IMG/VR virus record: IMGVR_UViG_2821904334_000002
Direction: 5' to 3' (one strand)
Source of the DNA: an uncultured virus (IMG/VR IMGVR_UViG_2821904334_000002)
Taxonomy: Duplodnaviria; Heunggongvirae; Uroviricota; Caudoviricetes
DNA: 64,000 nt
Under the pieces are notes generated by a model that saw only the letters and a list, made by a program, of their open reading frames with translations, made no database searches and was not told the DNA's origin. Positions 1 through 64,000 of the stretch are shown piece after piece (positions within the stretch are counted from its first letter, which is position 1; each line of letters starts with the position of its first letter). The translations under genes and the position numbers were made by a program.

Positions 1-465
1 CAGATTACAACTCACCCTTTAAACTATGAACTAGATTTATCAAGAGGTATTTACATTTCATCTAAGGTAAACATATCAGATAGTACACTAATTACAGATG
101 AAGTATTCTTAAAAAGAATTAAGAAACTAGTACATTGCGGATTAATTAGAGCCTACAAAGTAAACGAAGGGGTAGTACGATTCTACATTTCGATTTTCGG
201 TAGTGAGTTATACAAGCAAAACGCTGAAAAGTATAAACAACAATTATCAGAAACAAACTTAGCAGGTATTGATGGATTACTTGAAAATTCAGTAGGAGTA
301 TCCAAGAGAACTTCTTCTACCGCAAAGCATCATAAAAAGAAACCACATACAAAGGGTTCTTACAAAGGTAAACAGCCATATAAGAAGAAACCGTATCAAG
401 GAAAGTCAGATAGTACGCAAAAACCGAGCAAACCTCATTATAAGAAAGATGATAATACAAAATGA
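1..465 (+). CDS. hypothetical protein, 5'-truncated by window edge; Lys/His/Pro-rich basic C-terminal tail
   Basis: Frame 1 open from base 1 to TGA at 463-465; tail KHHKKKPHTKGSYKGKQPYKKKPYQGK. Confidence 0.7.
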   Translation, partial: QITTHPLNYELDLSRGIYISSKVNISDSTLITDEVFLKRIKKLVHCGLIRAYKVNEGVVRFYISIFGSELYKQNAEKYKQQLSETNLAGIDGLLENSVGVSKRTSSTAKHHKKKPHTKGSYKGKQPYKKKPYQGKSDSTQKPSKPHYKKDDNTK

Positions 466-635
466 GAGGTTTAGAGATATTATTTCTCGTATTCGTTGGA
501 ACGGTATTACTATATGTGTTTAGTAATTCATGGGGTTGGAGTCAAGAAGTAAAAAGACTCGTTATATTTGGGATTACGGTTCTTACAATGATAGGAACAG
601 TAATCGGAGTAGTGATTTACGGAATACACATCTAA
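462..635 (+). CDS. small membrane protein (2 predicted TM helices)
   Basis: Read manually: MRGLEILFLVFVGTVLLYVF...IYGIHI; ATGA overlap with upstream stop. Confidence 0.55.
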   Translation: MRGLEILFLVFVGTVLLYVFSNSWGWSQEVKRLVIFGITVLTMIGTVIGVVIYGIHI

Positions 636-673
636 GGGTTAAGATGTGGAAACAAAAGAGGTGAGCAAGAGAC

Positions 674-835
674 ATGCCAACAATGTTAATATATGCGTAT
701 ACATTATCAGTTTTGATTTTCGTATTCATGTTATGGACGAAGATGGAGACTACAAAGTTTAAGAAGGTATTCTTAACAGGGGTAATTGGTGCTTCCTTAT
801 ATGCATTAAACTATTTCGGTTTATTCTATAGCTAA
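674..835 (+). CDS. small membrane protein
   Basis: SD GAGGTG upstream; MPTMLIYAYTLSVLIFVFMLW... Confidence 0.55.
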   Translation: MPTMLIYAYTLSVLIFVFMLWTKMETTKFKKVFLTGVIGASLYALNYFGLFYS

Positions 836-896
836 GGGTTAAGTTATAGACGAGTAAACGTAAAAAGAAACTATGGAGAGTATAGGAGTGTTTATC

Positions 897-1094
897 ATGA
901 AAGCAGAATACACAGTACACATTTTAAAACTGGGTTTAGGGTTCATGCTTGCAACATCTATCATAATCGGTTTAGTAAAGAACTTTAGTGTTAGTCCAAT
1001 AGAAGTCATTGCATTATTCGTTTTGATTTTAATTACACCTAAAACAAATTTAGCTTGGAAAGACCTAGTAGCTGTTTGGAATGGTCGAAAATAA
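897..1094 (+). CDS. small membrane protein
   Basis: ORF track; start moved to ATG after SD GGAGTG; two hydrophobic segments. Confidence 0.55.
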   Translation: MKAEYTVHILKLGLGFMLATSIIIGLVKNFSVSPIEVIALFVLILITPKTNLAWKDLVAVWNGRK

Positions 1095-1344
1095 GATGGG
1101 AAAAATGACACCACCACTCGGCATAACAGGGTACAGAAAACCTGTTACAAGAAAGTTAATGAGACAGCTAGTAGAAGAGAACAAATTTCATTTTATTACA
1201 GGTTATTCTCCAATCATATACAAACCGGAGTTAGGGTTATATGTTTGTCATATGGATGAGAGATACGATAATAAAACAGTAGAGGAACTTTGGGAAGTAT
1301 TAAGGGGTAGTAGAGGAGGAAGACAGTTATGCTATCAGGATTAA
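1081..1344 (+). CDS. hypothetical protein
   Basis: ORF track, overlapping operon arrangement. Confidence 0.55.
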   Translation: MVENKMGKMTPPLGITGYRKPVTRKLMRQLVEENKFHFITGYSPIIYKPELGLYVCHMDERYDNKTVEELWEVLRGSRGGRQLCYQD

Positions 1345-1658
1345 AACGGATATTCAAGCCAAACAAACAAGCAATGAAAGAGAAAGATATCATTATAAAC
1401 ATTAAAGTTATGCAAAAAGATAGAAAGAAATTAGAAACTGAAAGAGCATTAAAAATAGATGAAATGTGCGAAGCGGTTAAAGGTATATCAAAAGAAAACA
1501 AAGATGAAGTAAGTACAAAACTAACAAAAGATATTATGGAAATTAACGCACAAATTGACCCGAAAATTGAAGAGTGTAACTTACGTATCCAAGAGCAAAT
1601 GGATAAAGCAAGATATTTAAAACTAGATGTAGGGTACATAGAAGAAATGGTAAGCTAA
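1329..1658 (+). CDS. coiled-coil hypothetical protein (~110-aa family)
   Basis: SD GAGGAGG; helical charged sequence. Confidence 0.65.
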   Translation: MLSGLKRIFKPNKQAMKEKDIIINIKVMQKDRKKLETERALKIDEMCEAVKGISKENKDEVSTKLTKDIMEINAQIDPKIEECNLRIQEQMDKARYLKLDVGYIEEMVS

Positions 1659-1859
1659 CTAGATGGGATTCTTAACAGACTTTATTATTTTATCTACAGT
1701 ACCAAGTGTGGCATTATTACTAACAAAGAAGTTTCCAATGAAACTAAGAATTGTATTAGTTATTAATATGGGTTATTATCGTAGTTTTTATGCTAAACAC
1801 GGAAGCATATAAAGTAGACGGATGTTTAAAAGGTTGTAAATAAGAGAGGGGTAGTTACA

Positions 1860-2198
1860 ATGAATACAGAAACTCAATCTATGCATTTATTAGAAAAGGC
1901 AGTAGAACAGAAGGTCAAACTACTATTAACAAAGCAAGAAGAACAGAGACTTATTGAAATTGAAAATAACTATTTAAGTTTAAACGGATTACAATTAGAC
2001 GTACCAAGCGTTTTAGTACATACAGAGAAAACATTAGAGATAAGAAAAACATACGCAAACAAAATAAAAGAAATAGGAAAACAGTACGAGAAAGTAATGC
2101 TTCTACTAAATGCGATGTATCCGAACAAAGAAGAATTAGAGAGAGCGATTAATAATGAAACGGTAAAAGCATACCAGTTAGGAAAGTATACACTATAG
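1860..2198 (+). CDS. coiled-coil hypothetical protein (~110-aa family)
   Basis: Resembles 2522..2851 (TLEIRKTYANKIKEIGKQYEKVM vs TVQVQEMYNRNIEKEYASYKAIL). Confidence 0.65.
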   Translation: MNTETQSMHLLEKAVEQKVKLLLTKQEEQRLIEIENNYLSLNGLQLDVPSVLVHTEKTLEIRKTYANKIKEIGKQYEKVMLLLNAMYPNKEELERAINNETVKAYQLGKYTL

Positions 2199-2213
2199 AA
2201 GGGGTAGAAAACT

Positions 2214-2525
2214 ATGTTAAACTTTACAGAAGCGGTAGTAAAGCATATACAGAAACATATTAATATAATAAAAGACATTAATGCAGAAGAAGAACGAGTA
2301 ATTACAGATTTAAAGTTTGTAATAGAATCAAATAGGAAAGTAAACGACATGTTAGGGGTATTTGAAGCAGAAGAAAAGTTATTAAACAAAAGATTAGAAT
2401 TTAATAACCAAAAGAAAACAGCATGGTCAAATTTACAATCAGTTGTTTCACTTGCAAGTGATTTAGATGTAGAATCACAAATGAAACAAATGATTGCTTC
2501 TATTTTAGAAGGTAAAGGGTTATGA
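2214..2525 (+). CDS. coiled-coil hypothetical protein
   Basis: ORF track, SD AAGGGGTAG. Confidence 0.65.
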   Translation: MLNFTEAVVKHIQKHINIIKDINAEEERVITDLKFVIESNRKVNDMLGVFEAEEKLLNKRLEFNNQKKTAWSNLQSVVSLASDLDVESQMKQMIASILEGKGL

Positions 2526-2851
2526 CAAATAAGGAAAGTATTATAAACGCTTTAGTAAGATGTCATAATGCAATTGTTCAGTTAAAGGAACTAGAAAAGT
2601 TAAGAAAAGAAGCGATAGAAGTTGATTCTTCTAATTTAAACTTAGATTATATCATGAAGAAACATAATGAAACGGTACAAGTACAGGAAATGTATAATAG
2701 AAACATTGAAAAAGAGTATGCAAGTTATAAGGCGATATTAAAACTAGCAGAAGAGTTGGGGTACAGTGAGAAAGAGTTAAAGCATAAAAGTAAATTAAAA
2801 GTAGAAGAGTTAACTAAGTCAGCAGAGAAAGGGGTAGGAAGTAATGACTGA
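2522..2851 (+). CDS. coiled-coil hypothetical protein (~110-aa family)
   Basis: ORF track; ATGA overlap. Confidence 0.65.
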   Translation: MTNKESIINALVRCHNAIVQLKELEKLRKEAIEVDSSNLNLDYIMKKHNETVQVQEMYNRNIEKEYASYKAILKLAEELGYSEKELKHKSKLKVEELTKSAEKGVGSND

Positions 2852-3734
2852 GGTACATAAGTGCAATAACGGTCAAAAGTTTGATAAACAACAAAGAAAA
2901 CTAGTTCCATGTGAAATATGTAAACGAGAACGTAAAAATGAAGTACGTGATGGAATTTTAAATGAACAAACTGGTAACCGTGAATCACTATCTGTTCATT
3001 TAGGTATTGACCAAAGATACGTTTCAGATATGTATAGTCCTGATACAATCATTGGTAAAACAGACTTATACTACCTCGAAGACAACTCTGTACATGAGTT
3101 TAATGCAGTAGTAGAAGCGATAATGGCTGGTCTAACTGGTGGTCAATTACCTACAACTTCATTTGTTATGTATGCAGGTCGTCATGCTGAGTTACAGAAA
3201 CTAGCTTATTGTTTCTTAGCGTCAGCGTATAAAGGGTTATTAACAGTAGGTAGAGTTCTAACAGCTAGAGAGATTCGAGTAAACAAGTATAAAGAAGATT
3301 TTGATGAGTATTATAAGAAAGATATAATTGTAGTTATTATGACAGATGACGCAGATAGCGTAACTTTTGGAGAGGTTCAAGGGTTTATGCAAGAGCGTTC
3401 ATTAAACAACAAACCTACAATTGTATTATTAAGTAATCGTAGGAACTTTACATTAACAATCGGTAGACTTTGTAGTTTAAGTGAAGAAAGATATGATTTA
3501 GGGGTATTCATCGGTGTGAACTACAAGCAAGGTTTAGATATGTCAGAAGAAACAATCAAAATTGCTACAAAAGCCTTTAAAGTATCAAATGAAACATTAG
3601 GAACAACTCAAAGGTTAGAAGATATTATGAGAATACCAAATGAGAATCTAAAGACTACAGATGCGGAAATGCAGTCATTTGATATGGAGAAGTTCACAAA
3701 AGGAAATCTAAACTTCAATGGTAAAGGAAGCTAA
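2844..3734 (+). CDS. DnaC/DnaI/IstB-like helicase-loader-fold protein with degenerate Walker motifs
   Basis: N-terminal Cys cluster (HKC...PCEIC); FMQERSLNNKPTIVLLSN matches the DnaC/IstB R...KPTIxTSN signature; Walker A position reads YAGRHAELQKLA. Confidence 0.55.
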   Translation: MTEVHKCNNGQKFDKQQRKLVPCEICKRERKNEVRDGILNEQTGNRESLSVHLGIDQRYVSDMYSPDTIIGKTDLYYLEDNSVHEFNAVVEAIMAGLTGGQLPTTSFVMYAGRHAELQKLAYCFLASAYKGLLTVGRVLTAREIRVNKYKEDFDEYYKKDIIVVIMTDDADSVTFGEVQGFMQERSLNNKPTIVLLSNRRNFTLTIGRLCSLSEERYDLGVFIGVNYKQGLDMSEETIKIATKAFKVSNETLGTTQRLEDIMRIPNENLKTTDAEMQSFDMEKFTKGNLNFNGKGS

Positions 3735-3736
3735 GT

Positions 3737-4000
3737 ATGTTAAACTATGTAGTATCTCATATGGTTACAATTTCTTGGATAATTAGTTTCTATTTCTTTA
3801 TTGACTCGTTAATACAATTAAACAACAAAGAAAAGAGAAAAGAAGAAGAATTTAACAAAATGGTAGGGAAGAGTCATAAAGACCTATTTACAGATTTCGC
3901 ACTTAAAACACTAGTTCTGCTCTCAATAGGGGTATTTGGTATCTACACGGATATGTTTGAAACAGCAATTAAATCTTTACTAAACTTTAATCTATATTAA
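3737..4000 (+). CDS. small 2-TM membrane protein, paralog of 4162..4431
   Basis: Hydrophobic ends; YTDMFETAIKSL vs TTDGFAYTVHAL. Confidence 0.6.
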   Translation: MLNYVVSHMVTISWIISFYFFIDSLIQLNNKEKRKEEEFNKMVGKSHKDLFTDFALKTLVLLSIGVFGIYTDMFETAIKSLLNFNLY

Positions 4001-4161
4001 GGAGGGGTATTAGTGGAAAACTTATTAACTAGTTTTCCATTTTCTTTTGTCTTTTTAGTTGTGCTTACATACACAATATTTTCAATGTTTTCAATGAAAG
4101 ACATGAAGAGAATGGATGAAGAACACTTTAAATTACCTGTAAAACAGAAAGAAGGGTTATA

Positions 4162-4431
4162 ATGGAATTCGTATATGTACTTAACTCTATATTCGTTATA
4201 GGGGTATGGGTTATTACACTTAAAACTTGTATTTCTTTCTTGAAAACATTATCTTTCAATAAGAAAGTAATAGACAAGGAACAGGGGTATGAAGAGAAAG
4301 AATTATTAAATGTAGAAAACAGTCAAACGAAAGTAAAGAACCAGTTAATATTCTTTGTCGTTATTACCGCTTTATACGTAACTACAGATGGTTTTGCTTA
4401 TACTGTTCATGCATTACGTAATTTGTTTTAG
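4162..4431 (+). CDS. small 2-TM membrane protein
   Basis: ORF track, hydropathy pattern. Confidence 0.6.
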   Translation: MEFVYVLNSIFVIGVWVITLKTCISFLKTLSFNKKVIDKEQGYEEKELLNVENSQTKVKNQLIFFVVITALYVTTDGFAYTVHALRNLF

Positions 4432-4472
4432 TTTCCTATCATTGCTATACTAAAAGATATGTAGTAACTTAT

Positions 4473-4501
4473 TTGACAAATAAAGAACTCTATGTTATAA
4501 T
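4473..4501 (+). promoter_or_regulatory. sigma-A type promoter
   Basis: TTGACA-N17-TATAAT with extended -10 TG. Confidence 0.85.
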
Positions 4502-4541
4502 AAATTTATAAGTTAAAGCAATTACATATAAGGGAGAGATT

Positions 4542-4790
4542 ATGATGAATGTAGTTCAATTATTAACGGGTAAAAACGTAAAAGGTTTATATAAGATTAC
4601 GCATTCAATTAGTGAGTCATGGATTGGAGCAGTAGTAAACGTACAAGAAGATACAGACATACATGAAGGTAAATATCGTTACATTATTGTTAAAGGTGTA
4701 GAAGACCAATCAATAAACCATGTAGTAAACAATGCATTACCTTTAGTGGGTGCAGTAACTACAGCTGAGTTTGAAAAGGTTGGAGAGTAA
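4542..4790 (+). CDS. hypothetical protein, paralog of 4792..5055
   Basis: NNALPLVGAVTTAEFEK vs NSKLPLVDAVLSADFIK. Confidence 0.7.
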   Translation: MMNVVQLLTGKNVKGLYKITHSISESWIGAVVNVQEDTDIHEGKYRYIIVKGVEDQSINHVVNNALPLVGAVTTAEFEKVGE

Positions 4791-4791
4791 T

Positions 4792-5055
4792 ATGAGAATT
4801 TTAACAATTATAGATGTTATTCAAACTGGTATAATCGGAGATAAGTTTCGTATTATTGATTCAACTAATATAGATTGGGTAGACTTACAAATTACCATTT
4901 CAAAATCATCTGAACCTAAAACTGAATCATCAAAAGATATTACTATAACTGATTTACCGATGGGTTGGTCAAGTGGTTTTGAGTTAAACTCTAAATTACC
5001 TTTAGTAGATGCAGTTTTATCAGCAGACTTTATAAAAGAAGAAATAAAAAACTAA
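4792..5055 (+). CDS. hypothetical protein
   Basis: Start moved to ATG 4792 after GGAGAG; paralog of preceding gene. Confidence 0.7.
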   Translation: MRILTIIDVIQTGIIGDKFRIIDSTNIDWVDLQITISKSSEPKTESSKDITITDLPMGWSSGFELNSKLPLVDAVLSADFIKEEIKN

Positions 5056-5058
5056 AGT

Positions 5059-5091
5059 AAGAAGGGGTAAATAACTCCTTCTTTTCTTTTT
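5059..5091 (+). terminator. intrinsic terminator
   Basis: AAGAAGGGGT/ACTCCTTCTT stem followed by T-rich run. Confidence 0.6.
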
Positions 5092-5116
5092 AACTAAGAA
5101 GGGAGAGAAACAAGAA

Positions 5117-5407
5117 ATGGAATGTCCATATTGTAAAGGAAATTTAGACTATAATACTACATGGTATACAGGGTTGTATGGGAGAGAAGACTATCAAGAA
5201 AGAGGTATTGAGTATAAGTGTCCAAACTGGCAAGGTTTCAGTGACGAGGGAGAAAGGCAAGCTTATATAGAAAGAAACAATATAGTAGTAGGTAAAGACC
5301 AAGAATTTAAAACAGTTGAAGAAGTTATTTGTAAAAGCCATGAAGAGTGTAACGGTGATTTTTATACAGACGGAAGTGAAGAACTGATACAAGGAAATCC
5401 ATGTTAG
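5117..5407 (+). CDS. Cys-rich (zinc-ribbon-like) hypothetical protein
   Basis: CPYC...CPN...C...C. Confidence 0.65.
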   Translation: MECPYCKGNLDYNTTWYTGLYGREDYQERGIEYKCPNWQGFSDEGERQAYIERNNIVVGKDQEFKTVEEVICKSHEECNGDFYTDGSEELIQGNPC

Positions 5408-5419
5408 GGGTAGAAGACA

Positions 5420-5800
5420 GTGAAGTTGAAAGCAGTAGTAATAGAAGTAATAGAGGAAACATTAGAAGTAAGTAAAACAGTAGTCTATTTAGAACCAAAC
5501 ATACATGATAACATTAGTAAAGTAGGTATAAACCAGTTAGGTTGGTTCAATAGTATAAAAGAAACTTCTGTACATGAAAATATTATCGCTTTAACAGAAG
5601 AAAATGGTACGTATACAAAGAAAACCTATTTCTCACCAAACTATCCAAAACCTACAGTCGGGTTTGTATACGGAAAAGCCTTATTTGTAGGGTTAAACGA
5701 AGAAGGAGAGTATGTCGCTTTAACAAACGAGCAAATACACCTGATAATGAATTACATACCTATTCTTTCAAAAGGTGTAAACCTTCTATATCAAGAGTAA
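5420..5800 (+). CDS. DUF3846-like protein
   Basis: GKALFVGLNEEGEYVALTNEQI resembles the DUF3846 C-terminal G..f.g.d.eG...sLt.eqi pattern. Confidence 0.55.
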   Translation: MKLKAVVIEVIEETLEVSKTVVYLEPNIHDNISKVGINQLGWFNSIKETSVHENIIALTEENGTYTKKTYFSPNYPKPTVGFVYGKALFVGLNEEGEYVALTNEQIHLIMNYIPILSKGVNLLYQE

Positions 5801-6038
5801 ATAAAGTTTTCAAAGTATCAATAAAAAGGTATTTCAAACAAATCGAATATTTTTGAGTTATCTTTTTAGGTATACAGGTAGGGAACTAAGCTAGGAAACG
5901 AATAGGTTTACACTAAGAAACAAAATATTAGAAAAAGTAGGGAAGGTTGCTTAGATACCTTCCTTTTCTTGTACAAACAGATAGTTAGTAATAAAGAAAC
6001 AAGTTTAATACATTCATGAGTTTAATTAAAAATTAAAG

Positions 6039-6063
6039 TAACTTTGCTATCTCACCATTGTCT
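6039..6063 (+). promoter_or_regulatory. candidate ECF-sigma-like promoter (TAACTT-N16-TCT)
   Basis: TAACTTT-N10-CATTGTCT; same motif and spacing at 18033 and 53394. Confidence 0.45.
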
Positions 6064-6136
6064 ACTCGTCCTCCAAATAAACGACAAAATTTTTACTATT
6101 TTTCTATCAAACTACTGAAATAAATCACAAATATGT

Positions 6137-6165
6137 TTGACAAATAAAGAAACTTATGGTATAAT
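6137..6165 (+). promoter_or_regulatory. sigma-A type promoter
   Basis: TTGACA-N17-TATAAT, TGG extended -10. Confidence 0.85.
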
Positions 6166-6211
6166 AAATACATAAGGTTAAGGTAATACAAAAGAGAGAG
6201 GAAGATATAAA

Positions 6212-6616
6212 ATGAGTACAGATAATACATTGCAAGTGGCAGAAGGTAAAGCAAACGTATTAAAGTTATATGTAACTGAAAATGTAGATTTAAAATGGGA
6301 AGTTATTCAGCTAGAAACCAATGAAGAAGGTTTTATCGAACATGAAACTATTGTAAAAGCAATAAACGGTGGAGAGTATGTAGGCGGTATGTGTGCATTA
6401 GAAACTTCATCTTTATACTATGATGAGGAAGGTATTAATAACTTCGAAACATGGTTTGCAATTAAAACTCCATATGAGTATACAACAAAGGTTTATGGGG
6501 TAGGAGTCTTTGTAGGTCATGGTATAGATGAAGAACCGATTGGTCTAACTGAAGAAGAAATAAAAGAAATGCGAGAGCGTTGTGAAATTCGAGGGTATGG
6601 AAGCAAACAGAATTAA
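6212..6616 (+). CDS. DUF3846-like protein
   Basis: YYDEEGI...GVGVFVGHGIDEEPIGLTEEEI. Confidence 0.55.
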   Translation: MSTDNTLQVAEGKANVLKLYVTENVDLKWEVIQLETNEEGFIEHETIVKAINGGEYVGGMCALETSSLYYDEEGINNFETWFAIKTPYEYTTKVYGVGVFVGHGIDEEPIGLTEEEIKEMRERCEIRGYGSKQN

Positions 6617-6680
6617 GTAAAAGCAAGAATTGAATAGGGGTAGTTGGGTTGCTACCTCTTTCTTGTCATAAAAACTGGAG

Positions 6681-6878
6681 GTGTATGTAATGAAACGATT
6701 CTTTACAGAATTTATTAATACAGAAACGCCAAACCAAGAAGTATGTCAGGAAGTAGTAGAAGCTAGTACAAGGAATGAACTATTTAAGAGTATGAGAAAA
6801 CGTAGTGATGTAGGTCTTCTATTACGTGTGGTAGAAGATAGAGGGGAGGTAAACCCTAATGAGTCATGTAAGTACTAA
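6681..6878 (+). CDS. hypothetical protein
   Basis: SD GGAGGTG; ORF track. Confidence 0.55.
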   Translation: MYVMKRFFTEFINTETPNQEVCQEVVEASTRNELFKSMRKRSDVGLLLRVVEDRGEVNPNESCKY

Positions 6879-7188
6879 GATTCCAAGAGTACAATCTGAA
6901 ATTAAAGTGAAAGACCAGTATGTAGAAAATGATATAAGAATTGTAGAACTGGATACAGATTATGATTTCTTAGAAGGTTTGTTTATAAACCTAGCTTGCT
7001 TTATTAGAAGTGATAAAGTCAAGAAACTACGTGCTGATATATTTAAGTTAAATGTAAACGGTTGTCTATTATCGTTTAAAGAGGGTATACGTGCGTATGA
7101 ATTATTAAACATGTATGATAATAGATATGAAACAAGAGAAGGTACAACAATTGGTAATATACACGGAAAACACAATAGGAGGAAGTAA
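6859..7188 (+). CDS. hypothetical protein
   Basis: SD GGGGAGGT; INGxxFxxKxG-like segment shared with N-terminus of next gene. Confidence 0.6.
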   Translation: MSHVSTKIPRVQSEIKVKDQYVENDIRIVELDTDYDFLEGLFINLACFIRSDKVKKLRADIFKLNVNGCLLSFKEGIRAYELLNMYDNRYETREGTTIGNIHGKHNRRK

Positions 7189-7189
7189 C

Positions 7190-7849
7190 ATGGGAGTATC
7201 AATTTTAAAACAATTTAGAAACGATGAAAAACGAGTATTCAAACTGGAAATGGATTCTTCAAGTGCATTTAACGAAGACATCTATAAAGAAATGACAGAC
7301 TGGGTTAATAGTGACTTATTTAATAGGTACAGTAGTCTTGAAATTGTAACTACAATTAATGGTGTAACTTTTGAAGTAAAACGAGGCGATACACCAGAAA
7401 AACTGAAAGCCCGTCATGTAGAAAAGCGTGAACGTATTGATTCTGTAGATAGAGCGTTACGTGTCAGAGTAGGAGAACCAAAAGGTGTGATTGTATTAGA
7501 TGTAAAAGAAACTCATTTCACATCAGACCTTAAATCTTGTGAAATCACAAGTGAAGGGGTAATATCAAACGAAGAAATTTCTCGTTTGATGGGTGCAAAA
7601 TACTTTATTCCGATGCCATTCAGTGAAACGATTGATATGTTAGTAGACGAAGAGGGTATTTTAAGACAAGATAAGTATGTAGATGTTATCACACCTAGAG
7701 ATACGATTCGTTTATATGGTAAAGTAGTATTTGTAAACCGTACAGACGATGGGGATTATACACCATTAACACAAAATCAAGAGCATAAACTGATTGATAT
7801 GATTCGTGCAAAAGATTTTGGAGAGAACGTACACAAGATGCAACCCTAA
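7190..7849 (+). CDS. two-domain protein with C-terminal DUF3846-like domain
   Basis: Start at ATG 7190 after AGGAGG; MLVDEEGILR...LYGKVVFVNRTDDGDYTPLTQNQ. Confidence 0.6.
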   Translation: MGVSILKQFRNDEKRVFKLEMDSSSAFNEDIYKEMTDWVNSDLFNRYSSLEIVTTINGVTFEVKRGDTPEKLKARHVEKRERIDSVDRALRVRVGEPKGVIVLDVKETHFTSDLKSCEITSEGVISNEEISRLMGAKYFIPMPFSETIDMLVDEEGILRQDKYVDVITPRDTIRLYGKVVFVNRTDDGDYTPLTQNQEHKLIDMIRAKDFGENVHKMQP

Positions 7850-7866
7850 TAAGGGTTGTTTCTTTC
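7841..7866 (+). terminator. intrinsic terminator
   Basis: CAACCCT/AGGGTTG stem + TTTCTTT. Confidence 0.55.
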
Positions 7867-7892
7867 TATTTTAATGTAACTAGGAGGTTTTT

Positions 7893-8075
7893 ATGAAAAC
7901 TAAGAAAGAAATCGAAGAGGAAATTGTGGCATATCAAAACACAATCAAAAACTACCGTAAATCAGTAGCAGGCGGTAAGTTTCCGAAGGATGAACTACCA
8001 AACATCATAAGGGAAAACCAAGCAGGTATCTCCGCACTCTTATGGGTGTTAGGAGAGAATGATAGATTCGATTAA
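7893..8075 (+). CDS. hypothetical protein
   Basis: SD GGAGG; ORF track. Confidence 0.6.
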   Translation: MKTKKEIEEEIVAYQNTIKNYRKSVAGGKFPKDELPNIIRENQAGISALLWVLGENDRFD

Positions 8076-8129
8076 AGGATAGGTGAAACATGGATTATTA
8101 CTTTATACAACCAATAGGAGGAATGGGTT

Positions 8130-8654
8130 ATGAGAAATCACATTATATTAACTTATAAGAAACATAATACGCAAGTACATGAAGAAACGGTAAACATGAG
8201 TATACATGCTACTGAAAGTATGTTGAAAACAATAAAGAGAGAAGGATGTAAGGGTACAATTTACTTAGCAAACATAAAAGGTCAGCTTTGGGATTCTGTA
8301 GATGTAAAACAAGTAAATGAGTATGGGGCAGTTATTTTTGAAGAGTCAAACTGGGTAACAGCAAGTAATTACATAACAGACTCAATTAAAGATAAGGTGA
8401 CAGTAGAAGACCTTCAAAATTACGTAGCGGATTTTAAAAGAGTGAATTGTTACGAAGATGAAACAGTAGAAAAGAGAGTGAATCATTTATTTAAACAAAC
8501 TGATAGGTTAGCAGATGCAATCGCACAAGAGAATAAAGAACAAGTGAGTAAAGACTTATATTATGCGATGTGGAATCTTATGGATATTGCAAACAAATTA
8601 GGTATTGATGTAAACGAAGTATGTAAGAAAAGAATGGAAGAGAAATACGAGTAG
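8130..8654 (+). CDS. MazG-fold paralog with lost metal-binding residues, plus extra N-terminal domain
   Basis: C-terminal half aligns with next gene (WNLMDIANKLGIDVNE vs WNVFDLANKLDINVNE) but SEVGEL becomes KQTDRL and LEMFD becomes KDLYY. Confidence 0.65.
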   Translation: MRNHIILTYKKHNTQVHEETVNMSIHATESMLKTIKREGCKGTIYLANIKGQLWDSVDVKQVNEYGAVIFEESNWVTASNYITDSIKDKVTVEDLQNYVADFKRVNCYEDETVEKRVNHLFKQTDRLADAIAQENKEQVSKDLYYAMWNLMDIANKLGIDVNEVCKKRMEEKYE

Positions 8655-8664
8655 GAGGGGTAGT

Positions 8665-8961
8665 ATGCCAAACGATGGGGAGTTAACAATAAAAGACTTT
8701 CAAAAGCATGTGGAAGACTTTTGCAAGGAAAAAGGTTTTGAAAACACTTCTATTGAAATGAGAACAATGTATTTAATGTCAGAGGTAGGGGAGTTAGTAG
8801 ATTCCATACTAAAGGGAGATAAGACTGAAATAGGTTTAGAAATGTTCGATGTAGTTTGGAATGTATTTGACCTAGCAAACAAGTTAGATATAAATGTAAA
8901 CGAAGCATTTCAAAATAAGATGGATATTAATAAAGACAGAGTTTGGGTTAATCAAGAATAG
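8665..8961 (+). CDS. mazG: MazG-like nucleotide pyrophosphohydrolase
   Basis: LMSEVGELVDSI...EIGLEMFDVVW (ExxE...ExxD) all-alpha NTP-PPase motif. Confidence 0.8.
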   Translation: MPNDGELTIKDFQKHVEDFCKEKGFENTSIEMRTMYLMSEVGELVDSILKGDKTEIGLEMFDVVWNVFDLANKLDINVNEAFQNKMDINKDRVWVNQE

Positions 8962-8972
8962 GGGTAGTTGAC

Positions 8973-9152
8973 TTGAAAGAAGACATAAAGATTTCAGAAG
9001 AAAAACCTACTATAGAAGAAGAAAAACCGGATAAAGAGAAGAAAAGAGGATTTTCTGAAGTGATAGACTTCATACTTGATGAGGTAGTATTTAATATTCT
9101 ACTGTTTCCATTTAAACTGATAGGAAAGATAATTAAAAACATATTCGATTAA
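8973..9152 (+). CDS. small protein with amphipathic C-terminus, paralog of 9442..9645
   Basis: Read manually from TTG; ends FKLIGKIIKNIFD vs FRLIGWFFKG...IEHIFD. Confidence 0.55.
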   Translation: MKEDIKISEEKPTIEEEKPDKEKKRGFSEVIDFILDEVVFNILLFPFKLIGKIIKNIFD

Positions 9153-9170
9153 AGAATAGGGGTAGTAGAG

Positions 9171-9428
9171 TTGAAACAAAGATGGCGTAAAACAAAGAAT
9201 ACGAAGAGTTGGTTATGTGATTTCTGTCAAGACTTCACATTAGTAGAGAAAGACTATAAACCTGAAACGTGTTGTAATGGTTACATGTGTGGTTGTTATG
9301 GAATGGTAAACAATACAGTGTTATGTAAGAAGTGTGAAAACCGTATGAATCTAAATGCAAAACTAAGAAGTAGAAAACTATCAAAACGAGGATTACACAA
9401 CGTAAAAGTAGATGTGTATCTCCCTTAA
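9171..9428 (+). CDS. Cys-rich hypothetical protein
   Basis: CDFC...CCNGYMCGCYG...CKKC. Confidence 0.65.
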   Translation: MKQRWRKTKNTKSWLCDFCQDFTLVEKDYKPETCCNGYMCGCYGMVNNTVLCKKCENRMNLNAKLRSRKLSKRGLHNVKVDVYLP

Positions 9429-9441
9429 AAGGGGGTAGTCA

Positions 9442-9645
9442 ATGTATATCTATAAAGGAACGAAATGGGAAAAGTTCAAACATAGATGTAAAAAGATAGG
9501 AAAAGGTTTCTTAGATATCTTAGGCTATATCATATCAGACATACTAGTTGATTTAGTATTCAAAGGTTCCTTTAGACTGATAGGATGGTTCTTCAAAGGT
9601 ATATTAAAAGGATTGAAACATTTAATAGAGCATATATTTGATTAA
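9442..9645 (+). CDS. small amphipathic-helix protein
   Basis: ORF track. Confidence 0.6.
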   Translation: MYIYKGTKWEKFKHRCKKIGKGFLDILGYIISDILVDLVFKGSFRLIGWFFKGILKGLKHLIEHIFD

Positions 9646-9666
9646 AAGGAGAAAGAAGGGGTAGTT

Positions 9667-9852
9667 ATGGATGTAAGACGTATTGATTCAAAAGACAAGC
9701 AAGGAATTATTGTTATGGGTACAGGAGCAAGAAGACTAAATCTAGATTTGATGAAAGAGCAAATTAAGATAATGAAACAAGATGAAGAAGCAGTAACAGA
9801 TAGGAAAGGTTATTTACACCATAATCTACCTAGTGTATACAAAAGAAAATAG
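9667..9852 (+). CDS. hypothetical protein
   Basis: ORF track, SD. Confidence 0.5.
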   Translation: MDVRRIDSKDKQGIIVMGTGARRLNLDLMKEQIKIMKQDEEAVTDRKGYLHHNLPSVYKRK

Positions 9853-9954
9853 GTACAAACAACATAACTTCCTTTGACTAACCTCTTAGGAAGTTTGTTT
9901 CTTTTAAAGATACCGTAACTATGGAAGAAAATGCTAAGACTAGTAAAATAAGTA

Positions 9955-9983
9955 TTGATTTTTGGCGTAACTTATGGTATAAT
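9955..9983 (+). promoter_or_regulatory. sigma-A type promoter for topoisomerase B subunit
   Basis: TTGATT-N17-TATAAT with TGG extended -10. Confidence 0.7.
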
Positions 9984-10091
9984 ATTAGTATAAGGTTGAA
10001 AGAGTAAGTCTGTTAAAATTTTTCGAGGTTAAATGGGTTAACGTTAAATTTTAGTCAGACGAAATTATATAGAATGTAGAAATTTTAAGGA

Positions 10092-12272
10092 GTGATTCTT
10101 TTGTCACAAAACTACGGTAATAATAGTATAGACAGTTTAGAGGGTGCAGAACGTGTACGTAGACGTCCTGCCGCAGTATTAGGTTCTAGCGGTATCGAAG
10201 GTGCTAGACATGGTGTAACTGAAATTGTAGGTAACTCTGTAGATGAAGGAACAGCAGGGTTCGGCTCAAAACTAGATATTAATTACTTCAAAGATGGAAG
10301 TATTTCTATTCGAGACTATGGTCGTGGAGTACCAATGGGGTATAACGATAAGAAGAAAATTGTAAACTGGTTCTTAGTTTTCAATGAAATGTATGCAGGT
10401 GGTAAGTATAAAGATTATCAAGAGGAACTGAGAGCAATTAAAAACTGGGATACATTTAATCCACAAGATTATAATTACCTATTCTCAATTGGTCTAAACG
10501 GTCTTGGTGCGGCATCAACCCAGTATACGAGTGAGTTCTTTGAAGCAATCTCTATAACAGACGGCATTGCAACGAAAATGGAGTTCCGTGGTGGGTATCC
10601 TGTTTTAAAAGATGCAAACGGAAATGAAGTACATGCAACTATTAGCGAAGAAGAGTTATTAGAAAAGCATGGTATCGTTCTAAAAGAATACTTAGCAGAA
10701 ACTTATGAAACAGATGAAGAAAACGGTACATATATTCACTGGAAACCAGATATTCGAGTATTCTCTGATGTTGATATTACACTTAATTGGATTAAAGACG
10801 TGTGTGAGTCTGTAGCATATATTAGTGGTTTAGATGTAAACCTATATGACGAAGCAACTGATACAATGCATGAATATCAAAGTGGTACAATCAGTGATTT
10901 AAACTTAATTATTAATGAGAAAAACTTAGTAAATGAGGATTCTCCTTCTGTATATGAAGACAATGATATTACGCATGGTAAAGTGAAGCAAAATAATGAA
11001 GACTTCATTTATGTATTCCAAGCTGATGTATCTGTAGTCCGAACAAATGAGAAAGGTAAAACGGTATGTTTCCACAATGCGATTAAAATGAAGGGTGGAG
11101 CGCAATATCGTGCAGTTGATTCAGCAATAGCAGACTTTGTAGTTGCATTAGGAAACGCTAAAGGCGTAAAAGTAATTGACCGTGATTTCGAAGGCAAATT
11201 AGGGGTAGTTGTTAAGAGTTATTCAAACGTTGCTTCTTATAAAGGTCAAACGAAAGATGAAGTAGATGATAACTTCATTTACCGTGATTTAAGAACTATC
11301 ATTCACAGACTGATTAATACAGAGTACCACAAAGGAAATAAAGACATTATTGAGTTTGTTGAAAAGGTGCTTGAAGAAGCAGACTTACGTATTTCTTTAC
11401 AGGAACAAGCTAAAATGTTACGTGAAGTTAAGAAAACAAGCCGTACTCGTAAATTACCTGAGAAGTTCTTACCTTCAAAACTATTTAAAGAAAAAGTAGT
11501 AAAGAAGTCAGAACTATGGATTGTAGAGGGTGACTCGGCTAAAACTTCCGTTAAGAATGCAAGAGAACCGATGTTCCAAGCAATTTACGCTGTTAGGGGT
11601 AAAGTAACAAACGCCCTAAAAGCTTCATTCAAGAAGTTAATGGAGTCAGAAGAGATTCGAGACATCTTTTCACTACTAGGAACTGGTATGGATGTAGAAC
11701 TATTAGATGATAATGAGTTCGATATTGATGCTTGTCGTTTTGAGAAAATCATTATCGGAACTGATGCTGATGAAGATGGATATCAAATTCGTGTGTTACT
11801 GTTCGTAGTATTTTGGGTTCTTGCACCTGAGATTATCAAACGTGGTATGCTTTATATTGGAGAAACACCAAAATTCGGTATCAAACTTACAAACGGAGAA
11901 ATGGTGTATGCTATCAATGAAGTAGATAAAGCGGAACGAGAAAAAGAGTATGCAGGTCAAATCGTTAAAGTAGAGCGATACAAAGGTTTAGGTGAAGTAA
12001 ACGCTGATGTATTAGCTTACACTACACTAGACCCTGAAACTCGTAATCTAATTCAAATCAAATTAGACCCTGCTGACCATATTCTGTCTGAGTTTGTTGA
12101 AACATTATTCGGTAAAGACCCATATAAAAAGCGTAAAGAAACAATGTTACGTGTATTGGGTAGTGATGCAATGGATATGTTTAATGATGCAGACGAAAAA
12201 GAAGAGTTCAGCATTGTAGATGTTTTAGATGCAGACGATGTAGAAGAAGAAAACGAATTGGAAGTCATTTAA
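10092..12272 (+). CDS. gyrB: type IIA DNA topoisomerase subunit B (GyrB/ParE family)
   Basis: LEGAERVRRRP, EIVGNSVDE, DYGRGVP, AGGKY, GLNGLG (GHKL ATPase); VEGDSA, RGK, TDADEDG (TOPRIM); RYKGLGE. Confidence 0.95.
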   Translation: MILLSQNYGNNSIDSLEGAERVRRRPAAVLGSSGIEGARHGVTEIVGNSVDEGTAGFGSKLDINYFKDGSISIRDYGRGVPMGYNDKKKIVNWFLVFNEMYAGGKYKDYQEELRAIKNWDTFNPQDYNYLFSIGLNGLGAASTQYTSEFFEAISITDGIATKMEFRGGYPVLKDANGNEVHATISEEELLEKHGIVLKEYLAETYETDEENGTYIHWKPDIRVFSDVDITLNWIKDVCESVAYISGLDVNLYDEATDTMHEYQSGTISDLNLIINEKNLVNEDSPSVYEDNDITHGKVKQNNEDFIYVFQADVSVVRTNEKGKTVCFHNAIKMKGGAQYRAVDSAIADFVVALGNAKGVKVIDRDFEGKLGVVVKSYSNVASYKGQTKDEVDDNFIYRDLRTIIHRLINTEYHKGNKDIIEFVEKVLEEADLRISLQEQAKMLREVKKTSRTRKLPEKFLPSKLFKEKVVKKSELWIVEGDSAKTSVKNAREPMFQAIYAVRGKVTNALKASFKKLMESEEIRDIFSLLGTGMDVELLDDNEFDIDACRFEKIIIGTDADEDGYQIRVLLFVVFWVLAPEIIKRGMLYIGETPKFGIKLTNGEMVYAINEVDKAEREKEYAGQIVKVERYKGLGEVNADVLAYTTLDPETRNLIQIKLDPADHILSEFVETLFGKDPYKKRKETMLRVLGSDAMDMFNDADEKEEFSIVDVLDADDVEEENELEVI

Positions 12273-12370
12273 GACTTCCTTTTCTTTTTATACAAGCTAA
12301 AAGAAACGAAATAAAATAATCGTAACTTAAATATAATAGTATGATTGTTTGAAAAACTTATGTAACTTTA

Positions 12371-12399
12371 TTGACAAATGGGTTGTTTTATGGTATAAT
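12371..12399 (+). promoter_or_regulatory. sigma-A type promoter for topoisomerase A subunit
   Basis: TTGACA-N17-TATAAT. Confidence 0.85.
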
Positions 12400-12549
12400 A
12401 ATAGTATAAATAAAAGCAGAAGTTTGTTTTCAAGCTAAAAGAGGGGTAGGCAATCCCTCAAACGGTTACATATAGAAACTTGGAGTATAGAAACAGAAAA
12501 GGAAACTAGAGTAAGAGTCTAGTAGTAAACAAGATTGGAGTTGTTGTAA

Positions 12550-14787
12550 GTGGTAAAGGAATTACATGATGCTGAAAACTTCACATTAGAAGAGAAAGAC
12601 ATTGATAGTTTAACAGAAGAGGATTTATTTAAACTGTTACATTTAGAGAATACAAAGGGTTCAGATGTGCATAATTCGGGTTTTCAATACCTAGTTAGAG
12701 GTTACATTGATTACGCACGAGAAGTATTAACAAACCGTGCTTTAGAAGATATTCGAGACGGTTTAAAACCAGTACAACGGTATGCACTATATTGGATGTA
12801 CAAAGAGAAAGCCAAAGACATGATTAAATCAGAACAAGTCGGTGCAGGGGTATTAAAGTATCACCCACATAATGCAGACTCGGCTTATGAATCTTTAACA
12901 AAAATGGTAGAATCAAACGGTACATTCTACGTGCCACTTTTAATTGGTAAAGGTGAACTAGGTAAAAAGTTCTCAAACGGTAGTCCAGCCGCATCACGTT
13001 ATACGTCAGTTAAGTTCCATGAAAACGCAAAAGAAATGTTTACCGCAATGGACGGAATTGATATGGTATGGAACTTTGATGATACGGAACGTGTTCCTGA
13101 GGTGTTACCTGCATCTGTACCTTACATCTTAATGAAGTATGCAGACGGTATCGCAGTTGGTTTCTCTACGAAGTCACCATCATTCTTACCACAAGATGTA
13201 ACAAACCTAGTACGTGAGTATATTAGAGACGGTAAGTGTTCTACTATGATTGTACCAGACTTCTCAACTGGTGGGTTCATTTCTTATACAGAGAAAGAGT
13301 TAGAAAAGCTAATGAAAACTGGTAAAGGTAGCTTCATGACTCGTGGTAAAATCTTTATAGACGGTAAAAACATTGTTGTTACAGAAGTACCACAAGGAGT
13401 AACTGTTGAGAAGATTATGAAAGAAATCGAAAAAGCGGAGATTCAAGGTATCATGCCAAACGGATATGGAGATTTAACAGGTAAAGATGGTTGTTACTTT
13501 GAAATCACTTGTCGTGCGAAAAACCGTGTACAAGAAGTATTAATGGAGTTATACACAAAGACTTCATTGCAAAAGAAATTCAACTCAAACCTGTTAGCAG
13601 TAGAAAGCAAAAAGCTAGTTATTACAGGAGTATGGGGTATTATAGACCGTTGGGTAAAATGGCGTAGAAAAGTTTTAACTCGTCAAACTCGATTAGATTT
13701 AGCTAAGTTAGTAGAAAGTGCAAAATACACAAAAGGTTTCATCGACTTACTAGCAATTGAAGGTGCAAGAGACGAGATTGTAGAACTTACTACTAAGAAA
13801 TCAGACAATGATGCAATCAAGCGTATTCAAGAGTACATTGATTGTGAACGTGATGTTGCAGAATGGATTATCAAACGTAGATTAAACCAATTCCGTAATG
13901 ATAATAAATATATTAATCAATATGCGAACTATCAAATTGAAATTGCAAAACTTGAGAAGTACTTAGAAAACATTGATGCAATGATTCTTGAAGATATGAA
14001 TAGATTCGATTTACTAGTATCTCGAAATCATGAGCGTAGAACTGAAATCACAAACAAGGTATATGAGGTAGAAACAGTAAAAGAGGATGAGATTGAGATT
14101 CCTGTAAGTGAGTGTTACTATCAAATTAAAGATGGATTCTTACGTAAACTTCATGTTAAACCAACATCAGGTGAAGGAATCATCTTTGAGGGGTATACAA
14201 ACTCTACTATCATTGCTTTATCTAGTGAAGGTGAAATCTTCCGTATTTACGGAAACGATATTAATTACCTATCAGGAAGCGATATCGGAACTTACATTCC
14301 TACGTATTCCGGTTTAGCAAATGCTCAACACGTACAACTGATTTGGGCAACTGTATGTGATGAGAAGAAATACGTATTAACATATGAAGACGGATTTGTT
14401 GGATTCCTAGACACGGCTGAGTTCTTAGTAGGTGCAATTAAGTCTAAGTACTTACGAAACGGTATTTCAGCACATGCGGACAAGCTTACAGACGTAAGAG
14501 AGTATCGTGAAGATTCTGTTATCGTAGTAGAAACTCATGATAAGTTATATGCTTGCGCTCACCTAGACAGTATTAAGATGAAGTCTAGAACAGCAAGAAC
14601 TCGTGTATGGTATACAGAAAACCTATATGATTCAGCAATTATTCCAATGAGTGAAATTACAAGACGTATTCCGAATTACATGACCCTATTTAATAAGAAG
14701 CCAATAATGTATAATGGTGAAATGAACCTATGGGGTGAAGTAGGAGTATACGAAGAAAATTCAGAGGAACTAGTAGCGAACAGTTAA
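12550..14787 (+). CDS. gyrA: type IIA DNA topoisomerase subunit A (GyrA/ParC family); no GyrA-box seen
   Basis: DIRDGLKPVQR, KYHPH, PAASRYT (catalytic Tyr), GIAVGFST, PDFSTGG, ITEVP-like. Confidence 0.93.
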   Translation: MVKELHDAENFTLEEKDIDSLTEEDLFKLLHLENTKGSDVHNSGFQYLVRGYIDYAREVLTNRALEDIRDGLKPVQRYALYWMYKEKAKDMIKSEQVGAGVLKYHPHNADSAYESLTKMVESNGTFYVPLLIGKGELGKKFSNGSPAASRYTSVKFHENAKEMFTAMDGIDMVWNFDDTERVPEVLPASVPYILMKYADGIAVGFSTKSPSFLPQDVTNLVREYIRDGKCSTMIVPDFSTGGFISYTEKELEKLMKTGKGSFMTRGKIFIDGKNIVVTEVPQGVTVEKIMKEIEKAEIQGIMPNGYGDLTGKDGCYFEITCRAKNRVQEVLMELYTKTSLQKKFNSNLLAVESKKLVITGVWGIIDRWVKWRRKVLTRQTRLDLAKLVESAKYTKGFIDLLAIEGARDEIVELTTKKSDNDAIKRIQEYIDCERDVAEWIIKRRLNQFRNDNKYINQYANYQIEIAKLEKYLENIDAMILEDMNRFDLLVSRNHERRTEITNKVYEVETVKEDEIEIPVSECYYQIKDGFLRKLHVKPTSGEGIIFEGYTNSTIIALSSEGEIFRIYGNDINYLSGSDIGTYIPTYSGLANAQHVQLIWATVCDEKKYVLTYEDGFVGFLDTAEFLVGAIKSKYLRNGISAHADKLTDVREYREDSVIVVETHDKLYACAHLDSIKMKSRTARTRVWYTENLYDSAIIPMSEITRRIPNYMTLFNKKPIMYNGEMNLWGEVGVYEENSEELVANS

Positions 14788-14832
14788 GTGTACATGGTAC
14801 AAATAAGATAAATGGATTTTAAAGAACAAACA

Positions 14833-14867
14833 GGGAGAGACTGGATTGAAACGAGTCCAGTTTCTTC
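14833..14867 (+). terminator. probable terminator hairpin
   Basis: GAGACTGGATT/GAGTCCAGTTTC stem. Confidence 0.5.
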
Positions 14868-14891
14868 TATAAGTTAGAAAGGGGTATTGAG

Positions 14892-15557
14892 TTGTTATTA
14901 ACGGTAGAGCAATTAGTGGGAAGTAAGAATGAGTTAAAAGCTACTACCTTAGACTTAGGCGAGGTTAATAAGTTTACAGGTTCAAAAGAGTTAAACGATT
15001 TACTATTTTCATCATTGCAAAATATATTCACAAAGAATGGGGTAATTGATACTGTAACTTCTAAGAAAGAAGAAGTATTAGATTATCGTACAAGAGCAAC
15101 GAATCGTTTTGTATTACGAGTAGATAAAGAGCAGTTCGAAACGAAGTCAGCTTTATTTATAACAGATTCACATGTTATCAAGAACGATAAAGCAGAAGAA
15201 AAACAGCATAATGCAAAAGAGATTGAGTATAACATTTTAGCGTTAATCAAGAAGTATGAGGGTATGTTTGATATTCCACAATTAAGTGACCAAGAGTACA
15301 GACTCATTAGTATATTAAATGTTATCATGTTAACAGAAGCAAGTTTTGTTGTATTCGGTATGGAAGCTACTGATATGCATGAAAACTTACTACTTATGAT
15401 AGAAGATTATAAAGAGAATAGTCAAAACTGTAAACTAGAAACAATCATCTTTTATGAAGATGAAAACAACCGTATTGCATATGGTGGGATTAATGAGTTC
15501 TCAACACATAAAGTAAAGATTCCAGACCAATATGAGAAGTTTTATAAGAGCGTATAA
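14892..15557 (+). CDS. possible degenerate ABC-type (AAA_15/AAA_21-like) ATPase-fold protein
   Basis: LSDQEYRLISI at signature position; FVVFGMEATDMHE where hhhhDEPExxLHP is expected; N-terminal LGEVNKFTGS lacking GK[ST]. Confidence 0.35.
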   Translation: MLLTVEQLVGSKNELKATTLDLGEVNKFTGSKELNDLLFSSLQNIFTKNGVIDTVTSKKEEVLDYRTRATNRFVLRVDKEQFETKSALFITDSHVIKNDKAEEKQHNAKEIEYNILALIKKYEGMFDIPQLSDQEYRLISILNVIMLTEASFVVFGMEATDMHENLLLMIEDYKENSQNCKLETIIFYEDENNRIAYGGINEFSTHKVKIPDQYEKFYKSV

Positions 15558-15656
15558 GAGAAGTAAGGGTTAAGTAAACAGATAGATAACTAGGCGAACA
15601 GCGATAATAAAGATATAAAACTAGGCAATGTTTTACGTTTGAAAGGCGGTAGTATT

Positions 15657-17102
15657 ATGGCATTAGAGCCTACAGAAAGACTGGAGTATTTTTCAGACAT
15701 CATATTAAGCAGAATGTTAACATCAAGTGATGATAGAGACTTGATAATTACACAATTACAACCTGAGGTATTTACAAACGAGAATTTCTTAATCTACTCT
15801 GTTATGTATAGTTTCAAGGATAGGGGTATTGTACCTGATAAAGAGTTCTTAAACATGTACCTATCTCGTAATACAAAGTTAATTACACAAAACCCACAAA
15901 ACGTAGAATCTGATTTATTCAGTGATACAGGGGATGATACAGTAAACTCATTTATTAGTGCTACAATAAACAAGCTAGTTAGACTACAGGGTGAAGACCA
16001 CACAAAACAAAATATAGATTTAATACTAGAAAAGTTTCGAATTGACTTCAAAACTATCTACCAAACAAAGGTATTAGATGGTGCGAAGTTAATTTTAAAT
16101 GATAAGCTACAAGTGGGGTATAAAACGTATAGTGGTCAAGAAGATAGTGATTTATACTATCAAGAACAAATGACAAAACTGAATACACTAATTAGTAGTG
16201 ATGCAAGTGAAGGTTTTGTAGATGATACAATAGACGGTATGGATGATTCATCAAGAGTAATGCCTGTAACCGTTAGTGATTTCCACTACTTAGATTTCTT
16301 AAACAAACATTATGGCGGTATCAAAACTGGTTACTTCTATAACATCATGGCTCCGCCTAAGAGTGGTAAGTCTAAGTTCTGTTATAGAGCGATTCACACC
16401 GCTAGGGTTAAATACGGAAACAATTGTGGTTTCTGGGCAAACGAGGGTGGTCGTAAGAAAGCCCAAGCCGAAATGAGAGCGATTCATTTTGATTACTATT
16501 ACAATGAGAAACAAGGGGAAGATTACGCTCCACTATCAGGTCAAGATATCTTAGATGATAATTTCCCTTCACAACAATATCGTGAGTTAGAAGCAATTAG
16601 TCGAGCAGACTTATTTACAAATCCAAACCACGGTAAAGTAATTTTCATTGAAGAACCGTTAGAGATTGAACATTATATTCATCAATTAACACTAGCTACG
16701 AAGCGGTATAACCTAAAATTAATCGTAGTCGATTACCTACAGTTAATGGGTAGTAAAGGGAATAAGATGAGCAAGAATGAGCGTATCGGTGTTGCGTATC
16801 AGCAGACTTTAGCGTTCATAGGTAAGTACCAAGTAGCGTTTATCAGTCCTTCACAGTTCAAACAGGAATTCTTAAAAGAGATTGATAAGGGTGGAGACGT
16901 AGATACTCGTTTAGGTGGCGGTGAGTCAGCAGAGATTGTACGTACTCCCGATGTAAACATAGCCTTATACGGTACACCTACTGATATTGACAATAATAAA
17001 CTATCACTACTAAGTATCCCTTCTCGTGTAGCTAGACCATTTGAGAAGCGTGATATCTACGTAGATTTGGGGTATTGTTTCTATTCAGATATAAACTGGT
17101 AA
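15657..17102 (+). CDS. dnaB: replicative DNA helicase, DnaB (SF4) family
   Basis: N-terminal LQPEVFTNENFLIY; Walker A MAPPKSGKS; Walker B LIVVDYLQLM; SPSQ; start at ATG after AAAGGCGGT. Confidence 0.88.
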   Translation: MALEPTERLEYFSDIILSRMLTSSDDRDLIITQLQPEVFTNENFLIYSVMYSFKDRGIVPDKEFLNMYLSRNTKLITQNPQNVESDLFSDTGDDTVNSFISATINKLVRLQGEDHTKQNIDLILEKFRIDFKTIYQTKVLDGAKLILNDKLQVGYKTYSGQEDSDLYYQEQMTKLNTLISSDASEGFVDDTIDGMDDSSRVMPVTVSDFHYLDFLNKHYGGIKTGYFYNIMAPPKSGKSKFCYRAIHTARVKYGNNCGFWANEGGRKKAQAEMRAIHFDYYYNEKQGEDYAPLSGQDILDDNFPSQQYRELEAISRADLFTNPNHGKVIFIEEPLEIEHYIHQLTLATKRYNLKLIVVDYLQLMGSKGNKMSKNERIGVAYQQTLAFIGKYQVAFISPSQFKQEFLKEIDKGGDVDTRLGGGESAEIVRTPDVNIALYGTPTDIDNNKLSLLSIPSRVARPFEKRDIYVDLGYCFYSDINW

Positions 17103-17140
17103 GAAAATAAATTGTAATCCTTATAATATAATAAACATAT

Positions 17141-17169
17141 TTGACAAATAAAGAACTATGTGGTATAAT
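17141..17169 (+). promoter_or_regulatory. sigma-A type promoter enclosed by a long inverted repeat
   Basis: TTGACA-N17-TATAAT; arms 17109-17131 and 17191-17213. Confidence 0.85.
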
Positions 17170-17209
17170 AATTATATAAGTTAAAATAAGTTTTATTGTG
17201 AGGATTACA

Positions 17210-17241
<32 letters not shown>

Positions 17242-17251
17242 AACAGAGGGG

Positions 17252-17935
17252 ATGAGTAAAATGGCTACAATAGTAAGTGATTATATTACATCAAGTAATG
17301 GAGAATTAAAACCAATTAAAACAGGTAAGGTATATGGGGCAGTTGCACCAGTTCGATTAGGTAAAACACTATTTAGTCTAAAGACAGTACATACCGCACT
17401 AGTAAAATACGGGGTAGACTCCCTTGTATGGAATGCAGAAACAGATAACGAAGTAACATTTGCAATTTTAAGAGCCTTACACTTCAATTATATGTACGAA
17501 AAACTAGGGTACAAGCCAATCTCTGAATATGCAATTCTAAACGAAGAATTTCCTACAGAAGAGTATAGAGAGTTGGAGGAACGAAGTAAAATAGATTTAT
17601 TTGAGAATCCGAAACATGGTTATGTAAGGTCGATACATTCAAACTTGGATTTAGATACTTTAAAAGTTAGATTAATTGACCATATCGAAGATGTAGACCC
17701 AAAATTAATTGTCATTGATAGTTTAGATTTAGTAGATTATCATTTAGTTCAAGAAAACCAAAAACAAACTGTATTGTCAGCATACAATATCGTATTAGAC
17801 TTAGCACAAGAAAAAGATATAGCAATTGTATCACCACATCAAAGCCCACTTGAGAAAGACAAGTATGAATCACTAGCAAACAGACTGAATAGACCTACTT
17901 TTGTAGAGTTAGATTTAGATGAAATTCAATTTTAA
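17252..17935 (+). CDS. truncated paralog of the DnaB helicase RecA-like domain
   Basis: APVRLGKT, HTALVKYG, RALHFNY, EFPTEEYRELE, DLFENPKHG, LIVIDSLDLV, SPHQ each mirror segments of 15657..17102. Confidence 0.85.
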   Translation: MSKMATIVSDYITSSNGELKPIKTGKVYGAVAPVRLGKTLFSLKTVHTALVKYGVDSLVWNAETDNEVTFAILRALHFNYMYEKLGYKPISEYAILNEEFPTEEYRELEERSKIDLFENPKHGYVRSIHSNLDLDTLKVRLIDHIEDVDPKLIVIDSLDLVDYHLVQENQKQTVLSAYNIVLDLAQEKDIAIVSPHQSPLEKDKYESLANRLNRPTFVELDLDEIQF

Positions 17936-18032
17936 TAGATAAGCAATAAAACAAGTCTTAGTATGTTCCTAACCAAAATGTAGATAAAATCATACATAGG
18001 TAGAGCAAGCTAAGACTTTTCTATTATTTAGC

Positions 18033-18057
18033 TAACTTTACTTCCCTGTCACTGTCT
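18033..18057 (+). promoter_or_regulatory. candidate ECF-sigma-like promoter upstream of paralog cluster
   Basis: TAACTTT-N10-CACTGTCT. Confidence 0.45.
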
Positions 18058-18269
18058 AGTCATATTCAAAGTAAATCTAAGATTTTTAATCAAGAATTTA
18101 AGAAACAGTAAGGTATATTAGATGTGAAGTTACTGTATAACTTTTCCTCTAAACCAAAACAAGTTCAATAGGTTATAAGTTTTATATTTATTATGAAGGG
18201 GTATGAGTTTTTCAAGTACCTTTTCAAATATTATATTTTAAATAAACGAATAGAGGGAGAGACTAAATA

Positions 18270-18959
18270 ATGAAAAGAGCATCTGTACCAAGTCCAAGAA
18301 TGTTTGAAGCAATTGATAAAAGAACACGAGAATTACCTGAGGATGAGCAGTTTTTAGTTGCAAACTGTATTCAAAACTTACTAAATGGGTCAAGTTGGGG
18401 TATTATGACAAAAGAAATGGTTGAAGCTTATGGAGACCCAATGCGTTTCAACAATGAACTTACAAAAGTATATGAAGTATCTCCAAGCCTAAGTAAAGCT
18501 ATTGGTGATGGTAGACGTGAACCTAAGAAAAATCCTCGATACTTAGTTGAATCGAACTACCAAAACGCATTAAAAACATTACAAAAGGTAGTTCCAGAAC
18601 TTGTAAACAATGAGTTTGTACAAGAGTTTAGAAACGAAGTACAAGATAGTATTGCATCATTTGATAAATTCTATGCAAAAGCATCTAAAGAAGGTTTTCA
18701 AGGGTATTTAGGTTTCTATTCTATTAATAGTACAGAAACTATGACATTCCAAAAAAGCCGTGAAAAAGCATTCCAGTTACCATTATCAGCAGTATTAGGT
18801 AAAATGAGTGACCAAAACACTCGTATCCTAGTTAAAGGTCAAGCAATGACACCTTCACAAGTAAAGGCAAACTTTGAGCAAGTTACACCGCAATTAGCAG
18901 TAAGTGATGGTGCAACAGCGATTGTTGTCGCACTTGCAATCCGAGGTACAGGTAAATAA
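18270..18959 (+). CDS. hypothetical protein, paralog of 19026..19604
   Basis: FQGYLGFYSIN vs YQGFLGINET; VPELVNNE vs LPNVGFNNE. Confidence 0.75.
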   Translation: MKRASVPSPRMFEAIDKRTRELPEDEQFLVANCIQNLLNGSSWGIMTKEMVEAYGDPMRFNNELTKVYEVSPSLSKAIGDGRREPKKNPRYLVESNYQNALKTLQKVVPELVNNEFVQEFRNEVQDSIASFDKFYAKASKEGFQGYLGFYSINSTETMTFQKSREKAFQLPLSAVLGKMSDQNTRILVKGQAMTPSQVKANFEQVTPQLAVSDGATAIVVALAIRGTGK

Positions 18960-19025
18960 GTAACAAGAGACGACCCCTATTAGTGTAAAACCTAGTAGGG
19001 GCATCTCTATAAAGGTGGTATAACT

Positions 19026-19604
19026 ATGATAACTCCATTAGAATCATTCGTACTTACACATATGGGAGAAAACTTTATGGAAGGTGCGAACTGGGGATTT
19101 TGTCCTCCCGAAGACTACGAAAGACATCTACCAACATTCCAAAAGGAAGTGAATGGGGTAGCAAACTTTAGTGTCTTAAAAGGTCAAGGCGGTATCCTAA
19201 TTGAAGTAGAACCAAACTTCTTAGTACAATCATTATCTAAACTACCAAACGTAGGATTTAATAATGAAGATTTAAATAGTGCATTAGCTGAACGTCAGTT
19301 AGCATTAGTTCAGTTTCGTATGTGGGTTGAAAACAATTCATCGTATCAAGGCTTCCTTGGTATCAACGAAACAACAGACTCCAAATCAGTAACCATCAGT
19401 CAAGTTCCGTATCCTTCCTTCAAAGTAGGGGTAGACACATTCTTCCATGAATTTATGAATTATAGAGTACAGTTCCTAAACAACAAGAACCAATGGCAAT
19501 ACTTCGATAGTGGTATGGACAGACAAGAATTTATTAATGCTTGTTCAATCTCACCTACAAGAAACTGTATGGTAATTCCAATCAAGATTGAAGGTAAACG
19601 TTAA
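19026..19604 (+). CDS. hypothetical protein
   Basis: SD AAAGGTGG; paralog of preceding gene. Confidence 0.75.
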   Translation: MITPLESFVLTHMGENFMEGANWGFCPPEDYERHLPTFQKEVNGVANFSVLKGQGGILIEVEPNFLVQSLSKLPNVGFNNEDLNSALAERQLALVQFRMWVENNSSYQGFLGINETTDSKSVTISQVPYPSFKVGVDTFFHEFMNYRVQFLNNKNQWQYFDSGMDRQEFINACSISPTRNCMVIPIKIEGKR

Positions 19605-19623
19605 ATTAAAGGGGTTTAATACA

Positions 19624-20262
19624 ATGTCATTTAAACAAATCGTATACGATGAACTTAAAGGTGAAGTAAGTCCGAAACGTAGAGCAGTCGTAGCTGATAG
19701 AGACAGTTATCTATTGGGTATTGCTTCTACAAAAGAAGAATTAAAAACCTTATTAAGTAAGAAAACTGTAAGTAGTGTAGTTTGTGACCAATCTATTATA
19801 GGTACAGTTGGTTTCAATGTAGAAACAGAAGAAGTTGTAGTTTCAAAGAATATATCAAAGATAGACCCGCTATCAAGTCCAGTTGTAATGGAGATTACAG
19901 GTAGTAGGTATAACCAAGATACTAAACTTAGTAAAGAAGAGTTAAAGCATTTAATTGAAAGAAACAACAAATACGTAAATAAAGTATTTAAAAGCCTATC
20001 AGGATATCAAACAGTGACTAAGATACTAGACGAGAAGGAACTATTTCATGACATACCAAAGGTAGTATACTTAAAAGTAGGAAAAGATGGTGTTTGGTTC
20101 TACTTATCTGAACTTCAATTAAGTATAGAAACGTATTGTGGAACATTCATGGTTCATGGTAAAGGTAAAGATTTATACGCACATGAAATCGCTGAACTAG
20201 TGTCTCCTGTTTGGGGTATAACGGAGAAAGAAGTAGAAGACATACTACTAAGTGGTTTTTAG
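19624..20262 (+). CDS. family A paralog 1 (unknown function)
   Basis: FKQIVYDEL, GIASTKEELKTLL, VHGKGKDL. Confidence 0.8.
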   Translation: MSFKQIVYDELKGEVSPKRRAVVADRDSYLLGIASTKEELKTLLSKKTVSSVVCDQSIIGTVGFNVETEEVVVSKNISKIDPLSSPVVMEITGSRYNQDTKLSKEELKHLIERNNKYVNKVFKSLSGYQTVTKILDEKELFHDIPKVVYLKVGKDGVWFYLSELQLSIETYCGTFMVHGKGKDLYAHEIAELVSPVWGITEKEVEDILLSGF

Positions 20263-20300
20263 GATACAAATTACAAAACAAGTAGAAAGAGGGATATGGA

Positions 20301-20888
20301 ATGGCGACAGCAACAAAACCAATCAGTTTCAAGAAACAGGTATTCAATCAATTAAAGGATGAAGTAAGTATTGTAACTCCAATCATTGGATTTAACGATG
20401 AAGGTCATCTAACTGGGTTAGCTTTAACAAGAAAAGAATTAGTAAACTTAATGAACAATAAAGATACAAAGGGTGTAATCGCTACAGACACTACATTCGG
20501 TGCGGTAGGTTTTCATTTAAAATCTAAACAAAGTTCAAGTGATGCATTACTAGTTCCAAATCAAAAAGAAGTATCAAACTTAATAGACTTCACACATGAT
20601 GAGAGTTTTGCATTTATTACGAGATTAGAACAATCAATAAGTAAAATAGACCCAAAAGTAATAGCATCTGTACAAGGTGAAGTACATACGCTTGATTTCG
20701 AGGTATCAAACGTAACGTTCTCTATTACAGCAGACCAAATAAGAATCACAACAAAGAATGGTAATATTATCGTACATGGGCAAGGTAGAGACTTAACATT
20801 AGAAGAAGTTGCAAGTTACTTACACGAAACATTTAATCTATCACATCAAGATTTTATAAACATGTTAAAACAAGCATATGGAATTTAA
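20301..20888 (+). CDS. family A paralog 2
   Basis: FKKQVFNQL, GLALTRKELVNLM, VHGQGRDL. Confidence 0.8.
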   Translation: MATATKPISFKKQVFNQLKDEVSIVTPIIGFNDEGHLTGLALTRKELVNLMNNKDTKGVIATDTTFGAVGFHLKSKQSSSDALLVPNQKEVSNLIDFTHDESFAFITRLEQSISKIDPKVIASVQGEVHTLDFEVSNVTFSITADQIRITTKNGNIIVHGQGRDLTLEEVASYLHETFNLSHQDFINMLKQAYGI

Positions 20889-20908
20889 CAAGAAAATAGG
20901 GGTATAAA

Positions 20909-21565
20909 ATGGCAATTACACTAAAGCAAACTATATACGATGCATTCAGTAAATTAGAGTTAGAGGTTACTCCTGTCATTGCCTATAACAATAAAAGTCA
21001 TGTAATAGCAGTTGCAACTTCAAAGGAAACTTTAAGAAACGCAATTAATAATAAAGAAACGAGAGGTGTTATCGGAACGATGACACCTAAAGGTCAATTA
21101 GGTGCAGATTTTAAAACAGGTCAAGCAGTGTGTAATGAGCCATTAACAAGTCTACCAACTAGCGTGGAAGAATTTATACTGAAAAGTGTTATACACGAAA
21201 TAAAGGGTAGTAGCGGTGATGTTGGTTCTGTATTTCAATTAGATATACAGAACCAAAGAGTAAGTAATAACCGCTTTGTTGACAATATGTATAAACTGTT
21301 AGTAAAAAAGAGGTATGCAGAATTACAAATTAAAACGATGTCAAACCCAAAATTACCTGATTATCATGTATTAATTGCTCAAGTAGGTGCATTGGTTGTA
21401 TCAATGACAGAACATCAAATTAGTTTTATGACATCTTGTGGTCTTACTGTCGTACATGGTGCAGGTAGAGACTTATATTTAAACGAGATAGACGACTTAT
21501 TATATGATTCATTTTGCTTAAATAAAGGTGAGTTTGGAAACCTATTAATGAAAGCAATGTCGTAA
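20909..21565 (+). CDS. family A paralog 3
   Basis: LKQTIYDAF, AVATSKETL, VHGAGRDL. Confidence 0.8.
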   Translation: MAITLKQTIYDAFSKLELEVTPVIAYNNKSHVIAVATSKETLRNAINNKETRGVIGTMTPKGQLGADFKTGQAVCNEPLTSLPTSVEEFILKSVIHEIKGSSGDVGSVFQLDIQNQRVSNNRFVDNMYKLLVKKRYAELQIKTMSNPKLPDYHVLIAQVGALVVSMTEHQISFMTSCGLTVVHGAGRDLYLNEIDDLLYDSFCLNKGEFGNLLMKAMS

Positions 21566-21590
21566 AAGAACTAGAAAAAGGGGTATAAAA

Positions 21591-22229
21591 ATGACTGTAA
21601 AAAGAAACTTTAAAACGGATGTATTTTATGAACTATCACAAGAAGTCCATAACTCAAATGTAAGAGTAGTTTGTTTTGATGAAAACGGGCAAGTTGTAGA
21701 AATAGCAAAAGATTCAAAGACACTAAAAGTATTAATGCAACTACCATCTACAGTAGGATGTGTAGCAGACCATACCTCTAATGGTTCTGTTGGGTTTTTA
21801 TTCAAATCAAAACGAAGTGTTGTAGGAACGAACATTTCACCTATCAAAGATATGATTGATTTCGCAGTAGAGGACTTAAAGAATACAGTATCAAACTATA
21901 ATGAATTCCAAAAGGCGGTTGTTTCTAGCAATCGCTTTAACCATAGATTCGTTGAGTTATTCTCAAACTACCCAAGTATAGAGTTCGAACTAAAATCGAA
22001 TTATATTATGGGTGATGATGCGGAATTTCCTTTATTTAAAATACTGTATGTATACGCAGGAAACTTAACATTATGTATCACAGAAAGCCAAATGACAATC
22101 ATGACTGAATGTGGTAACTTTGTTCTACATAGTTCTAAACTGGATGCGGATATGACCGTTATCTCATCTATTTTCTCACATCAATTAGGTATAGATACAG
22201 CTAGACTAAAGAAAGCTTTACTAGGATAA
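21591..22229 (+). CDS. family A paralog 4
   Basis: FKTDVFYEL, EIAKDSKTL, LHSSKLD. Confidence 0.8.
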   Translation: MTVKRNFKTDVFYELSQEVHNSNVRVVCFDENGQVVEIAKDSKTLKVLMQLPSTVGCVADHTSNGSVGFLFKSKRSVVGTNISPIKDMIDFAVEDLKNTVSNYNEFQKAVVSSNRFNHRFVELFSNYPSIEFELKSNYIMGDDAEFPLFKILYVYAGNLTLCITESQMTIMTECGNFVLHSSKLDADMTVISSIFSHQLGIDTARLKKALLG

Positions 22230-22244
22230 GAAAGGGGTAGACCA

Positions 22245-22889
22245 ATGGCTAGTGAATTAGCAGAGTTTAAGAAAGGTTGTTATAACCATTTTCGAGACGA
22301 ATTAAAGAAGTATAAAGACGCTATGATAATTGGTTTTGATGCAAAACATGTTGTAATGGGAATTGCAACTACACCTACTGAATTAAGAGATTTATTAAAA
22401 TTAAAGGGACTTAATGCAGTAGTCATTAACCATCCTGACATCTTTATGGTGGGTTATGATTTCAAGAAAAAATCTCAATTTGTTAGAACAGACGATTCTG
22501 TATTAGGTAGACTGTATACTAAAACAATTGATAAACAATATAAGGAAATCTTCAAAAACGCAAAAAGCAAACAATTGGTGACTCAAGAAAACCACGAATT
22601 GATTCAACGTATTGAAGATTTCTGTATGCGTTATCAAATTCCTCATTCTAAAAGTTCAGGAGACAGAGCAGGAGATAATACAAACATTATCGTGATTAAT
22701 TTAATGATGGGTAACATAAAAATAGAAATTACAGAAGAATTAACTTATATTCAGTTACATGAAACGTATTTAATTGTGCATGATATGTACCATGATATAG
22801 AAACAAGTAAATATATGCACATTATGTCTAAACTGTTATTTGTCCCTGAGTTGGAAGTACAAAGATTATTCATGCCAAACGTTAGATAA
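22245..22889 (+). CDS. family A paralog 5
   Basis: FKKGCYNHF, GIATTPTELRDLL, VHDMYHDI. Confidence 0.8.
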   Translation: MASELAEFKKGCYNHFRDELKKYKDAMIIGFDAKHVVMGIATTPTELRDLLKLKGLNAVVINHPDIFMVGYDFKKKSQFVRTDDSVLGRLYTKTIDKQYKEIFKNAKSKQLVTQENHELIQRIEDFCMRYQIPHSKSSGDRAGDNTNIIVINLMMGNIKIEITEELTYIQLHETYLIVHDMYHDIETSKYMHIMSKLLFVPELEVQRLFMPNVR

Positions 22890-22904
22890 AGAGGGGTATG
22901 TGTA

Positions 22905-23087
22905 GTGATAAAGAAAACAGACCCATTGAGAGTATATAAACAGTTACGAGAAGTTATAAAAGAATATAAAGAAGGTTTTCTCAACATACCGAGAAACCAG
23001 ATAGAAGATGATATAGACTATGCCTATTCTAAAGAACGTATAGGATACAATGAGTATATCGCCTTGAAAGATTATTTACAGGGGTAG
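22905..23087 (+). CDS. small hypothetical protein inside family A array
   Basis: ORF track, SD GAGGGG. Confidence 0.55.
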   Translation: MIKKTDPLRVYKQLREVIKEYKEGFLNIPRNQIEDDIDYAYSKERIGYNEYIALKDYLQG

Positions 23088-23106
23088 TAAAGGAAGGTAT
23101 GAACAA

Positions 23107-23751
23107 ATGGCTAAAACACTAAAACAAGATGCTTATAGCTTTCTAGGTAGTCAACTAGAAGAAATAGGTTCAGAATTAGTAGTTGGATATGATAAAGACT
23201 ATGGTGTAATCGGTATCGCAAAGAATAAAGCTCAACTGAAACAGGTCTTGAAAACAAAAGGTATCGCAGGAGTCATTATAGCAGATAGAGAGTCTTGTGC
23301 AGTAGGGTATGACTTTATTAAAGGAGAACAGTACCTTGGTATGTCGGAACGTCATGGTCACATATCAGACTATCTTGATAAAGAAAAAGTTGCTATCTAT
23401 GGAAACGGTGATACAGATAAACTTGTGATAGAAAATAATGATTTTATTTTAAAGCTTATGGAGTTTTTAGATAAGAATAACATATCATATAATGATTCAA
23501 CTTATGCTCCAATAAGAGGTCACAAGTATATGTATGAGATAACTGTCTATAACGGCAGGTGTTCTACTACCATATCAAAGAATCAAACATATATGAAAAC
23601 AAGTACAGATATCTTAGTTGTACATGATTCTACGAGAGACGTAGAATTTGAGTTTTACGCTGAATTTTTATGTAAAGTACTAAACATAGACTTTAATGTA
23701 GCAAAACAGTTGATTGTTAACTGTTATAACGCAAAAGGATTATACAAATAA
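23107..23751 (+). CDS. family A paralog 6
   Basis: LKQDAYSFL, GIAKNKAQLKQVL, VHDSTRDV. Confidence 0.8.
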   Translation: MAKTLKQDAYSFLGSQLEEIGSELVVGYDKDYGVIGIAKNKAQLKQVLKTKGIAGVIIADRESCAVGYDFIKGEQYLGMSERHGHISDYLDKEKVAIYGNGDTDKLVIENNDFILKLMEFLDKNNISYNDSTYAPIRGHKYMYEITVYNGRCSTTISKNQTYMKTSTDILVVHDSTRDVEFEFYAEFLCKVLNIDFNVAKQLIVNCYNAKGLYK

Positions 23752-23771
23752 AACTAAAGGGGTAGATTATA

Positions 23772-24443
23772 TTGACAACAGAAGCAAAGAAATCAATCAA
23801 ACAAGAAGCGTATAACTTTTTCGGAAAGTATTTACAAGACCCTCGTGTTTTATATGTAGTTGGTTATAATAAAGACTTTTGTGTAATCGGTATTGCAGAA
23901 GATAAAGGTGAACTAAAAGAACTTTTACAAACAAAAGGTATTGCAGGTGCGATTATGACTTCAGATGAAGGTTGTCATGTAGGTTATGACTTTGTAAAAG
24001 GAGAACACTACAAAAAAGGTCTTACAACACCTATTACAAAAAGAGATTATTACCAAAAAGAAATGAAAGACTTATATGAAAACAATCCAAACGCTGATGA
24101 TGTAATTGAAGAAAGTAACAAATTTATGTTCCCATTTATGGAGTTCCTAGACCAAATAGATGCAAACTATGGAAGTAGTTCTAAACAACCTAAAAGTGGT
24201 TCTAAATTTCTATACGATGCGACTATAAAAACAGGTCATGCTTTTATAACTATGACAAAACACAGTGCAAGATATTCAGTAGCAGGTGAAGGAATCCTAA
24301 CTATACATGACTCTAATAACGATATTGATATTCCAACTCTATCTTTATTCTTATCAAAAGCATTAAAAGTAGATAAACAGTCCATAGAAAGAGCAATTAC
24401 AGAAAGTTTATCAAATACAGACCTTAGTAAATGGTTTAACTAG
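23772..24443 (+). CDS. family A paralog 7
   Basis: IKQEAYNFF, GIAEDKGELKELL, IHDSNNDI. Confidence 0.8.
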   Translation: MTTEAKKSIKQEAYNFFGKYLQDPRVLYVVGYNKDFCVIGIAEDKGELKELLQTKGIAGAIMTSDEGCHVGYDFVKGEHYKKGLTTPITKRDYYQKEMKDLYENNPNADDVIEESNKFMFPFMEFLDQIDANYGSSSKQPKSGSKFLYDATIKTGHAFITMTKHSARYSVAGEGILTIHDSNNDIDIPTLSLFLSKALKVDKQSIERAITESLSNTDLSKWFN

Positions 24444-24458
24444 AAAGTAGGTAAACTC

Positions 24459-25154
24459 ATGAACTACAGATATGCAATTGTAAACCTAACAGAATTTAAA
24501 AGTACAAAGAAACATTTCTACTCTGAACTAGAACAACGTTTCGTTCAGAGTAGGTTTAATTCTCAAAGACCTGTAATAGCAATTAATAGTGAAAATAATA
24601 CAGTAATAGACATGATATACGGTAAAGACTTTAGAGGTCAATTGACGAAGCACATGTTGTGGGGAGATAACATAAATCTTGCTATACCTTTAAAAATTGA
24701 AGATAAGAAGGTATCTTGGGAAGAGAAACTATATAGACAATATAAGTATCAGTTTGAAACACAAAGAACTGAAGAAGGTAATGCTTTTGAAGAACATGTA
24801 AACAAAGTATTCCAAGCAGAATCACAAGGGGTAGTAAGCAATAATCAGTTTGTAATAGATTTTAAGACTTTCCTTGATACAAATAGTATAGAAGAAAGAA
24901 TGAAACCGAGTATTAAAGAAAATAGCATTGTATTACAATCAGGTGAAACAGCAAACTATCTACAAATCAAGTTATTTGAAGGGGTAGTATTATATGCCTT
25001 TGAAAATCAAATGTTATACAAGACAATAAACTCGGATGTTATCATTGTTCACGATTATCATCATGACATTGATGTAGAAAAGTTCCTAGACTTCCTTTCT
25101 CCAGCATTAACGATTGAAAGAGAAGTTTTAAAGGAATTTTTCTTAGGGAGTTAA
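24459..25154 (+). CDS. family A paralog 8 (divergent)
   Basis: KKHFYSEL, SNNQFVIDF, VHDYHHDI. Confidence 0.75.
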   Translation: MNYRYAIVNLTEFKSTKKHFYSELEQRFVQSRFNSQRPVIAINSENNTVIDMIYGKDFRGQLTKHMLWGDNINLAIPLKIEDKKVSWEEKLYRQYKYQFETQRTEEGNAFEEHVNKVFQAESQGVVSNNQFVIDFKTFLDTNSIEERMKPSIKENSIVLQSGETANYLQIKLFEGVVLYAFENQMLYKTINSDVIIVHDYHHDIDVEKFLDFLSPALTIEREVLKEFFLGS

Positions 25155-25254
25155 GTTGAAAAGGTTTTAAGAACTAGGTATACATAGGTAGACGTATACA
25201 TAGTAAGTAGGAGATTATTTCCAGTAGATTGTAAAACAAAGGAGGTAATAAAGA

Positions 25255-25935
25255 ATGTCTAAGGAATCAAAACGTGCTATATACGATGTATATAATAGAG
25301 CATGGTTTAGTAACCCTACAATTAGAGCATTAGGTTACAACGAAGACCGCTTCTGTACTGGATTGGCAACTACGCCAAAAGAACTTATTCCATTACTAAA
25401 CAATAAACAATGTGTAGGGGTAGTATTCCTTACAAGTCCTGTAGACTTTGAAGAGTATCATAAGAACACTGGTCAAAAGCTACAGATTTCAAAATTTATC
25501 AACGGAGAAGAGTTTCTTCATTACTCATACCGTGATTATGCAAACGCCATGATGGAGTGGGGTTTAGATATATCTGATAAAGAAGACTTGTATAAATATG
25601 ATAAACGATTAGAAGGAAACAGTTTATTCCTAGACTCTCTTATCAACTATGGTTTCAAAAGTAATATAGATGTAGAACCCTTTGCTATGAGAGTAGAAGG
25701 TGGCGCACAATTTCCGTTAAGAACTGTATATTTAACAAGAGGTAACTTAACATTTTGTGTAACAAGTGAGCAAGTCGCTATCAAAGTAGGGGTAGACGAT
25801 TTCATGATAGTACATGATGCAACAAGGGACATAGACTTCAAACTATTAGTAGACATTATGTCAAAAGGTTTAGGATTAAGTTATAGTGAGTTACAAACAG
25901 AACTTATCAAAGCAATTGAATTAAGTGATATCTAA
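25255..25935 (+). CDS. family A paralog 9
   Basis: KRAIYDVY, GLATTPKELIPLL, VHDATRDI. Confidence 0.8.
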   Translation: MSKESKRAIYDVYNRAWFSNPTIRALGYNEDRFCTGLATTPKELIPLLNNKQCVGVVFLTSPVDFEEYHKNTGQKLQISKFINGEEFLHYSYRDYANAMMEWGLDISDKEDLYKYDKRLEGNSLFLDSLINYGFKSNIDVEPFAMRVEGGAQFPLRTVYLTRGNLTFCVTSEQVAIKVGVDDFMIVHDATRDIDFKLLVDIMSKGLGLSYSELQTELIKAIELSDI

Positions 25936-26002
25936 TAAGTAGTATAAAGTACATAAACTTTATAAGTAAGAGTAACAAAGTAGAATTAAAGGGGTAATTA
26001 TA

Positions 26003-26575
26003 ATGGACTTACAAAGACAGGTCGTTACAAGTAGAAAGAATGGGAAGGTAATCGCAACCGTTGAAGATTACTACGATAGGTTCGTGCATGACATGGGGGC
26101 AAAATACAAGAAGACTAGCTTTACTAGAGATAAACTTTGTATTTGCCCTTTCCATGATGATAATGACGCATCGTTAGGTTTATTCAAAGACAAACACGAT
26201 AAAGAAGTTAAAATCTTTCACTGTTTCGGTTGTGGGGCAGGTGGAGACATCGTACAGTTTCATAGAAGACTTGTTAATATTACAGAACATAGAAGTATTT
26301 CAGTAGATACAGCAAGTAAAGAAGTGGCAAACTTATATGGAATTGAAATAAACGAAGAAGCAATTGAAGAACACTTAAAATCATTGCTATTTGAACGAGA
26401 ATTGGAAGTAGAAAGAAATTTAGGTCAATATAACTTCCGTTCACATAGTAGTAACTTAATGAAATTACGAATGGCGCAAGAAGATATGGAATTAGGCGAT
26501 TTCAGTGAAAACTTAGATGTAGTCATTAACATGTGGAAACTGGCAATCAGACAAGCGGAAAATAAAGATAATTAA
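26003..26575 (+). CDS. stand-alone CHC2 zinc-finger protein (DnaG primase zinc-binding domain) without TOPRIM domain
   Basis: CPFHDDNDASL...FHCFGCGAGGDIVQF. Confidence 0.85.
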   Translation: MDLQRQVVTSRKNGKVIATVEDYYDRFVHDMGAKYKKTSFTRDKLCICPFHDDNDASLGLFKDKHDKEVKIFHCFGCGAGGDIVQFHRRLVNITEHRSISVDTASKEVANLYGIEINEEAIEEHLKSLLFERELEVERNLGQYNFRSHSSNLMKLRMAQEDMELGDFSENLDVVINMWKLAIRQAENKDN

Positions 26576-26620
26576 TACGTAGAGAAACTACGAGTAATGT
26601 AACAAAGTGGGGTATATAAA

Positions 26621-27496
26621 ATGTTCGAATTACAATCAATACAAAAACCAACCGTATTAAATGTATTACAAAACACAATGGATAGTGGACTAGGATTAGA
26701 TATTTCAAAGACTTCAACAGGTATTACAATCTTTGATGGTGAAACAGTTAAAACCTATCAATGCGTAATAGAATACGATGAAGACTCACCGTTCCACTGG
26801 TATCTACTAACGAAAGCATTAGAAGACGATTTAAGGTCTTTACTACAAGGAAAACATTTCGATGTAATAGGTATAGAAGATTCGATTCAAGGGGAAAACT
26901 ATGATACAGTACGAAAATTAATCCTTCTTAATAGTGTAATAGATAAAATTATCATGGAAGGAAACGTAACTTGTGATTACTTCAAACGAATTGGGAATAC
27001 AGTTTGGAAGAAATGGTTAAGAACCTTAAAGCCTGGCAAGAAGATTTTAAAAGATAAAGCAGAGATTGAAATGATTTTAGATTACTTGGAATTTCCATTA
27101 GTAGACTTATATAGAGATGCAAGACAGAAGAAAAAAGACGATGATGGCTATCAAGACCAATTAGATTCTACAGGGGTATTAATTGGGGTAGGACTTGAAC
27201 GTCAAAATAATAACCTAACTGGTAAAAATAAAAAGAAACCTAGCAAGTTACGTATACATAATTATAGTAGTGCAGAAGAACTGTTAAAATATCATGAAGG
27301 TACTACTTTAACCCCGATAAATCTAGGTGGGGACTTAAAAGCTTCTGTTAAAACCTTCTTTGAAGGGTTATCCGACGAAGATAAACAGAAAAAGTATTAT
27401 ATGTGTAAAGACTCCTTAGGTAGCTTGGGTTTAGAGTATGGGCTTGCGGATTACCGAAACGGAAACCACATTGTCATGTACCATGAATTAAAATAA
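26621..27496 (+). CDS. ruvC: RuvC-like Holliday junction resolvase with C-terminal extension
   Basis: LGLDISKTSTG, VIGIED, WKK, DQLDS acidic catalytic pattern. Confidence 0.7.
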   Translation: MFELQSIQKPTVLNVLQNTMDSGLGLDISKTSTGITIFDGETVKTYQCVIEYDEDSPFHWYLLTKALEDDLRSLLQGKHFDVIGIEDSIQGENYDTVRKLILLNSVIDKIIMEGNVTCDYFKRIGNTVWKKWLRTLKPGKKILKDKAEIEMILDYLEFPLVDLYRDARQKKKDDDGYQDQLDSTGVLIGVGLERQNNNLTGKNKKKPSKLRIHNYSSAEELLKYHEGTTLTPINLGGDLKASVKTFFEGLSDEDKQKKYYMCKDSLGSLGLEYGLADYRNGNHIVMYHELK

Positions 27497-27524
27497 AGTA
27501 GGCAGACAACAAGGAGGGATTCGA

Positions 27525-28058
27525 ATGGCAACTGAGAAAGAAGTTGTAAGTTATTTAGCAACATCAAACGGATATAAAATAGGTGAACTAGTAAAGATGC
27601 CTGACGATGGTTCAGCAGAACAACCGCAGGTAAAACACATTTGTCGTAATGGGGTAGCATTTATCCCTAGAGTAGAACTTACAACTCGTTATCAACTAAG
27701 TACGAATAAGATTAGAAACTTACAATGTTATTACTGGAATTGTATAAATTGTGGCAAAACATATTATAGTGTAAATAAAGAGGATATAGATATTTCAAAC
27801 AATAATAAACAACAACAAAACATGTATAATCCGAATACGGGTCAACAAACAAATATGAATCAAGGATACCCACAACAAAACCAATATCCAAATCAGCAGT
27901 ATCAACAAGGATATCCGAATCAACAGTATCCAAACCAACAATATCAGCAACAACAAGGGTATCCACAACAAGGTCAAAACTACTATAACGGACAACAAAA
28001 TAACCGCCAACAGCAACCTACTCATCAGCCAAATCAAGGGGTATGGAGAGGGTACTAA
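27525..28058 (+). CDS. zinc-ribbon protein with Q/N/Y/P low-complexity tail
   Basis: HIC...CINCG; repeated YPxQQ/QGYP. Confidence 0.75.
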   Translation: MATEKEVVSYLATSNGYKIGELVKMPDDGSAEQPQVKHICRNGVAFIPRVELTTRYQLSTNKIRNLQCYYWNCINCGKTYYSVNKEDIDISNNNKQQQNMYNPNTGQQTNMNQGYPQQNQYPNQQYQQGYPNQQYPNQQYQQQQGYPQQGQNYYNGQQNNRQQQPTHQPNQGVWRGY

Positions 28059-28309
28059 TGGTATTAGATTTCATAACGAACGGTAAAATCACACAAACTC
28101 ATTTAAACTTAAAAATGAACCCTTCAAAGTTCATCAAAGTTGGGGTAAGTGAGGATTTAGAAACCGTTCTATTCTCATATCTAGAGTTAGAAGACCGTTG
28201 CAACTTCATAAATCCTTCCATTATTACTGTTTTATTAGCTAGAAAAGTAATAACAAGGGAAGAACAAACGGTGGACGGTCAAACGATTCTACTAAAATAT
28301 AGTTATTAA
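28058..28309 (+). CDS. hypothetical protein
   Basis: ORF track, start moved to TAATG overlap. Confidence 0.55.
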   Translation: MVLDFITNGKITQTHLNLKMNPSKFIKVGVSEDLETVLFSYLELEDRCNFINPSIITVLLARKVITREEQTVDGQTILLKYSY

Positions 28310-28322
28310 TTGTAGATGTGAG

Positions 28323-28628
28323 GTGGTTTTGTTGCAGTTAGTTACAAAGAAAAAGTTACTAACAATAGTAGACGAAGAAGGGTATTGGAAAGGCGTATTT
28401 GCACCGTGCAAGATAAGAAAGACCTATGTAAATGACAATCACCCATCTTGTATTGAGGTATTGATTCAAAAGATGAAATATACGAATGGTGAAATAAAGA
28501 CGTTAGTCAAGACAGCTAGAAACCCCTATGGGAAAGAGTTAGAATTAGAAGAGTTTATCGAGAACTTTATTTTCCACAATTGTAACGAGGAAGAAGGAAT
28601 CAACATAAAATATTGGCAACATTACTAA
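28323..28628 (+). CDS. family B domain protein (1 copy)
   Basis: VTKKKL...GYWKGVFAP...NCNEEEG..IKYW. Confidence 0.7.
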   Translation: MVLLQLVTKKKLLTIVDEEGYWKGVFAPCKIRKTYVNDNHPSCIEVLIQKMKYTNGEIKTLVKTARNPYGKELELEEFIENFIFHNCNEEEGINIKYWQHY

Positions 28629-28640
28629 GGAGGGGTAGAC

Positions 28641-28913
28641 ATGGCTTTAAAGAAAGTGACAAAGCATCAAATAACATCAGCGGTGAAAAAGAATGGAAAT
28701 TGGGTAGGATATATTGCACCAAACAAGGTATCTGAGTTTCATGTGAATCAAGGTTTTCATTTAGGGGTACAAACAAACATCCAATCAAACCAAGAAGGTA
28801 TTTTAATTGTAAACGGTCAGTACACTTTCAGTCAGTTTGTAGACCAAATTGAAGCCTACAATTGTAACAGTGAAGTAGGAACAAGAGTAGCTTATTGGGA
28901 GGTAACTCAATAA
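28641..28913 (+). CDS. family B domain protein (1 copy)
   Basis: KKVTKHQI...GNWVGYIAP...NCNSEVGTRVAYWE. Confidence 0.75.
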   Translation: MALKKVTKHQITSAVKKNGNWVGYIAPNKVSEFHVNQGFHLGVQTNIQSNQEGILIVNGQYTFSQFVDQIEAYNCNSEVGTRVAYWEVTQ

Positions 28914-29437
28914 TGAAAATGGCAGACAAAACAGCAATCAATAAAGCAATTAAACTAGAAGGTAAATGGACTGGTTATATTGCACCACGTAACGCTCCTA
29001 AGGAACAAATAAAACAAGGGTATGGAAGACTTACTACAATTACATCAGTGAACGGTAAATTAATGGTAGACAACGGTGCATACACTTTAGAGTATCTAGT
29101 ATCACATCTAAGAGCAAATAGTGTGAAGAACGGAATGGGTGAAGCATTATTATACTGGGAAGAACCAGAAATGAAGAAAGTAACGAAAGAGCAAATAGCT
29201 ACAACTGTACAAAATACAGGTAGATGGACTGGTTATATGTTACCTAGTGGTAAAGACTACAGACATATCCACGGTGGAGATAAAATGGGCGTAGCTTTAA
29301 CAGTAGTAAACTACAATAACACATTAATGGCTCAAGAACATAATTGTACATTCGATAAATTCGTTAAAGATTGGACACAATATGCTATTCAAAGTCGATT
29401 AGGTAATAGACTGGCATTTTGGGAGGAAGCGAAATAA
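28913..29437 (+). CDS. family B domain protein (2 tandem copies)
   Basis: GKWTGYIAP...YWEE then KKVTKEQI...GRWTGYMLP...RLAFWEE. Confidence 0.75.
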   Translation: MKMADKTAINKAIKLEGKWTGYIAPRNAPKEQIKQGYGRLTTITSVNGKLMVDNGAYTLEYLVSHLRANSVKNGMGEALLYWEEPEMKKVTKEQIATTVQNTGRWTGYMLPSGKDYRHIHGGDKMGVALTVVNYNNTLMAQEHNCTFDKFVKDWTQYAIQSRLGNRLAFWEEAK

Positions 29438-29440
29438 ATC

Positions 29441-30223
29441 ATGTTTAAAAATAAACTATTGAATAGTAAACTAGTTAAGACATTAGCCTTAACTACAAGT
29501 ATTTTGGGATTTGCAACTGGTTGTGATAACTTAGTAGACCAAGCTACTCAAACTTTTAAAGCCGACCACGGAGTTAAAACAGAAGAGGTAGCACAAGCTA
29601 AGAAACCAAAAGTTACTGATTTAAATAAAATCGCAACGAGTTACAACGGTGAAAAGGTCGTAACAGTAAACAACAATAAAGCAGACTTTACACAAGACCA
29701 GTTAGATAAGGTAAGATTAACACAAACTGACCCTACATGGCAGGAGTACTCAAATTTAGATAATATGAATAGAGTAGGGGTAGCAACAGCATTACTTGGA
29801 ATGCAGAACCAACCAAAGGAAAAGCGTGAGGATAGATTAAATACAAAACCTACAGGTTGGCATCAAAAGAAACTAAGTGATGGTGGTTACTTATATGATA
29901 GAAGTCATCTAATCGGATTCCAGTTATCAGGTCAAAATGATAACCCGAAAAACTTAATGACAGGTACAAAAGACTTCAATCGTAAAAGTATGTTAAAGTA
30001 TGAAAACATGGTAGACAAAGAAGTAGAAAAAGGAAGCTATGTTTTATATGAAGTAAAACCTGTATTCATCGGTAGTGAAAAGGTTGCTCGTGGTGTAAAC
30101 ATGAAAGCAAAATCTATGAACAATCAAAATCTAGAATTTAACGTATTTTGTCATAATGTTCAAGATGGGGTAGAAATTAACTACGAAGATGGTACTTCTA
30201 AACTAACAGGTAAATTAAAATAA
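29441..30223 (+). CDS. lipoprotein DNA/RNA non-specific endonuclease (EndA/streptodornase-like, His-Me finger)
   Basis: Lipobox FATGC; LDNMNRVGVA, KPTGW, YDRSHLIG, NLMTGT..FN, MLKYENMV, NVQDGVEINY. Confidence 0.9.
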   Translation: MFKNKLLNSKLVKTLALTTSILGFATGCDNLVDQATQTFKADHGVKTEEVAQAKKPKVTDLNKIATSYNGEKVVTVNNNKADFTQDQLDKVRLTQTDPTWQEYSNLDNMNRVGVATALLGMQNQPKEKREDRLNTKPTGWHQKKLSDGGYLYDRSHLIGFQLSGQNDNPKNLMTGTKDFNRKSMLKYENMVDKEVEKGSYVLYEVKPVFIGSEKVARGVNMKAKSMNNQNLEFNVFCHNVQDGVEINYEDGTSKLTGKLK

Positions 30224-30235
30224 GGAGGGTAGATA

Positions 30236-30601
30236 ATGAACTTAGCACAAGTGGATATACATACAAAACAGTTAATTACAAACACAATAGGTAACTCGAT
30301 AGATACAAACTGGTTCTTCAACTGGTTAACAACTAGAGTCGGAAGACAATATACGATTTACAATGGAAGTGACATTACAAATCTTGAAACAATAAAGAAT
30401 CAACGAGAAACTTGTATTAAGACAGGTACTATCACAAGAGTTTTCGAAGATGGAAATCGTATTTATATTGAACTAAACAATGACCCGTATAACTTAGATT
30501 TCTTTGATTATAAACAGTTTACAGGTATTTGCACACATGGGTACGGAATGTATTACATTATCTATCCAAACTGTACGTATCACAAGGTACACATCCAATA
30601 A
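30236..30601 (+). CDS. family C domain protein
   Basis: DITNLETIKNQRETCIKTGTITRV...IELNND shared with C-terminal half of next gene. Confidence 0.7.
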   Translation: MNLAQVDIHTKQLITNTIGNSIDTNWFFNWLTTRVGRQYTIYNGSDITNLETIKNQRETCIKTGTITRVFEDGNRIYIELNNDPYNLDFFDYKQFTGICTHGYGMYYIIYPNCTYHKVHIQ

Positions 30602-30610
30602 AGGAGGGGT

Positions 30611-31345
30611 ATGAGAATGACAGACCACTTAGGAGTTGCCGAAAGAAAAGTAATCAGTGTACAAGAACTAGAAAGTAAGTTACGAAAAGGTGTTTCAGAA
30701 AAGAAAGACCTACTTATTTCTGAATTCGTACCTGTATCCGCTATAGACTCTACAAGAGTATATACACGAAGAGAGCGTACCATTAGCGTTGAAAAGTTAC
30801 AAGATGGTTTAGGTATACAAATAGGAACTGGTAAGTATGTAGGCTATTATCAAATTGTAACTAGAAACCTTGAAAGTATCGTAGAAGACAAAGTAGGGTT
30901 CTTCCTTTTCTATGCAGGAGGTCACGTACAAAAGATTTCTTTACAACCTAGATTGTATAAGAAGGACTACAAATTAGATGTAGATGATAATACAAAATGG
31001 CAAATAAAGCAGTCTATGGGGTATAGCTCAACCTTAGGAGAGTTTTATAACTGGGTACAAAAGCTGATAGGGTATAATCTGAAACTAAGTGTAGGGAAAG
31101 ATGCTACAGACTTAAATACAGTAAGAGGTCAGAAGGAAGAAGTTATAAAACAAGGTGTGATTACAAAAGTATATGGTGACTGGAATAACTTCTGTATCGA
31201 ATTAGATAATGATTTCAGAACTGTAGAGAGGTTTACTACAGACGGAATAGAAGAAGTATTTACAGGTTCAACTGGTGCAGTCTTCATGGTACATAGAAGT
31301 TGCCAATACAAGAAAGTACAAATATTTTCATCAGTAAACCAATAA
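30611..31345 (+). CDS. family C domain protein (two-domain)
   Basis: DATDLNTVRGQKEEVIKQGVITKV...IELDND. Confidence 0.7.
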   Translation: MRMTDHLGVAERKVISVQELESKLRKGVSEKKDLLISEFVPVSAIDSTRVYTRRERTISVEKLQDGLGIQIGTGKYVGYYQIVTRNLESIVEDKVGFFLFYAGGHVQKISLQPRLYKKDYKLDVDDNTKWQIKQSMGYSSTLGEFYNWVQKLIGYNLKLSVGKDATDLNTVRGQKEEVIKQGVITKVYGDWNNFCIELDNDFRTVERFTTDGIEEVFTGSTGAVFMVHRSCQYKKVQIFSSVNQ

Positions 31346-31543
31346 TAAGGAAAGCCTACTCCAAAGGGTAGGCAAGACCCTATTTTAACTTAGTATTAAG
31401 CATCTAAACAATTAGGTGTTTATAGTAAGTTAAAGTAAAAGTAGAGAGACAGAGAGACGTGAGTAAGTTGAAATAAACATCGTAGAAAACAAACAATTAA
31501 AACTAAATGAAACTAATAAATGAAAATGCAAGGAGAGAATTAC

Positions 31544-31867
31544 ATGACAAACACAACTGACAAAGTAAAAGCGATTATTGAAGAAAACTGGGATTTCACA
31601 AGCGAAACAGTAAACACAATTCATTTCCGTTTTGGTACAAGTAGAGGAGAACCTAAATTTGTTTATAAGAAAGATACTGAAACAGTTAACTTAGTAGACA
31701 AAGACATAGATTCTAGAAAAGAAGCATTATCTGTAGAAGTTAAAACACTAATTTATAGTCAAATTCGTGAAGGGGTAGAACCGATAGACGCTCAAAAAGT
31801 ATTCTTAGAACGCAATACAGATGAAATGAAGAAGATAATTGAACTATATGGTGGACATAATGATTAA
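31544..31867 (+). CDS. hypothetical protein
   Basis: Start at ATG after AAGGAG. Confidence 0.65.
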   Translation: MTNTTDKVKAIIEENWDFTSETVNTIHFRFGTSRGEPKFVYKKDTETVNLVDKDIDSRKEALSVEVKTLIYSQIREGVEPIDAQKVFLERNTDEMKKIIELYGGHND

Positions 31868-32444
31868 ACCGATAGGGGTAAATAGAGTGTGTCACGTACC
31901 TAAATGTAATTGCCTGTCAAACAGTTTTTATCGCTCCATTCTAGAAGGTAAAGGAAGGTCACTCATTCTAGGGGTAGATGAGTTATTTGAATGTAATGGA
32001 GACCATTTTATAAAAACACTACTAAACGAAGATAAATATTATATAACACTAAGTACAGAAGGATTAACGAAATTATTACGTAAGAAACAAATAACTTCAT
32101 CAGCTACAAACTATATTATAAATAGAGTGAAATATTCAGAAGAAGAACAGTATGTAAGACTAAGGGCTTACCTAACAGCAAACCGAGAGGTTGGTAAAAA
32201 GGTAACGTATATAAGAGTCAAAGACAATACAGTAATAACGAATAAAGAATATATGGAAGATTTCAGTTTACCTTTAGAAGACCTACTAGATTACATAACT
32301 TTCTTAGGATATAAGCCAGTAAACTTAAAAACAAAAGAAGCAACGAAAGAAGTAAACTTAGAAAATGTAAGCGACTATGTTTTCGCTGATAAAAGGATGG
32401 ATGGTCTTCTAACAATTTTCATAGACGTAACAGAGGGTGTGTAA
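31839..32444 (+). CDS. hypothetical protein (likely start 31860)
   Basis: ORF track. Confidence 0.65.
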   Translation: MNYMVDIMIKPIGVNRVCHVPKCNCLSNSFYRSILEGKGRSLILGVDELFECNGDHFIKTLLNEDKYYITLSTEGLTKLLRKKQITSSATNYIINRVKYSEEEQYVRLRAYLTANREVGKKVTYIRVKDNTVITNKEYMEDFSLPLEDLLDYITFLGYKPVNLKTKEATKEVNLENVSDYVFADKRMDGLLTIFIDVTEGV

Positions 32445-32446
32445 CA

Positions 32447-32914
32447 ATGATAAACTATTGGGATTTAGCGGTCATTGTACCGTGTGTCGTAGTACAAGTA
32501 TGGTTAGGTTTACTAATCATGGATTATCTTATTAAACGAGGTAATGAGAGTAAGAAGAATGAAATTAAGCAAACGAAACTCATGAGAAAAATCGTAGGAA
32601 ACCGAGATATAAAAAGTATTAAGAATAAAGTCATTATGGTATCTGTACTTTTAGGTGTGGTTCTCCTATGTAGACAATGGATTTACGAGTCTAGATACAC
32701 AAACGATTTACTGTTTGGTAGTTTACAAATAAATGTATTATTCCTATTATGGTACGCATCAGCATTTAAAACGAAGAAGCCAGACGATAGTAAGTTAATT
32801 CAGTCATATGCAAAGATACTAGGACGTATTAGTATATCATTCGCATGTATGGGGTATTCCGTGTTCTACGTATACTTTGTATTTAAACTTATCTTTTCAG
32901 GAGAGTTCATTTAA
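32447..32914 (+). CDS. 4-TM membrane protein
   Basis: Four hydrophobic segments separated by basic loops. Confidence 0.75.
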   Translation: MINYWDLAVIVPCVVVQVWLGLLIMDYLIKRGNESKKNEIKQTKLMRKIVGNRDIKSIKNKVIMVSVLLGVVLLCRQWIYESRYTNDLLFGSLQINVLFLLWYASAFKTKKPDDSKLIQSYAKILGRISISFACMGYSVFYVYFVFKLIFSGEFI

Positions 32915-32949
32915 AGCTAGGTAGTTTTACTACTTAGCTATTTTTTTTT
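32915..32949 (+). terminator. intrinsic terminator
   Basis: AGCTAGGTAGT/ACTACTTAGCT + T9. Confidence 0.75.
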
Positions 32950-32959
32950 ATATAAAGGA

Positions 32960-33364
32960 GTGAAACCGATGGATTGTACGTATATAGCACAAATAGGGGT
33001 AGTATTAATTCAAGTATTGATTATCTTAACTATTATACAATCTTTGGTAGTAAAAGAAAAAAGAAAACTACAAAAGAGGTTATGGATGTTTCCTTTCATT
33101 GCTTTATTTATATTTGCACTACTAACTTTCATAGACGATAAAATAAACTTACCACCTACTTTACTAGACACATTAAATACAGGGGTAGCATCAAATGAGT
33201 GCTTGTTATTATACTTTGGGAATGCTTGGTTAGTAGATAGACATAAAAGAAACGAAGCTATTTATCAAAACTATATAAGATATGGTGTATTACTGATAAA
33301 GTATGTAACACTAGGCTTTGGAATTCTATTAACTTTCGTTGCAATAGCAGACTTATTCTTATAG
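32960..33364 (+). CDS. 4-TM membrane protein
   Basis: Hydropathy; Q in TM1, N in TM3 as in neighbours. Confidence 0.75.
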   Translation: MKPMDCTYIAQIGVVLIQVLIILTIIQSLVVKEKRKLQKRLWMFPFIALFIFALLTFIDDKINLPPTLLDTLNTGVASNECLLLYFGNAWLVDRHKRNEAIYQNYIRYGVLLIKYVTLGFGILLTFVAIADLFL

Positions 33365-33397
33365 GTAGCAAGTCACATAGTAGGAGGATAAGAGGGG

Positions 33398-33823
33398 ATG
33401 GAGATTACAGTTTCATTAGGTGTATTAAACGTGATAGTACGAGTAGAGATATTAGTTATACAAACGGTTATATTCTTAGGTATTAGTAGTTTATTGTTAT
33501 TTAAGAAAGACATAGTAGAGTACAAGAGAGTTTGGATTCCTACGTTTTTAACAATACCATTATATTTTGTTTTAATTTACATAGGAGACGCAATAGACTG
33601 GTCAAAGCAAACTTCTAATATGATATTCTTCGGTTTAATGATGGGTAGTTTCTTTCCAATGTATTTCTTCACGTATTTAGCAAAAAGAAACTACAGAAAC
33701 AAACATAGATACATGCCTAAGTATTTAGAGTTTATGTTGGTAGCTTTTAGAACTTTCTTCTTCCTGATACTAACTTTAGTATATGGTATGTTAATCTATC
33801 ATTTTGTTATTAGTTTTAAATAG
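33398..33823 (+). CDS. 4-TM membrane protein
   Basis: Hydropathy. Confidence 0.75.
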   Translation: MEITVSLGVLNVIVRVEILVIQTVIFLGISSLLLFKKDIVEYKRVWIPTFLTIPLYFVLIYIGDAIDWSKQTSNMIFFGLMMGSFFPMYFFTYLAKRNYRNKHRYMPKYLEFMLVAFRTFFFLILTLVYGMLIYHFVISFK

Positions 33824-33847
33824 TATAGTAGACAATGAGGTGTTAAA

Positions 33848-34267
33848 GTGGAAACAGTCGTAATAGAAAAGAGTGTGTTAGATTATTTCATCATAATTGG
33901 GGTATTCTTAGTACAGACTTTCTTTATTGGTATGTTAGTTTACCTAAAGAGAAAGAAACGTACAATAGGAGATTCTAAGATACTTCCTTTTGGTTCTGTC
34001 ATTACAGTAATTTTATACTACATCTTGATAAGTCAATCAAACAGCTTAGAGATTAATGAGTTCTCTATTGCATCTTTAGTAAACGGAGTTGTAATCAATC
34101 AATTCTTAATTTTAATGTATATCTTTACTTGGATTAGAGACCATTTTAAAGCAAAGAACTCACCAAAAGTGTTAACGAATGTAGGGGTAATCCTCTTTAT
34201 GTCGTTAGCAGTTGGTTTATACGGAATCTACCTATTAAACTTCATGTTTAGTTGGGTGACTGTATAA
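33848..34267 (+). CDS. 4-TM membrane protein
   Basis: Hydropathy; LVNGVVINQFL vs LNTGVASNECL in 32960. Confidence 0.75.
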   Translation: METVVIEKSVLDYFIIIGVFLVQTFFIGMLVYLKRKKRTIGDSKILPFGSVITVILYYILISQSNSLEINEFSIASLVNGVVINQFLILMYIFTWIRDHFKAKNSPKVLTNVGVILFMSLAVGLYGIYLLNFMFSWVTV

Positions 34268-34272
34268 GAAAT

Positions 34273-34303
34273 AAGCCTTATTATACGTAAGGCTTTTTGT
34301 TTT
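34273..34303 (+). terminator. intrinsic terminator
   Basis: AAGCCTTA/TAAGGCTT + T-run. Confidence 0.65.
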
Positions 34304-34323
34304 GTATAGAAAGGGGTAAACAA

Positions 34324-34512
34324 ATGATAGATATACTAGAACTGAATTATACCTTTCTTTGCTTTTTAATTTTGTTAGAAGTAGCGGTATTTTTACTACT
34401 TATGAACGAAATGAAGCATAAAAGACCGGATGAGAAGAAAATAACGATTCCACTTTTATTACTAACTTTCATATTACTTGTGTGTCTGTTCTCCTATTTC
34501 ATCGTTTTCTAG
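34324..34512 (+). CDS. 2-TM membrane protein
   Basis: Start at ATG after AAAGGGG. Confidence 0.6.
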   Translation: MIDILELNYTFLCFLILLEVAVFLLLMNEMKHKRPDEKKITIPLLLLTFILLVCLFSYFIVF

Positions 34513-34560
34513 AGGAAATAGGAGTTTTTTATGCAAACAAGTAAAGAATTTATAGACTAC

Positions 34561-34589
34561 TTGACAAATAATGAAATTTATGGTATAAT
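34561..34589 (+). promoter_or_regulatory. sigma-A type promoter
   Basis: TTGACA-N17-TATAAT. Confidence 0.85.
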
Positions 34590-34626
34590 AAAGTAGTAAT
34601 AAGGAAGCAAGAAAGAGGTGTTTGAA

Positions 34627-34764
34627 ATGGAACACAAGTTAAGTAATGTTCCTTATATAGTGTGTAAGAACTGTGGGAAAGAAACGATACAAGCGATACA
34701 TTTTAAAGTGTGTCAGCATTGTAAACAGGTCTATACAAAGAAAGCAACTACAAACAAGCAATGA
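34627..34764 (+). CDS. small zinc-ribbon protein (45 aa)
   Basis: Read manually: SD AAAGAGGTG; CKNCG...CQHC. Confidence 0.65.
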   Translation: MEHKLSNVPYIVCKNCGKETIQAIHFKVCQHCKQVYTKKATTNKQ

Positions 34765-34780
34765 CATGGAGGAAACTATA

Positions 34781-35176
34781 ATGAAAGAAAAAGAAGATTC
34801 TTTATATGTTGTGGTGTCAGAGAACCCACATGATAAATTCGGTAATACACCGTTGTTAATGAGATTGTGGCATGAAAGTTTAGATTTAAAACTGTTTATT
34901 ATGCCAAAACATGCATTTAAATCAGAAGAACAGTTCAAGAAAGAAATGGTGTTAAAACTAAACCGTGTTATTCCTGATTTTAAAGAAATGAAGGAAGAGG
35001 TAACTCCTTTTGGTTATAGATACACAAAGTATATCCTTAAAGACGGTGATGGTGCAGTTTGGGATGCTGAAACAGAGGAACAAGCAACTCATATCTTAGA
35101 ATATAACGTACATAAAGTAGAAGTAAAACGTGGAGAAGATAGAAAAGAAGTATTAAATATCAGAAGTAATAAATGA
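34781..35176 (+). CDS. hypothetical protein, paralog of 35521..35907
   Basis: Start after GGAGG; EEVTPFGYRY vs RIETPYGWKY. Confidence 0.7.
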   Translation: MKEKEDSLYVVVSENPHDKFGNTPLLMRLWHESLDLKLFIMPKHAFKSEEQFKKEMVLKLNRVIPDFKEMKEEVTPFGYRYTKYILKDGDGAVWDAETEEQATHILEYNVHKVEVKRGEDRKEVLNIRSNK

Positions 35177-35194
35177 ACAAAGGGGTAGGTAGTT

Positions 35195-35503
35195 ATGTCA
35201 AAGATGGTTGAGTTAAACGGTGAAACACATTTCCTAAACACAATTCATGATTTCGTTGAGTTGTTACCTTATGATTCTCAAAAGCCTGTTTATGAATTAA
35301 TGGAGGAAGAAACAGGTGGAGAGGATTTAAAGTCTGAATTTCGTTCATTAGAGGGTTCATTAGATGACCAACGAAAAGCAGTAAACGAGGTACTAAACTT
35401 ACTAAACAAAATGGAAAAGCATATGGAAGGTACAAGATTAAACCGTAAAACATTAAATGAATGTATTGCAAGTGCAAAACAGGTTATCAATAATACGTTC
35501 TAG
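35195..35503 (+). CDS. hypothetical coiled-coil protein
   Basis: ORF track. Confidence 0.65.
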   Translation: MSKMVELNGETHFLNTIHDFVELLPYDSQKPVYELMEEETGGEDLKSEFRSLEGSLDDQRKAVNEVLNLLNKMEKHMEGTRLNRKTLNECIASAKQVINNTF

Positions 35504-35520
35504 GATAAGGAGGGGTAGAA

Positions 35521-35907
35521 ATGAGTGAAAGAGTATATCCAGACCATTATTATATGAGAGCAACTGAGAAAATAATAGATAGAGAGGGTACTACAGGGTA
35601 TTACTCTCGTTTTGTTGCCACAAACGAGATTTACGGATATGTAGTTGAGAGTTATAGAGTAAAAACGAAAAAGGAATTACTCGAAAAGGTAGAAGAGATA
35701 CTAGCAAGACATCTAGGAAAACTAGACGAATATACAAGAATCGAAACACCTTATGGTTGGAAATATGAGTTATACGTACACTGGTTTAATGATGATATGG
35801 ACTACAGGGTGACAGATAAAGACGGTGATTGGACTCACCATGAAACTTTTAATGTAGATATTAGTCTTTTCGAGGAAGTACACAATCCAATGTCAAAACT
35901 GGGATAA
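35521..35907 (+). CDS. hypothetical protein
   Basis: ORF track, strong SD. Confidence 0.7.
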   Translation: MSERVYPDHYYMRATEKIIDREGTTGYYSRFVATNEIYGYVVESYRVKTKKELLEKVEEILARHLGKLDEYTRIETPYGWKYELYVHWFNDDMDYRVTDKDGDWTHHETFNVDISLFEEVHNPMSKLG

Positions 35908-35921
35908 GGAGGAAATGAAAC

Positions 35922-36380
35922 ATGAAAGGTGCAAATGAGAAGTACGATTTGATTACAAGTGCAACACAAGAAGGGGTAGGAGAGTTAGAGAAACTAAAAT
36001 TAAAGTATGGTTGGGGTGGAGGTGACTCAAAAGCTTATCTTCATGGAAACCTTATCTTTGTAAAAGCAACTCATGGTAGAGGTAAAACATTCCGTATCTT
36101 TATTACAGAAGACCCTACTCAATCACACGAACAGATTAAAGAAACAGCATTAGAAGTATATGGTGTAACGGGTGGTCAATTAGGTTGGACTGAAACTTAT
36201 GGTTGGATTCATGAAGGTGCTTGGGTAGATGCAATTGAGCAATACTTTGCAACTTTAAGTAATACATTACACTTACTAAAAGAAACACGTAAGAAAGAGA
36301 AAGAAGAGAAGAATGTAGAAGACCATGTAGTGTTGAAAGGAAGACTTACAAATTTATCGGAGAAGTTTAGTCAGGTCTAA
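35922..36380 (+). CDS. hypothetical protein
   Basis: LEVYGVTGGQLGWTETYGWIHEGAW; strong SD. Confidence 0.7.
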   Translation: MKGANEKYDLITSATQEGVGELEKLKLKYGWGGGDSKAYLHGNLIFVKATHGRGKTFRIFITEDPTQSHEQIKETALEVYGVTGGQLGWTETYGWIHEGAWVDAIEQYFATLSNTLHLLKETRKKEKEEKNVEDHVVLKGRLTNLSEKFSQV

Positions 36381-36383
36381 GGT

Positions 36384-36761
36384 ATGGATTTTATAACAGA
36401 CTCTACATTCTTATTTATGGTTATAGTGAATGTATTGCAAACAGTTATGTTGTGCAGTACATTCTATGTTGTTTTCCATTTACAAGATAAAAAGAAAATC
36501 AAAACACTTATGGTCTATGTAACAGTATTAAATCTAGAATACGTTGGGGTATTAACGCTATTTTGTTTCATTAAAGGGTTTTATCCGTATGAGCAACTGA
36601 TAACTGCTATTCTAACAAACGTATTTCTACTTGTATATTTAGGCATTACAAGAAGTAAAATCGGAGAAAGAAGAGAAGTAAACGTAATGAAGAAAGTATT
36701 ATATGCTATGTGGTTAGTAGGGAATACGGTGTGTTTACTTATTTTCTTAAACTCCATGTAG
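36384..36761 (+). CDS. 4-TM membrane protein
   Basis: Hydropathy. Confidence 0.7.
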   Translation: MDFITDSTFLFMVIVNVLQTVMLCSTFYVVFHLQDKKKIKTLMVYVTVLNLEYVGVLTLFCFIKGFYPYEQLITAILTNVFLLVYLGITRSKIGERREVNVMKKVLYAMWLVGNTVCLLIFLNSM

Positions 36762-36773
36762 GAGGTGTAAAGA

Positions 36774-37160
36774 ATGAATCAATTAAACTTTGCGTTGTTT
36801 GGGATAGTAATTATTCTATTAGCAGGTACAAGTTATCTTTACTACAGTTATTATAAGACAATGAAAACAGCAGAGAGTAGAAATGAAACAGCTTATGCTT
36901 TTACATTTGGCTGTATCATTTTCCTTATATCTACATTAGGACTTATTATATCAGAACACTTAACTGTACAACAAAATAAAACAGAATTACTTTCAATCCT
37001 TATTATTTTCTTATCAAACGGTATGTTAAACATTTGGGTTCGAGGTATGTATGATTTAACGAAGTCTAGTAAGTATAAAACATGGTTAATGTTAATTAGA
37101 CTGGTTTCTGTCGCTTGTGTTGTTGTAGTTGGAGTTAATGTATATAAAGTATTAATTTAA
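36774..37160 (+). CDS. 4-TM membrane protein
   Basis: Hydropathy; YLYYSYYK, LTVQQN shared with 37185. Confidence 0.75.
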   Translation: MNQLNFALFGIVIILLAGTSYLYYSYYKTMKTAESRNETAYAFTFGCIIFLISTLGLIISEHLTVQQNKTELLSILIIFLSNGMLNIWVRGMYDLTKSSKYKTWLMLIRLVSVACVVVVGVNVYKVLI

Positions 37161-37184
37161 CAACTAAAGAGAGGAAGATGAACG

Positions 37185-37571
37185 ATGGTATTCTCATCAG
37201 TAAACATACTTATCTTTTTAACAGTAGCTACAGTATTGGTTTATTTCTATTATGGTTACAAGGCGAGGAAGCAAGGAAACAGTAGAGAAGAAATGTTTGG
37301 TTTCTTTATAGGTATTTTAATTTCGATTGTATCCTCTTTAGTTTTAATAGATATAGACAAAGTAACAGTTTCTCAAAACCGTTTACATGTAGTGATTGTC
37401 TTAGCTTCTTTCTTAGCATTAACTGTATTAAACTTATTTATGCGTTATAAGTGGCATATCCAAGGATTACGAGAGTTCAGACTACATTTAAATATAGGAA
37501 GAATCTTAATTCTTGTTTGTGTGGGTGTTATGATATTCAAAACACATGTATCATGGGTACACCACGTATAA
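37185..37571 (+). CDS. 4-TM membrane protein
   Basis: YFYYGYK, GLREFRLHLNIGR vs GLVQYKLKLHINR in next gene. Confidence 0.75.
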   Translation: MVFSSVNILIFLTVATVLVYFYYGYKARKQGNSREEMFGFFIGILISIVSSLVLIDIDKVTVSQNRLHVVIVLASFLALTVLNLFMRYKWHIQGLREFRLHLNIGRILILVCVGVMIFKTHVSWVHHV

Positions 37572-37584
37572 AGAGAGGGAAACA

Positions 37585-37953
37585 ATGCAGACGATTTTAT
37601 TTTACATTATAGTAGGATTAGTTACCTTTCTAGGTAGATGTTATTATGATTATGGTAAGACAGCAAAACATAAAGGAAACAATGTAGAAAAGATAGTAGG
37701 TTATGCAATCGGTACGCTATCAGCTATTGTTTTTGGATTCCTTTTATATGATGGTGGACAGATAAATGAAGAAAAAGACTTATTAGTAAATTACCTAATT
37801 ATTTTTCTTGCCTTGATAACAATGATAACAGGAATAGATTTTAGAGAAAAGGTAAAACTAGAAGGTTTAGTACAATACAAACTTAAATTACATATAAACA
37901 GATTTATGATAATTTTCTGTTTAGGGTTTTTAGTAGCAAGAATTATTTTATAG
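37585..37953 (+). CDS. 4-TM membrane protein
   Basis: Start moved to ATG after GAGAGGG. Confidence 0.75.
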   Translation: MQTILFYIIVGLVTFLGRCYYDYGKTAKHKGNNVEKIVGYAIGTLSAIVFGFLLYDGGQINEEKDLLVNYLIIFLALITMITGIDFREKVKLEGLVQYKLKLHINRFMIIFCLGFLVARIIL

Positions 37954-37967
37954 AAAGGGGTATTACA

Positions 37968-38411
37968 ATGCAAACAGTTTTGTTTATTACCTTAACGGTA
38001 ATTTCCATTCTTGTAACTGTACTAAACATGTACAGTACAAGAACAGTATTAACAAAAGCGAGTAAAGAAGAAGGGATAGACGCTGAAAAAGAGAAAGGTT
38101 CGGCAGTAGTCCTAGTAACTTTATTGTTAATTATGTGTGTAGGAACTTCTTTTATTGCAGGTTCAGTAGAAACATCAATTAAACTACTAACTTATTACAT
38201 TCTTATTTCACTTATTATGAGTGCAGTTCCAGTTGTTTTTATAAAACTAAGAAAGAAGCATGAAACATTATCAAGTCTTGTTCCAGTCTTTTCTATACTT
38301 GTATTATTTTATCCTGTAAGTGAACTTCTAGATATAATGTTTACAGTATGGAAAGAAGTAACAGACATACCCTACCCATATATTAACTTCATTTCATGGT
38401 GGTGGCGTTAA
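37968..38411 (+). CDS. 4-TM membrane protein
   Basis: Hydropathy. Confidence 0.7.
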   Translation: MQTVLFITLTVISILVTVLNMYSTRTVLTKASKEEGIDAEKEKGSAVVLVTLLLIMCVGTSFIAGSVETSIKLLTYYILISLIMSAVPVVFIKLRKKHETLSSLVPVFSILVLFYPVSELLDIMFTVWKEVTDIPYPYINFISWWWR

Positions 38412-38414
38412 ATT

Positions 38415-38801
38415 ATGCATAATATGACTGATTTTTCTATTGTAGTAAACTTTATTGTATTCATCGGACAGCTTATCTTATTCGTTAAGTTGTTCCGATT
38501 GAAAGCAAATGAAGATTTTGTCAATCACAAACGATTATTGGTCTATGCAACCTTTGGAGTTGTTGTGTTACTTTGTATTAGCTTATCTTTAAACGCTGAA
38601 TACTTAGTACCACTTATATTAGCAATCTTCTCAAACGTATTTGCATTTGCTATTTGTATAGCAAGACAGATGTATCGAAAAGAAAGACGAAAGATAATGA
38701 AGAGAAGAATTTGGATTATAAGGGATGCTATTATGGTGTTCTTTATGTTTTCCAATCTATTGCATATCATTATGGTCATTAAACCAATTATACAAGAGTA
38801 G
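38415..38801 (+). CDS. 4-TM membrane protein
   Basis: LAIFSNVF vs TAILTNVF in 36384. Confidence 0.7.
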   Translation: MHNMTDFSIVVNFIVFIGQLILFVKLFRLKANEDFVNHKRLLVYATFGVVVLLCISLSLNAEYLVPLILAIFSNVFAFAICIARQMYRKERRKIMKRRIWIIRDAIMVFFMFSNLLHIIMVIKPIIQE

Positions 38802-39015
38802 GAGTTAAGAATAAATCATGATATTAGACAAAGTAGATAAGAAAAAGAAACCGTTAATTAAACTAATGTGTTTTTGCGTAGTATGGCTAGTACTTGCATC
38901 ATTAATTTGTACATTTACAGGTACTAAACATGATGTACAGACTCAGACAGGTCATAAAGTAGAAGTAACAGAAAAATAAAGGTAAGGTGTTAATAACAAC
39001 AGGAGGTAAGACAGC

Positions 39016-39462
39016 TTGATTTTACTAGGTGGGTTATTATTTATTGGGCTAACTTTGTTTACGTTCGTGCAAATACTCATATACATGTTAATTGTGCTAT
39101 TCTACGTGAAAAATGATTTATTTTACATGATTACAGACAGAGCATTTAGAAGGAAGACAAGTAATTCTAAATATGAAAACTTGAGAAGATTTAAAAATGA
39201 ATTAATCAAATTATCGGTGATATATTGTATATTTGTAACTTTTTCATTTTTCTTTGGACTTGCTTCGGTGTTATTTTTAACAATATTACGAGCAGGAACT
39301 ACAATCTTACTAACAATTCTTATGTCATATGAGTTAAGAGCAATTCGTCAAGAAGAAGACTTATATACTAAGGTATTGAAAATAATCATTTCTCTAGGAG
39401 CAGTTGGTTTAATCCTTTTAACTGTTTTCCATACAATAGAGAAAATGGTATACAAATTCTAA
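39016..39462 (+). CDS. 4-TM membrane protein
   Basis: SD AGGAGGT, hydropathy. Confidence 0.7.
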   Translation: MILLGGLLFIGLTLFTFVQILIYMLIVLFYVKNDLFYMITDRAFRRKTSNSKYENLRRFKNELIKLSVIYCIFVTFSFFFGLASVLFLTILRAGTTILLTILMSYELRAIRQEEDLYTKVLKIIISLGAVGLILLTVFHTIEKMVYKF

Positions 39463-39544
39463 ACAAATAAGTAGAAAGGAGAAACTACAAAGGTACAATA
39501 AACAGTTTCTTTGAACGATTTTAAATAAGAGAGGATAACCAACA

Positions 39545-39967
39545 ATGACAGCATTTTGGAGTTTTATTGGGACAAACATAGAGCCATTATTTCACTTATT
39601 CGTGAACATAATGGTTTTAGTGTTTCAAGGTATAATCTTGAAAGGGTTTATAGAAGACTACTTTAAAGATAGACACCTAAGAAAGTTAAAGTATGATAGA
39701 GGTTTTGCATTGATAACGTTAGGTGCTTTCATCCTTGTTATGATATTATCTAAACTAATGCATGTATCTATTTACGGTCTTATGGTAGTAGGTACAATTA
39801 ACTCATTACTAATCATCGTAATCATTACATTGGTATTAGAAAACGGAAAAGCAAAACTATTAAACTCATTCATTACTTTACTAATTACTATTTGGGGTGT
39901 TGGAAACATCATTTTAGCTGTTCAATTAGTAAGAGAAGGAATCGAACTATGGAGTATGCTAAAGTAG
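39545..39967 (+). CDS. 4-TM membrane protein
   Basis: Hydropathy. Confidence 0.7.
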   Translation: MTAFWSFIGTNIEPLFHLFVNIMVLVFQGIILKGFIEDYFKDRHLRKLKYDRGFALITLGAFILVMILSKLMHVSIYGLMVVGTINSLLIIVIITLVLENGKAKLLNSFITLLITIWGVGNIILAVQLVREGIELWSMLK

Positions 39968-39982
39968 AAAAGAGGGGTAGAC

Positions 39983-40381
39983 TTGGATTACGTGTTTCTT
40001 GGTATTTACATGATATTTCAACTTGGAGGTATGATGGTCTTTAGTCTATACCTTATAAACAAAAACCTATTAGAAAATATGTATAGACGAGTAGATACGG
40101 AGGATACAGTAGAAAGGTATAGCTTAGAACTAGCATCTATAAGTTTAATTGTGGTATCTGTTATGGGACTTGTACAAACACAACTACACTTCTTACCCTA
40201 CAACATGATATCAGGGGTAGGAACGTTACTAGCTATATCTATTACTATGTTTTTCAGTACCGAACTAAGTAAGAAAAAGGTAACTACTCGATTCTCAAAG
40301 CATAGAAATAAGGCATATAAACTGTCTTCTATTGTGTGTTTAGCGGGGTATATAGTTAGAATCATATTTTTGTTAAAGTAA
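39983..40381 (+). CDS. 4-TM membrane protein
   Basis: Hydropathy. Confidence 0.7.
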   Translation: MDYVFLGIYMIFQLGGMMVFSLYLINKNLLENMYRRVDTEDTVERYSLELASISLIVVSVMGLVQTQLHFLPYNMISGVGTLLAISITMFFSTELSKKKVTTRFSKHRNKAYKLSSIVCLAGYIVRIIFLLK

Positions 40382-40387
40382 CTATAC

Positions 40388-40416
40388 TTGACAAATTGCT
40401 AAACTTATGGTATAAT
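40388..40416 (+). promoter_or_regulatory. sigma-A type promoter overlapping a terminator hairpin
   Basis: TTGACA-N17-TATAAT. Confidence 0.85.
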
Positions 40417-40466
40417 AGTTATATAGTTAAGGAAGAAATTCTTTAATTATATAGCTATTTTTTTTT
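40414..40466 (+). terminator. 21-bp stem terminator overlapping the -10/start site
   Basis: AATAGTTATATAGTTAAGGAA-GAAA-TTCTTTAATTATATAGCTATT + T9. Confidence 0.7.
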
Positions 40467-40494
40467 GATTTAGAAATAAAGGAGGTAAACTAGT

Positions 40495-40758
40495 ATGTAT
40501 GAAGAAGATTATGCTTCTGAGGGTAGAGTAACGATTATAAATGGTTGTAGATACTTAACAAACGTAAGTGATGGTGGAGAGAATAGATATATTGAACTAT
40601 GTAATGAATTAGGAATCAAACACCATGTAGAAGCAATGGCATACGATAGGTTTGATAGACCTATTTTGGGTATGACAATGGTAGGATTTTATATAGATAA
40701 AGACTTTAAAGACTTTCAAGGATTTTGGAATAAACTAAAAGAACGAAAAGGAGTGTAG
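40495..40758 (+). CDS. hypothetical protein, paralog of 40759..41046
   Basis: YLTNVSDG...LGI.HH.E...FWNKL vs FLTNLSNG...LGI.CH.E...FWKRV. Confidence 0.75.
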   Translation: MYEEDYASEGRVTIINGCRYLTNVSDGGENRYIELCNELGIKHHVEAMAYDRFDRPILGMTMVGFYIDKDFKDFQGFWNKLKERKGV

Positions 40759-41046
40759 ATGGTGTTGAGTGTACTAGGTGATGGATTTAGAAGAGACTTG
40801 CATGGTCGAAGAATGGTAGGAAATTGTAATTTCTTAACTAATTTATCAAACGGGGATGAAAAACTATTCAAACAAGCATGTGATGATTTAGGGATTGAGT
40901 GTCATATAGAGAAAGTTGTATTTGATGGGTTAAATCGTAAAGTTACAGGTACAGACGCAGTAGCATTTTACATGGAAAAGACTTTAGAAAATCTAGACGC
41001 ATTTTGGAAAAGAGTTAGAGAATTAGAAGAGTTGAAGATTTCATAG
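40759..41046 (+). CDS. hypothetical protein
   Basis: Paralog of preceding gene. Confidence 0.75.
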   Translation: MVLSVLGDGFRRDLHGRRMVGNCNFLTNLSNGDEKLFKQACDDLGIECHIEKVVFDGLNRKVTGTDAVAFYMEKTLENLDAFWKRVRELEELKIS

Positions 41047-41098
41047 AGTCTTACAAACGAAGTTATTATAATATGCGAATAATATAGTAATAGTAGAG

Positions 41099-41776
41099 GT
41101 GAGAAAGTTGGCTAGTTACACGGAAGACCAATTGGAAAGAGCAATAGAATTATATAAAGATAAAGCAAACAATGGAATGAGGTTACGAGATATCTTACAA
41201 GAAACAAACGTACCTTCAAGTGCCTTATATTCATCTATAAGAGAACAAGAAATTGAGTTGCAAGGTAAAACAAGAGCAAAAGAGTATCCGAACTTAGAGG
41301 AAGCGTTAAAGTTGTACGCAGATAGGGGTAGTAACGGTCTAACTGTCAATAGTATAGCATCTAAATACGGTATCCCAACTTCAAGATTGTACTTAGAAAT
41401 AGATATCAGGGGTATCAAACCAAGAATGCAAGGAAGAAAGTATACAGAACAAGACGTAATCAAAGCAGTAGACTTATATGTAAATAGACCTACAAACGGC
41501 TTAAAGGTTAGAGATATTTTATCACAAACAGGCGTAACACAAACAGCCCTATATGGGGAATTAAATAGACAAGGTATTGTAAGTACAGATAACAATAGAG
41601 AGCAAAGAGATTTAAATTCACTACTGAGACGTAAAGGTAATTTAGATAAAGCAGTAGACTTATTTATACATAAAGATACTCATGGGTTAACTGTTACAAA
41701 GATTCTTAAAATCGCAAAAGTAAGTACAACAACGTTATATGGGGAATTAAGAAAACGAGGTTACAAAATAGACTAA
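41099..41776 (+). CDS. multi-HTH DNA-binding protein, 4 Psq/Hin-like modules
   Basis: Repeats of YTxxxLxxAxxLY..GLxVxxIxxxTGVxxxxLYxELxxRGI. Confidence 0.8.
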   Translation: MRKLASYTEDQLERAIELYKDKANNGMRLRDILQETNVPSSALYSSIREQEIELQGKTRAKEYPNLEEALKLYADRGSNGLTVNSIASKYGIPTSRLYLEIDIRGIKPRMQGRKYTEQDVIKAVDLYVNRPTNGLKVRDILSQTGVTQTALYGELNRQGIVSTDNNREQRDLNSLLRRKGNLDKAVDLFIHKDTHGLTVTKILKIAKVSTTTLYGELRKRGYKID

Positions 41777-41784
41777 TAAGGGGA

Positions 41785-42642
41785 ATGGTGAGGAACATGG
41801 TTAAAGTATTAGAAACGGATGAACTTGTAGAAGTGGAGATTACTAGAGACCAACAAATCGCTAAAGCACTTGAGTTACATAAGAGTAATATGAAAGTTAA
41901 AGATATTATAAAAGAAACTGGTATTCCTGAGTCTACATTATATCGTATCTTTAGAGCAAACAATTTAAGAAAGCAACCTAGAAAGAATAAGATAGACGTA
42001 GAAAAGTTAGAGGAAGCATTAGATATGTTTGTAAACAGGGATGAGTTAGGGTTAACTGTTAAACAAATTTCAGAGAAAACAGGTATCTCCAAGCAAACTA
42101 TCTATGTAGAAGCAAAGGCAAGAGAGGTAGACTTTGAATTTGTCGGTAAGGGGTATACAAAAGAGTCTTTAGAGAAAGCAGTTGAAATGTATCAAAGACC
42201 AATAAAAGAAAAGATTACACTAAAGAAAATCTATGAAGAGACAGGTGTTTCTAGAAGTGTATTGTATAAAGAATTAGAGTCACGGGGTATTGAAATCAGA
42301 CATGGTAATCGTTTATCTTATACGGAAGAGTCTTTAGAAACTTCAGTTCATTTATATAAGAACCGTCATGAACTAGGGATAGGAGTTTCAGACATCATAG
42401 AAAGAACAGGTATCTGTATAAACGCCTTACATAGAGAGTTAAGAAAGAGAAAACTAATTAAGGGTAATACAAATAGAAAATACCCGATTAGACTAGTAAA
42501 TCAAGCAATACGTTTAATCCTTAATAAAGAAAACAATTATTCAGTTGCTCAAGTATCAGAGCAGACTGGTATTAAGGAAAGCACATTGTTTGCAGAATTA
42601 AGAGATAGGGGTATACGATTACGAGAACGGAAGGCGATGTAA
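41785..42642 (+). CDS. multi-HTH DNA-binding protein, 5 modules
   Basis: TGIPESTLY, TGISKQTIY, TGVSRSVLY, TGICINALH, TGIKESTLF. Confidence 0.8.
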   Translation: MVRNMVKVLETDELVEVEITRDQQIAKALELHKSNMKVKDIIKETGIPESTLYRIFRANNLRKQPRKNKIDVEKLEEALDMFVNRDELGLTVKQISEKTGISKQTIYVEAKAREVDFEFVGKGYTKESLEKAVEMYQRPIKEKITLKKIYEETGVSRSVLYKELESRGIEIRHGNRLSYTEESLETSVHLYKNRHELGIGVSDIIERTGICINALHRELRKRKLIKGNTNRKYPIRLVNQAIRLILNKENNYSVAQVSEQTGIKESTLFAELRDRGIRLRERKAM

Positions 42643-43116
42643 GTGGCGTTAGAAAAGCAAACTGATTTAGAAAATGCTATTTCTCTATATGTAAACAGAA
42701 AACGACTAGGATTAACAGTTAGACAGGTATGTAAACAAACTGGGATTCCTCTTCATAAGCTTTACAGTGGGTTAAGAGAATTAGGGTTAGCAATTAAACC
42801 GACTAAAAGGGTAGATAAAGAGAAGTTAAATCAAGCGGTTGAGTTGTATTTAGAGAAAGACAAACTAGGGTTAATTGTAGAAGACATAGTAAACAAAACT
42901 GGAGTATCAGCAAGTGTTATTTATAGTGAATTAAGAGACAGAGGATACAAGTTAAAAACCTGTGGTCGTAAATTTGAACAAGAAGATTTAGAAGAAGCAA
43001 TCTCTTTATTCATGCAAAAGAAAGAACTAAAGTTATCAGGTGAAGAGATATCTAGACGAACTAGAGTACCAAGACAAACAATTTATTGGCATTTGAACCG
43101 AAGAGGTTTAAAGTAG
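42643..43116 (+). CDS. multi-HTH DNA-binding protein, 3 modules
   Basis: TGIPLHKLY, TGVSASVIY, TRVPRQTIY. Confidence 0.8.
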   Translation: MALEKQTDLENAISLYVNRKRLGLTVRQVCKQTGIPLHKLYSGLRELGLAIKPTKRVDKEKLNQAVELYLEKDKLGLIVEDIVNKTGVSASVIYSELRDRGYKLKTCGRKFEQEDLEEAISLFMQKKELKLSGEEISRRTRVPRQTIYWHLNRRGLK

Positions 43117-43125
43117 GAGGTTGCA

Positions 43126-43773
43126 ATGAGTGAGCCAAACCTAGCATTACGAGAAGCAGTGTTTATGTATTTGTACCGAAAAGATTATAATATCAAACTA
43201 GAAGATGTTGTAGAACAAACAGGAGTTTCAGAGCAGGATATACTAGATGAATTAGTTAGACTTGGTGTACCATTAGAAATAGACCAACTTCAAAAGTATG
43301 CAACTAGTACGTTAGATGTAGCTATTCTCTTACATTTAGGTAGAGAAACAAATGGAATGTCAGTACAAGATATCGCAAACAAAACTGGTATCCACCGTTC
43401 CGCTTTATACAATGAACTAAAGAGAAGGGGTATTTTAGACTTAAAAAGTCTTACACCTGACCACAAGTATGATATGGAAAAGGCAATTGAATTAATATTA
43501 AACCGACAAGAAAACAAGTATAGATTAATTGATATAGAGTTAGAAACAGGAGTATCAAAATCATCATTGTATCGTGAATTAGAAAACAGAGGTATTAAGG
43601 TTGAAAACGGTAATCGTAAAACACTAAAGAAAACGGTAGAGAAAGCATTATCCTTATATGAAGATAGAAACACAAACGGGTTATCAGTACGTCAGATTAT
43701 TTCTCAAACAGGGGTATCGAGAAGTACGTTATATGCAGAATTAAAGAAGAAACAGGGAGAGAAAGATGAGTAA
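43126..43773 (+). CDS. multi-HTH DNA-binding protein, 4 modules
   Basis: TGVSEQDIL, TGIHRSALY, TGVSKSSLY, TGVSRSTLY. Confidence 0.8.
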   Translation: MSEPNLALREAVFMYLYRKDYNIKLEDVVEQTGVSEQDILDELVRLGVPLEIDQLQKYATSTLDVAILLHLGRETNGMSVQDIANKTGIHRSALYNELKRRGILDLKSLTPDHKYDMEKAIELILNRQENKYRLIDIELETGVSKSSLYRELENRGIKVENGNRKTLKKTVEKALSLYEDRNTNGLSVRQIISQTGVSRSTLYAELKKKQGEKDE

Positions 43774-44401
43774 TCAAAAAGTAAACAACCTAAGAAAAGC
43801 AGTATCCATGTGGGTCTATCGTAAAGACCTAGAATTGTCAAATGAGGAAATCAATCAAGAAACAGGGGTAGCAGTAGACGAACTAGAACAAGAGTTAGTA
43901 AGGGTTGGGTTAATTTCTATTAAGAAAGAATTAAATCGAGCAGTAGACTTATATGTAAACCGATATAAGTTAGGTTTAACAATGGATGAAATTGCAGAGA
44001 AAGAGTTTATTTCAAAAAGTACCTTATATGCTGAATTAAAGAACAGAGGTATTGACTGTAAAAGTATAGGTAGAACGTACAAACAAGAAGATTTAAACTT
44101 AGCAGTATCACTATTCCTAACTCGTGAAGAAAGAGGTTTACTAGTAAGAGACATCTTACAGAAAACAGGCGTACCACATTCTGTACTATATAAAGAGTTG
44201 AAGAAAAGAAACATTGATTGTAATGAAAGTAACCAGTCAGCTATTAATAGTGCAATAGATTTATACACAAACAGAAAAGCAACAGGAATAAAAGTATTAG
44301 ATATTTTAGAAAGAACAAAGATATCTAGTCAAACATTCTATAAAGAACTAAAACTAAGAGGTATTCCATTACGAGGTCGTAGTAAGAAGCAAGTAGCTTA
44401 G
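43766..44401 (+). CDS. multi-HTH DNA-binding protein, 4 modules
   Basis: TGVAVDELE, EFISKSTLY, TGVPHSVLY, TKISSQTFY. Confidence 0.8.
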   Translation: MSNQKVNNLRKAVSMWVYRKDLELSNEEINQETGVAVDELEQELVRVGLISIKKELNRAVDLYVNRYKLGLTMDEIAEKEFISKSTLYAELKNRGIDCKSIGRTYKQEDLNLAVSLFLTREERGLLVRDILQKTGVPHSVLYKELKKRNIDCNESNQSAINSAIDLYTNRKATGIKVLDILERTKISSQTFYKELKLRGIPLRGRSKKQVA

Positions 44402-44453
44402 TTATAAACAAGATGAAAATTAATAGAACTTAATACTAGGAGGATAAACATAC

Positions 44454-45926
44454 ATGTCAAAAGGAATTGAGTTTGAAATTGGTAGTTTTCTAGGTGAATT
44501 TGATGTAACAGACTATACAATGAGTCAAGTTGAGAAATTAGAAGATTACATTGAACAAGCAAATACGATAGCAAATATGAAAACTGGTGAGTTATTAGTT
44601 GTAGACGCTATTTATGATGAAATGGTATCTATTTTACGCCAAGTAAAACCTGATTCACATTTATTAACTGAGTTATGGGAAACTGGTGATGAAGACAACA
44701 TTGAAGGAAATCAGTATACGGAATTACTCGTTAAAAACCCAATGAAATCTATCTTAACGGTTAAATCTTTTAATAGTGCTGAAATGGGTATCTTTAAAAG
44801 TAATTATCCTGTAGACGAACCTGTTACTTTACATGGTAGTTTAAAAGAAAACGGTTGGGGTATTCGTATTGCTTATATGGACGGTGAATACGTATCAGCA
44901 ACTTCAAGAGCGAGAGCAAGTGCAGGTAAAGACTTAACAAGACAAGTTGGGGTTGTATTAGAGAAGAGAGGTCTGCTAACGTTAGAAGATATACCAAACG
45001 GATTAGCGGAAGTACGAGGTGAGTTGTTACTATCTTTCGAAAACTTAGATGAAGCAAGAACTTACAATCCAAACATCGTAAGTGCATTCAGTGGGGTAGC
45101 AAGTATGGCACGAGATAGTGCAAGTGAAGAGGAGAACGCTTTACTTGATTTCGTAGCCTACACAATTATCCATGAAGACCTAGAATTTGAATCAAAGTCA
45201 GAAGAGTATAGATACTTGAAAGAATATTTAGGTTTCGAAGTTCCTTTAAACTGGACAATCGAAGATGTAACGGCAGATGAACTAGAAGAGGTATTAGAAG
45301 ACACATTAGCCGAGATTGAGGAAGAGGTGTTTAACGAAGAAGAACCGTATTCGTACTTTACGGATGGGGTAGTTATTCAAATAGACGATTATGCTACTTT
45401 CCATGCTTTAGGTGATGATGGTGGTAAATATAATAAAGGAAACATCGCATTAAAAGTAGGAGCATGGTCACAAGATAATTACTATGGATATGTACAGTAC
45501 ATAGACTTCTCAAAAGGTAAGTCAAAACTAAGTCCAGTAGCAATTTTAGGTACTGAGCCAAACCAAGCAGTATTTGAAATAGACGATGAAACGTATCAAG
45601 GTCTAGACGAAGTAATGGAGTATCATGATATTGAAACCCTAAACTTCAACTTAGCTGATTGTGTTAAGAATTATAAAGACTTAGGAGTAGGTACAGCAAG
45701 TGGAAATAAAGTAAGACGAGTTCCACTATATGAAGTAGCAAACATGATTTTACTTGGCATAACTCCAAACTCTGTTTTATACTTCAAGTATGGTGGAGAA
45801 GCAGGGGTAGTTCCTTGTCGTGAAGACGGCTCTTTAATTAAGGACATTAAAGGTGTTAATTATATAGACGGATTATTTACAGAGGAAGACATTATTGGTT
45901 CGGAAGAAGGAGAAGAATGGGCTTAA
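44454..45926 (+). CDS. ligA: divergent NAD-dependent DNA ligase-like protein (Ia + adenylation + OB domains only)
   Basis: DAIYDEM, PMKSI, LKENG (motif I), GKDLT, EVRGELL, YFTDGVVIQID, IALK, LSPVAIL; no Zn-finger/HhH/BRCT. Confidence 0.78.
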   Translation: MSKGIEFEIGSFLGEFDVTDYTMSQVEKLEDYIEQANTIANMKTGELLVVDAIYDEMVSILRQVKPDSHLLTELWETGDEDNIEGNQYTELLVKNPMKSILTVKSFNSAEMGIFKSNYPVDEPVTLHGSLKENGWGIRIAYMDGEYVSATSRARASAGKDLTRQVGVVLEKRGLLTLEDIPNGLAEVRGELLLSFENLDEARTYNPNIVSAFSGVASMARDSASEEENALLDFVAYTIIHEDLEFESKSEEYRYLKEYLGFEVPLNWTIEDVTADELEEVLEDTLAEIEEEVFNEEEPYSYFTDGVVIQIDDYATFHALGDDGGKYNKGNIALKVGAWSQDNYYGYVQYIDFSKGKSKLSPVAILGTEPNQAVFEIDDETYQGLDEVMEYHDIETLNFNLADCVKNYKDLGVGTASGNKVRRVPLYEVANMILLGITPNSVLYFKYGGEAGVVPCREDGSLIKDIKGVNYIDGLFTEEDIIGSEEGEEWA

Positions 45927-45955
45927 TCTGTAGAGCGATATAATCAAACGAAAAC

Positions 45956-45990
45956 AAACCGAGCAGAAGTGTTCGGTTTTTCTTTGTTTT
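45956..45990 (+). terminator. intrinsic terminator
   Basis: AAACCGAGCA-GAAG-TGTTCGGTTT + T-rich. Confidence 0.7.
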
Positions 45991-46013
45991 GTTCGATTAT
46001 TTAAGAGACTATA

Positions 46014-46042
46014 TTGACAAAATTAGAAACATATGGTATAAT
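46014..46042 (+). promoter_or_regulatory. sigma-A type promoter
   Basis: TTGACA-N17-TATAAT. Confidence 0.85.
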
Positions 46043-46106
46043 AGTATTAAGAGTTAAGGTAATATAGTATAGAAAATACTCAAACAGATAGGGAGAGAAA
46101 AGGGTT

Positions 46107-46538
46107 ATGAAACAAACAAAGTTGTTCAAAACAATGTGTAAACCGAAACAAAATGGAGTAGCAGGTTACGATGATTTAGACGTTGATGTACAAATAAATG
46201 AGTTTATCGCAAACAATGATATTGATGTAATTAGTATTGAGTTAGCAACTGGTATAGATAGTGAAGGAAACCCATATGACCGTGCATTACTATCATACGA
46301 TGATAAAGTTAAACAGCCATCAAAAGAGCAATTAAAACTAGTAAAACAAGATACTGAGTTAAAATGTATGTCTCTATCAGAACTTATTGAAGCTAGACTA
46401 TCAGATATGGAAGAATTAACTAGTATAGAAGGTTTAGACATACCTTTATTATGGGCAAAACATGGTACTTGGATAATGAATAATCTTCAAGCTCAGTTAG
46501 AATTAACAAGACGAGTAGAGGAAAGAAAGAACAAATAA
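46107..46538 (+). CDS. protein with Cse60/DUF2758-like N-terminal domain
   Basis: TKLF...LDVQINEFIANNDIDVISI...ALLSY. Confidence 0.5.
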   Translation: MKQTKLFKTMCKPKQNGVAGYDDLDVDVQINEFIANNDIDVISIELATGIDSEGNPYDRALLSYDDKVKQPSKEQLKLVKQDTELKCMSLSELIEARLSDMEELTSIEGLDIPLLWAKHGTWIMNNLQAQLELTRRVEERKNK

Positions 46539-46551
46539 GGAGGTTAAAACT

Positions 46552-46992
46552 TTGAAGAAAACAAAGAGTTTTACAGGCACAATTAGGGGTATGAAAACTG
46601 GTTTAGATGTAGAAATTAATAATTTCCTTACAACTCATGGTTATGAGTTATTAGATGTACAATACACAATTTATCATGATGTAAACGGTAATCCAGTACG
46701 AGACGCCTTAATTACATATGAGGATAAAAAAGTACAAGAAACAGTTACAAACAAGAATTTAGACTTAGTACCGAAGTTTATTACAAATGGTGGTATTGAA
46801 ATTACAAGCAGAATGCATGAAACAATGGTAGAGGAAATTCAAATAATAAAAGGTCTAGCAGAGAATGGAGAGAAGGGTGTTCTTAGACTATGGGAGAAAT
46901 ACGGTCAAAACCTAATATTCTCTCATGAAGAAATGACTCTCATGTTAGAAAGACGATTTAAACAGCTTCAAGAACTAGAAAAAGAAGAGTAA
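46552..46992 (+). CDS. paralog with Cse60/DUF2758-like N-terminal domain
   Basis: TKSF...LDVEINNFL...LLDVQY...GNP...ALITY. Confidence 0.5.
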   Translation: MKKTKSFTGTIRGMKTGLDVEINNFLTTHGYELLDVQYTIYHDVNGNPVRDALITYEDKKVQETVTNKNLDLVPKFITNGGIEITSRMHETMVEEIQIIKGLAENGEKGVLRLWEKYGQNLIFSHEEMTLMLERRFKQLQELEKEE

Positions 46993-47005
46993 GAGGTGTA
47001 AATGA

Positions 47006-47347
47006 GTGAACCAAACAATAGAGTCGTATCCTAAACAAGCAAGCTATTGTGGGGTATGTAATAAAGAAATAGGAGCATACGATAGAGTGGTATACAGACG
47101 AGAAAGAAGTGGTTTATATACATTCTATTGTATGCATTGTGAGGAAGAAGCAAGAAACTTAAAGGAATGTAAGGTCTGTCAACTACATAGAGCAAACTGT
47201 AAATGTGAAAAGCGTAGAGAAAAGTTGTTAGAAAGAGAAAACTATGGTGCTTTAGGTGGTCGAACAAATAGAAAGAAAAAGAAGACCGAAGAATCGAAAA
47301 GTGATACATGGTGGACTCATTATCAAAACCAATTAGGGAGAAGGTAA
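47006..47347 (+). CDS. Cys-rich zinc-finger hypothetical protein
   Basis: CGVC...CMHC...CKVC...CKC. Confidence 0.65.
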   Translation: MNQTIESYPKQASYCGVCNKEIGAYDRVVYRRERSGLYTFYCMHCEEEARNLKECKVCQLHRANCKCEKRREKLLERENYGALGGRTNRKKKKTEESKSDTWWTHYQNQLGRR

Positions 47348-47351
47348 ACAA

Positions 47352-47705
47352 ATGGGCGTAAGAAAAGCAGGTAGAAGAAAGATTTCAAACAATGGTGATT
47401 TTCCACCTTCAAATGGTTATCAAACATATAGTTATGTATCTCCTAAGGTAACTTTAGAGTGTGAGAAACTAACAGAAGATGAGTTAAAAGCACTAAGTAG
47501 TGATGTAAAGACGTATCGTGTAGAAGAAATAAACAAGAATAAAGAAGCTATAACGGTAATTGCCGATGACTCAAACGGAGTATATTCATTCTTTGTGAAG
47601 AAATACGATATCAAAGAAGGGGACATTGTAAAAGACCCATTAGGTAATGAGTTTAAAGTAATGGTAAAGATAAGCGTCTTAAAGGTGTTAGTAAATAAAA
47701 TCTAG
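47352..47705 (+). CDS. hypothetical protein
   Basis: ORF track. Confidence 0.6.
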   Translation: MGVRKAGRRKISNNGDFPPSNGYQTYSYVSPKVTLECEKLTEDELKALSSDVKTYRVEEINKNKEAITVIADDSNGVYSFFVKKYDIKEGDIVKDPLGNEFKVMVKISVLKVLVNKI

Positions 47706-47721
47706 AAAGGGGTAGCACGTA

Positions 47722-48558
47722 ATGAAAACCAAAACAGTAAGTGGACTAGCTATTGTTTGTTCATTAGCTATGTTAACTACAGGTTGCGGAAAAGATTCAC
47801 CAATTAAAGAACAAACCGCAAAAGCAGAAGTAAATGAGATTTTAACAGAAGAAGATTATTTAGGGGTAGCAGAGGAAATTGACTATATTAAACCTACGCC
47901 AAAAGAGAATAAAGAAGAGGTAGATTATATCAAACCAGCAACTACACCAAATAGAGTCGCTCAAGGGTTAGAGAGACAGAATGCTAGTGATATAGAAGTA
48001 GTCGTAAACAAGAAGAACAAGTTACCTGATAAATATAAACCAAAAGATTTAGTTGTTCCAAACGTATCTTTTGCCTATGAAGGGGTATACGAGAAGTCTC
48101 ACTTACGTAAAGAAGCATCAGACTCATTAGAGAAACTATTTGCACTTGCAGAAAAGGATGGTATCTATTTAAATGCAGTATCAGGTTTCCGTTCGGCTGA
48201 GTATCAAACGAAAGTCTACAATGGGAATGTAAAGAAAGACGGAAAAGACCATGCTGATATGTTTTCAGCAAAACCTGGTCATAGCGAGCATCAAACTGGT
48301 TTAGTAATGGATGTATCAGCTAAGTCATTTAATAACAAGCTAGAACAAGAGTTTGAACAAACAAAAGAAGGTAAGTGGTTGGCAAAGAATGCTCATAAAA
48401 CTGGATTCATCATTCGATATCCAAAAGGTAAAGAAGATATAACTGGTTATGAGTATGAACCTTGGCATATCAGATATGTAGGAGATATTGCTACGAACCT
48501 GTTCGAAAAAGGGCTAACTTTAGAGGAATACAAAGAGCAGAAGGCTACTTACGAATAA
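47722..48558 (+). CDS. lipoprotein M15B zinc carboxypeptidase (VanY/LdcB/YodJ family)
   Basis: Lipobox LTTGC; VVNKKNKLP, SGFRS, PGHSEHQTGLVMDV, GFIIRYP, EPWHIRYVG. Confidence 0.92.
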   Translation: MKTKTVSGLAIVCSLAMLTTGCGKDSPIKEQTAKAEVNEILTEEDYLGVAEEIDYIKPTPKENKEEVDYIKPATTPNRVAQGLERQNASDIEVVVNKKNKLPDKYKPKDLVVPNVSFAYEGVYEKSHLRKEASDSLEKLFALAEKDGIYLNAVSGFRSAEYQTKVYNGNVKKDGKDHADMFSAKPGHSEHQTGLVMDVSAKSFNNKLEQEFEQTKEGKWLAKNAHKTGFIIRYPKGKEDITGYEYEPWHIRYVGDIATNLFEKGLTLEEYKEQKATYE

Positions 48559-48612
48559 GGTTTTAAATTTACTAGTACTTTACAGAAACATAGTTAAAAC
48601 GGAGGTAGAAGA

Positions 48613-48939
48613 ATGGAAGACTTAAATTTCGATTTCCTAAAAGAATTATCTACGTTACATAACGAGATAGTGTTAGGTAGAAAACAAGATTCAGAGTTTC
48701 ATAGTTTTATCTTAGCAAACAAAGAAAGATTCAATAACTTAGAATATCTTTCTGTAGCTATGGAAAGATTTGAGTTGTCAGAAGAGTATATTCATCAAAA
48801 CTTTGAATCATGTAAGTTTGTTTATGATTTCATGCAAGAAAACCGATTTTCAGCATTAAATACAACTGGTCTTAGAACTGGAATCCGTTTAGGTATGTTC
48901 GAAGACTTTGTAGAAGACATCATGAAACAAGAGAGGTAG
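48613..48939 (+). CDS. hypothetical protein
   Basis: ORF track, SD GGAGGT. Confidence 0.65.
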   Translation: MEDLNFDFLKELSTLHNEIVLGRKQDSEFHSFILANKERFNNLEYLSVAMERFELSEEYIHQNFESCKFVYDFMQENRFSALNTTGLRTGIRLGMFEDFVEDIMKQER

Positions 48940-49115
48940 TAAGTATGAACATCTTTTTATGTACAACAGTAGGAGCATTCATTGTATCAGGGGCTTTAGT
49001 AGTCAGAACCGCCTACAAGGAAAGTAAGATGGATATGCTAGAGACTGGTGTATTTGGTCTGTCAGGGTTAATTTTATTAGTCGGTCTAATTATGTTAGTA
49101 ATACAGGGGTAGACT

Positions 49116-49150
49116 AGAAGGGTTTGTTAGAAATAGCAAGCCCTTTTTCT
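49116..49150 (+). terminator. intrinsic terminator
   Basis: AAGGGTTTGTTA-GAAA-TAGCAAGCCCTT + T-run. Confidence 0.75.
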
Positions 49151-49179
49151 TATATGTTGAAACAATATAGGAAACTATG

Positions 49180-49208
49180 TTGACAAATGCTGAAATCTAT
49201 GTTATAAT
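49180..49208 (+). promoter_or_regulatory. sigma-A type promoter
   Basis: TTGACA-N17-TATAAT. Confidence 0.85.
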
Positions 49209-49279
49209 AAGAGTATAAATTAAGGGAATAAGTAAATAGAAAAAGATAAAATAAAGAGAAATTGAGAGGGGTAAGAAAC

Positions 49280-49804
49280 ATGGAAGTAGTAGAGTTAGCA
49301 GTAGTAGAGGAAAACTTAAAACCATTTACAGGTGTTACATTAACAGGAGAATGGGAAGAGTGGCATGAAGAAGACGAAAACGGATTCCAAGCAAACAAGA
49401 AGTGTCCAAACGTAAAGAAAGATGATTGGGACAATGCTTCAGCTAGATTACATAATGGTCGTGTATTTTCAACTGATGGTGGCAAAACGTGGTTCTTAAA
49501 TGAAAACAGTGGAATGCCTTTAGACTTCCCTTGTGAATTGCCATCTGAACCCCAAAAATTCGTATTAAGTAACACTGGTTTAGAAGAAGTATCAGGAAAA
49601 GAAGCAAGTAACTTATTACGTGATGGTGGCAAACTTTGGTTTGAAGATTTAAACGGATATCTAACTTTTGAATGGTATTATGGAGAACCTAGAGTATTCT
49701 TTACAGACCCATTCCCAGTTCATGAAGACGAAGAACCACAACGAGGTATGACAGGGTGGACATTAGAAAAAGTACAAGCAAAACGATGGTTAAGAGAGGG
49801 GTAA
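49280..49804 (+). CDS. family D domain protein
   Basis: VSGKEASNLLRDGGKLWFEDLNGYL...WTLEKVQAKRWL. Confidence 0.75.
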   Translation: MEVVELAVVEENLKPFTGVTLTGEWEEWHEEDENGFQANKKCPNVKKDDWDNASARLHNGRVFSTDGGKTWFLNENSGMPLDFPCELPSEPQKFVLSNTGLEEVSGKEASNLLRDGGKLWFEDLNGYLTFEWYYGEPRVFFTDPFPVHEDEEPQRGMTGWTLEKVQAKRWLREG

Positions 49805-49809
49805 GTTAA

Positions 49810-50112
49810 ATGTCAGTAGAAAATACAACTACAAATGTAGAAGAAACACCTATGTTTGTTACAATAAACGGTAATAAGTTAAAGCTAGTAAAGGATTGTG
49901 AGTTTGTTACAGGAGATTATGCGGTTAAACTTTTGGAGGAAGGTCAAGAACTAATTAATCCTGAGAATAATGATGTAGTATATTATCAAGAGTATTGTGG
50001 TAAAGGTATTATTTATAGAAACGGTATAGAATCAGAATTAGACATGGATTTCATTGAAACAAAATATTGGTTGTATAATCCGAAAAAGAAATGGGTGGGT
50101 TCTTATGAGTAG
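49810..50112 (+). CDS. family D domain protein
   Basis: CEFVTGDYAVKLLEEGQEL...KYWL. Confidence 0.7.
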   Translation: MSVENTTTNVEETPMFVTINGNKLKLVKDCEFVTGDYAVKLLEEGQELINPENNDVVYYQEYCGKGIIYRNGIESELDMDFIETKYWLYNPKKKWVGSYE

Positions 50113-50500
50113 AGAAATTAAGGTATTTACAAGTAAAACTGGTGTATTAACAGTAAAAGACGTAGAAACAGGAGAAACAATGCCATTCTCTGAACTTGTA
50201 AAAGCAGGTCATGAAGAAGAACTTATCCTTGTTCCTGAGAAAACAGTACCTTCTATTACAGTGAACGGAACAAAATTAGAAGTAGTTGAAGGTTGTGAAT
50301 ATGTGACAGGTAGAGATGTAGAACACCATTTACGAGAAGGTGAAACATTATACTTCACTGATTTAAATGGTTATATGAAATTATTATACAATAACGGAAT
50401 AGGCAGACTGTATAGTAATCGAAATAGTTCTTCACTTGTAGAGTCAGGTTACAGAATGGATGAAGTAACTCGTATGTTTTGGTTAATTAAATCTAAATAA
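50105..50500 (+). CDS. family D domain protein
   Basis: CEYVTGRDVEHHLREGETLYFTDLNGYM...MFWL. Confidence 0.7.
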   Translation: MSREIKVFTSKTGVLTVKDVETGETMPFSELVKAGHEEELILVPEKTVPSITVNGTKLEVVEGCEYVTGRDVEHHLREGETLYFTDLNGYMKLLYNNGIGRLYSNRNSSSLVESGYRMDEVTRMFWLIKSK

Positions 50501-50513
50501 GGGGTAGGTTCAA

Positions 50514-50909
50514 ATGCCGAAAAGAGTAACTGTATATAAAGATGAGATAACAAAAGATTGGACAATAAAAGACCAAAGTACAGGAGATACATACGATTTA
50601 GAAGATGTGTTATCTGAAAAGTTCGCTGATACTGTATGGATTATAGACAAAGAATCAGAAAGCAAACAAGAGATTCCAGTTACAAGAGTAAAAGATTTCA
50701 GAACTGTAACAGAACACGAAGCGGTTGAACTTGTTATAAAAGGTCATAAACTATATTCATTACCACTAGATAGTTACGTAAAGCTTCAAGAGTCTGAATT
50801 AAAGAATGAACTTGTTTGGAGAACATTATACGATGAAGATATTAAACAATTAGGCTTTACGCTAAATTATGATTATATTATGCGAAACCAATGGTTGGTG
50901 AAGGGGTAG
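50514..50909 (+). CDS. family D domain protein
   Basis: VTEHEAVELVIKGHKLYSLPLDSYV...NQWL. Confidence 0.7.
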   Translation: MPKRVTVYKDEITKDWTIKDQSTGDTYDLEDVLSEKFADTVWIIDKESESKQEIPVTRVKDFRTVTEHEAVELVIKGHKLYSLPLDSYVKLQESELKNELVWRTLYDEDIKQLGFTLNYDYIMRNQWLVKG

Positions 50910-50915
50910 TTTCAA

Positions 50916-51629
50916 ATGAACTCACAAAAAGTTGAAATGTATATGGACAAGCAAACGGGTAAATGGATATTAAAACATCAAGATTACAAGAGTACATTTG
51001 ATTTAGAATCTATTCTTCAAAACCACTTTGGACGAGACGAAGATGTAAAAATTAATTTTACGGGTATTAAAGAAGGAACTAGCAAGATAAATAGTAAAGA
51101 CAAGTTAACTATGAATAAAGAACCTATAATCGAGTCTAATTTTAAAGGGTTTATAGTAGCACAAGGTAATAATGCAATAAACCATATAGAAAATAGAGGT
51201 AAATTGTGGTTTGCAGATTTAAACAACTATCTGTCCTATGAAATGCATGAAGGAAAACTTCAAATTACAGGTACATGTATAGAAGACTTACATACGCATC
51301 TACCTACAACTTGGACATTAGAGGAAATAGCAAAGAGACAGTGGCTTATAAAGGAAAACCCTAACTATAAACCTAAGGTAGTTATGTATCGTAATTTAAA
51401 GTTTATAGAGGTAACAGGTCACTTAGCCCTTATACATTTAAAAAGAGGTGTAAACCTTTACTATGAAGGAATAAAAGAATTTATTCTAATGAAAAACATA
51501 AAAGGTAGGCAAAATATTGTAGCTTTTAAGAATGGAGATATACGTTTACCTGAGTATACAAGAGAAACAAAAGAGTCAGTAGTAAATAAGAACTGGTTTG
51601 TATTGGAGGAAGACTATGAAACAGCCTAA
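50916..51629 (+). CDS. family D domain protein (2 copies)
   Basis: GKLWFADLNNYL...WTLEEIAKRQWL; VTGHLALIHLKRGVNLYY...KNWF. Confidence 0.75.
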   Translation: MNSQKVEMYMDKQTGKWILKHQDYKSTFDLESILQNHFGRDEDVKINFTGIKEGTSKINSKDKLTMNKEPIIESNFKGFIVAQGNNAINHIENRGKLWFADLNNYLSYEMHEGKLQITGTCIEDLHTHLPTTWTLEEIAKRQWLIKENPNYKPKVVMYRNLKFIEVTGHLALIHLKRGVNLYYEGIKEFILMKNIKGRQNIVAFKNGDIRLPEYTRETKESVVNKNWFVLEEDYETA

Positions 51630-52317
51630 AATTAATATTCAAGGTAAGATTTATAAGGTATTAGAATTAGGTTTCCATTCAAAGACGGGTGAGTTAGATA
51701 AGGTATTGTTTCAAATTAAAGAACATAATAATTGTCATGTATTTAAGAAAGATACAATGGTTAATGATAAATTAACAGAAAACATTCCAATTACAGAAAC
51801 CACTAGACATCCTTATCATGACTATTATCATGCGCCTGATTTAGAATCTTTACTTATCTATAACGATGATGCAATAGTAAAAACCTTCACTGAAAAGTCT
51901 TTAGTTGCTTTGAGTACGCACATTCAAACAGGGGTAGGTGTAAAACTTTCAGAGTTAGAATTAAAAGAGGTTGTGAAAGAACTTCCTTTAGAGATAGTAA
52001 ATAAAGGTACTGAACTAGAAGACGTGTATTCGAAAGCAAGTTACGTGTTATACACTTGGATTTGCGAAAATAAAGACTTGATTAAAAGCAAGAAGTCTTT
52101 CGATAAGGGGTATTTAGATTCTATTCGTGAAGTTACTTTACAAGCTACAAGCGTGTATTTAACAGAAGAACAAACTAAAGAAGTTGCCTATATTTTACCT
52201 TCTGAAATTGAAGACTTAGTAGCAATAAAAGGTAATCAAGATGAGTCAATTTTAGAACAGATATATCAATGGGTAGACACAAATATGGATAAAATAAACG
52301 AAATTTTAGAAAAGTAG
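51616..52317 (+). CDS. hypothetical protein with internal helical repeat
   Basis: TGVGVKLSELELKEVVKELPLEI...WI vs ATSVYLTEEQTKEVAYILPSEI...WV. Confidence 0.65.
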   Translation: MKQPKINIQGKIYKVLELGFHSKTGELDKVLFQIKEHNNCHVFKKDTMVNDKLTENIPITETTRHPYHDYYHAPDLESLLIYNDDAIVKTFTEKSLVALSTHIQTGVGVKLSELELKEVVKELPLEIVNKGTELEDVYSKASYVLYTWICENKDLIKSKKSFDKGYLDSIREVTLQATSVYLTEEQTKEVAYILPSEIEDLVAIKGNQDESILEQIYQWVDTNMDKINEILEK

Positions 52318-52521
52318 AACAGAGGTTGTTGTGTATGACTATGCAAAATGTATATTTACTACTTTCTTTAATATTAACATCTATTACACTAAACTTAGTT
52401 GTAATGAAAAGACACAATAAAGATAAAGTAAAGACTCGTCATATCGTTGAGTCTTTACTTTTGACAATAGGGGTAATTGGATTCCATTTACTCTATTTTT
52501 AATTAAAACAGGAGGGTAAAC

Positions 52522-52773
52522 ATGAACTACATAAACACAATCCCTGCCGAAACATTATTCTACGTGTTAGGTAGTTTAACAGGGGTAATAACGTTATTTT
52601 TCATTTACTTGAAACTAAGAAATCTATATACAATTAGTAATCATTTAATTAGTACATTTGCATTAGCAACAGCAGGTTTCTTTATTTATAACTACTTTGT
52701 TCTTCAAGACAGCGGAAGCAACTTTTTAAGTTTACCAGTGATTCATGATTTTATGCGAATAGTAACTCCATAA
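52522..52773 (+). CDS. small membrane protein
   Basis: SD AGGAGGG; hydropathy. Confidence 0.6.
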   Translation: MNYINTIPAETLFYVLGSLTGVITLFFIYLKLRNLYTISNHLISTFALATAGFFIYNYFVLQDSGSNFLSLPVIHDFMRIVTP

Positions 52774-52789
52774 AGGAAGTGAAACAGGT

Positions 52790-52990
52790 ATGTTATTTAC
52801 GTTTGTTATACATCTAGAAGAAGGTAAGCAGAAGGGTTTAGTGAAGAATTTTGATTTCACAATACAAGCTGAGTCTTATTCAAAGAAACTCATATCCGAG
52901 AAAGCTGAGACAATTAAGATAGAAATCTTCCAATACGTAAACAGTAGCTTCACTCTTGTAGACAGTGTATATAACGTAGAGAAAGAATAA
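52790..52990 (+). CDS. hypothetical protein
   Basis: ORF track. Confidence 0.5.
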   Translation: MLFTFVIHLEEGKQKGLVKNFDFTIQAESYSKKLISEKAETIKIEIFQYVNSSFTLVDSVYNVEKE

Positions 52991-53393
52991 AAGAGTCAGG
53001 GGTATATTATCATGAACACATATGGGTGTATTACATTAGGTATTTTCATACTTACTTGCTTATCTGCCCTAAGACGGGCATATAAGGAGAGAAGATTTAG
53101 TTTTATTGAACTATTAATACTAGGTCTATCAACTTATATTCTCGTTTTAGGTTTATATAAGGTATAAAGACCAATTTTATATGCAATTATTCCATAAAAA
53201 TAAGCAATTTCAAACTTTTTAACATTTTGAAAGAAAAATAATAAATTAGCTAACAGATAGGTAGAGATAGCCTAACAAAGAAAAATTTTAATAAACGAAA
53301 TAAGCTTATAAACTATAGCTATATCTATAGAACAGATATGTATAATAGGTTAAATGAAGGAAATGAAAAGAGAACATATTTTAAAAATTTTAG

Positions 53394-53418
53394 TAACTTC
53401 ACCTATGAATTACTGTCT
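53394..53418 (+). promoter_or_regulatory. candidate ECF-sigma-like promoter
   Basis: TAACTTC-N10-TACTGTCT. Confidence 0.4.
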
Positions 53419-53530
53419 GTAGGAAAGAAGAAAACGAGTGAGATTTTTCACCAATTTTTAATCAAACAGAGGTAAAATCTAGGGTAAAACCTAGTTTAAT
53501 ATAATACAAACAATGAAGGAGGTGATGTGA

Positions 53531-53899
53531 ATGTATCATTCGAGACGTGATGTATTTGATGGACTCGCTTCTTTGGAAGATTACGCAAAAATAGTAGAAC
53601 TTATGCTGAAATTAGAGGGTGAGAAACTGAAAGGAGAGTCAATCTATAGTGCTGTCAGAGAAATAAAGGGTATTGCACAAAACGAACATGAAGTTACAGA
53701 ACCAGAATTAAATGCATTTATAAACGATGCAAACCGTATCAAGAACACATTTAATTATGTATCTGAACATTTTCCTGCAACAAAGTCATTCATTGAAAAG
53801 TACATTACTGTTCATACAGAAGTAATTGATAAATCTGTAGACTTCTACCGTAATGGTGATAAGAAGGGTGAGAACCTAGAAAACACGATTTGGGGTTAA
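53531..53899 (+). CDS. hypothetical protein
   Basis: Perfect SD AAGGAGGTGAT. Confidence 0.75.
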   Translation: MYHSRRDVFDGLASLEDYAKIVELMLKLEGEKLKGESIYSAVREIKGIAQNEHEVTEPELNAFINDANRIKNTFNYVSEHFPATKSFIEKYITVHTEVIDKSVDFYRNGDKKGENLENTIWG

Positions 53900-53903
53900 A
53901 TAA

Positions 53904-54107
53904 ATGTGTGAGATATTGTATGGGGTAGGCATATTCATCTACTTTTATATGTGTATTAAAACTCTTTTGTACTATAAGAAAACAAATAAAGTACATGAAC
54001 TAGGTATTACACTAGTAATTATAATAGGTTTTGTTCTAATCTATTTTATGCCTGAGACTTTAAAAGATTTGTTACCTTACTTGGCTACACCTTTAAGTTT
54101 CCAGTAA
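53904..54107 (+). CDS. small membrane protein
   Basis: Hydropathy. Confidence 0.5.
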   Translation: MCEILYGVGIFIYFYMCIKTLLYYKKTNKVHELGITLVIIIGFVLIYFMPETLKDLLPYLATPLSFQ

Positions 54108-54167
54108 GTACCTATTAGACTTGGCGGTCTTGGATTGGGGTACTAAACTATGGAAGAGGTTATTCAA

Positions 54168-54569
54168 ATGGGTTTACATTCAGGTTTTTACAAATTAAAC
54201 AACAAGGAATTAGAGAAGGAAAACAGATTACATTACAAAACAGAAGCGAAAGAAAAGTATGACTTTTTCGGTAATGGAATCATATATCAATGGTTTATCC
54301 GTAAGGTAATGGACAGCAAGCCTTCTTACGACTATTTTAAAATTAACAAAGAAATGGTACAAGAATTACGAGACACATGTGAAAGAGTATGGAACGACCC
54401 TGAGTTGGGCTATACGGAATTACCATTCAATAAAGACTGGCGGGGTAGATTCTCTCAAAACGATGAAAGTTATTTTGAGTACATCGAAAAAGCAATAGAA
54501 TGGTTAGACTTCATATTAGAATATCATGATTTTGAAAAAGAAACATTATATTATAGCGCAGATTGGTAA
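54168..54569 (+). CDS. hypothetical protein of a common phage type
   Basis: MGL...WF...LRDTC...LP...LYYSADW pattern; start after GAGGT. Confidence 0.65.
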   Translation: MGLHSGFYKLNNKELEKENRLHYKTEAKEKYDFFGNGIIYQWFIRKVMDSKPSYDYFKINKEMVQELRDTCERVWNDPELGYTELPFNKDWRGRFSQNDESYFEYIEKAIEWLDFILEYHDFEKETLYYSADW

Positions 54570-54574
54570 GAAAA

Positions 54575-54859
54575 AGAGCCTATAAACCAATATCTTTTCT
54601 TTTAAAGACAAAGGGACTATAGGCTCTATGTGAAGGAACTCGGACAATTCTTCATATGTCAGTAAAGAATTGTCCTTCAGCGAAAATGGGGTAAACTCGG
54701 TATGGGGTTAGGTACATCAATGCCTAAAACCAAAAATTGATGTATAGAACTGAGCGTTAGAGTGTATAGAATGTTTACCCCTTAGTTTAAACGAGTATTG
54801 CAAATGTAAGTACTGAGTTTATAAGAAACCGACTATCAATTAGAGGTAGTCGGTTTCTT
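54575..54859. ncRNA. candidate structured non-coding RNA (strand unresolved)
   Basis: Six perfect or near-perfect helices in a 285-nt ORF-free interval. Confidence 0.4.
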
Positions 54860-55011
54860 CATCTATAGATTTACCAATATGAGTGAAGAAAATACAGGTA
54901 AGTACTGGACGAAATTATAAGAGGTATAAAGTAGCGTAAAAGTAAAATCTACTATAATGAATCTATGAAACTATATCTAACATATTAATAGACAGGAAAG
55001 AGGTAAAAGAA

Positions 55012-55563
55012 ATGAGTCAAGTAGTTAACTTAGAAGAGTTATTCGCATTACAAAAAGTATTAGACACTCGTATTGTATTAGAACACCCGATTCTAGAAGG
55101 TGAAGACCGCTTAGGTAAGAAGTTTTTAGCGTTAAACGTTGAGTTGTATGAGTGGATTAACGAGTTACCTGAGACGTTTAAGTATTGGAGTAACAAGAAG
55201 AACAAGTATGATGAATCACTAAAAGAATACGTAGACGGATTACATTTCATCTTATCAATTGGTTTAGAGATTGGGTTTGATACTACACAAGACATCCATG
55301 TTACATATCCAACAGCATTCTTAGGTCATGACATGGTAGTAGGAGAGTTCCACCAAAAGTTCATGATTTTCCAATCGTTAGTTAACAAGGTGTATGTTTA
55401 CGGAGACATTACAGAGAATCACCACCGTAATCAAGAATACCGAGACATGTTATCAGCTTACCTAAAACTAGGTGAAGAAATTGGATACAAAACAGAAGAT
55501 GTAGTCATTTTCTACAAGCGCAAAAACGAAGTAAATCACGAGCGTCAAACGAATAATTATTAA
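55012..55563 (+). CDS. dut: dimeric (all-alpha) dUTPase
   Basis: LFALQKVLDTRI, ALNVELYE, FKYWS, EYVDGLHFILS, YKRKNEVNHERQ. Confidence 0.9.
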   Translation: MSQVVNLEELFALQKVLDTRIVLEHPILEGEDRLGKKFLALNVELYEWINELPETFKYWSNKKNKYDESLKEYVDGLHFILSIGLEIGFDTTQDIHVTYPTAFLGHDMVVGEFHQKFMIFQSLVNKVYVYGDITENHHRNQEYRDMLSAYLKLGEEIGYKTEDVVIFYKRKNEVNHERQTNNY

Positions 55564-55580
55564 ACAAGGAGGGGTAGTAT

Positions 55581-57473
55581 ATGTCAGTTGAAGAATTAAA
55601 AGACCAAGAAGTACATGGTGATGAAGAAGATTTTGAAGATGAAGACGAACTTATCGAAGAAGAAGACGATGAGGAAATCATCGAAGAGGAAGACGATGAA
55701 GAACTAGATGACGATGATGACGAAGAGGAATTCATTGAAGAAGACGAGGACGAAGAGTTCGAGGAAGAAGATGAAGACCTAGAGGAAGATGATGAGGATT
55801 TCGAGGAAGAGGACGAAGACCTTGACGAAGAAGATGATGAGGAATTGGAAGAAGACGAAGATGATTTAGATGAAGACGAACTTGATGATTCTGAAGACGA
55901 AACTATCGAAGAAGACGAGGATGAACATCTAACGTATGAAGAAGATGGTCAAGAAGTCGAAGACGAACCTGTTATTGGTGAAGGTATGTTTCAACCAGTA
56001 GAAGAACCAAGTGAAGTATTCATACAAAACCCTTCTGTTGATTTAGGAAGTGGTATTACTTTAGATGCTCCAACTGATGAAAAACCGCTACCTAAAGTCG
56101 TATTAGAAAAGAACATGGATACAGACGAAATTGAAGATTCTGAGTCTCGTGAAACATTGAGTTTACTAAGTAGTACATCTGAAACGTTATCTGATATGGG
56201 TATAGAAAAGGAAAATTACACGCTAACTTACGTAAATAATATCAAACTTACGAAAATAGCGATTAGTGAGCCAATGAAGAAAGGTAGAGCATCGACAATT
56301 GTTGGTTTAACGAAGTCAGTCGGTGAGTTAGGGGTAGTAACGCCAATTCACTTAATGAAACTAGAAACCGCAGACGAAGATGAAGATTCAGACATGCCTG
56401 CTTATCAAACCATTGATGGGTTAAGACGTATCTACAGTTCTGTTAAGAATAATTTAGAAACAATTCCTGCAATTGTTTGGGACTTTAGAGATAAACAGAA
56501 AGGTAGACAAGCCGCACTTATCTTAGGTCTTACACTAAACCGTCAACAAAAGAGAACATGGTCTGAGATTTGGGATTTATATACTATCTTAGAACGTCAA
56601 ACTCAAATTAAGCCGAATACATTTGAGTCTCTCTTCCAGTTAGAGGGCGGAGACGCTATGAAGTTAAAAGACGTAGTTCTAAGTGAATATACAGAAGTAA
56701 AAGAAGAGTTGTTCTCTAATGAAAAGACTCTAGAACAATGTTATAAAAACTTACAAAAGCTACGTAAAGAAGAAAATACATTAGAGATTGAAGACCAAAC
56801 TGGTTTCGCTGAAACAAGTGATATGGCAAAAGATGTAGTAGAAGGGGAAGAAAAACCTGAGGTTCAATTATCTAATGATGAAGTATTAGCTATCCTTGAA
56901 ATGGGGGAAGCATTAGATAAAGAGATAAACCCTGATGATTTTGGCAGTATGGGTGATATGTTTGGGGAAGTTACACATCAAGATGTGAAAAACCGTAAAC
57001 CAGTTGACCCAATAATCAAACAGCAGACTTTAGCTAGAGATGACTACCGTTGTAGATGTTGTGGAACTGGTGGGAAAGCCTTCTTATCTACGATAATTTT
57101 CCACCACATCGTTCCTGTTCATGCAGGTGGACCGGATACTGTAGCTAACGGTTTAACACTTTGCGACTCTTGTCACATCACACTTCATGTAATAGAACGA
57201 AACGGTAGACTTCCTCTTACAGAAGAAGAGTTTAAAGAGTATGAACCAGAAGACCAATGGAGAATCAAGAATATCCTTCATTATGCTCGAATTGCTATCA
57301 TGGCAGGTAAGAATAAAGGTCTAACTGACGAACAAAGAAAAGAATTAGCTAAATCAGGTACAAGACATCGTATGCCAGGTGAAGGAAACAAAGAAAATCA
57401 ACAAGGTTTTGCTTTATATGAACAAAACTTAGCAGAAGCAGACAAAGTGGAAGAAGAAAATACAGCATCTTAA
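55581..57473 (+). CDS. acidic-tract / ParB-Srx-like / HNH endonuclease fusion protein
   Basis: ~120-aa D/E tract; LTKSVGELGVVTPI...TIDGLRRI...IPAIV; LARDDYRCRCCG...HHIVPVHAGGPDTVANGLTLCDSCH. Confidence 0.85.
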   Translation: MSVEELKDQEVHGDEEDFEDEDELIEEEDDEEIIEEEDDEELDDDDDEEEFIEEDEDEEFEEEDEDLEEDDEDFEEEDEDLDEEDDEELEEDEDDLDEDELDDSEDETIEEDEDEHLTYEEDGQEVEDEPVIGEGMFQPVEEPSEVFIQNPSVDLGSGITLDAPTDEKPLPKVVLEKNMDTDEIEDSESRETLSLLSSTSETLSDMGIEKENYTLTYVNNIKLTKIAISEPMKKGRASTIVGLTKSVGELGVVTPIHLMKLETADEDEDSDMPAYQTIDGLRRIYSSVKNNLETIPAIVWDFRDKQKGRQAALILGLTLNRQQKRTWSEIWDLYTILERQTQIKPNTFESLFQLEGGDAMKLKDVVLSEYTEVKEELFSNEKTLEQCYKNLQKLRKEENTLEIEDQTGFAETSDMAKDVVEGEEKPEVQLSNDEVLAILEMGEALDKEINPDDFGSMGDMFGEVTHQDVKNRKPVDPIIKQQTLARDDYRCRCCGTGGKAFLSTIIFHHIVPVHAGGPDTVANGLTLCDSCHITLHVIERNGRLPLTEEEFKEYEPEDQWRIKNILHYARIAIMAGKNKGLTDEQRKELAKSGTRHRMPGEGNKENQQGFALYEQNLAEADKVEEENTAS

Positions 57474-57535
57474 AAGGGTAGGAGACTATCTCTTTTCTTG
57501 CTGAAATTTTAGGGGACAATGGAGGAACAATAATA

Positions 57536-58006
57536 ATGAATAAAGAGTTTGAGTTTAAGGGTGCAGGGAAATCTAAGATAGTAATAGACGGTAATTTCAT
57601 TCGTATATCTCGAAAAGGATTTATGAACCTTATGAACCACGGTCTAGGCGGTGAGAAAGTAATAGACCTAAATAACGTAACAGGTGTTCAAATGAAGAAA
57701 GCAGGTTTTACAAACGGCTATATTCAGTTTATCTTTGTAGGTAGTCAAGAAAGTAAACGTGGAGTATTTGCAGCAACTCAAGATGAAAATACTGTTATGT
57801 TTAGTAAGAAAGAACAACCTAAAGCAGAGGAAATTAAGAAGTATGTAGAAAACTTCCTAGCTAACAAAAGCAAACCACAAGTTGCAAGTACAATAGAGTC
57901 AGTTAGCGTAGCTGACGAAATTGTAAAGTTAAACGATTTAAAAGAAAAAGGTATTCTTACAGAAGAAGAATTCCAATCAGAGAAAAAGAAGCTATTAGGT
58001 TTGTAA
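57536..58006 (+). CDS. DUF4429 (PH-like) plus C-terminal SHOCT domain protein
   Basis: GEKVIDLNNVTGVQMKKAGFTNGYIQF; ADEIVKLNDLKEKGILTEEEFQSEKKKLL. Confidence 0.85.
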   Translation: MNKEFEFKGAGKSKIVIDGNFIRISRKGFMNLMNHGLGGEKVIDLNNVTGVQMKKAGFTNGYIQFIFVGSQESKRGVFAATQDENTVMFSKKEQPKAEEIKKYVENFLANKSKPQVASTIESVSVADEIVKLNDLKEKGILTEEEFQSEKKKLLGL

Positions 58007-58028
58007 TAGCAAGAAGGGGTAGATAAAC

Positions 58029-58271
58029 ATGGCAAGAACGAACTGGGTTAAGCAACCAAACTTTGAACAATATCACAGTCACCACATTACAATAGAACAT
58101 TATGGTGAGAAAGTACCAGTATATACAATCTTACTAAACCCACAGATTGGTAGATATGTAATAGGTAGTTTCTATGCATTTACGAGTGAATATACACCAT
58201 TCCAACCACATTTAAACTTCGGTACTGTAGCAGAAGCAAAGAAATATATTGATTCAAACTACAACAAGTAA
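58029..58271 (+). CDS. hypothetical protein
   Basis: ORF track. Confidence 0.6.
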   Translation: MARTNWVKQPNFEQYHSHHITIEHYGEKVPVYTILLNPQIGRYVIGSFYAFTSEYTPFQPHLNFGTVAEAKKYIDSNYNK

Positions 58272-58725
58272 GTGAGAAAGCCACCTTATAATAAAACATA
58301 GGGTGGTCTTCTTTTAAACGATAAGGAGGAAAATACTATGTTTTCAAAACGAATGATACTATTCTCGATTCTATCTATGTTAAGTCTAGCAGTCATTATA
58401 GACTATAATAGAGTAGGCGGTAGAAGTTTAATTCACGGATGTTTACTAGCTATCATAGGTTTAGTATTTGTAGTAGTGTTTACAAATAAAGCCAAGAAAG
58501 ACCAATAGAAACAGCTAAGACAGAAGAAAGAGGTCATCTATGAACGAGAGAGGTAAGTTAGCTTGTCTAATAGCAGGGGTATTCGCACTAGGTCATTTAT
58601 TCAGTTATTGGTTAATTGGTAGTCTAAACTTAGTATCTTTTATCCTATCTGTACTAGGAGGGGTAGCAGGGTTTTGGGTACTGGCTAGACTAGAAGGTGT
58701 AATATAAATAATAGGAGGAATAAGA

Positions 58726-58908
58726 ATGAAGAAAACAGAAGTAGTTTCAGCAGTTTGTTTCTTTTTGGTTGTAGTCGTATCAAACTTACTATTAGAAGCC
58801 TTATTTGATAATTTAGAGTTATCTATTGTAATTAGTGTAGCGTTAGGTATCTTAGTATACTACGGTTTTGATATGAAGAACAAAGAAGTAACTACACAAG
58901 ACGGATAG
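58726..58908 (+). CDS. small 2-TM membrane protein
   Basis: SD AGGAGG; hydropathy. Confidence 0.6.
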   Translation: MKKTEVVSAVCFFLVVVVSNLLLEALFDNLELSIVISVALGILVYYGFDMKNKEVTTQDG

Positions 58909-58937
58909 CTTGTGTAACAGGGTAAGGAGGGAAGTTT

Positions 58938-59138
58938 ATGTGGAAGAAAAGCATAGACTATTGGTATCCAATCCTAGCAGGTGGCGTTATGGGTGTTCTT
59001 TTAGGAGATACGTTATTCGAATCTGAACTGATTGGTGCTATGTGGGGTATGGCGATTGGTTTAGCATTTATACCAAGTATCAAACCAAAAAGTAAGAAAA
59101 GGGAAGATGAGGAAGAGGAAGAAAAGAGGATTTTATGA
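58938..59138 (+). CDS. small 2-TM membrane protein
   Basis: SD AAGGAGG; Gly-rich TM helices. Confidence 0.6.
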   Translation: MWKKSIDYWYPILAGGVMGVLLGDTLFESELIGAMWGMAIGLAFIPSIKPKSKKREDEEEEEKRIL

Positions 59139-59503
59139 CAGCAAGACAATACAAAGAAGTAGGAAGAACATTAAGAGTACAGAGAAAGCAACAAGGTTTA
59201 TCCTTAGACTCTGTATCAAAAGAAGTAGGTATCAGTATAAACTACCTTTCTGAGTTAGAGAAGGGAGATAAAGGAAAAGTACCTTCTGATTCTATTCTTC
59301 AACGGTTAGTATCCGTATTAGACTTAAACGAGAAAGAGTTATACATGGGTTTTGGAAAGATTCCCTTATCGGTAGTAGAAGAGTTACAAAGTAATGAGAA
59401 ACTATTAAGTACACTATATGGAGTTATTCATAATCCAAATGTAGTAAAAGAAGACTTCTATAATGATATGCAGAAACTATACTTTCAATACGCAAGCAGT
59501 TAA
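59135..59503 (+). CDS. XRE-family helix-turn-helix transcriptional regulator
   Basis: GRTLRVQRKQQGLSLDSVSKEVGISINYLSELEKG...PS. Confidence 0.88.
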   Translation: MTARQYKEVGRTLRVQRKQQGLSLDSVSKEVGISINYLSELEKGDKGKVPSDSILQRLVSVLDLNEKELYMGFGKIPLSVVEELQSNEKLLSTLYGVIHNPNVVKEDFYNDMQKLYFQYASS

Positions 59504-59537
59504 AGGGGTAGGTCATGAGACTTATCCTTTTTATTTT
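59502..59537 (+). terminator. intrinsic terminator, near-duplicate of 60790..60823
   Basis: AAAGGGGTAGGTC-ATGA-GACTTATCCTTT. Confidence 0.75.
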
Positions 59538-59635
59538 AGACATATCTAGTATTTTTATGAAAAATGTGGTATAATAGGAAGGTAAAACCAATCCAAACCT
59601 ACGCAGTAGTAGGGACATAAACAGGAGGTACTGTT

Positions 59636-60784
59636 ATGAAAACGAAAACAGATGAATTAAACGTGGTAAGTGAATCACAAAAGGATTTGATTGCATGGGA
59701 ACAAGCAACAGAGGATAGTTTTGTTGTAAAAATAAAACCTATAAAATCTAATGAAAACGATAAGTTATGGCGATGGAATAAAAGTAAGTTGGACTACGCA
59801 TTAAGAAGATTAAAAGGTACATCTAGAGACTTAGGTAGTTTTCCATCATTTCCATTATCACCAGTATTAAAAGAAGTAAACTTAGATATAGATAAAATAA
59901 ACCGATATAGAAAAGAAGTAGAAGAGTTTCCTACTTTTACGTTAGAAGCAATGAAACTACTACATAAAAAAGTGTCTAGTCATTCTTACAAAGAAAGACT
60001 GAAACAATCTTTATTAGAAGAAGTTAAGTTTTTATTTACTTTCAAACAAACACCTCATACACCAGAAAACTTATCATTAACGAATGAAGAAGTAATAGAT
60101 TACTTATTTGAGAGTAGTCCTAACGGTATGATTGAAATTAAACAAGGTATTGTAGATGGTGTTTACAGAATATCAAGAGAAGACTACAATAAGTACAAAG
60201 AGTATAAAAAGAAGAAAGACCAATTAATTCATTTAGATAAACTATTTTCTGAATTAAGCTTTAGTATGTTAGAAGAGGTAGACGGTAATGTTTACTTACC
60301 TATAAACTACCATACAAAAGACTTTATAAAGTTAGAGAAAAATCAATCTCTATTAAGACTTACACTAAGTATGATAGACAATAAGAGTAGTTTAACAAGT
60401 GACAGAAAAGATTTAAAAATAAACCATAGACAAGTTACTGGAAACTTAATTAGTAAAAACATGATGTATTTTTCTAAGTCTCCTTTTGTTGATGTAACTG
60501 ATATATCTTTTAACAAAGACAATATAGAATTATCTTTATTATGTGAGTCAGGAAAAGAACAGTCTATTATCAATAAAATGGTAGGAGACGGTTTTGTTAT
60601 CGGTGACTTATATGAGAGTAATTATTTCTTGAGTTTAGATATAGACTATAGTGTAGGGCAAGAAAATGAGTATTCTGAATGGTATTGTTTCCTGTACGGT
60701 AAACGTTATAAATGGTTAAAAGATATATTTATTAATACAGACGAATACTTTATGGGTTATAAACTGTATACATTAGAGAAGTAG
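59636..60784 (+). CDS. family E paralog 1
   Basis: LPINYHTKDFI, LSLLC. Confidence 0.75.
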   Translation: MKTKTDELNVVSESQKDLIAWEQATEDSFVVKIKPIKSNENDKLWRWNKSKLDYALRRLKGTSRDLGSFPSFPLSPVLKEVNLDIDKINRYRKEVEEFPTFTLEAMKLLHKKVSSHSYKERLKQSLLEEVKFLFTFKQTPHTPENLSLTNEEVIDYLFESSPNGMIEIKQGIVDGVYRISREDYNKYKEYKKKKDQLIHLDKLFSELSFSMLEEVDGNVYLPINYHTKDFIKLEKNQSLLRLTLSMIDNKSSLTSDRKDLKINHRQVTGNLISKNMMYFSKSPFVDVTDISFNKDNIELSLLCESGKEQSIINKMVGDGFVIGDLYESNYFLSLDIDYSVGQENEYSEWYCFLYGKRYKWLKDIFINTDEYFMGYKLYTLEK

Positions 60785-60789
60785 TACAA

Positions 60790-60823
60790 AAAGGGGTAGG
60801 TCATGAGACTTACCTCTTTTCTT
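60790..60823 (+). terminator. intrinsic terminator
   Basis: AAAGGGGTAGGTC-ATGA-GACTTACCTCTTT. Confidence 0.75.
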
Positions 60824-60833
60824 TACCCTATAC

Positions 60834-60862
60834 TTGACAAATCAAGAAACTTATGTTATAAT
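60834..60862 (+). promoter_or_regulatory. sigma-A type promoter
   Basis: TTGACA-N17-TATAAT. Confidence 0.85.
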
Positions 60863-60897
60863 AGTATTATAGTAAATGAGAGAAAAATACATAAGGA

Positions 60898-61965
60898 GTG
60901 TTGAAAATGGCAAGTAGAGAGCAGAGTTATGTAATTTTAGTTACGAAAGATACAGACGTAAAGGAATTAGAGAAAAACTTTCCTGATATTAAATCAAACG
61001 CTGATTTATTAGAGGGTACAGTACATTTGCAAAGAAAAGTCGTAGAAGTAAACTGGGAATACTACAATCAATTAATAAAAACGAGTAATGATTATAGAGA
61101 GTCAGAAGAGTTTAAATCAATAGAAAGAGTTTACACAAAACTTTATCATTCTGTAATGAGTAGAATCACGCATATCACATTTGATTTAGATTTAAGAAAA
61201 CTAGGGTATGAAGGATGTACTACAGATTTCAAAGAAGTGTTAAACTTTATTATCAAAGAGAACATGACATTAAGTACTCAAATTCCATTAGAAGGTGGAG
61301 AAACAACAGAACAGGTATTAGTTACCGCAGAACAATTACAAAAGTATCTAACGTATGCAGAAACTTATGGTATTGGCATTACAAGTATGAATTTAATTTC
61401 TGAGTTAAGTGGGTACAAACCAGAAAATAAAGAAAATAGTTCAGAATTAGACTTCACAAATGCACCAAAACGATTAGCATTGCCAATTAATCATGTAACA
61501 AAGAATTATGTTACATTTGAAGAGGATAAGACGTTAATCAGTTTTAAATTAGTTACAAACGGTGAAGTAGAGACATTCTTAAACAGACTCCTAACATTTG
61601 TAGATACAGACTATGGTTTAGAAATTGTAGACTTGCAAAAAGCGTATGAAAAAGTACACGAAAATGATTTTGTTTATTTTAACTTACTTTGCAATGAAAA
61701 AGCAGAGTCAGACGTAATACGTTTGGTATTGAGTTTGATTCGAGAAACAGTTAATTTAAGCCCATTACAAGAAACTACAGCGATATCTATCTTAGTTCAA
61801 AGAGGGATAGACAAGTTAATTACGTCAGAAAGCAAATATTACTTTGTAACTGGTAAAGGCTATACACATGTTTCAAAAGGTGAATACAATAACATGGTAA
61901 ATCAGTACAAAGAACATTTAACGCAAACAAATGCAAGTCTATTCGGATATGCAACATTCATGTAA
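60898..61965 (+). CDS. family E paralog 2
   Basis: LPINHVTKNYV, FNLLC, LFGY. Confidence 0.75.
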   Translation: MLKMASREQSYVILVTKDTDVKELEKNFPDIKSNADLLEGTVHLQRKVVEVNWEYYNQLIKTSNDYRESEEFKSIERVYTKLYHSVMSRITHITFDLDLRKLGYEGCTTDFKEVLNFIIKENMTLSTQIPLEGGETTEQVLVTAEQLQKYLTYAETYGIGITSMNLISELSGYKPENKENSSELDFTNAPKRLALPINHVTKNYVTFEEDKTLISFKLVTNGEVETFLNRLLTFVDTDYGLEIVDLQKAYEKVHENDFVYFNLLCNEKAESDVIRLVLSLIRETVNLSPLQETTAISILVQRGIDKLITSESKYYFVTGKGYTHVSKGEYNNMVNQYKEHLTQTNASLFGYATFM

Positions 61966-61980
61966 GGAGGAAGAAACGAT

Positions 61981-62937
61981 ATGTCAAATGCTATTTTAAT
62001 AGATACACAACATAATACAGAACTTATTTTTCAACTGTCTCAATTATGTAATAAACTGTATCCTTCAAAAGTAGTAGAAAGAAGAGGCACGTTTCCAATT
62101 CGTTCAGACATGAAGATTACCTATACAGAACATGAGAAATTTGAAGCAACTTCTTACTTTTCTAAAGAGGAATACAAAGAATATCAGAAGTATTTAGAAT
62201 TACGTAGTAAAATTCGCACACTTGCTATTTATGATAAGGTAAACCAAGAATTAAAGGTAGACTTGGTTCTTCCAAACCCGTATACCGATGCTTGCATTGA
62301 TTTCATTATTTTAGAACTACTAAAACAAGGTAATGGTGAAAAGTGGGTTTGTCTAGACGATAAAGTGTACGTGTTGAAAGCAGAGTCCGTACACCGTATG
62401 GATAAGTTCATTCGTATAAGAAAGTTACTAGATGAAGGGTATCGAATTATTGAACTTCTAAAACGAGAAAACGGAGTTGGGTATGAAAACATTCCAATCA
62501 ATCGTTTTACACTACCTTTCATAGCAAACAAAAATGTAGAGTTCATGAACGATGTTTTATATAGTTTCACATTCCCAAGGGGTAGTAGAACGGAGTTGTT
62601 CTTACAAAAGTTCTTTACGAAGTTTGATGGGTTTGATAGTTTGAAAGTAACTGATTTCTCAGAGTCAGAAGACTTTATCTTCCTTGATTTGTTATCTTCT
62701 CCTTTACGTGAACGAGAAATTCAATTTCTATTTCAGGATATTATTTATGAAACGGAAGGGAATACAATAGAGGATTATTTTGTAATGGTTCAAACACAAA
62801 AGGTGAATCGAGAAATAACAAATGTAGAAAGTTACTTCTTATTAGAAGGTAATCTAATACATCAGGTAGAAAACATAGAGCCATTCGTTACAGACATGTT
62901 TGGTTTCCCAACTTATGTACTGAAAGACGAATACTAA
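61981..62937 (+). CDS. family E paralog 3
   Basis: IPINRFTLPFI, LDLLS, MFGF. Confidence 0.75.
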   Translation: MSNAILIDTQHNTELIFQLSQLCNKLYPSKVVERRGTFPIRSDMKITYTEHEKFEATSYFSKEEYKEYQKYLELRSKIRTLAIYDKVNQELKVDLVLPNPYTDACIDFIILELLKQGNGEKWVCLDDKVYVLKAESVHRMDKFIRIRKLLDEGYRIIELLKRENGVGYENIPINRFTLPFIANKNVEFMNDVLYSFTFPRGSRTELFLQKFFTKFDGFDSLKVTDFSESEDFIFLDLLSSPLREREIQFLFQDIIYETEGNTIEDYFVMVQTQKVNREITNVESYFLLEGNLIHQVENIEPFVTDMFGFPTYVLKDEY

Positions 62938-63043
62938 GATAAAGAAACAAGTAAATAATTTGAATAACTTCTAGTTTAATATAAGGACTATATGTTGAGA
63001 AGCATAATAGTCTTTTTGTTTACCCTCTTTTAGTAGAACTAAC

Positions 63044-63072
63044 TTGACAAAACAGGTAACTTTTGGTATAAT
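63044..63072 (+). promoter_or_regulatory. sigma-A type promoter
   Basis: TTGACA-N17-TATAAT. Confidence 0.85.
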
Positions 63073-63127
63073 AGAAGAGTAATAAAATTCAATCCACAAG
63101 GTAGTGGAAAATCAGGAGGTACTGAAA

Positions 63128-64000
63128 ATGAATAGTAACACGAATAAACCGAATAAACAATCAATTGAAAGCGAACAGACTGGGTTCTTCATTAAGATGA
63201 ATGATATTGAACCGATGAGGGTGAAAACTGTAACAGAAATGGTATTAGAAAACCATAATGGCAGTGGTCAGTCTTTAACAGGATTCTACCCAGTACGTAA
63301 ACATGTAAGAGTAGACCAATCAAAAGTAGAATTACAGATGAGTGAATTTAGGTCAGAATATAGAACAAAAGACATTGATATGTATACGGAACTAAGAAAA
63401 CAAATACGTAAACATTACAATGATTCTTATTATGATAGTGAAATGTCTTTTAAAGAATTTGAAGAGTATTATTTTAAAGAAAATGATGGTAAACTACCAT
63501 TTGAAAATGAGGATATAAAAGACCATGTAGTAACTAAGGAAGCTTATGATACTTTCTTTATTAAACAAAAACTGAATAAACAAGCTATGGAGTTTGAAAT
63601 GTTACAAGAGTATTTAGATGCATTTAACTATTTACCTGTAAACAAACTTACAAAAAGCTTTATTGACTTCAAGGAAGGGGTATCTTTACTATCTATAAGG
63701 TTAGAAGCATCAGAGTACCAATCACAAACGATTTCAGCAAAAATAATTGCAAACTTACAGACAGGTAGTAGTCACTCATGGAATAATTTCGAAGTAGTAA
63801 ATATAGAGAAAACGAGTAATTCTTTCTATCTAAACTTACTATGTACACGAGAGGAAGAGGGAAACGTATTAGATTACTTAGGGTATGCTCTAAAGAAGTC
63901 AGGAGTATATAAAACATTTAAATGGTTCTTATATAACTTTGATGTAGAAATAGAACGTAATTTAAACAAAGAAAACTACAGTAAAGACTGGTATCACTTC
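63128..64000 (+). CDS. family E paralog 4, 3'-truncated by window edge
   Basis: Read manually, open to window end; SD CAGGAGGT; LPVNKLTKSFI, LNLLC. Confidence 0.75.
   Translation, partial: MNSNTNKPNKQSIESEQTGFFIKMNDIEPMRVKTVTEMVLENHNGSGQSLTGFYPVRKHVRVDQSKVELQMSEFRSEYRTKDIDMYTELRKQIRKHYNDSYYDSEMSFKEFEEYYFKENDGKLPFENEDIKDHVVTKEAYDTFFIKQKLNKQAMEFEMLQEYLDAFNYLPVNKLTKSFIDFKEGVSLLSIRLEASEYQSQTISAKIIANLQTGSSHSWNNFEVVNIEKTSNSFYLNLLCTREEEGNVLDYLGYALKKSGVYKTFKWFLYNFDVEIERNLNKENYSKDWYHF

Follow-up and report, generated by a model that had tools for sequence, protein, structure and literature searches.

What purpose is served by a short G-rich word that runs, on one strand, through a 64,000-nucleotide stretch of DNA (the window) filed in IMG/VR as an uncultured virus? 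The initial annotation had counted 58 exact copies of GGGGTAG on the + strand, where only a few would be expected from base composition, and had found no CTACCCC. On exact recount GGGGTAG was present 59 times on the + strand and was absent from the - strand, which upholds the strand exclusivity and leaves the earlier figure one short; CTACCCC was indeed absent (0 copies) from the + strand of the window, and all 25 positions offered as examples recurred in our copy list. None of 100 dinucleotide-preserving shuffles reached 59 copies (mean 3.46, sd 1.83, maximum 9), in keeping with the expectation of a few. The core of the word was the 6-mer GGGGTA, with 122 copies on the + strand and 1 on the - strand, and the consensus of the array was W-GGGGTA-K. 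The base 5' of the core was A in 90 and T in 27 of the 122 copies, and the base 3' was G in 59, T in 45, A in 15 and C in 3. The window contains 161 runs of GGGG, of which 131 were followed by T and 122 by TA. Gaps between copies averaged 525 bp, with a largest gap of 2017 bp (37957 to 39974); the density of about 1 per kb first reported was too low, the true core density being about 2 per kb. With respect to gene context, 31 copies lay in Shine-Dalgarno (SD) position, 2-7 nt before a start codon, 8 were intergenic, and the intragenic copies fell in the frame GGG-GTA (53), in frame 1 (17) and in frame 2 (13). No report of the GGGGTA motif was found in the literature searched. Features of the window are presented in Table 1.

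Table 1. Features of the window relevant to the GGGGTA array.
Feature	Position	Strand	Basis
GGGGTA array, 122 copies (59 = GGGGTAG)	169..63682	+	exact counts, synonymous-shuffle enrichment
Sole reverse-oriented GGGGTA (TACCCC on +)	54776..54781	-	exact count
Dual-use example, GGGGTAG 5 nt before ATG 1860	1848..1862	+	one of 31 SD-position copies
Terminator-like hairpin, motif = 5' arm, 3' arm CTACCTC via G-U pairs	6632..6662	+	folding
Terminator-like hairpin, motif in 5' arm, then T-run	59502..59531	+	folding
Terminator-like hairpin, motif in 5' arm, then T-run	60789..60820	+	folding
Type II topoisomerase (GyrB-like 10092-12272, GyrA-like 12550-14787)	10092..14787	+	Pfam/PHROG-type matches
DnaB-like replicative helicase	15639..17102	+	Pfam DnaB_C + DnaB, PHROG 19
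DnaG-type CHC2 zinc-binding protein, 190 aa; candidate reader	26003..26575	+	Pfam Zn_ribbon_DnaG, E 1.6e-11
291-aa protein, conserved neighbour of zinc-domain gene	26621..27496	+	invariant LGLDISK..IEDAF..D..D columns, 27 sequences
NAD-dependent DNA ligase	44454..45926	+	domain matches
ParB_N+HNH protein	55581-57473		conserved in G001-G003

Of the matching PLSDB records, 10 of 10 aligned with 87% of the region 10000-30000 of the window at 90.7% identity, and the full window aligned to pXO16 over 56.8 kb at 89.5%. pXO16 (pBTHD789-1 / pAM65-52-2-350K) is a 350-kb aggregation-mediated conjugative plasmid of Bacillus thuringiensis sv. israelensis, and shares with the window the gene order GyrB, GyrA, DnaB, paralogue array, zinc-domain protein. 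The window is part of a giant conjugative plasmid of the pXO16 type and, since the two sequences are about 10% apart and some segments have no alignment, this is a distinct plasmid of that type. A classical phage reading was rejected, given this close relationship to a conjugative megaplasmid that has itself at most been called phage-like. It has already been published that every gene of pXO16 runs in one direction and that its 350 kb are handed over as ssDNA in conjugation (PMC6199540); its oriT and relaxase have yet to be identified (PMC9673590).

pXO16 carries the same word, with GGGGTA at 657:5 over the whole circle, 12-27 copies per 10 kb in all bins and no polarity switch; GC skew was positive in 35 of 35 bins, and AGGGGTAG was found at 232:0. 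Copies were spaced more evenly than chance, with a gap CV of 0.71 compared with 1.00 ± 0.04 for random placement, a largest gap of 2071 bp (3753 bp for random placement) and only 7 gaps below 50 bp where 59 were expected. Density was 1.5-1.9 per kb across all gene-length classes, and one 10.6-kb gene held 16 copies. On pBtic360, a plasmid that resides alongside pXO16 in the same strain, sense-strand GGGGTA was not enriched (43 copies vs 42 ± 5.8) and GGG preceded GTA in only 25 of 140 cases. This absence of enrichment supports the conclusion that GGGGTA is an element-specific cis-signal and not a host effect; of the "phage-specific cis-signal" initially suggested, the specificity held and the phage did not.

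Enrichment within genes was measured against a codon- and dipeptide-preserving null of 300 shuffles in which the amino-acid sequence was fixed and synonymous codons were permuted, with gene ends trimmed so that downstream SD sites were excluded. Inside window genes GGGGTA was observed 80 times (18.0 ± 3.8 expected), AGGGGTA 52 times (6.6 expected) and GGGGTAG 33 times (4.2 expected), and these words ranked top among all 6- and 7-mers. Glycine was encoded mostly by GGT (613) and GGA (291), as had been remarked earlier, with GGG at 180 and GGC at 50; immediately before GTA, GGG was used in 54 of 90 glycine codons. In pXO16 every reading frame was enriched, with 315, 83 and 80 copies observed vs 52, 33 and 10 expected. 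Of the window copies that could be aligned to pXO16, 91 of 113 were intact, compared with 57% across all 6-mers, which placed GGGGTA 5th of 324 6-mers for in-place conservation. The third position of GGG diverged in 8 of 50 codons within the word and in 38 of 100 elsewhere (p=0.008). No significant difference was seen for the third position of GTA (2 of 49 in the word vs 62 of 636 elsewhere, p=0.30), or when the glycine third position in the motif was compared with all other glycine codons (p=0.48). Enrichment in all three frames, its survival of the synonymous shuffle and the reduced GGG divergence inside the word together support selection that targets the nucleotide word and not the protein, as had been supposed from the sequence at the outset.

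The metagenome relatives and the window together formed 21 lineages, in 19 of which the GGGTA core was at least 2-fold enriched on the sense strand. The top 7-mer contained GGGTA in 32 of 36 metagenome loci, with flanking bases that varied by lineage; the enrichment was not shared by G003, which has its own word GGTAYCGC, or by L167. The reverse word was observed 5 times vs 11.7 expected in pXO16, 10 vs 2.4 in G001 and 6 vs 2.7 in G002. Across the family, candidate opposite-strand genes came to just 3.5 kb, and these held 1 copy in each orientation vs about 11 expected. As all genes lie on one strand, polarity with respect to replication and to transcription is inseparable in this family.

Some copies served a second role. 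The share at SD position was 31 of 122 in the window and 89 of 657 in pXO16 (13-25%), so the earlier observation that the motif is built into SD sites was borne out; most intragenic copies had no start codon behind them and are not SD sites of unannotated starts. Hairpins bearing the motif were rare (5 of the 122 window copies). The three that had been noted as terminator stems, at 6637, 59505 and 60793, folded as described with predicted energies of -14 to -19 kcal/mol, and their 3' arms are not CTACCCC because they pair with the motif arm through G-U pairs. GGGGTA is best explained as a strand-specific DNA signal, present at about one copy per 0.5 kb and kept by selection.

It is highly improbable that the word is a functionless by-product of composition skew and context-dependent mutation bias of the element's family A DNA polymerase. 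The element has a polymerase gene of its own, which makes a private mutation spectrum conceivable, and all G-rich words are polarised here (GGAGG 45:2 in the window), but such a bias does not account for the 4-8 fold enrichment over a null that keeps codon usage, for the conservation in place of those 91 copies with reduced divergence inside the word, for the under-dispersed spacing with too few close pairs, or for the rarity of GGGG without a following TA (39 of 161). An RNA-level word, GGGGUA, is rather unlikely; it would be SD-like or protein-binding and act in ribosome standby, in mRNA stabilisation (STAB-SD) or as a site targeted by a ribonuclease or RNA-binding protein. Every copy, being on the sense strand, is transcribed, those at SD distance point the same way, and GGGGU could pair with the anti-SD through one G-U pair. 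Most copies, however, lie within ORFs with no start codon after them, copy density is independent of gene length, and the host genes of pBtic360 have no such bias. G001 and G002 have canonical GGAGGT SDs, yet GGGTA(T) is enriched genome-wide in both, and the variants GGGTATG, GGGTACT and GGTAYCGC are not SD-like. Even spacing on a DNA scale, over gene borders, would also be unexpected for a per-transcript signal.

A directional guide or recognition word for conjugative DNA translocation, KOPS/SRS-like or uptake-sequence-like and read on the transferred strand by an FtsK/SpoIIIE-like ATPase or another transfer protein, is unlikely but deserves consideration. KOPS (E. coli FtsK) and SRS (B. subtilis SpoIIIE) are, like the element's word, G-rich (7-8 nt), strongly polarised and genome-wide, and the family encodes an FtsK/SpoIIIE-domain protein (pXO16 852-3182), of which G001-G003 keep homologues at 24-37% identity. 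pXO16 is transferred as ssDNA, strict one-way polarity and the lack of long gaps would suit a non-reversing motor, and uptake sequences have a density similar to that of GGGGTA; that of KOPS is much lower. The FtsK gamma domain, the known KOPS reader, was not found in pXO16, G001, G002 or G003 by a search that matched 8 of 14 control genomes. The polarity of KOPS and SRS converges on dif; the pXO16 circle, by contrast, has neither a switch nor a convergence point, and the reverse word, which as the non-permissive orientation should be avoided, is not consistently so in pXO16, G001 and G002. We know of no need for sequence guides in relaxase-led ssDNA export. It is improbable that the word regulates a helicase-nuclease (host AddAB or similar) in the manner of Chi and so protects linear or rolling-circle intermediates, even though Chi sites of RecBCD/AddAB are likewise short, polarised and over-represented and the G-rich GGGGTA has a Chi-like density. 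On rolling-circle plasmids a single Chi orientation is useful for sigma-type replication, and a UvrD-like helicase is part of the conserved backbone. Against this, no enrichment of GGGGTA was seen in the tested host background, including pBtic360; in 3 Bacillales genomes AGGGGTAG is scarcer than its reversed-word control; and AGCGG, the Chi word of B. subtilis, is not enriched on pXO16 (83 vs 147 expected). Chi words vary among Firmicute genera, whereas the GGGTA core is common to 19 of 21 lineages from varied samples, tracking the element family and not the host; spacing, unlike that of Chi, is regular, and no AddAB-like gene was found among the 23 backbone proteins scanned. We give an equally low probability to a strand-specific mark or cut site, either a non-palindromic methyltransferase target (self-mark) or the site of a nicking enzyme such as the ParB_N-HNH protein, with T5-like single-strand nicks. 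GGGGTA is non-palindromic, the ParB_N+HNH protein is conserved in G001-G003, and pXO16 107220-107609 gave a borderline N6_Mtase match (20.6 bits vs a cut-off of 20.4), but no methyltransferase was found family-wide (PF01555 in G002 only, PF02384 borderline in pXO16 only), restriction/modification targets are usually avoided rather than enriched, and the even 0.5-kb spacing of a mark would be left without reason. Among the functions that the initial annotation had offered, KOPS-type guidance is short of both its reader domain and a polarity switch, Chi finds no support in the host background tested, and priming appears to fit best.

Our tentative preference, at somewhat less than even confidence, is that GGGGTA may mark where a DnaG-type primase encoded by the element starts on the strand that is copied discontinuously, like GGGTC of T7. 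The candidate reader matches the zinc domain of G. stearothermophilus DnaG (1D0Q, 3e-6), with which it aligns including FHCFGCGAGG, and Aquifex DnaG (2AU3); the longer proteins homologous to it are full DnaG primases. Its gene adjoins that of the 291-aa protein, whose invariant pattern we take to be RuvC/RNase-H-like, in 22 of 22 family representatives. This neighbour had no Pfam match and no PDB sequence match, and is not the catalytic part of the primase. Besides a family A polymerase, a clamp loader, a ligase and a 5'-3' exonuclease, pXO16 encodes a Toprim_2 protein, whose gene is separate from the zinc-domain gene and lies 128 kb away from it. The primase would consist of the zinc protein and a Toprim_2 protein from a separate gene elsewhere on the plasmid, a presumed partnership, and would ride on the DnaB-like helicase, whose nearest homologues are named from Bacillus cereus (95% identity) and B. 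toyonensis. We infer that this primase reads the word, and likewise the direction of replication and the template strand.

Template specificity of primases is set by the zinc domain, and the sites described are 5'-GTC-3' and 3'-CTGGT-5', with flank effects, for T7 and CTA/TTA for Firmicute DnaG (PMC6136900, PMC9198812, PMC5204125). In the accounts of T7 primase the zinc-binding domain is the reader and flanks modulate use (PMC6136900, PMC9198812), as is proposed here. The productive pentamers of T7 gene 4 primase include 5'-TGGTC-3' and 5'-GGGTC-3'. The form shared with the element is G-G-G-T and then one unread 3' base, on a single-stranded template, and T7 also resembles the element in having its genes all on one strand. 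The unread base is C in T7 and would be A in the element, whose primase would be DnaG-type and apparently split over two genes. T7 sites occur at about chance on both strands (GGGTC 39 on + and 55 on - vs 38 and 32 expected; TGGTC 79/62; gap CV 0.92), with no comparable enrichment or polarity, whereas in the element the word shows 4-8 fold enrichment, is confined to one strand and is evenly spaced. The Firmicute DnaG trinucleotides end in TA like GGGGTA, and 5'-CCC-3', used by C. difficile and Aquifex, lies within its complement; for C. difficile, PMC5204125 describes primase trinucleotides as biased between the strands in parallel with GC skew. Known DnaG sites are 3 nt long and frequent without selection, unlike GGGGTA. 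Characterised primases need just 3-5 nt, and to our knowledge genome-wide selection for a primase word has no precedent. Because this DNA is AT-rich, GGGGTA would arise by chance just about every 6 kb; given that rarity, selection would have written the word into codons, SD sites and terminator stems.

Under the primase reading, a 5'-GGGTA-3' template would yield the primer pppACCC with the A unread, modelled on T7, where 5'-GGGTC-3' yields pppACCC; the silent 3' A is also modelled on Firmicute DnaG (5'-CTA/TTA-3'). The first two bases of bacterial DnaG primers are described as purines (PMC5204125), with which the + strand reading is at odds since its primer begins pppAC. A - strand reading (5'-TACCCC-3' giving a GGGGUA primer) fits the two-purine start and is just as possible, which leaves the model flexible on this point. 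The NAD-dependent DNA ligase would seal Okazaki fragments. Replication would be unidirectional and co-directional with transcription, making the sense strand the lagging-strand template everywhere; alternatively, the sense strand may be the strand passed as single-stranded DNA in conjugation. Either way, the sense strand would need repeated priming.

GGGGTAG was present 59 times on the + strand of the window and never on the - strand, against 3.46 ± 1.83 copies (maximum 9) in 100 dinucleotide-preserving shuffles; the initial annotation had counted 58 and none, and all 25 of its example coordinates were right. The six-base core GGGGTA was found 122 times on + and once on -, and 122 of the 161 GGGG runs continued as TA. 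With A or T ahead of the core in 117 copies and G or T behind it in 104, the consensus is W-GGGGTA-K. The window has 33% G+C, with a strong excess of G over C and of A over T on the + strand throughout, and is tiled by 117 ORFs (91% coding), all on +. Within ORFs lay 83 of the 122 copies, 53 as GGG-GTA, 17 in frame 1 and 13 in frame 2; 8 were intergenic, and 31 sat 2-7 nt ahead of a start codon. Glycine was encoded by GGG in 180 of 1134 codons overall versus 54 of 90 directly before GTA, which bears out the earlier impression that GGG is preferred in Gly-Val pairs. In a synonymous shuffle of 300 rounds, which left all encoded proteins and pooled codon usage unchanged and in which gene ends were trimmed against the Shine-Dalgarno (SD) site of the next gene, 18.0 ± 3.8 intragenic copies of GGGGTA were expected and 80 were observed. 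AGGGGTA (52 versus 6.6) and GGGGTAG (33 versus 4.2) were likewise in excess, and no other words of the same length deviated more. The enrichment thus survived a null that preserves codons and dipeptides, as selection on DNA rather than protein had been proposed to require. The intragenic copies are also not SD sites of unannotated starts, because few of them precede a start codon that opens a frame.

The carrier of the motif was identified by database comparison. Megablast against 50,697 phage records gave no nucleotide match, a scan of IMG/VR for close relatives found none, and the DnaB-like helicase had no tblastn match among phages; the closest phage counterpart to the GyrB-like protein was 33% identical. 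A profile search of genome contigs with the helicase alignment found no relative, and a search of sequencing runs recovered at most 0.10 of the words among the 24 runs listed. Homologues of the helicase that were 95% and 70% identical were named from Bacillus cereus and B. toyonensis. For positions 10000-30000, ten PLSDB records aligned along 87% of the length with 90.7% identity, every one of them the plasmid of about 350 kb from B. thuringiensis sv. israelensis that is known as pXO16, an aggregation-mediated conjugative plasmid (PMC6199540). Window and pXO16 aligned over 56.8 kb at 89.5% identity with gene order in common. The same review describes one orientation for all CDS of pXO16, many paralogues, transfer of single-stranded DNA and a proposed phage-like nature without plaques, and a 2022 review (PMC9673590) describes its relaxase and oriT as still unidentified. 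Stop-to-stop frames of at least 150 aa on pXO16 numbered 251 on + and 20 on -, none of the latter convincing, which is the single orientation seen in the window; the tip and agr regions, for conjugative transfer and aggregation, lie outside the window. Two runs of adjacent similar-size ORFs (Table) are probably the tandem paralogue arrays reported for pXO16 in PMC6199540. Because of the ten PLSDB matches at 90.7% and the lack of any phage nucleotide match, the window is, as judged by sequence similarity, a distinct plasmid of the pXO16 type and no demonstrated phage, and the proposal of a phage-specific signal had to be dropped.

On the complete 349.6-kb pXO16 sequence AGGGGTAG occurred 232 times on one strand and never on the other, and GGGGTA 657 times against 5. 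Every 10-kb bin held 12-27 copies of GGGGTA, GC skew was positive in 35 of 35 bins, and no switch in the polarity of the word was found anywhere round the circle. The coefficient of variation of the gaps was 0.71 (the same for the window alone) versus 1.00 ± 0.04 for random placement, the largest gap was 2071 bp where the null averaged 3753 bp (5th percentile 2888), and gaps shorter than 50 bp numbered 7 where 59 were expected. All three reading frames were enriched (315/83/80 observed, 52/33/10 expected), and density was 1.5-1.9 per kb in all gene-length classes, with 16 copies in one 10.6-kb gene. Copies at an SD position, serving both as SD and as word, were a minority, amounting to the 31 in the window and 89 of the 657 in pXO16, and the rest had no start behind them. 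Because spacing is even, every frame is enriched, density is independent of gene length and only 89 of 657 copies are SD sites, the signal is set per length of DNA and not per gene.

Comparison of the window with pXO16 indicated that individual copies are conserved. GGGGTA was intact in 91 of 113 aligned window copies (80.5%) versus 57% for all 6-mers, ranking fifth among 324 6-mers with 40 or more occurrences, and divergence was 0.02-0.12 at motif positions versus 0.08-0.20 in the flanks. The third base of GGG differed in 8 of 50 in-motif codons versus 38 of 100 GGG codons elsewhere (p=0.008). The corresponding difference was not significant for GTA (2 of 49 versus 62 of 636, p=0.30), nor for the third base of glycine codons when those in the motif were compared with all others (p=0.48). 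Gly-Val and Gly-Tyr dipeptides reached 1.31 and 1.37 times expectation in pXO16, and selection for the word may therefore have nudged protein sequence too.

Host background was assessed using pBtic360, a 360-kb plasmid co-resident with pXO16 that carries genes on both strands. GGGGTA was present there in 55 + 54 copies versus 50 + 67 for the reversed word; sense-strand copies in 252 called genes numbered 43 versus 42 ± 5.8 under the synonymous shuffle, and GGG was used in 25 of 140 Gly-GTA pairs. In 3 Bacillales genomes AGGGGTAG was rarer than a control word. The B. subtilis Chi word AGCGG was not enriched on pXO16 (83 versus 147 expected). Since pBtic360 was flat, the three genomes had no excess and AGCGG was not enriched, the bias is, against the host background compared here, a property of the element and not of the host's translation or its sequence at large. 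An explanation by codon pairs, at the level of translation, was ruled out by the enrichment in all three frames together with this flat host-matched control. When 1.5 kb of pBtic360 was compared with a sample of 401 Bacillales genomes, 70% matches were obtained in two, and a scan with the VanY protein returned 80 loci, all from outside the B. cereus group.

A helicase profile led to three distant relatives among IMG/VR contigs, G001 (140 kb), G002 (225 kb) and G003 (158 kb, 46% G+C), with helicases 36%, 28% and 26% identical to that of the window. With pXO16 they have 65 of its 458 ORFs in common, largely in the same order, and all three are one-directional with uniform GC skew and no switch in word polarity. 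Relative to synonymous shuffles, G001 carried 278 copies of GGGTAT versus 94 and 147 of GGGGTA versus 49, G002 carried 295 of GGGTAT versus 140, and G003 carried 156 of GGTATCGC versus 15 and 60 of GGTACCGC versus 5.8, in all frames. The SD sites of G001 and G002 are the canonical GGAGGT. A metagenome scan with the gene of the RuvC-like neighbour (Table) gave 47 loci, of which the 36 of at least 12 kb were analyzed and 11 shorter ones excluded. Long ORFs were almost all on the query's strand in 35 of the 36, the exception (L205) having hardly any, and GC skew ranged from +0.17 to +0.40. The top 7-mer held GGGTA in 32 of the 36; the four exceptions include L164, where a CRISPR-like array dominates, and L196 and L199, where the GGGTA word ranks second. 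Across 21 lineages, comprising the metagenome loci, the window, pXO16 and G001-G003, sense-strand GGGTA reached 2.0-5.8 times the composition expectation in 19, with G003 (1.3) and L167 (1.2) as exceptions, and the reverse word stayed near expectation. Conservation in relatives, the lack of which would have told against the initial annotation, is therefore present. The flanks are lineage-specific (GGGGTAG, GGGTATT, GGGTATG, GGGGGTA, TGGGGTA and GGGTACT), the GGGTATG form being that of a group of 12 similar contigs of roughly 129 kb. Within this family pXO16 is the only studied member, the others coming from many metagenomes, gut samples included.

Three candidate opposite-strand genes were found in the family, in G002 and L175; their 3.5 kb carries 1 copy of the word per orientation versus about 11 expected, and recent insertion is their probable origin. 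With all genes of all members on a single strand, polarity linked to transcription and polarity linked to replication are inseparable. The only long opposite-strand ORF in the four full family records (G002, Table) has a composition atypical for the element and is nearly motif-free in both orientations; the N-terminus of its product looks like a secretion signal, and the ORF is probably a recent insertion. The 13.9-kb locus L205, of the GGGTATG lineage, has GGGTA at 58:1 yet almost no ORF of at least 150 aa on either strand, and may be an error-rich assembly or use a different genetic code. L164, a giant plasmid relative in the lineage of L163 and L185, appears to carry a CRISPR array (Table). 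Other short sequences were scarce. GATC was absent from the window (about 182 expected from composition) and present once in pXO16 (about 1004), with 25 versus 380 in G001, 123 versus 595 in G002 and 393 versus 554 in G003; in the pXO16 lineage, a GATC-specific restriction system seems to be strongly avoided. A6 occurred 9 times in the window versus 152 under the synonymous shuffle, runs of at least seven A were absent from the window (about 85 expected) and numbered 4 in pXO16 (about 488), and T5 runs were likewise depleted. Avoidance of slippage is one idea for the A runs.

Table. Positions of features in the window, pXO16 and relatives
Feature	Sequence	Coordinates	Description
Hairpin	Window	6632-6662	Motif as 5' arm
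Run of adjacent similar-size ORFs	Window	17252-25935	About 190-230 aa
Zinc-domain protein	Window	26003-26575	190 aa; DnaG-type CHC2 domain match; matches G. stearothermophilus DnaG 1D0Q
RuvC-like neighbour	Window	26621-27496	291 aa
Run of adjacent similar-size ORFs	Window	35521-40381	About 125-150 aa
Four adjacent multi-HTH proteins	Window	41099-44401	Several units each: TetR_N, HTH_23, HTH_7, many others
Hairpin	Window	59502-59531	Motif as 5' arm
Hairpin	Window	60789-60820	Motif as 5' arm
Borderline N6_Mtase match	pXO16	107220-107609	20.6 bits versus cut-off 20.4; within a 607-aa protein common to G002 only
Toprim_2 protein	pXO16	162086-162886	266 aa; outside window, seen in pXO16 only
Opposite-strand ORF	G002	122617-125151	844 aa
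CRISPR-like array	L164	17800-19450	Repeat of ~28 nt with AGACCCT, at least 14 times; period 61 bp in places

The window encodes a DnaB-like helicase, GyrB/GyrA-like subunits, an NAD ligase and a ParB_N-HNH protein. Elsewhere pXO16 encodes a family A DNA polymerase with 3'-5' exonuclease, a 5'-3' exonuclease, a clamp-loader subunit, a UvrD-like helicase and an FtsK/SpoIIIE-domain protein, most of which are common to G001-G003. The primase zinc domain is the one part of the conserved protein set whose class is known to recognize short, strand-specific words in single-stranded DNA. The replicon itself encodes this DnaG-type domain, and the Toprim_2 protein of pXO16 maps outside the window. Longer homologues of the zinc-domain protein are complete DnaG primases that also score with Toprim_2; the two parts, fused in bacterial DnaG, are separate genes about 128 kb apart in pXO16 and may form a split primase. 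In all 22 family representatives the zinc-domain gene directly precedes the RuvC-like gene. This neighbour was considered as the catalytic part of the primase and ruled out, having no PDB sequence match and conserved columns which we take to be RuvC/RNase-H-like. The multi-HTH proteins form an unusual cluster of DNA binders and could conceivably be alternative readers of the word.

On this basis we tentatively suggest, at somewhat less than even confidence, that the word may be the start site of the element's own DnaG-type primase. The zinc domain of primases mediates template recognition; T7 primase uses 5'-GTC-3', 3'-CTGGT-5' directing pppACCA, and its binding is altered up to ten-fold by flanks (PMC6136900, PMC9198812). 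Firmicute DnaG is described as starting at 5'-CTA/TTA-3', and that of C. difficile and Aquifex at 5'-CCC-3' (PMC5204125). The family core 5'-GGGTA-3' is shaped like the 5'-GGGTC-3' of T7, with A as the unread base. As with the GTC, CTA and TTA sites it would be a short core plus an unread 3' base, which is a resemblance only, and G003 uses GGTAYCGC. The complementary template 5'-TACCCC-3' is equally open as a reading. The T7 pentamers differ in occurring by chance about every 250 bp and without such polarity. Base composition predicts a chance GGGGTA on the sense strand only about every 6 kb, which under priming would account for selection on the density of copies and their regular spacing.

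If forks move with transcription, as is usual for Firmicutes, the sense strand would be the lagging-strand template round the whole circle. The excess of G over C on the sense strand would fit such forks, and the uniformly positive skew and co-oriented genes are compatible with a word on the template of discontinuous synthesis. Should the sense strand also be the transferred one, it would need repeated priming in the recipient before any gene could be read. SD sites and terminator arms would be cost-free places for the word. A wider proposal, which we regard as doubtful, is a private priming code of the whole family, in which a split DnaG-type primase needs a word of 5-7 nt (core GGGTA), the word recurs at intervals of about 0.5 kb on the single strand that undergoes discontinuous synthesis and perhaps conjugative transfer as well, this is partly why the genes face one way, and the flanks co-evolve with the zinc domain.

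A guide for transfer or translocation would suit an element that encodes an FtsK-like ATPase and is transferred as single-stranded DNA. The sequence-reading gamma domain (PF09397) was, however, found in 0 of 4 full family records versus 8 of 14 control genomes, and the convergence point of KOPS/SRS is lacking, the word running at 657:5 without a switch on pXO16 and likewise without one in G001-G003; we consider a guide unlikely. The spacing also bears on a signal acting in RNA, since it is independent of genes, and the variants are not SD-like while the relatives' SDs are canonical. Every copy is transcribed and a quarter of the window copies have an SD role, but such a signal seems rather unlikely. 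A hairpin or single-strand-origin structure was ruled out as the general signal, since of the window's 122 copies only 5, and of the 657 in pXO16 only 7, sit in strong hairpins. The three motif hairpins (Table) rely on G-U pairs in the 3' arm, CTACCTC being one example, so that CTACCCC is never seen there on the sense strand; with n=3 this may be chance.

A Chi-like site would be short, polarised and over-represented, as this word is. Such a site should be in excess in the host's own DNA, of which no sign was seen in the background tested (pBtic360 and the 3 Bacillales genomes), and the core tracks the element, which makes this reading improbable. About as improbable is a methylation or nick mark: the word is non-palindromic and the ParB_N-HNH protein conserved, but no methyltransferase common to the family was found in searches for two families, PF01555 being present in G002 only and PF02384 borderline in pXO16 only. 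That the word merely records a mutation bias of the element's own polymerase, which is indeed private to it, is very hard to credit, as copies are conserved by position and their spacing is under-dispersed.

The one-way gene orientation of pXO16 is already published, and a polarised over-represented word is a known kind of feature. No earlier report of the motif was found in literature on pXO16, primase sites and skewed words; the primary pXO16 sequence paper (Makart et al. 2015, Plasmid 80:8), outside that search, might mention it, and the available parts of the reviews PMC6199540 and PMC9673590 mention neither motif nor primase. What appears to be new is the word itself, together with its near-complete restriction to one strand, the regularity of its spacing and the fact that a large, mostly undescribed family of giant one-directional elements has conserved it. 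It is unusual in being exclusive to one strand at 657:5, evenly spaced and written through coding sequence against codon preference, and it is common to 19 of the 21 lineages examined of very large, one-directional plasmid-like elements, with flanks particular to each. Chi, KOPS/SRS and uptake sequences are polarised genome-wide words that each exposed a DNA machine. The present word provides an experimental handle, since oligonucleotides that carry it can be offered as substrates to the element's primase and its other DNA binders, and a marker by which family members can be recognized and oriented in metagenomes from sequence alone. It would be a clear example of synonymous positions held under constraint by a machine that the replicon itself encodes. 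If the priming code were true, sequence would by itself predict primase specificity, replication direction and family membership, and if priming is the function, this would be the first case known to us in which the specificity of a primase has visibly shaped a whole replicon.

Follow-up and report, generated by a model that had tools for sequence, protein, structure and literature searches.

Composite DNA sites are read by proteins with multiple helix-turn-helix (HTH) domains, such as paired-domain/Tc3 and Myb proteins; in Tc3 and Pax, two linked HTH domains read adjacent sub-sites. Pipsqueak, which like CENP-B carries an array of Psq domains, i.e. several small HTH modules in tandem within a single chain, binds GAGA-type repeats. 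In the serine recombinases (Hin, gamma-delta/Tn3, Sin) the C-terminal domain (HTH_7) is likewise a small tri-helical HTH, and the TetR family is defined by a C-terminal ligand-binding/dimerisation domain. TnsD of Tn7 is described as a protein with multiple HTH domains, which possibly confer target-DNA recognition (PMC10293859).

The cassette described here lies in a window of 64,000 nucleotides (the whole stretch of DNA that was analysed) and consists of five genes encoding tandem HTH modules. This five-gene arrangement is unusual. With the HTH_7 domain of the recombinases the modules share a G-[VI]-x-x-S/T-x-L-Y-type turn and helix 3, but the cassette proteins have no catalytic domain and contain 3-5 tandem modules instead of one. 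The likeness to IS630/Tc1-type transposases (HTH_23/HTH_28) consists in HTH_23 matches above the cut-off in all five proteins. In comparison to the bipartite paired-type domains, the cassette proteins have 3-5 modules and not two, stand alone and occur as five paralogues in a single operon. Psq arrays resemble them in their tandem architecture, but are eukaryotic, and HTH_psq remained sub-threshold in the cassette. TetR_N is common to four of the five proteins, which, unlike TetR regulators, are HTH arrays only. Finally, TnsD works by the same principle as proposed here for the cassette, but possesses a TniQ core and a transposase partner, and the cassette proteins have neither.

Organisation of the cassette and its operon

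In agreement with the gene and module counts of the first-pass annotation, five intact genes (A to E) are present on the + strand within 41099-44401, with 4+5+3+4+4 = 20 modules of about 54 aa each, counted by anchoring on the turn and the recognition helix. The spacing of the modules was 47-62 aa, and 53-55 aa in most cases. The four residues opening the recognition helix (tetrads) had been quoted correctly for 20 of 20 modules, order included. The features are the following:

40388..40416, + strand: sigma-A-type promoter (TTGACA, 17 nt, TG-extended TATAAT; 12/12 hexamer matches)
40495-40758 and 40759-41046, + strand: small acidic paralogous ORFs (87 aa and 95 aa), first genes of the unit
41099..41776, + strand: gene A, 225 aa, GTG start, 4 HTH modules
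41105-41263, 41267-41425, 41429-41587, 41615-41773, + strand: modules of A (tetrads PSSA, PTSR, TQTA, STTT)
41785..42642, + strand: gene B, 285 aa, 5 HTH modules
41818-41976, 41980-42138, 42142-42300, 42307-42465, 42466-42624, + strand: modules of B (PEST, SKQT, SRSV, CINA, KEST)
42643..43116, + strand: gene C, 157 aa, 3 HTH modules
42643-42798, 42799-42957, 42961-43113, + strand: modules of C (PLHK, SASV, PRQT)
43126..43773, + strand: gene D, 215 aa, 4 HTH modules
43126-43278, 43285-43443, 43447-43605, 43606-43767, + strand: modules of D (SEQD, HRSA, SKSS, SRST)
43766..44401, + strand: gene E, 211 aa, 4 HTH modules
43766-43921, 43904-44062, 44066-44224, 44216-44374, + strand: modules of E (AVDE, SKST, PHSV, SSQT)
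44454..45926, + strand: NAD-dependent DNA-ligase-like gene, 490 aa, last of the unit
45956..45989, + strand: terminator-like hairpin (10-pair stem 45956-45979, then T-rich tail)
46014-46042, + strand: next consensus promoter, 3' of the terminator-like hairpin

The intergenic gaps amount to 8 nt (A-B), 0 nt (B-C) and 9 nt (C-D), and genes D and E share 8 nt. For gene B, the database call starts at 41797 and gives 281 aa. The orthologue of gene C is named 'TetR/AcrR family' in the pXO16-type records (RefSeq), without possessing a ligand-binding domain.

The cassette and the ligase-like gene form one predicted sigma-A operon, which extends from the promoter at 40388 to the terminator at 45956-45979. 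Perfect matches to this promoter type occur ten times in the window, all on the + strand (0.12 expected), and conservation among them is limited to the extended -35 and extended -10 regions. The 87-aa and 95-aa ORFs (pI 5.3 and 5.65), which are 'hypothetical proteins' in the pXO16-type record, matched nothing in the Pfam and PHROG scans. The ligase-like protein matched DNA_ligase_aden as its sole Pfam family (1.5e-13) and phrog_3869, NAD-dependent DNA ligase (2.9e-24).

Fold, family and variation of the modules

The modules had been taken for HTH domains, and this was confirmed by Pfam matches above the gathering cut-offs (HTH_23, PF13384, 24.6 bits; HTH_7, PF02796, 23.8 bits; TetR_N, 24 bits), by a confident module model and by its top structural matches, every one of which is an HTH DNA-binding domain. 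HTH_23 exceeded its cut-off in five of five proteins (A 30.0, B 62.3, C 24.8, D 39.9, E 29.8 bits), HTH_7 in four (A 24.8, B 58.9, D 45.3, E 26.2; below in C with 14.5) and TetR_N likewise in four (A 55.8, B 42.7, C 26.8, D 44.7; below in E with 19.0); C additionally matched HTH_17 (28.3 bits). The assignment to the Psq class, in contrast, could not be maintained. HTH_psq (PF05225, cut-off 20.4 bits) was sub-threshold in A (20.1 bits) and E (14.8 bits), was not listed for C and was not among the best 25 Pfam matches listed for B and D. At E<=0.01 it matched one of the 20 single modules, in comparison to seven for TetR_N, six for HTH_7 and five each for HTH_23 and HTH_11. The statement that no catalytic domain is attached to A-E agrees with the Pfam scan, in which no Resolvase domain was detected either. 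From end to end, the proteins consist of 3-5 HTH modules, and a C-terminal ligand-binding/dimerisation domain is absent.

The model of a single module (pLDDT 86) comprises helices at residues 3-19, 21-24, 28-35 and 39-52. It matched a TrpR-like structure (Z 6.9; rmsd 1.6 A, 50 residues aligned), TetR (Z 5.2) and the DNA-binding domains of Tn3 resolvase (Z 5.2) and Sin (Z 5.1), as well as Mu transposase and Myb-like Cdc5; according to the tool, a common helical arrangement alone may suffice for Z values of 5-7, and values below 8 are middling. The Psq-type HTH of human LCoR reached Z 4.3 (Foldseek rank 13). Foldseek gave no match at E<=0.001 for the single-module and four-module models. In the AlphaFold2 model of protein D (pLDDT 76.9, pTM 0.39), calculated from a 9-row alignment, four separate helical domains are connected by linkers of which residues 106-112 and 161-165 are of low confidence; the folding alignments were shallow in both cases (9 and 20 rows). 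According to these models, the modules are independently folding 3-4-helix HTH domains, arranged like beads on a string and not as a solenoid.

Among PDB sequences, the best matches were Mce3R (1.8e-4) and several TetR regulators, a PPR artefact aside. The PPR identity, suggested when the PDB was searched by sequence and by fold, was rejected, as it consisted of repeated weak matches of helix 1 with no single stretch passing, and TM values were 0.15-0.21.

Pairwise identity among the 20 modules averaged 30% (range 15-46%). The first-pass annotation had described a conserved scaffold in which four residues vary. The tetrads do differ between the modules (column entropies 2.12, 3.25, 1.92 and 2.48 bits), but the contrast to the scaffold was overstated: an entropy of at least 2.4 bits was found in 20 of 47 columns (numbered 11-57), only two of which belong to the tetrad and 18 to other positions. 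The variation between modules extends over all exposed positions, and the array is therefore not TALE-like. Like TALE, zinc-finger and PPR readers, the cassette proteins are built of tandem modules whose presumed contact surface carries module-specific residues; however, the cassette repeats are far from near-identical, their variation reaches beyond a few code residues, and the domains are predicted to be unpacked, without solenoid packing. The proposed code of TALE or zinc-finger type is thus not supported.

The N-terminal modules of D and E (D1 and E1) had been described as acidic, which was confirmed by net charges of -6 and -3, respectively. Both form a pair in the module tree (support 92/89). 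Four of the five cassette proteins have a pI of 9.4-9.7 (A 9.6, B 9.5, C 9.7), whereas D, with a pI of 6.4, is not basic. This value, together with the acidic third helices of D1 and E1, in which the conserved Tyr is gone, and a net negative charge in five of the 20 modules, would suit modules of degenerate HTH fold that bind proteins and serve as decoys or adaptors sequestering host or plasmid factors. Such a function is very unlikely, as the other 15 modules are basic and retain the canonical turn and helix-3 pattern, and the HTH structural neighbours of the module model at Z>=5 all bind DNA.

Replicon, orthologues and wider relatives

The DNA had been labelled as phage. No match was found among 50,697 phage records, and the nearest relative of the replicon is the plasmid pXO16 (88.8% identity). 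pXO16 is a conjugative plasmid of 350 kb from B. thuringiensis sv. israelensis, for which a review reports homologues for few CDSs (PMC9673590). Judging from these comparisons, the replicon is no known phage but a conjugative megaplasmid, related to pXO16, from the Bacillus cereus group.

A profile of the 20 modules matched the 349.6-kb pXO16-type record exactly 20 times (E from 5e-22 to 4e-15), with no match outside the orthologous cassette, and the module order was kept 1:1. The repetition of the modules is far above chance. As judged from dN/dS ratios of 0.09-0.26 in comparison to the pXO16-type copy (A 0.09, B 0.14, C 0.19, D 0.13, E 0.26), the cassette genes are under purifying selection; the ratio was 0.28 for the 95-aa ORF and 0.05 for the ligase-like gene (97% amino acid identity).

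The start of the recognition helix had been proposed to determine specificity, and it behaves accordingly: it differs between modules but is near-invariant between orthologues, with changes at 2 of 80 tetrad positions and at 131 of 1013 positions elsewhere (p=0.0037). For helix 3 as a whole, 10/220 positions had changed, in comparison to 19/160 in helix 1 and 19/160 in helix 2. When only columns which vary between modules were considered, 1/40 positions opening helix 3 were changed in comparison to 72/358 others (p=0.004). This conservation, seen at the level of sequence, fits module-specific recognition. At 58-66% identity the tetrads PTSR, SKQT, CINA, SKST and SSQT were still identical, while at this larger distance the tetrad was not significantly more conserved than other positions (16/52 vs 260/641, p=0.19).

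These data also bear on the idea that the cassette encodes low-specificity architectural or nucleoid-associated proteins that need no defined site to compact, bridge or partition the 350-kb plasmid. Several basic DNA-binding domains on flexible linkers, a promoter of the strong constitutive type and neighbouring topoisomerase II, DnaB-like helicase and ligase-like genes would agree with it. The search for a composite target in the window was also empty, the ten promoters being the only dispersed non-coding repeats. However, the module-variable residues that open helix 3 are the best conserved between orthologues, which generic binding to the DNA backbone would not need, and the divergence of the five paralogues and their fixed module order point to separate tasks. 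We therefore regard this idea as rather unlikely.

Tandem-module proteins gave 145 matches at E<=1e-3 among 1.84 billion representative proteins. One distant relative (P0038) carries a Resolvase catalytic domain followed by two HTH_7-type modules (Pfam HTH_7 and Resolvase); in another (P0021) the N-terminal part appears HNH-like by eye, with HTH_7 as the sole Pfam match. A distant relative (P0025) matched TnsD in Pfam. On a phage-like contig of 48 kb, a member of a family of about 360 aa is the first gene of a region whose transcription diverges from that of the terminase, portal and capsid genes. Contigs from B. cereus and B. toyonensis are further, more distant carriers of the cassette. From these searches, stand-alone arrays of 3-5 diverged HTH_7/HTH_23 modules appear to be rare, yet recurrent on mobile elements, and no description of such arrays was found in the literature searched.

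The cassette proteins could have descended from the DNA-binding arms of serine recombinases, transposases or homing endonucleases and, being catalytically inert, act as accessory or competitor factors. HTH_7 is among the top Pfam matches, the module model aligns to the DNA-binding domains of Tn3 and Sin resolvases and to Mu transposase, and the relatives P0038 and P0021 point in the same direction. The relaxase and oriT of pXO16 are given as still unidentified in the review (PMC9673590). Possible sites would be those of recombination, transposition or transfer origin, e.g. oriT of pXO16. On the other hand, TetR_N and HTH_23 match the sequences just as well, and neither a recombinase nor an inverted-repeat site was found beside the cassette within the window. 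Such a descent, which we consider distinctly unlikely, would moreover be a sub-case of the explanation preferred below and not a true alternative.

The GGGGTAG motif and the probable role of the cassette

The window contains 59 copies of GGGGTAG on the + strand and none on the - strand. Genes contain 32 of these copies, whereas 300 shuffles of synonymous codons gave 4.3 +/- 1.9 and never more than 9. In the pXO16-type record, 306 copies are forward and 2 are reverse (backwards control 32 and 2), and three unrelated megaplasmids of the B. cereus group have 13/10, 8/21 and 15/18, similar to controls. The enrichment is real and specific to pXO16-type DNA. The actual core of the motif is (A)GGGGTA(G/T), and GGGGTA occurs 122 times on the + strand and once on the - strand.

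The first-pass annotation had named the cassette as the obvious reader of this motif, by which the DNA of the element would be coated or marked or the host chromosome silenced. The motif itself with its strand bias and in-gene excess, and its restriction to the element, speak for such a link. Co-occurrence, which had been suggested as a check, was indeed seen in both cassette carriers examined, and in none of the three megaplasmids without a cassette match (E<=1e-5). However, the two carriers are close relatives (88.8% identity) sharing hundreds of other genes, and their co-occurrence is therefore not independent. Furthermore, the motif is one invariant word, and the 25 nt on each side carry no information; this is ill-suited to 20 different recognition helices in arrays of 3-5 modules that need composite sites. 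Of the 59 copies, 22 are located 1-6 nt 5' of start codons and could act as ribosome-binding sites, and 28 of the 32 in-gene copies lie in the same frame, in which they are read as Gly-Val codons. The strict strand bias also suits a one-strand process better than an HTH protein binding the duplex. A role of the cassette proteins as specific GGGGTAG readers is thus not supported, and we regard it as highly improbable.

One-strand processes that would fit the bias of the motif involve RNA, transferred or lagging-template ssDNA, or a polar translocase or nuclease.

The five genes probably form an operon of paralogues, each encoding a stand-alone multi-HTH protein; these proteins are likely sequence-specific binders of double-stranded DNA and would act as regulators or architectural factors. 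Each protein is a chain of 3-5 domains like homeodomain-like HTH_23 or resolvase/Hin HTH_7, with short, mostly basic linkers, and most likely binds double-stranded DNA sequence-specifically. The first residues of helix 3 may bring each of the non-identical modules into contact with a short sub-site of its own; in this way one protein would read a long composite site. The acidic modules D1 and E1 are probably off the DNA and may serve protein contacts. It is most likely that the proteins are plasmid-encoded regulators or architectural factors for the element's own DNA transactions, because the operon has a consensus host-sigma-A promoter and a ligase-like co-gene and is surrounded by a block of replication-type genes.

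A more far-reaching proposal is a natural address system, in which up to 18 DNA-competent, individually specific modules would each recognise a sub-site of 4-6 bp by the residues opening helix 3, and the five arrays would jointly specify a handful of composite sites of 15-30 bp. The replication, the transfer or the host takeover of pXO16-type megaplasmids would be under the control of these sites. We give this proposal a low probability. A bolder version, in which one module class recognises (A)GGGGTA(G/T) and thereby ties the cassette to a strand-marking system, is less likely still.

pXO16 is known for its unusually fast and promiscuous conjugation, and most of its 350 kb are unexplained. 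The approximately 1,090 codons which this conserved operon spends on 20 distinct HTH domains near replication-type genes represent a candidate regulatory or DNA-organising layer of this plasmid type. Once determined, the sites of the cassette proteins would show whether linked HTH modules form a modular code. If the proposed address system is real, and if the specificities of its modules are separable and can be re-ordered, it would amount to a prokaryotic analogue of zinc-finger arrays built from HTH domains.

Layout and predicted fold of the module array

The cassette consists of five ORFs on the plus strand of the window, which are separated by 8, 0 and 9 nt from gene A to gene D, while genes D and E share 8 nt.

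41099–41776, plus strand, gene A
41785–42642, plus strand, gene B (the database gene call begins at 41797)
42643–43116, plus strand, gene C
43126–43773, plus strand, gene D
43766–44401, plus strand, gene E

The encoded proteins contain 20 helix-turn-helix (HTH) modules (4+5+3+4+4), mostly spaced by 53–55 residues when the turn and the recognition helix are taken as anchor. The first-pass annotation had counted genes and modules correctly, and each of the 20 tetrads it quoted (the four residues opening the recognition helix, helix 3) was found in the quoted order. A profile of the 20 modules yielded exactly 20 matches (E 5e-22 to 4e-15) in a 349.6-kb record of the pXO16 type, which served as orthologue reference; all of them were located within the orthologous cassette and none outside. 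The module array is therefore real and far beyond chance. Mean pairwise identity between the modules is 30%. The module tree is star-like, with A1+B1 (95/94), D1+E1 (92/89) and C1 with D1+E1 (80/77) as the only supported groups (gene letter and module number), so that the order of the duplications is unreadable.

At the level of whole proteins, HTH_23 was above the Pfam cut-off in all five proteins, and HTH_7 and TetR_N in four of five each, whereas HTH_psq stayed just below it (20.1 vs 20.4 bits). Among the 20 single modules, TetR_N was matched by seven, HTH_7 by six, HTH_23 and HTH_11 by five each and HTH_psq by one (E≤0.01). Genuine sequence matches in the PDB were TetR-type N-terminal domains. 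Matches to PPR proteins, obtained in the PDB sequence search and with Foldseek, were rejected as an artefact, since they arise from helix 1 alone, weakly matched ten times over; these rows outrank the TetR-type matches in the sequence search, while no stretch passes alone (TM 0.15–0.21).

A single module, modelled from the alignment of all 20, showed helices at residues 3–19, 21–24, 28–35 and 39–52 (pLDDT 86). The closest structural neighbours were TrpR-like (Z 6.9, 1.6 Å over 50 residues), followed by TetR, the DNA-binding domains of Tn3 and Sin resolvases (Z 5.2 and 5.1), Mu transposase and the Myb-like Cdc5, with Z-scores (5–7) that are middling. Foldseek with the single module returned nothing at E≤0.001, and its top rows were all HTH domains. 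The predicted module fold is thus a generic tri/tetra-helical HTH. Of the assignment expected by the first-pass annotation, the HTH fold and HTH_7 were borne out, and Psq was not. In the model of protein D, the four modules form separate domains joined by linkers of low confidence (pLDDT 77, pTM 0.39), and the array is accordingly modelled as beads on a string rather than as a solenoid. Foldseek at the whole-protein level gave no useful result, as the modelled placement of the domains relative to one another is arbitrary. No catalytic domain was found in proteins A to E with Pfam, in agreement with the earlier statement that none is attached. In a protein atlas, multi-HTH clusters appeared as leads (all <0.9), many of them in Bacteroidota and some labelled DUF7317; this family is absent among the best 25 Pfam families listed for the cassette proteins.

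Transcription unit and the element carrying it

The cassette is preceded by a perfect sigma-A-type promoter. The unit behind it comprises two small acidic paralogous ORFs, genes A to E and a ligase-like gene.

40388–40416, plus strand, perfect sigma-A-type promoter (hexamers 12/12 plus TG)
45956–45979, plus strand, hairpin with a 10-pair stem and a T tail, downstream of the ligase-like gene
46014, plus strand, next perfect promoter after the unit
4473, 6137, 12371, 17141, 34561, 40388, 46014, 49180, 60834 and 63044, all plus strand, the ten perfect promoters (TTGACA-17 nt-TATAAT) of the window

Only 0.12 such promoters would be expected by chance. The ten split the array of co-oriented genes into transcription units, and TTGACAAA and T-TG-TATAATA are invariant in all of them. 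Operators shared by the ten promoters were considered and rejected, since the common part consists of the extended -35 and the extended -10 only. Tandem or dispersed non-coding repeats were not found near the cassette.

One study includes two runs labelled as RNA-seq (X7 and X11), whose contigs represent a pXO16-type relative that is about 90% alike; these contigs span 40535–46100 (X7) and 40535–45935 (X11). Libraries labelled as RNA-seq may contain DNA, and assembled contigs cannot prove transcription; this coverage of the unit agrees with expression but does not demonstrate it. In place of the stretch that separates the promoter from the first small ORF (40465–40535), the relative's contigs carry unrelated letters (69 skipped, 93 between), and therefore the operon leader differs between the two elements. 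The ligase-like gene (44454–45926), predicted to belong to the same unit as the cassette, encodes 490 aa of the NAD-dependent type and matches the adenylation domain only; its last ~170 residues gave no Pfam match (E≤1), so that the C-terminal DNA-binding domains typical of LigA went undetected.

Neither the cassette DNA (megablast) nor protein B (tblastn) matched any of 50,697 phage records, and protein B also gave no match in an IMG/VR scan. Ten plasmids of Bacillus thuringiensis of about 350 kb, in contrast, matched the cassette over its full length with 88.8% identity; they include NC_018516.1 (pBTHD789-1) and apparently pAM65-52-2-350K (NZ_CP013277.1). In PLSDB, the cassette occurs only in these ten pXO16 records, beside which one Paracoccus protein with 25% identity was obtained. 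According to the review PMC6199540, pBTHD789-1 and pAM65-52-2-350K are pXO16, whose CDSs all share a single orientation and include many paralogues; it also states that a phage-like nature has been proposed for pXO16 and that plaques have not been observed. The contig containing the window is 359,548 bp long, and the window is coding on one strand, as in pXO16, and encodes topoisomerase II subunits, a DnaB-like helicase and the NAD-ligase-like gene. Due to the match to the ten plasmids, the one-strand coding and the gene content, the element is regarded as a new relative of this conjugative megaplasmid, and the "related phages" of the first-pass annotation should read pXO16-like elements.

Two runs of tandem paralogous genes were observed in the window. 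The first (17252–25935) comprises about 12 ORFs of 190–230 aa, including one with a weak match to the DnaB-like helicase family; the second (35521–40381) comprises about 12 ORFs of 125–150 aa, and the three with inspected translations (39016–40381) look hydrophobic. Both are consistent with the many paralogues of pXO16. In addition, an ORF of 630 aa (55581–57473) begins with an acidic Glu/Asp-rich repeat over its first third, which corresponds to tandem DNA repeats of 21–54 nt (55599–55966), and shows ParB-like and HNH endonuclease matches behind it.

Relatives and variation of the recognition helix

HMMER, run exhaustively against 1.84 billion representative proteins, yielded 145 relatives at E≤1e-3, of which 31 reached E≤1e-10. 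The nearest are cassette genes on other elements of the B. cereus group: P0014 and P0003 are neighbours by accession number on a B. cereus contig of 126 kb, and P0010 and P0012 likewise on a B. toyonensis contig of 324 kb, while P0011 lies on a separate B. cereus contig. The B. cereus contigs carry MEC2463771.1/MEC2463772.1 and MGF2715830.1, and the B. toyonensis contig carries PHE64442.1/PHE64443.1. Variant compositions of the cassette therefore exist. Species-representative genomes searched with P0003 and with P0012 gave no match. Further relatives comprise long arrays of near-identical modules, a fusion of the same module type to a resolvase (P0038), a protein with an N-terminus that is HNH-like by eye and matches HTH_7 alone in Pfam (P0021), and a family of ~360-aa proteins with several modules. 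With P0009, tblastn against the phage records and a metagenome scan were without match, and the IMG/VR scan gave a single weak and partial one (L002), which was set aside. A metagenome scan with alignment A3 revealed one locus (L003):

7995–9086 of metagenome contig Ga0207670_10000139, 363-aa multi-HTH protein, 44% identical to P0009

This protein is a member of the ~360-aa family, and its gene is the first of a region divergent from the genes for small and large terminase, portal and major head protein on this 48-kb phage-like contig, a position typical of phage regulators.

Over the 20 modules, the four tetrad columns have entropies of 2.12, 3.25, 1.92 and 2.48 bits, and 18 columns outside the tetrad also reach at least 2.4 bits. 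Variable positions thus occur all over the exposed surface and are not confined to one code position; the variable tetrads reported earlier are all present, but the limitation of variability to them did not hold. Genes A to E of the window and of the pXO16-type record align without gaps, with dN/dS of 0.09–0.26.

Differences between window and pXO16-type orthologues
Helix 1: 19/160
Helix 2: 19/160
Helix 3: 10/220
Tetrad: 2/80
All positions outside the tetrad: 131/1013 (Fisher p=0.0037 vs tetrad)
Module-variable columns, start of helix 3: 1/40
Remaining module-variable columns: 72/358 (p=0.004 vs start of helix 3)

Differing among paralogous modules and frozen among orthologues, the residues at the start of helix 3 look like specificity determinants. 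The tetrad effect fades at 58–66% identity in the relatives from B. cereus and B. toyonensis (16/52 vs 260/641, p=0.19), where five tetrads are unchanged.

The GGGGTAG word and the putative function of the cassette

GGGGTAG is the top 7-mer of the window by observed/expected ratio (59 vs 5.9), and all 59 copies lie on the plus strand. Inside genes it occurs 32 times, whereas synonymous shuffling gave 4.3 ± 1.9 copies; 28 of the 32 are in frame as GGG-GTA-G, a spelling used in 28 of 40 Gly-Val-(G-codon) tripeptides, although GGG makes up only 15% of the Gly codons. The core of the word is (A)GGGGTA(G/T), and GGGGTA is present 122 times on the plus and once on the minus strand.

2201, 5407, 23759, 35182, 47709 and 50501, plus strand, examples before start codons
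11202, 24828 and 45093, plus strand, examples in genes

The pXO16-type record contains 306 forward and two reverse copies (control word 32 and 2). Three unrelated megaplasmids of the B. cereus group, one of them from strain JW-1 with an accession adjacent to that of a pXO16-type record, have 13/10, 8/21 and 15/18 copies, as many as their controls. The enrichment is hence element-specific. A regular spacing was rejected (CV 0.87 vs 0.98 for random points; 19% of the simulations were equally low), and a literature search for the word gave primer-type matches only.

The first-pass annotation had named the cassette the obvious reader of this word. The word is real in both cassette-carrying elements examined; however, this co-occurrence is based on two close relatives, one invariant short word is ill-suited to arrays of three to five different HTH modules, the flanks hold no information over 25 nt on each side, and the signal is strictly confined to one strand. 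Moreover, about 22 copies sit 1–6 nt upstream of start codons and might have a ribosome-binding role, while the remaining copies might be a strand-specific signal, e.g. a word recognised by primase, a polar site or a Chi-like site. A one-strand DNA priming or polar signal or a signal at the RNA level seems a better fit than an HTH site, and it is very improbable that the cassette reads GGGGTAG.

A TALE-like code, as proposed earlier, also does not agree with the low identity between modules, the variation over the whole exposed surface and the separate domains in the model; the modules are known HTH kinds in an unfamiliar arrangement. No description of the cassette was found among the papers listed for pXO16 or for tandem arrays of HTH domains, or in passages of PMC9673590 and PMC6199540, the latter with no occurrence of "helix-turn-helix".

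The cassette is a conserved predicted operon, and the stand-alone multi-HTH proteins that it encodes are under purifying selection. These proteins are most likely sequence-specific DNA binders which would read composite sites on the pXO16-like megaplasmid, and their role is probably regulatory or architectural for the DNA transactions of the element.
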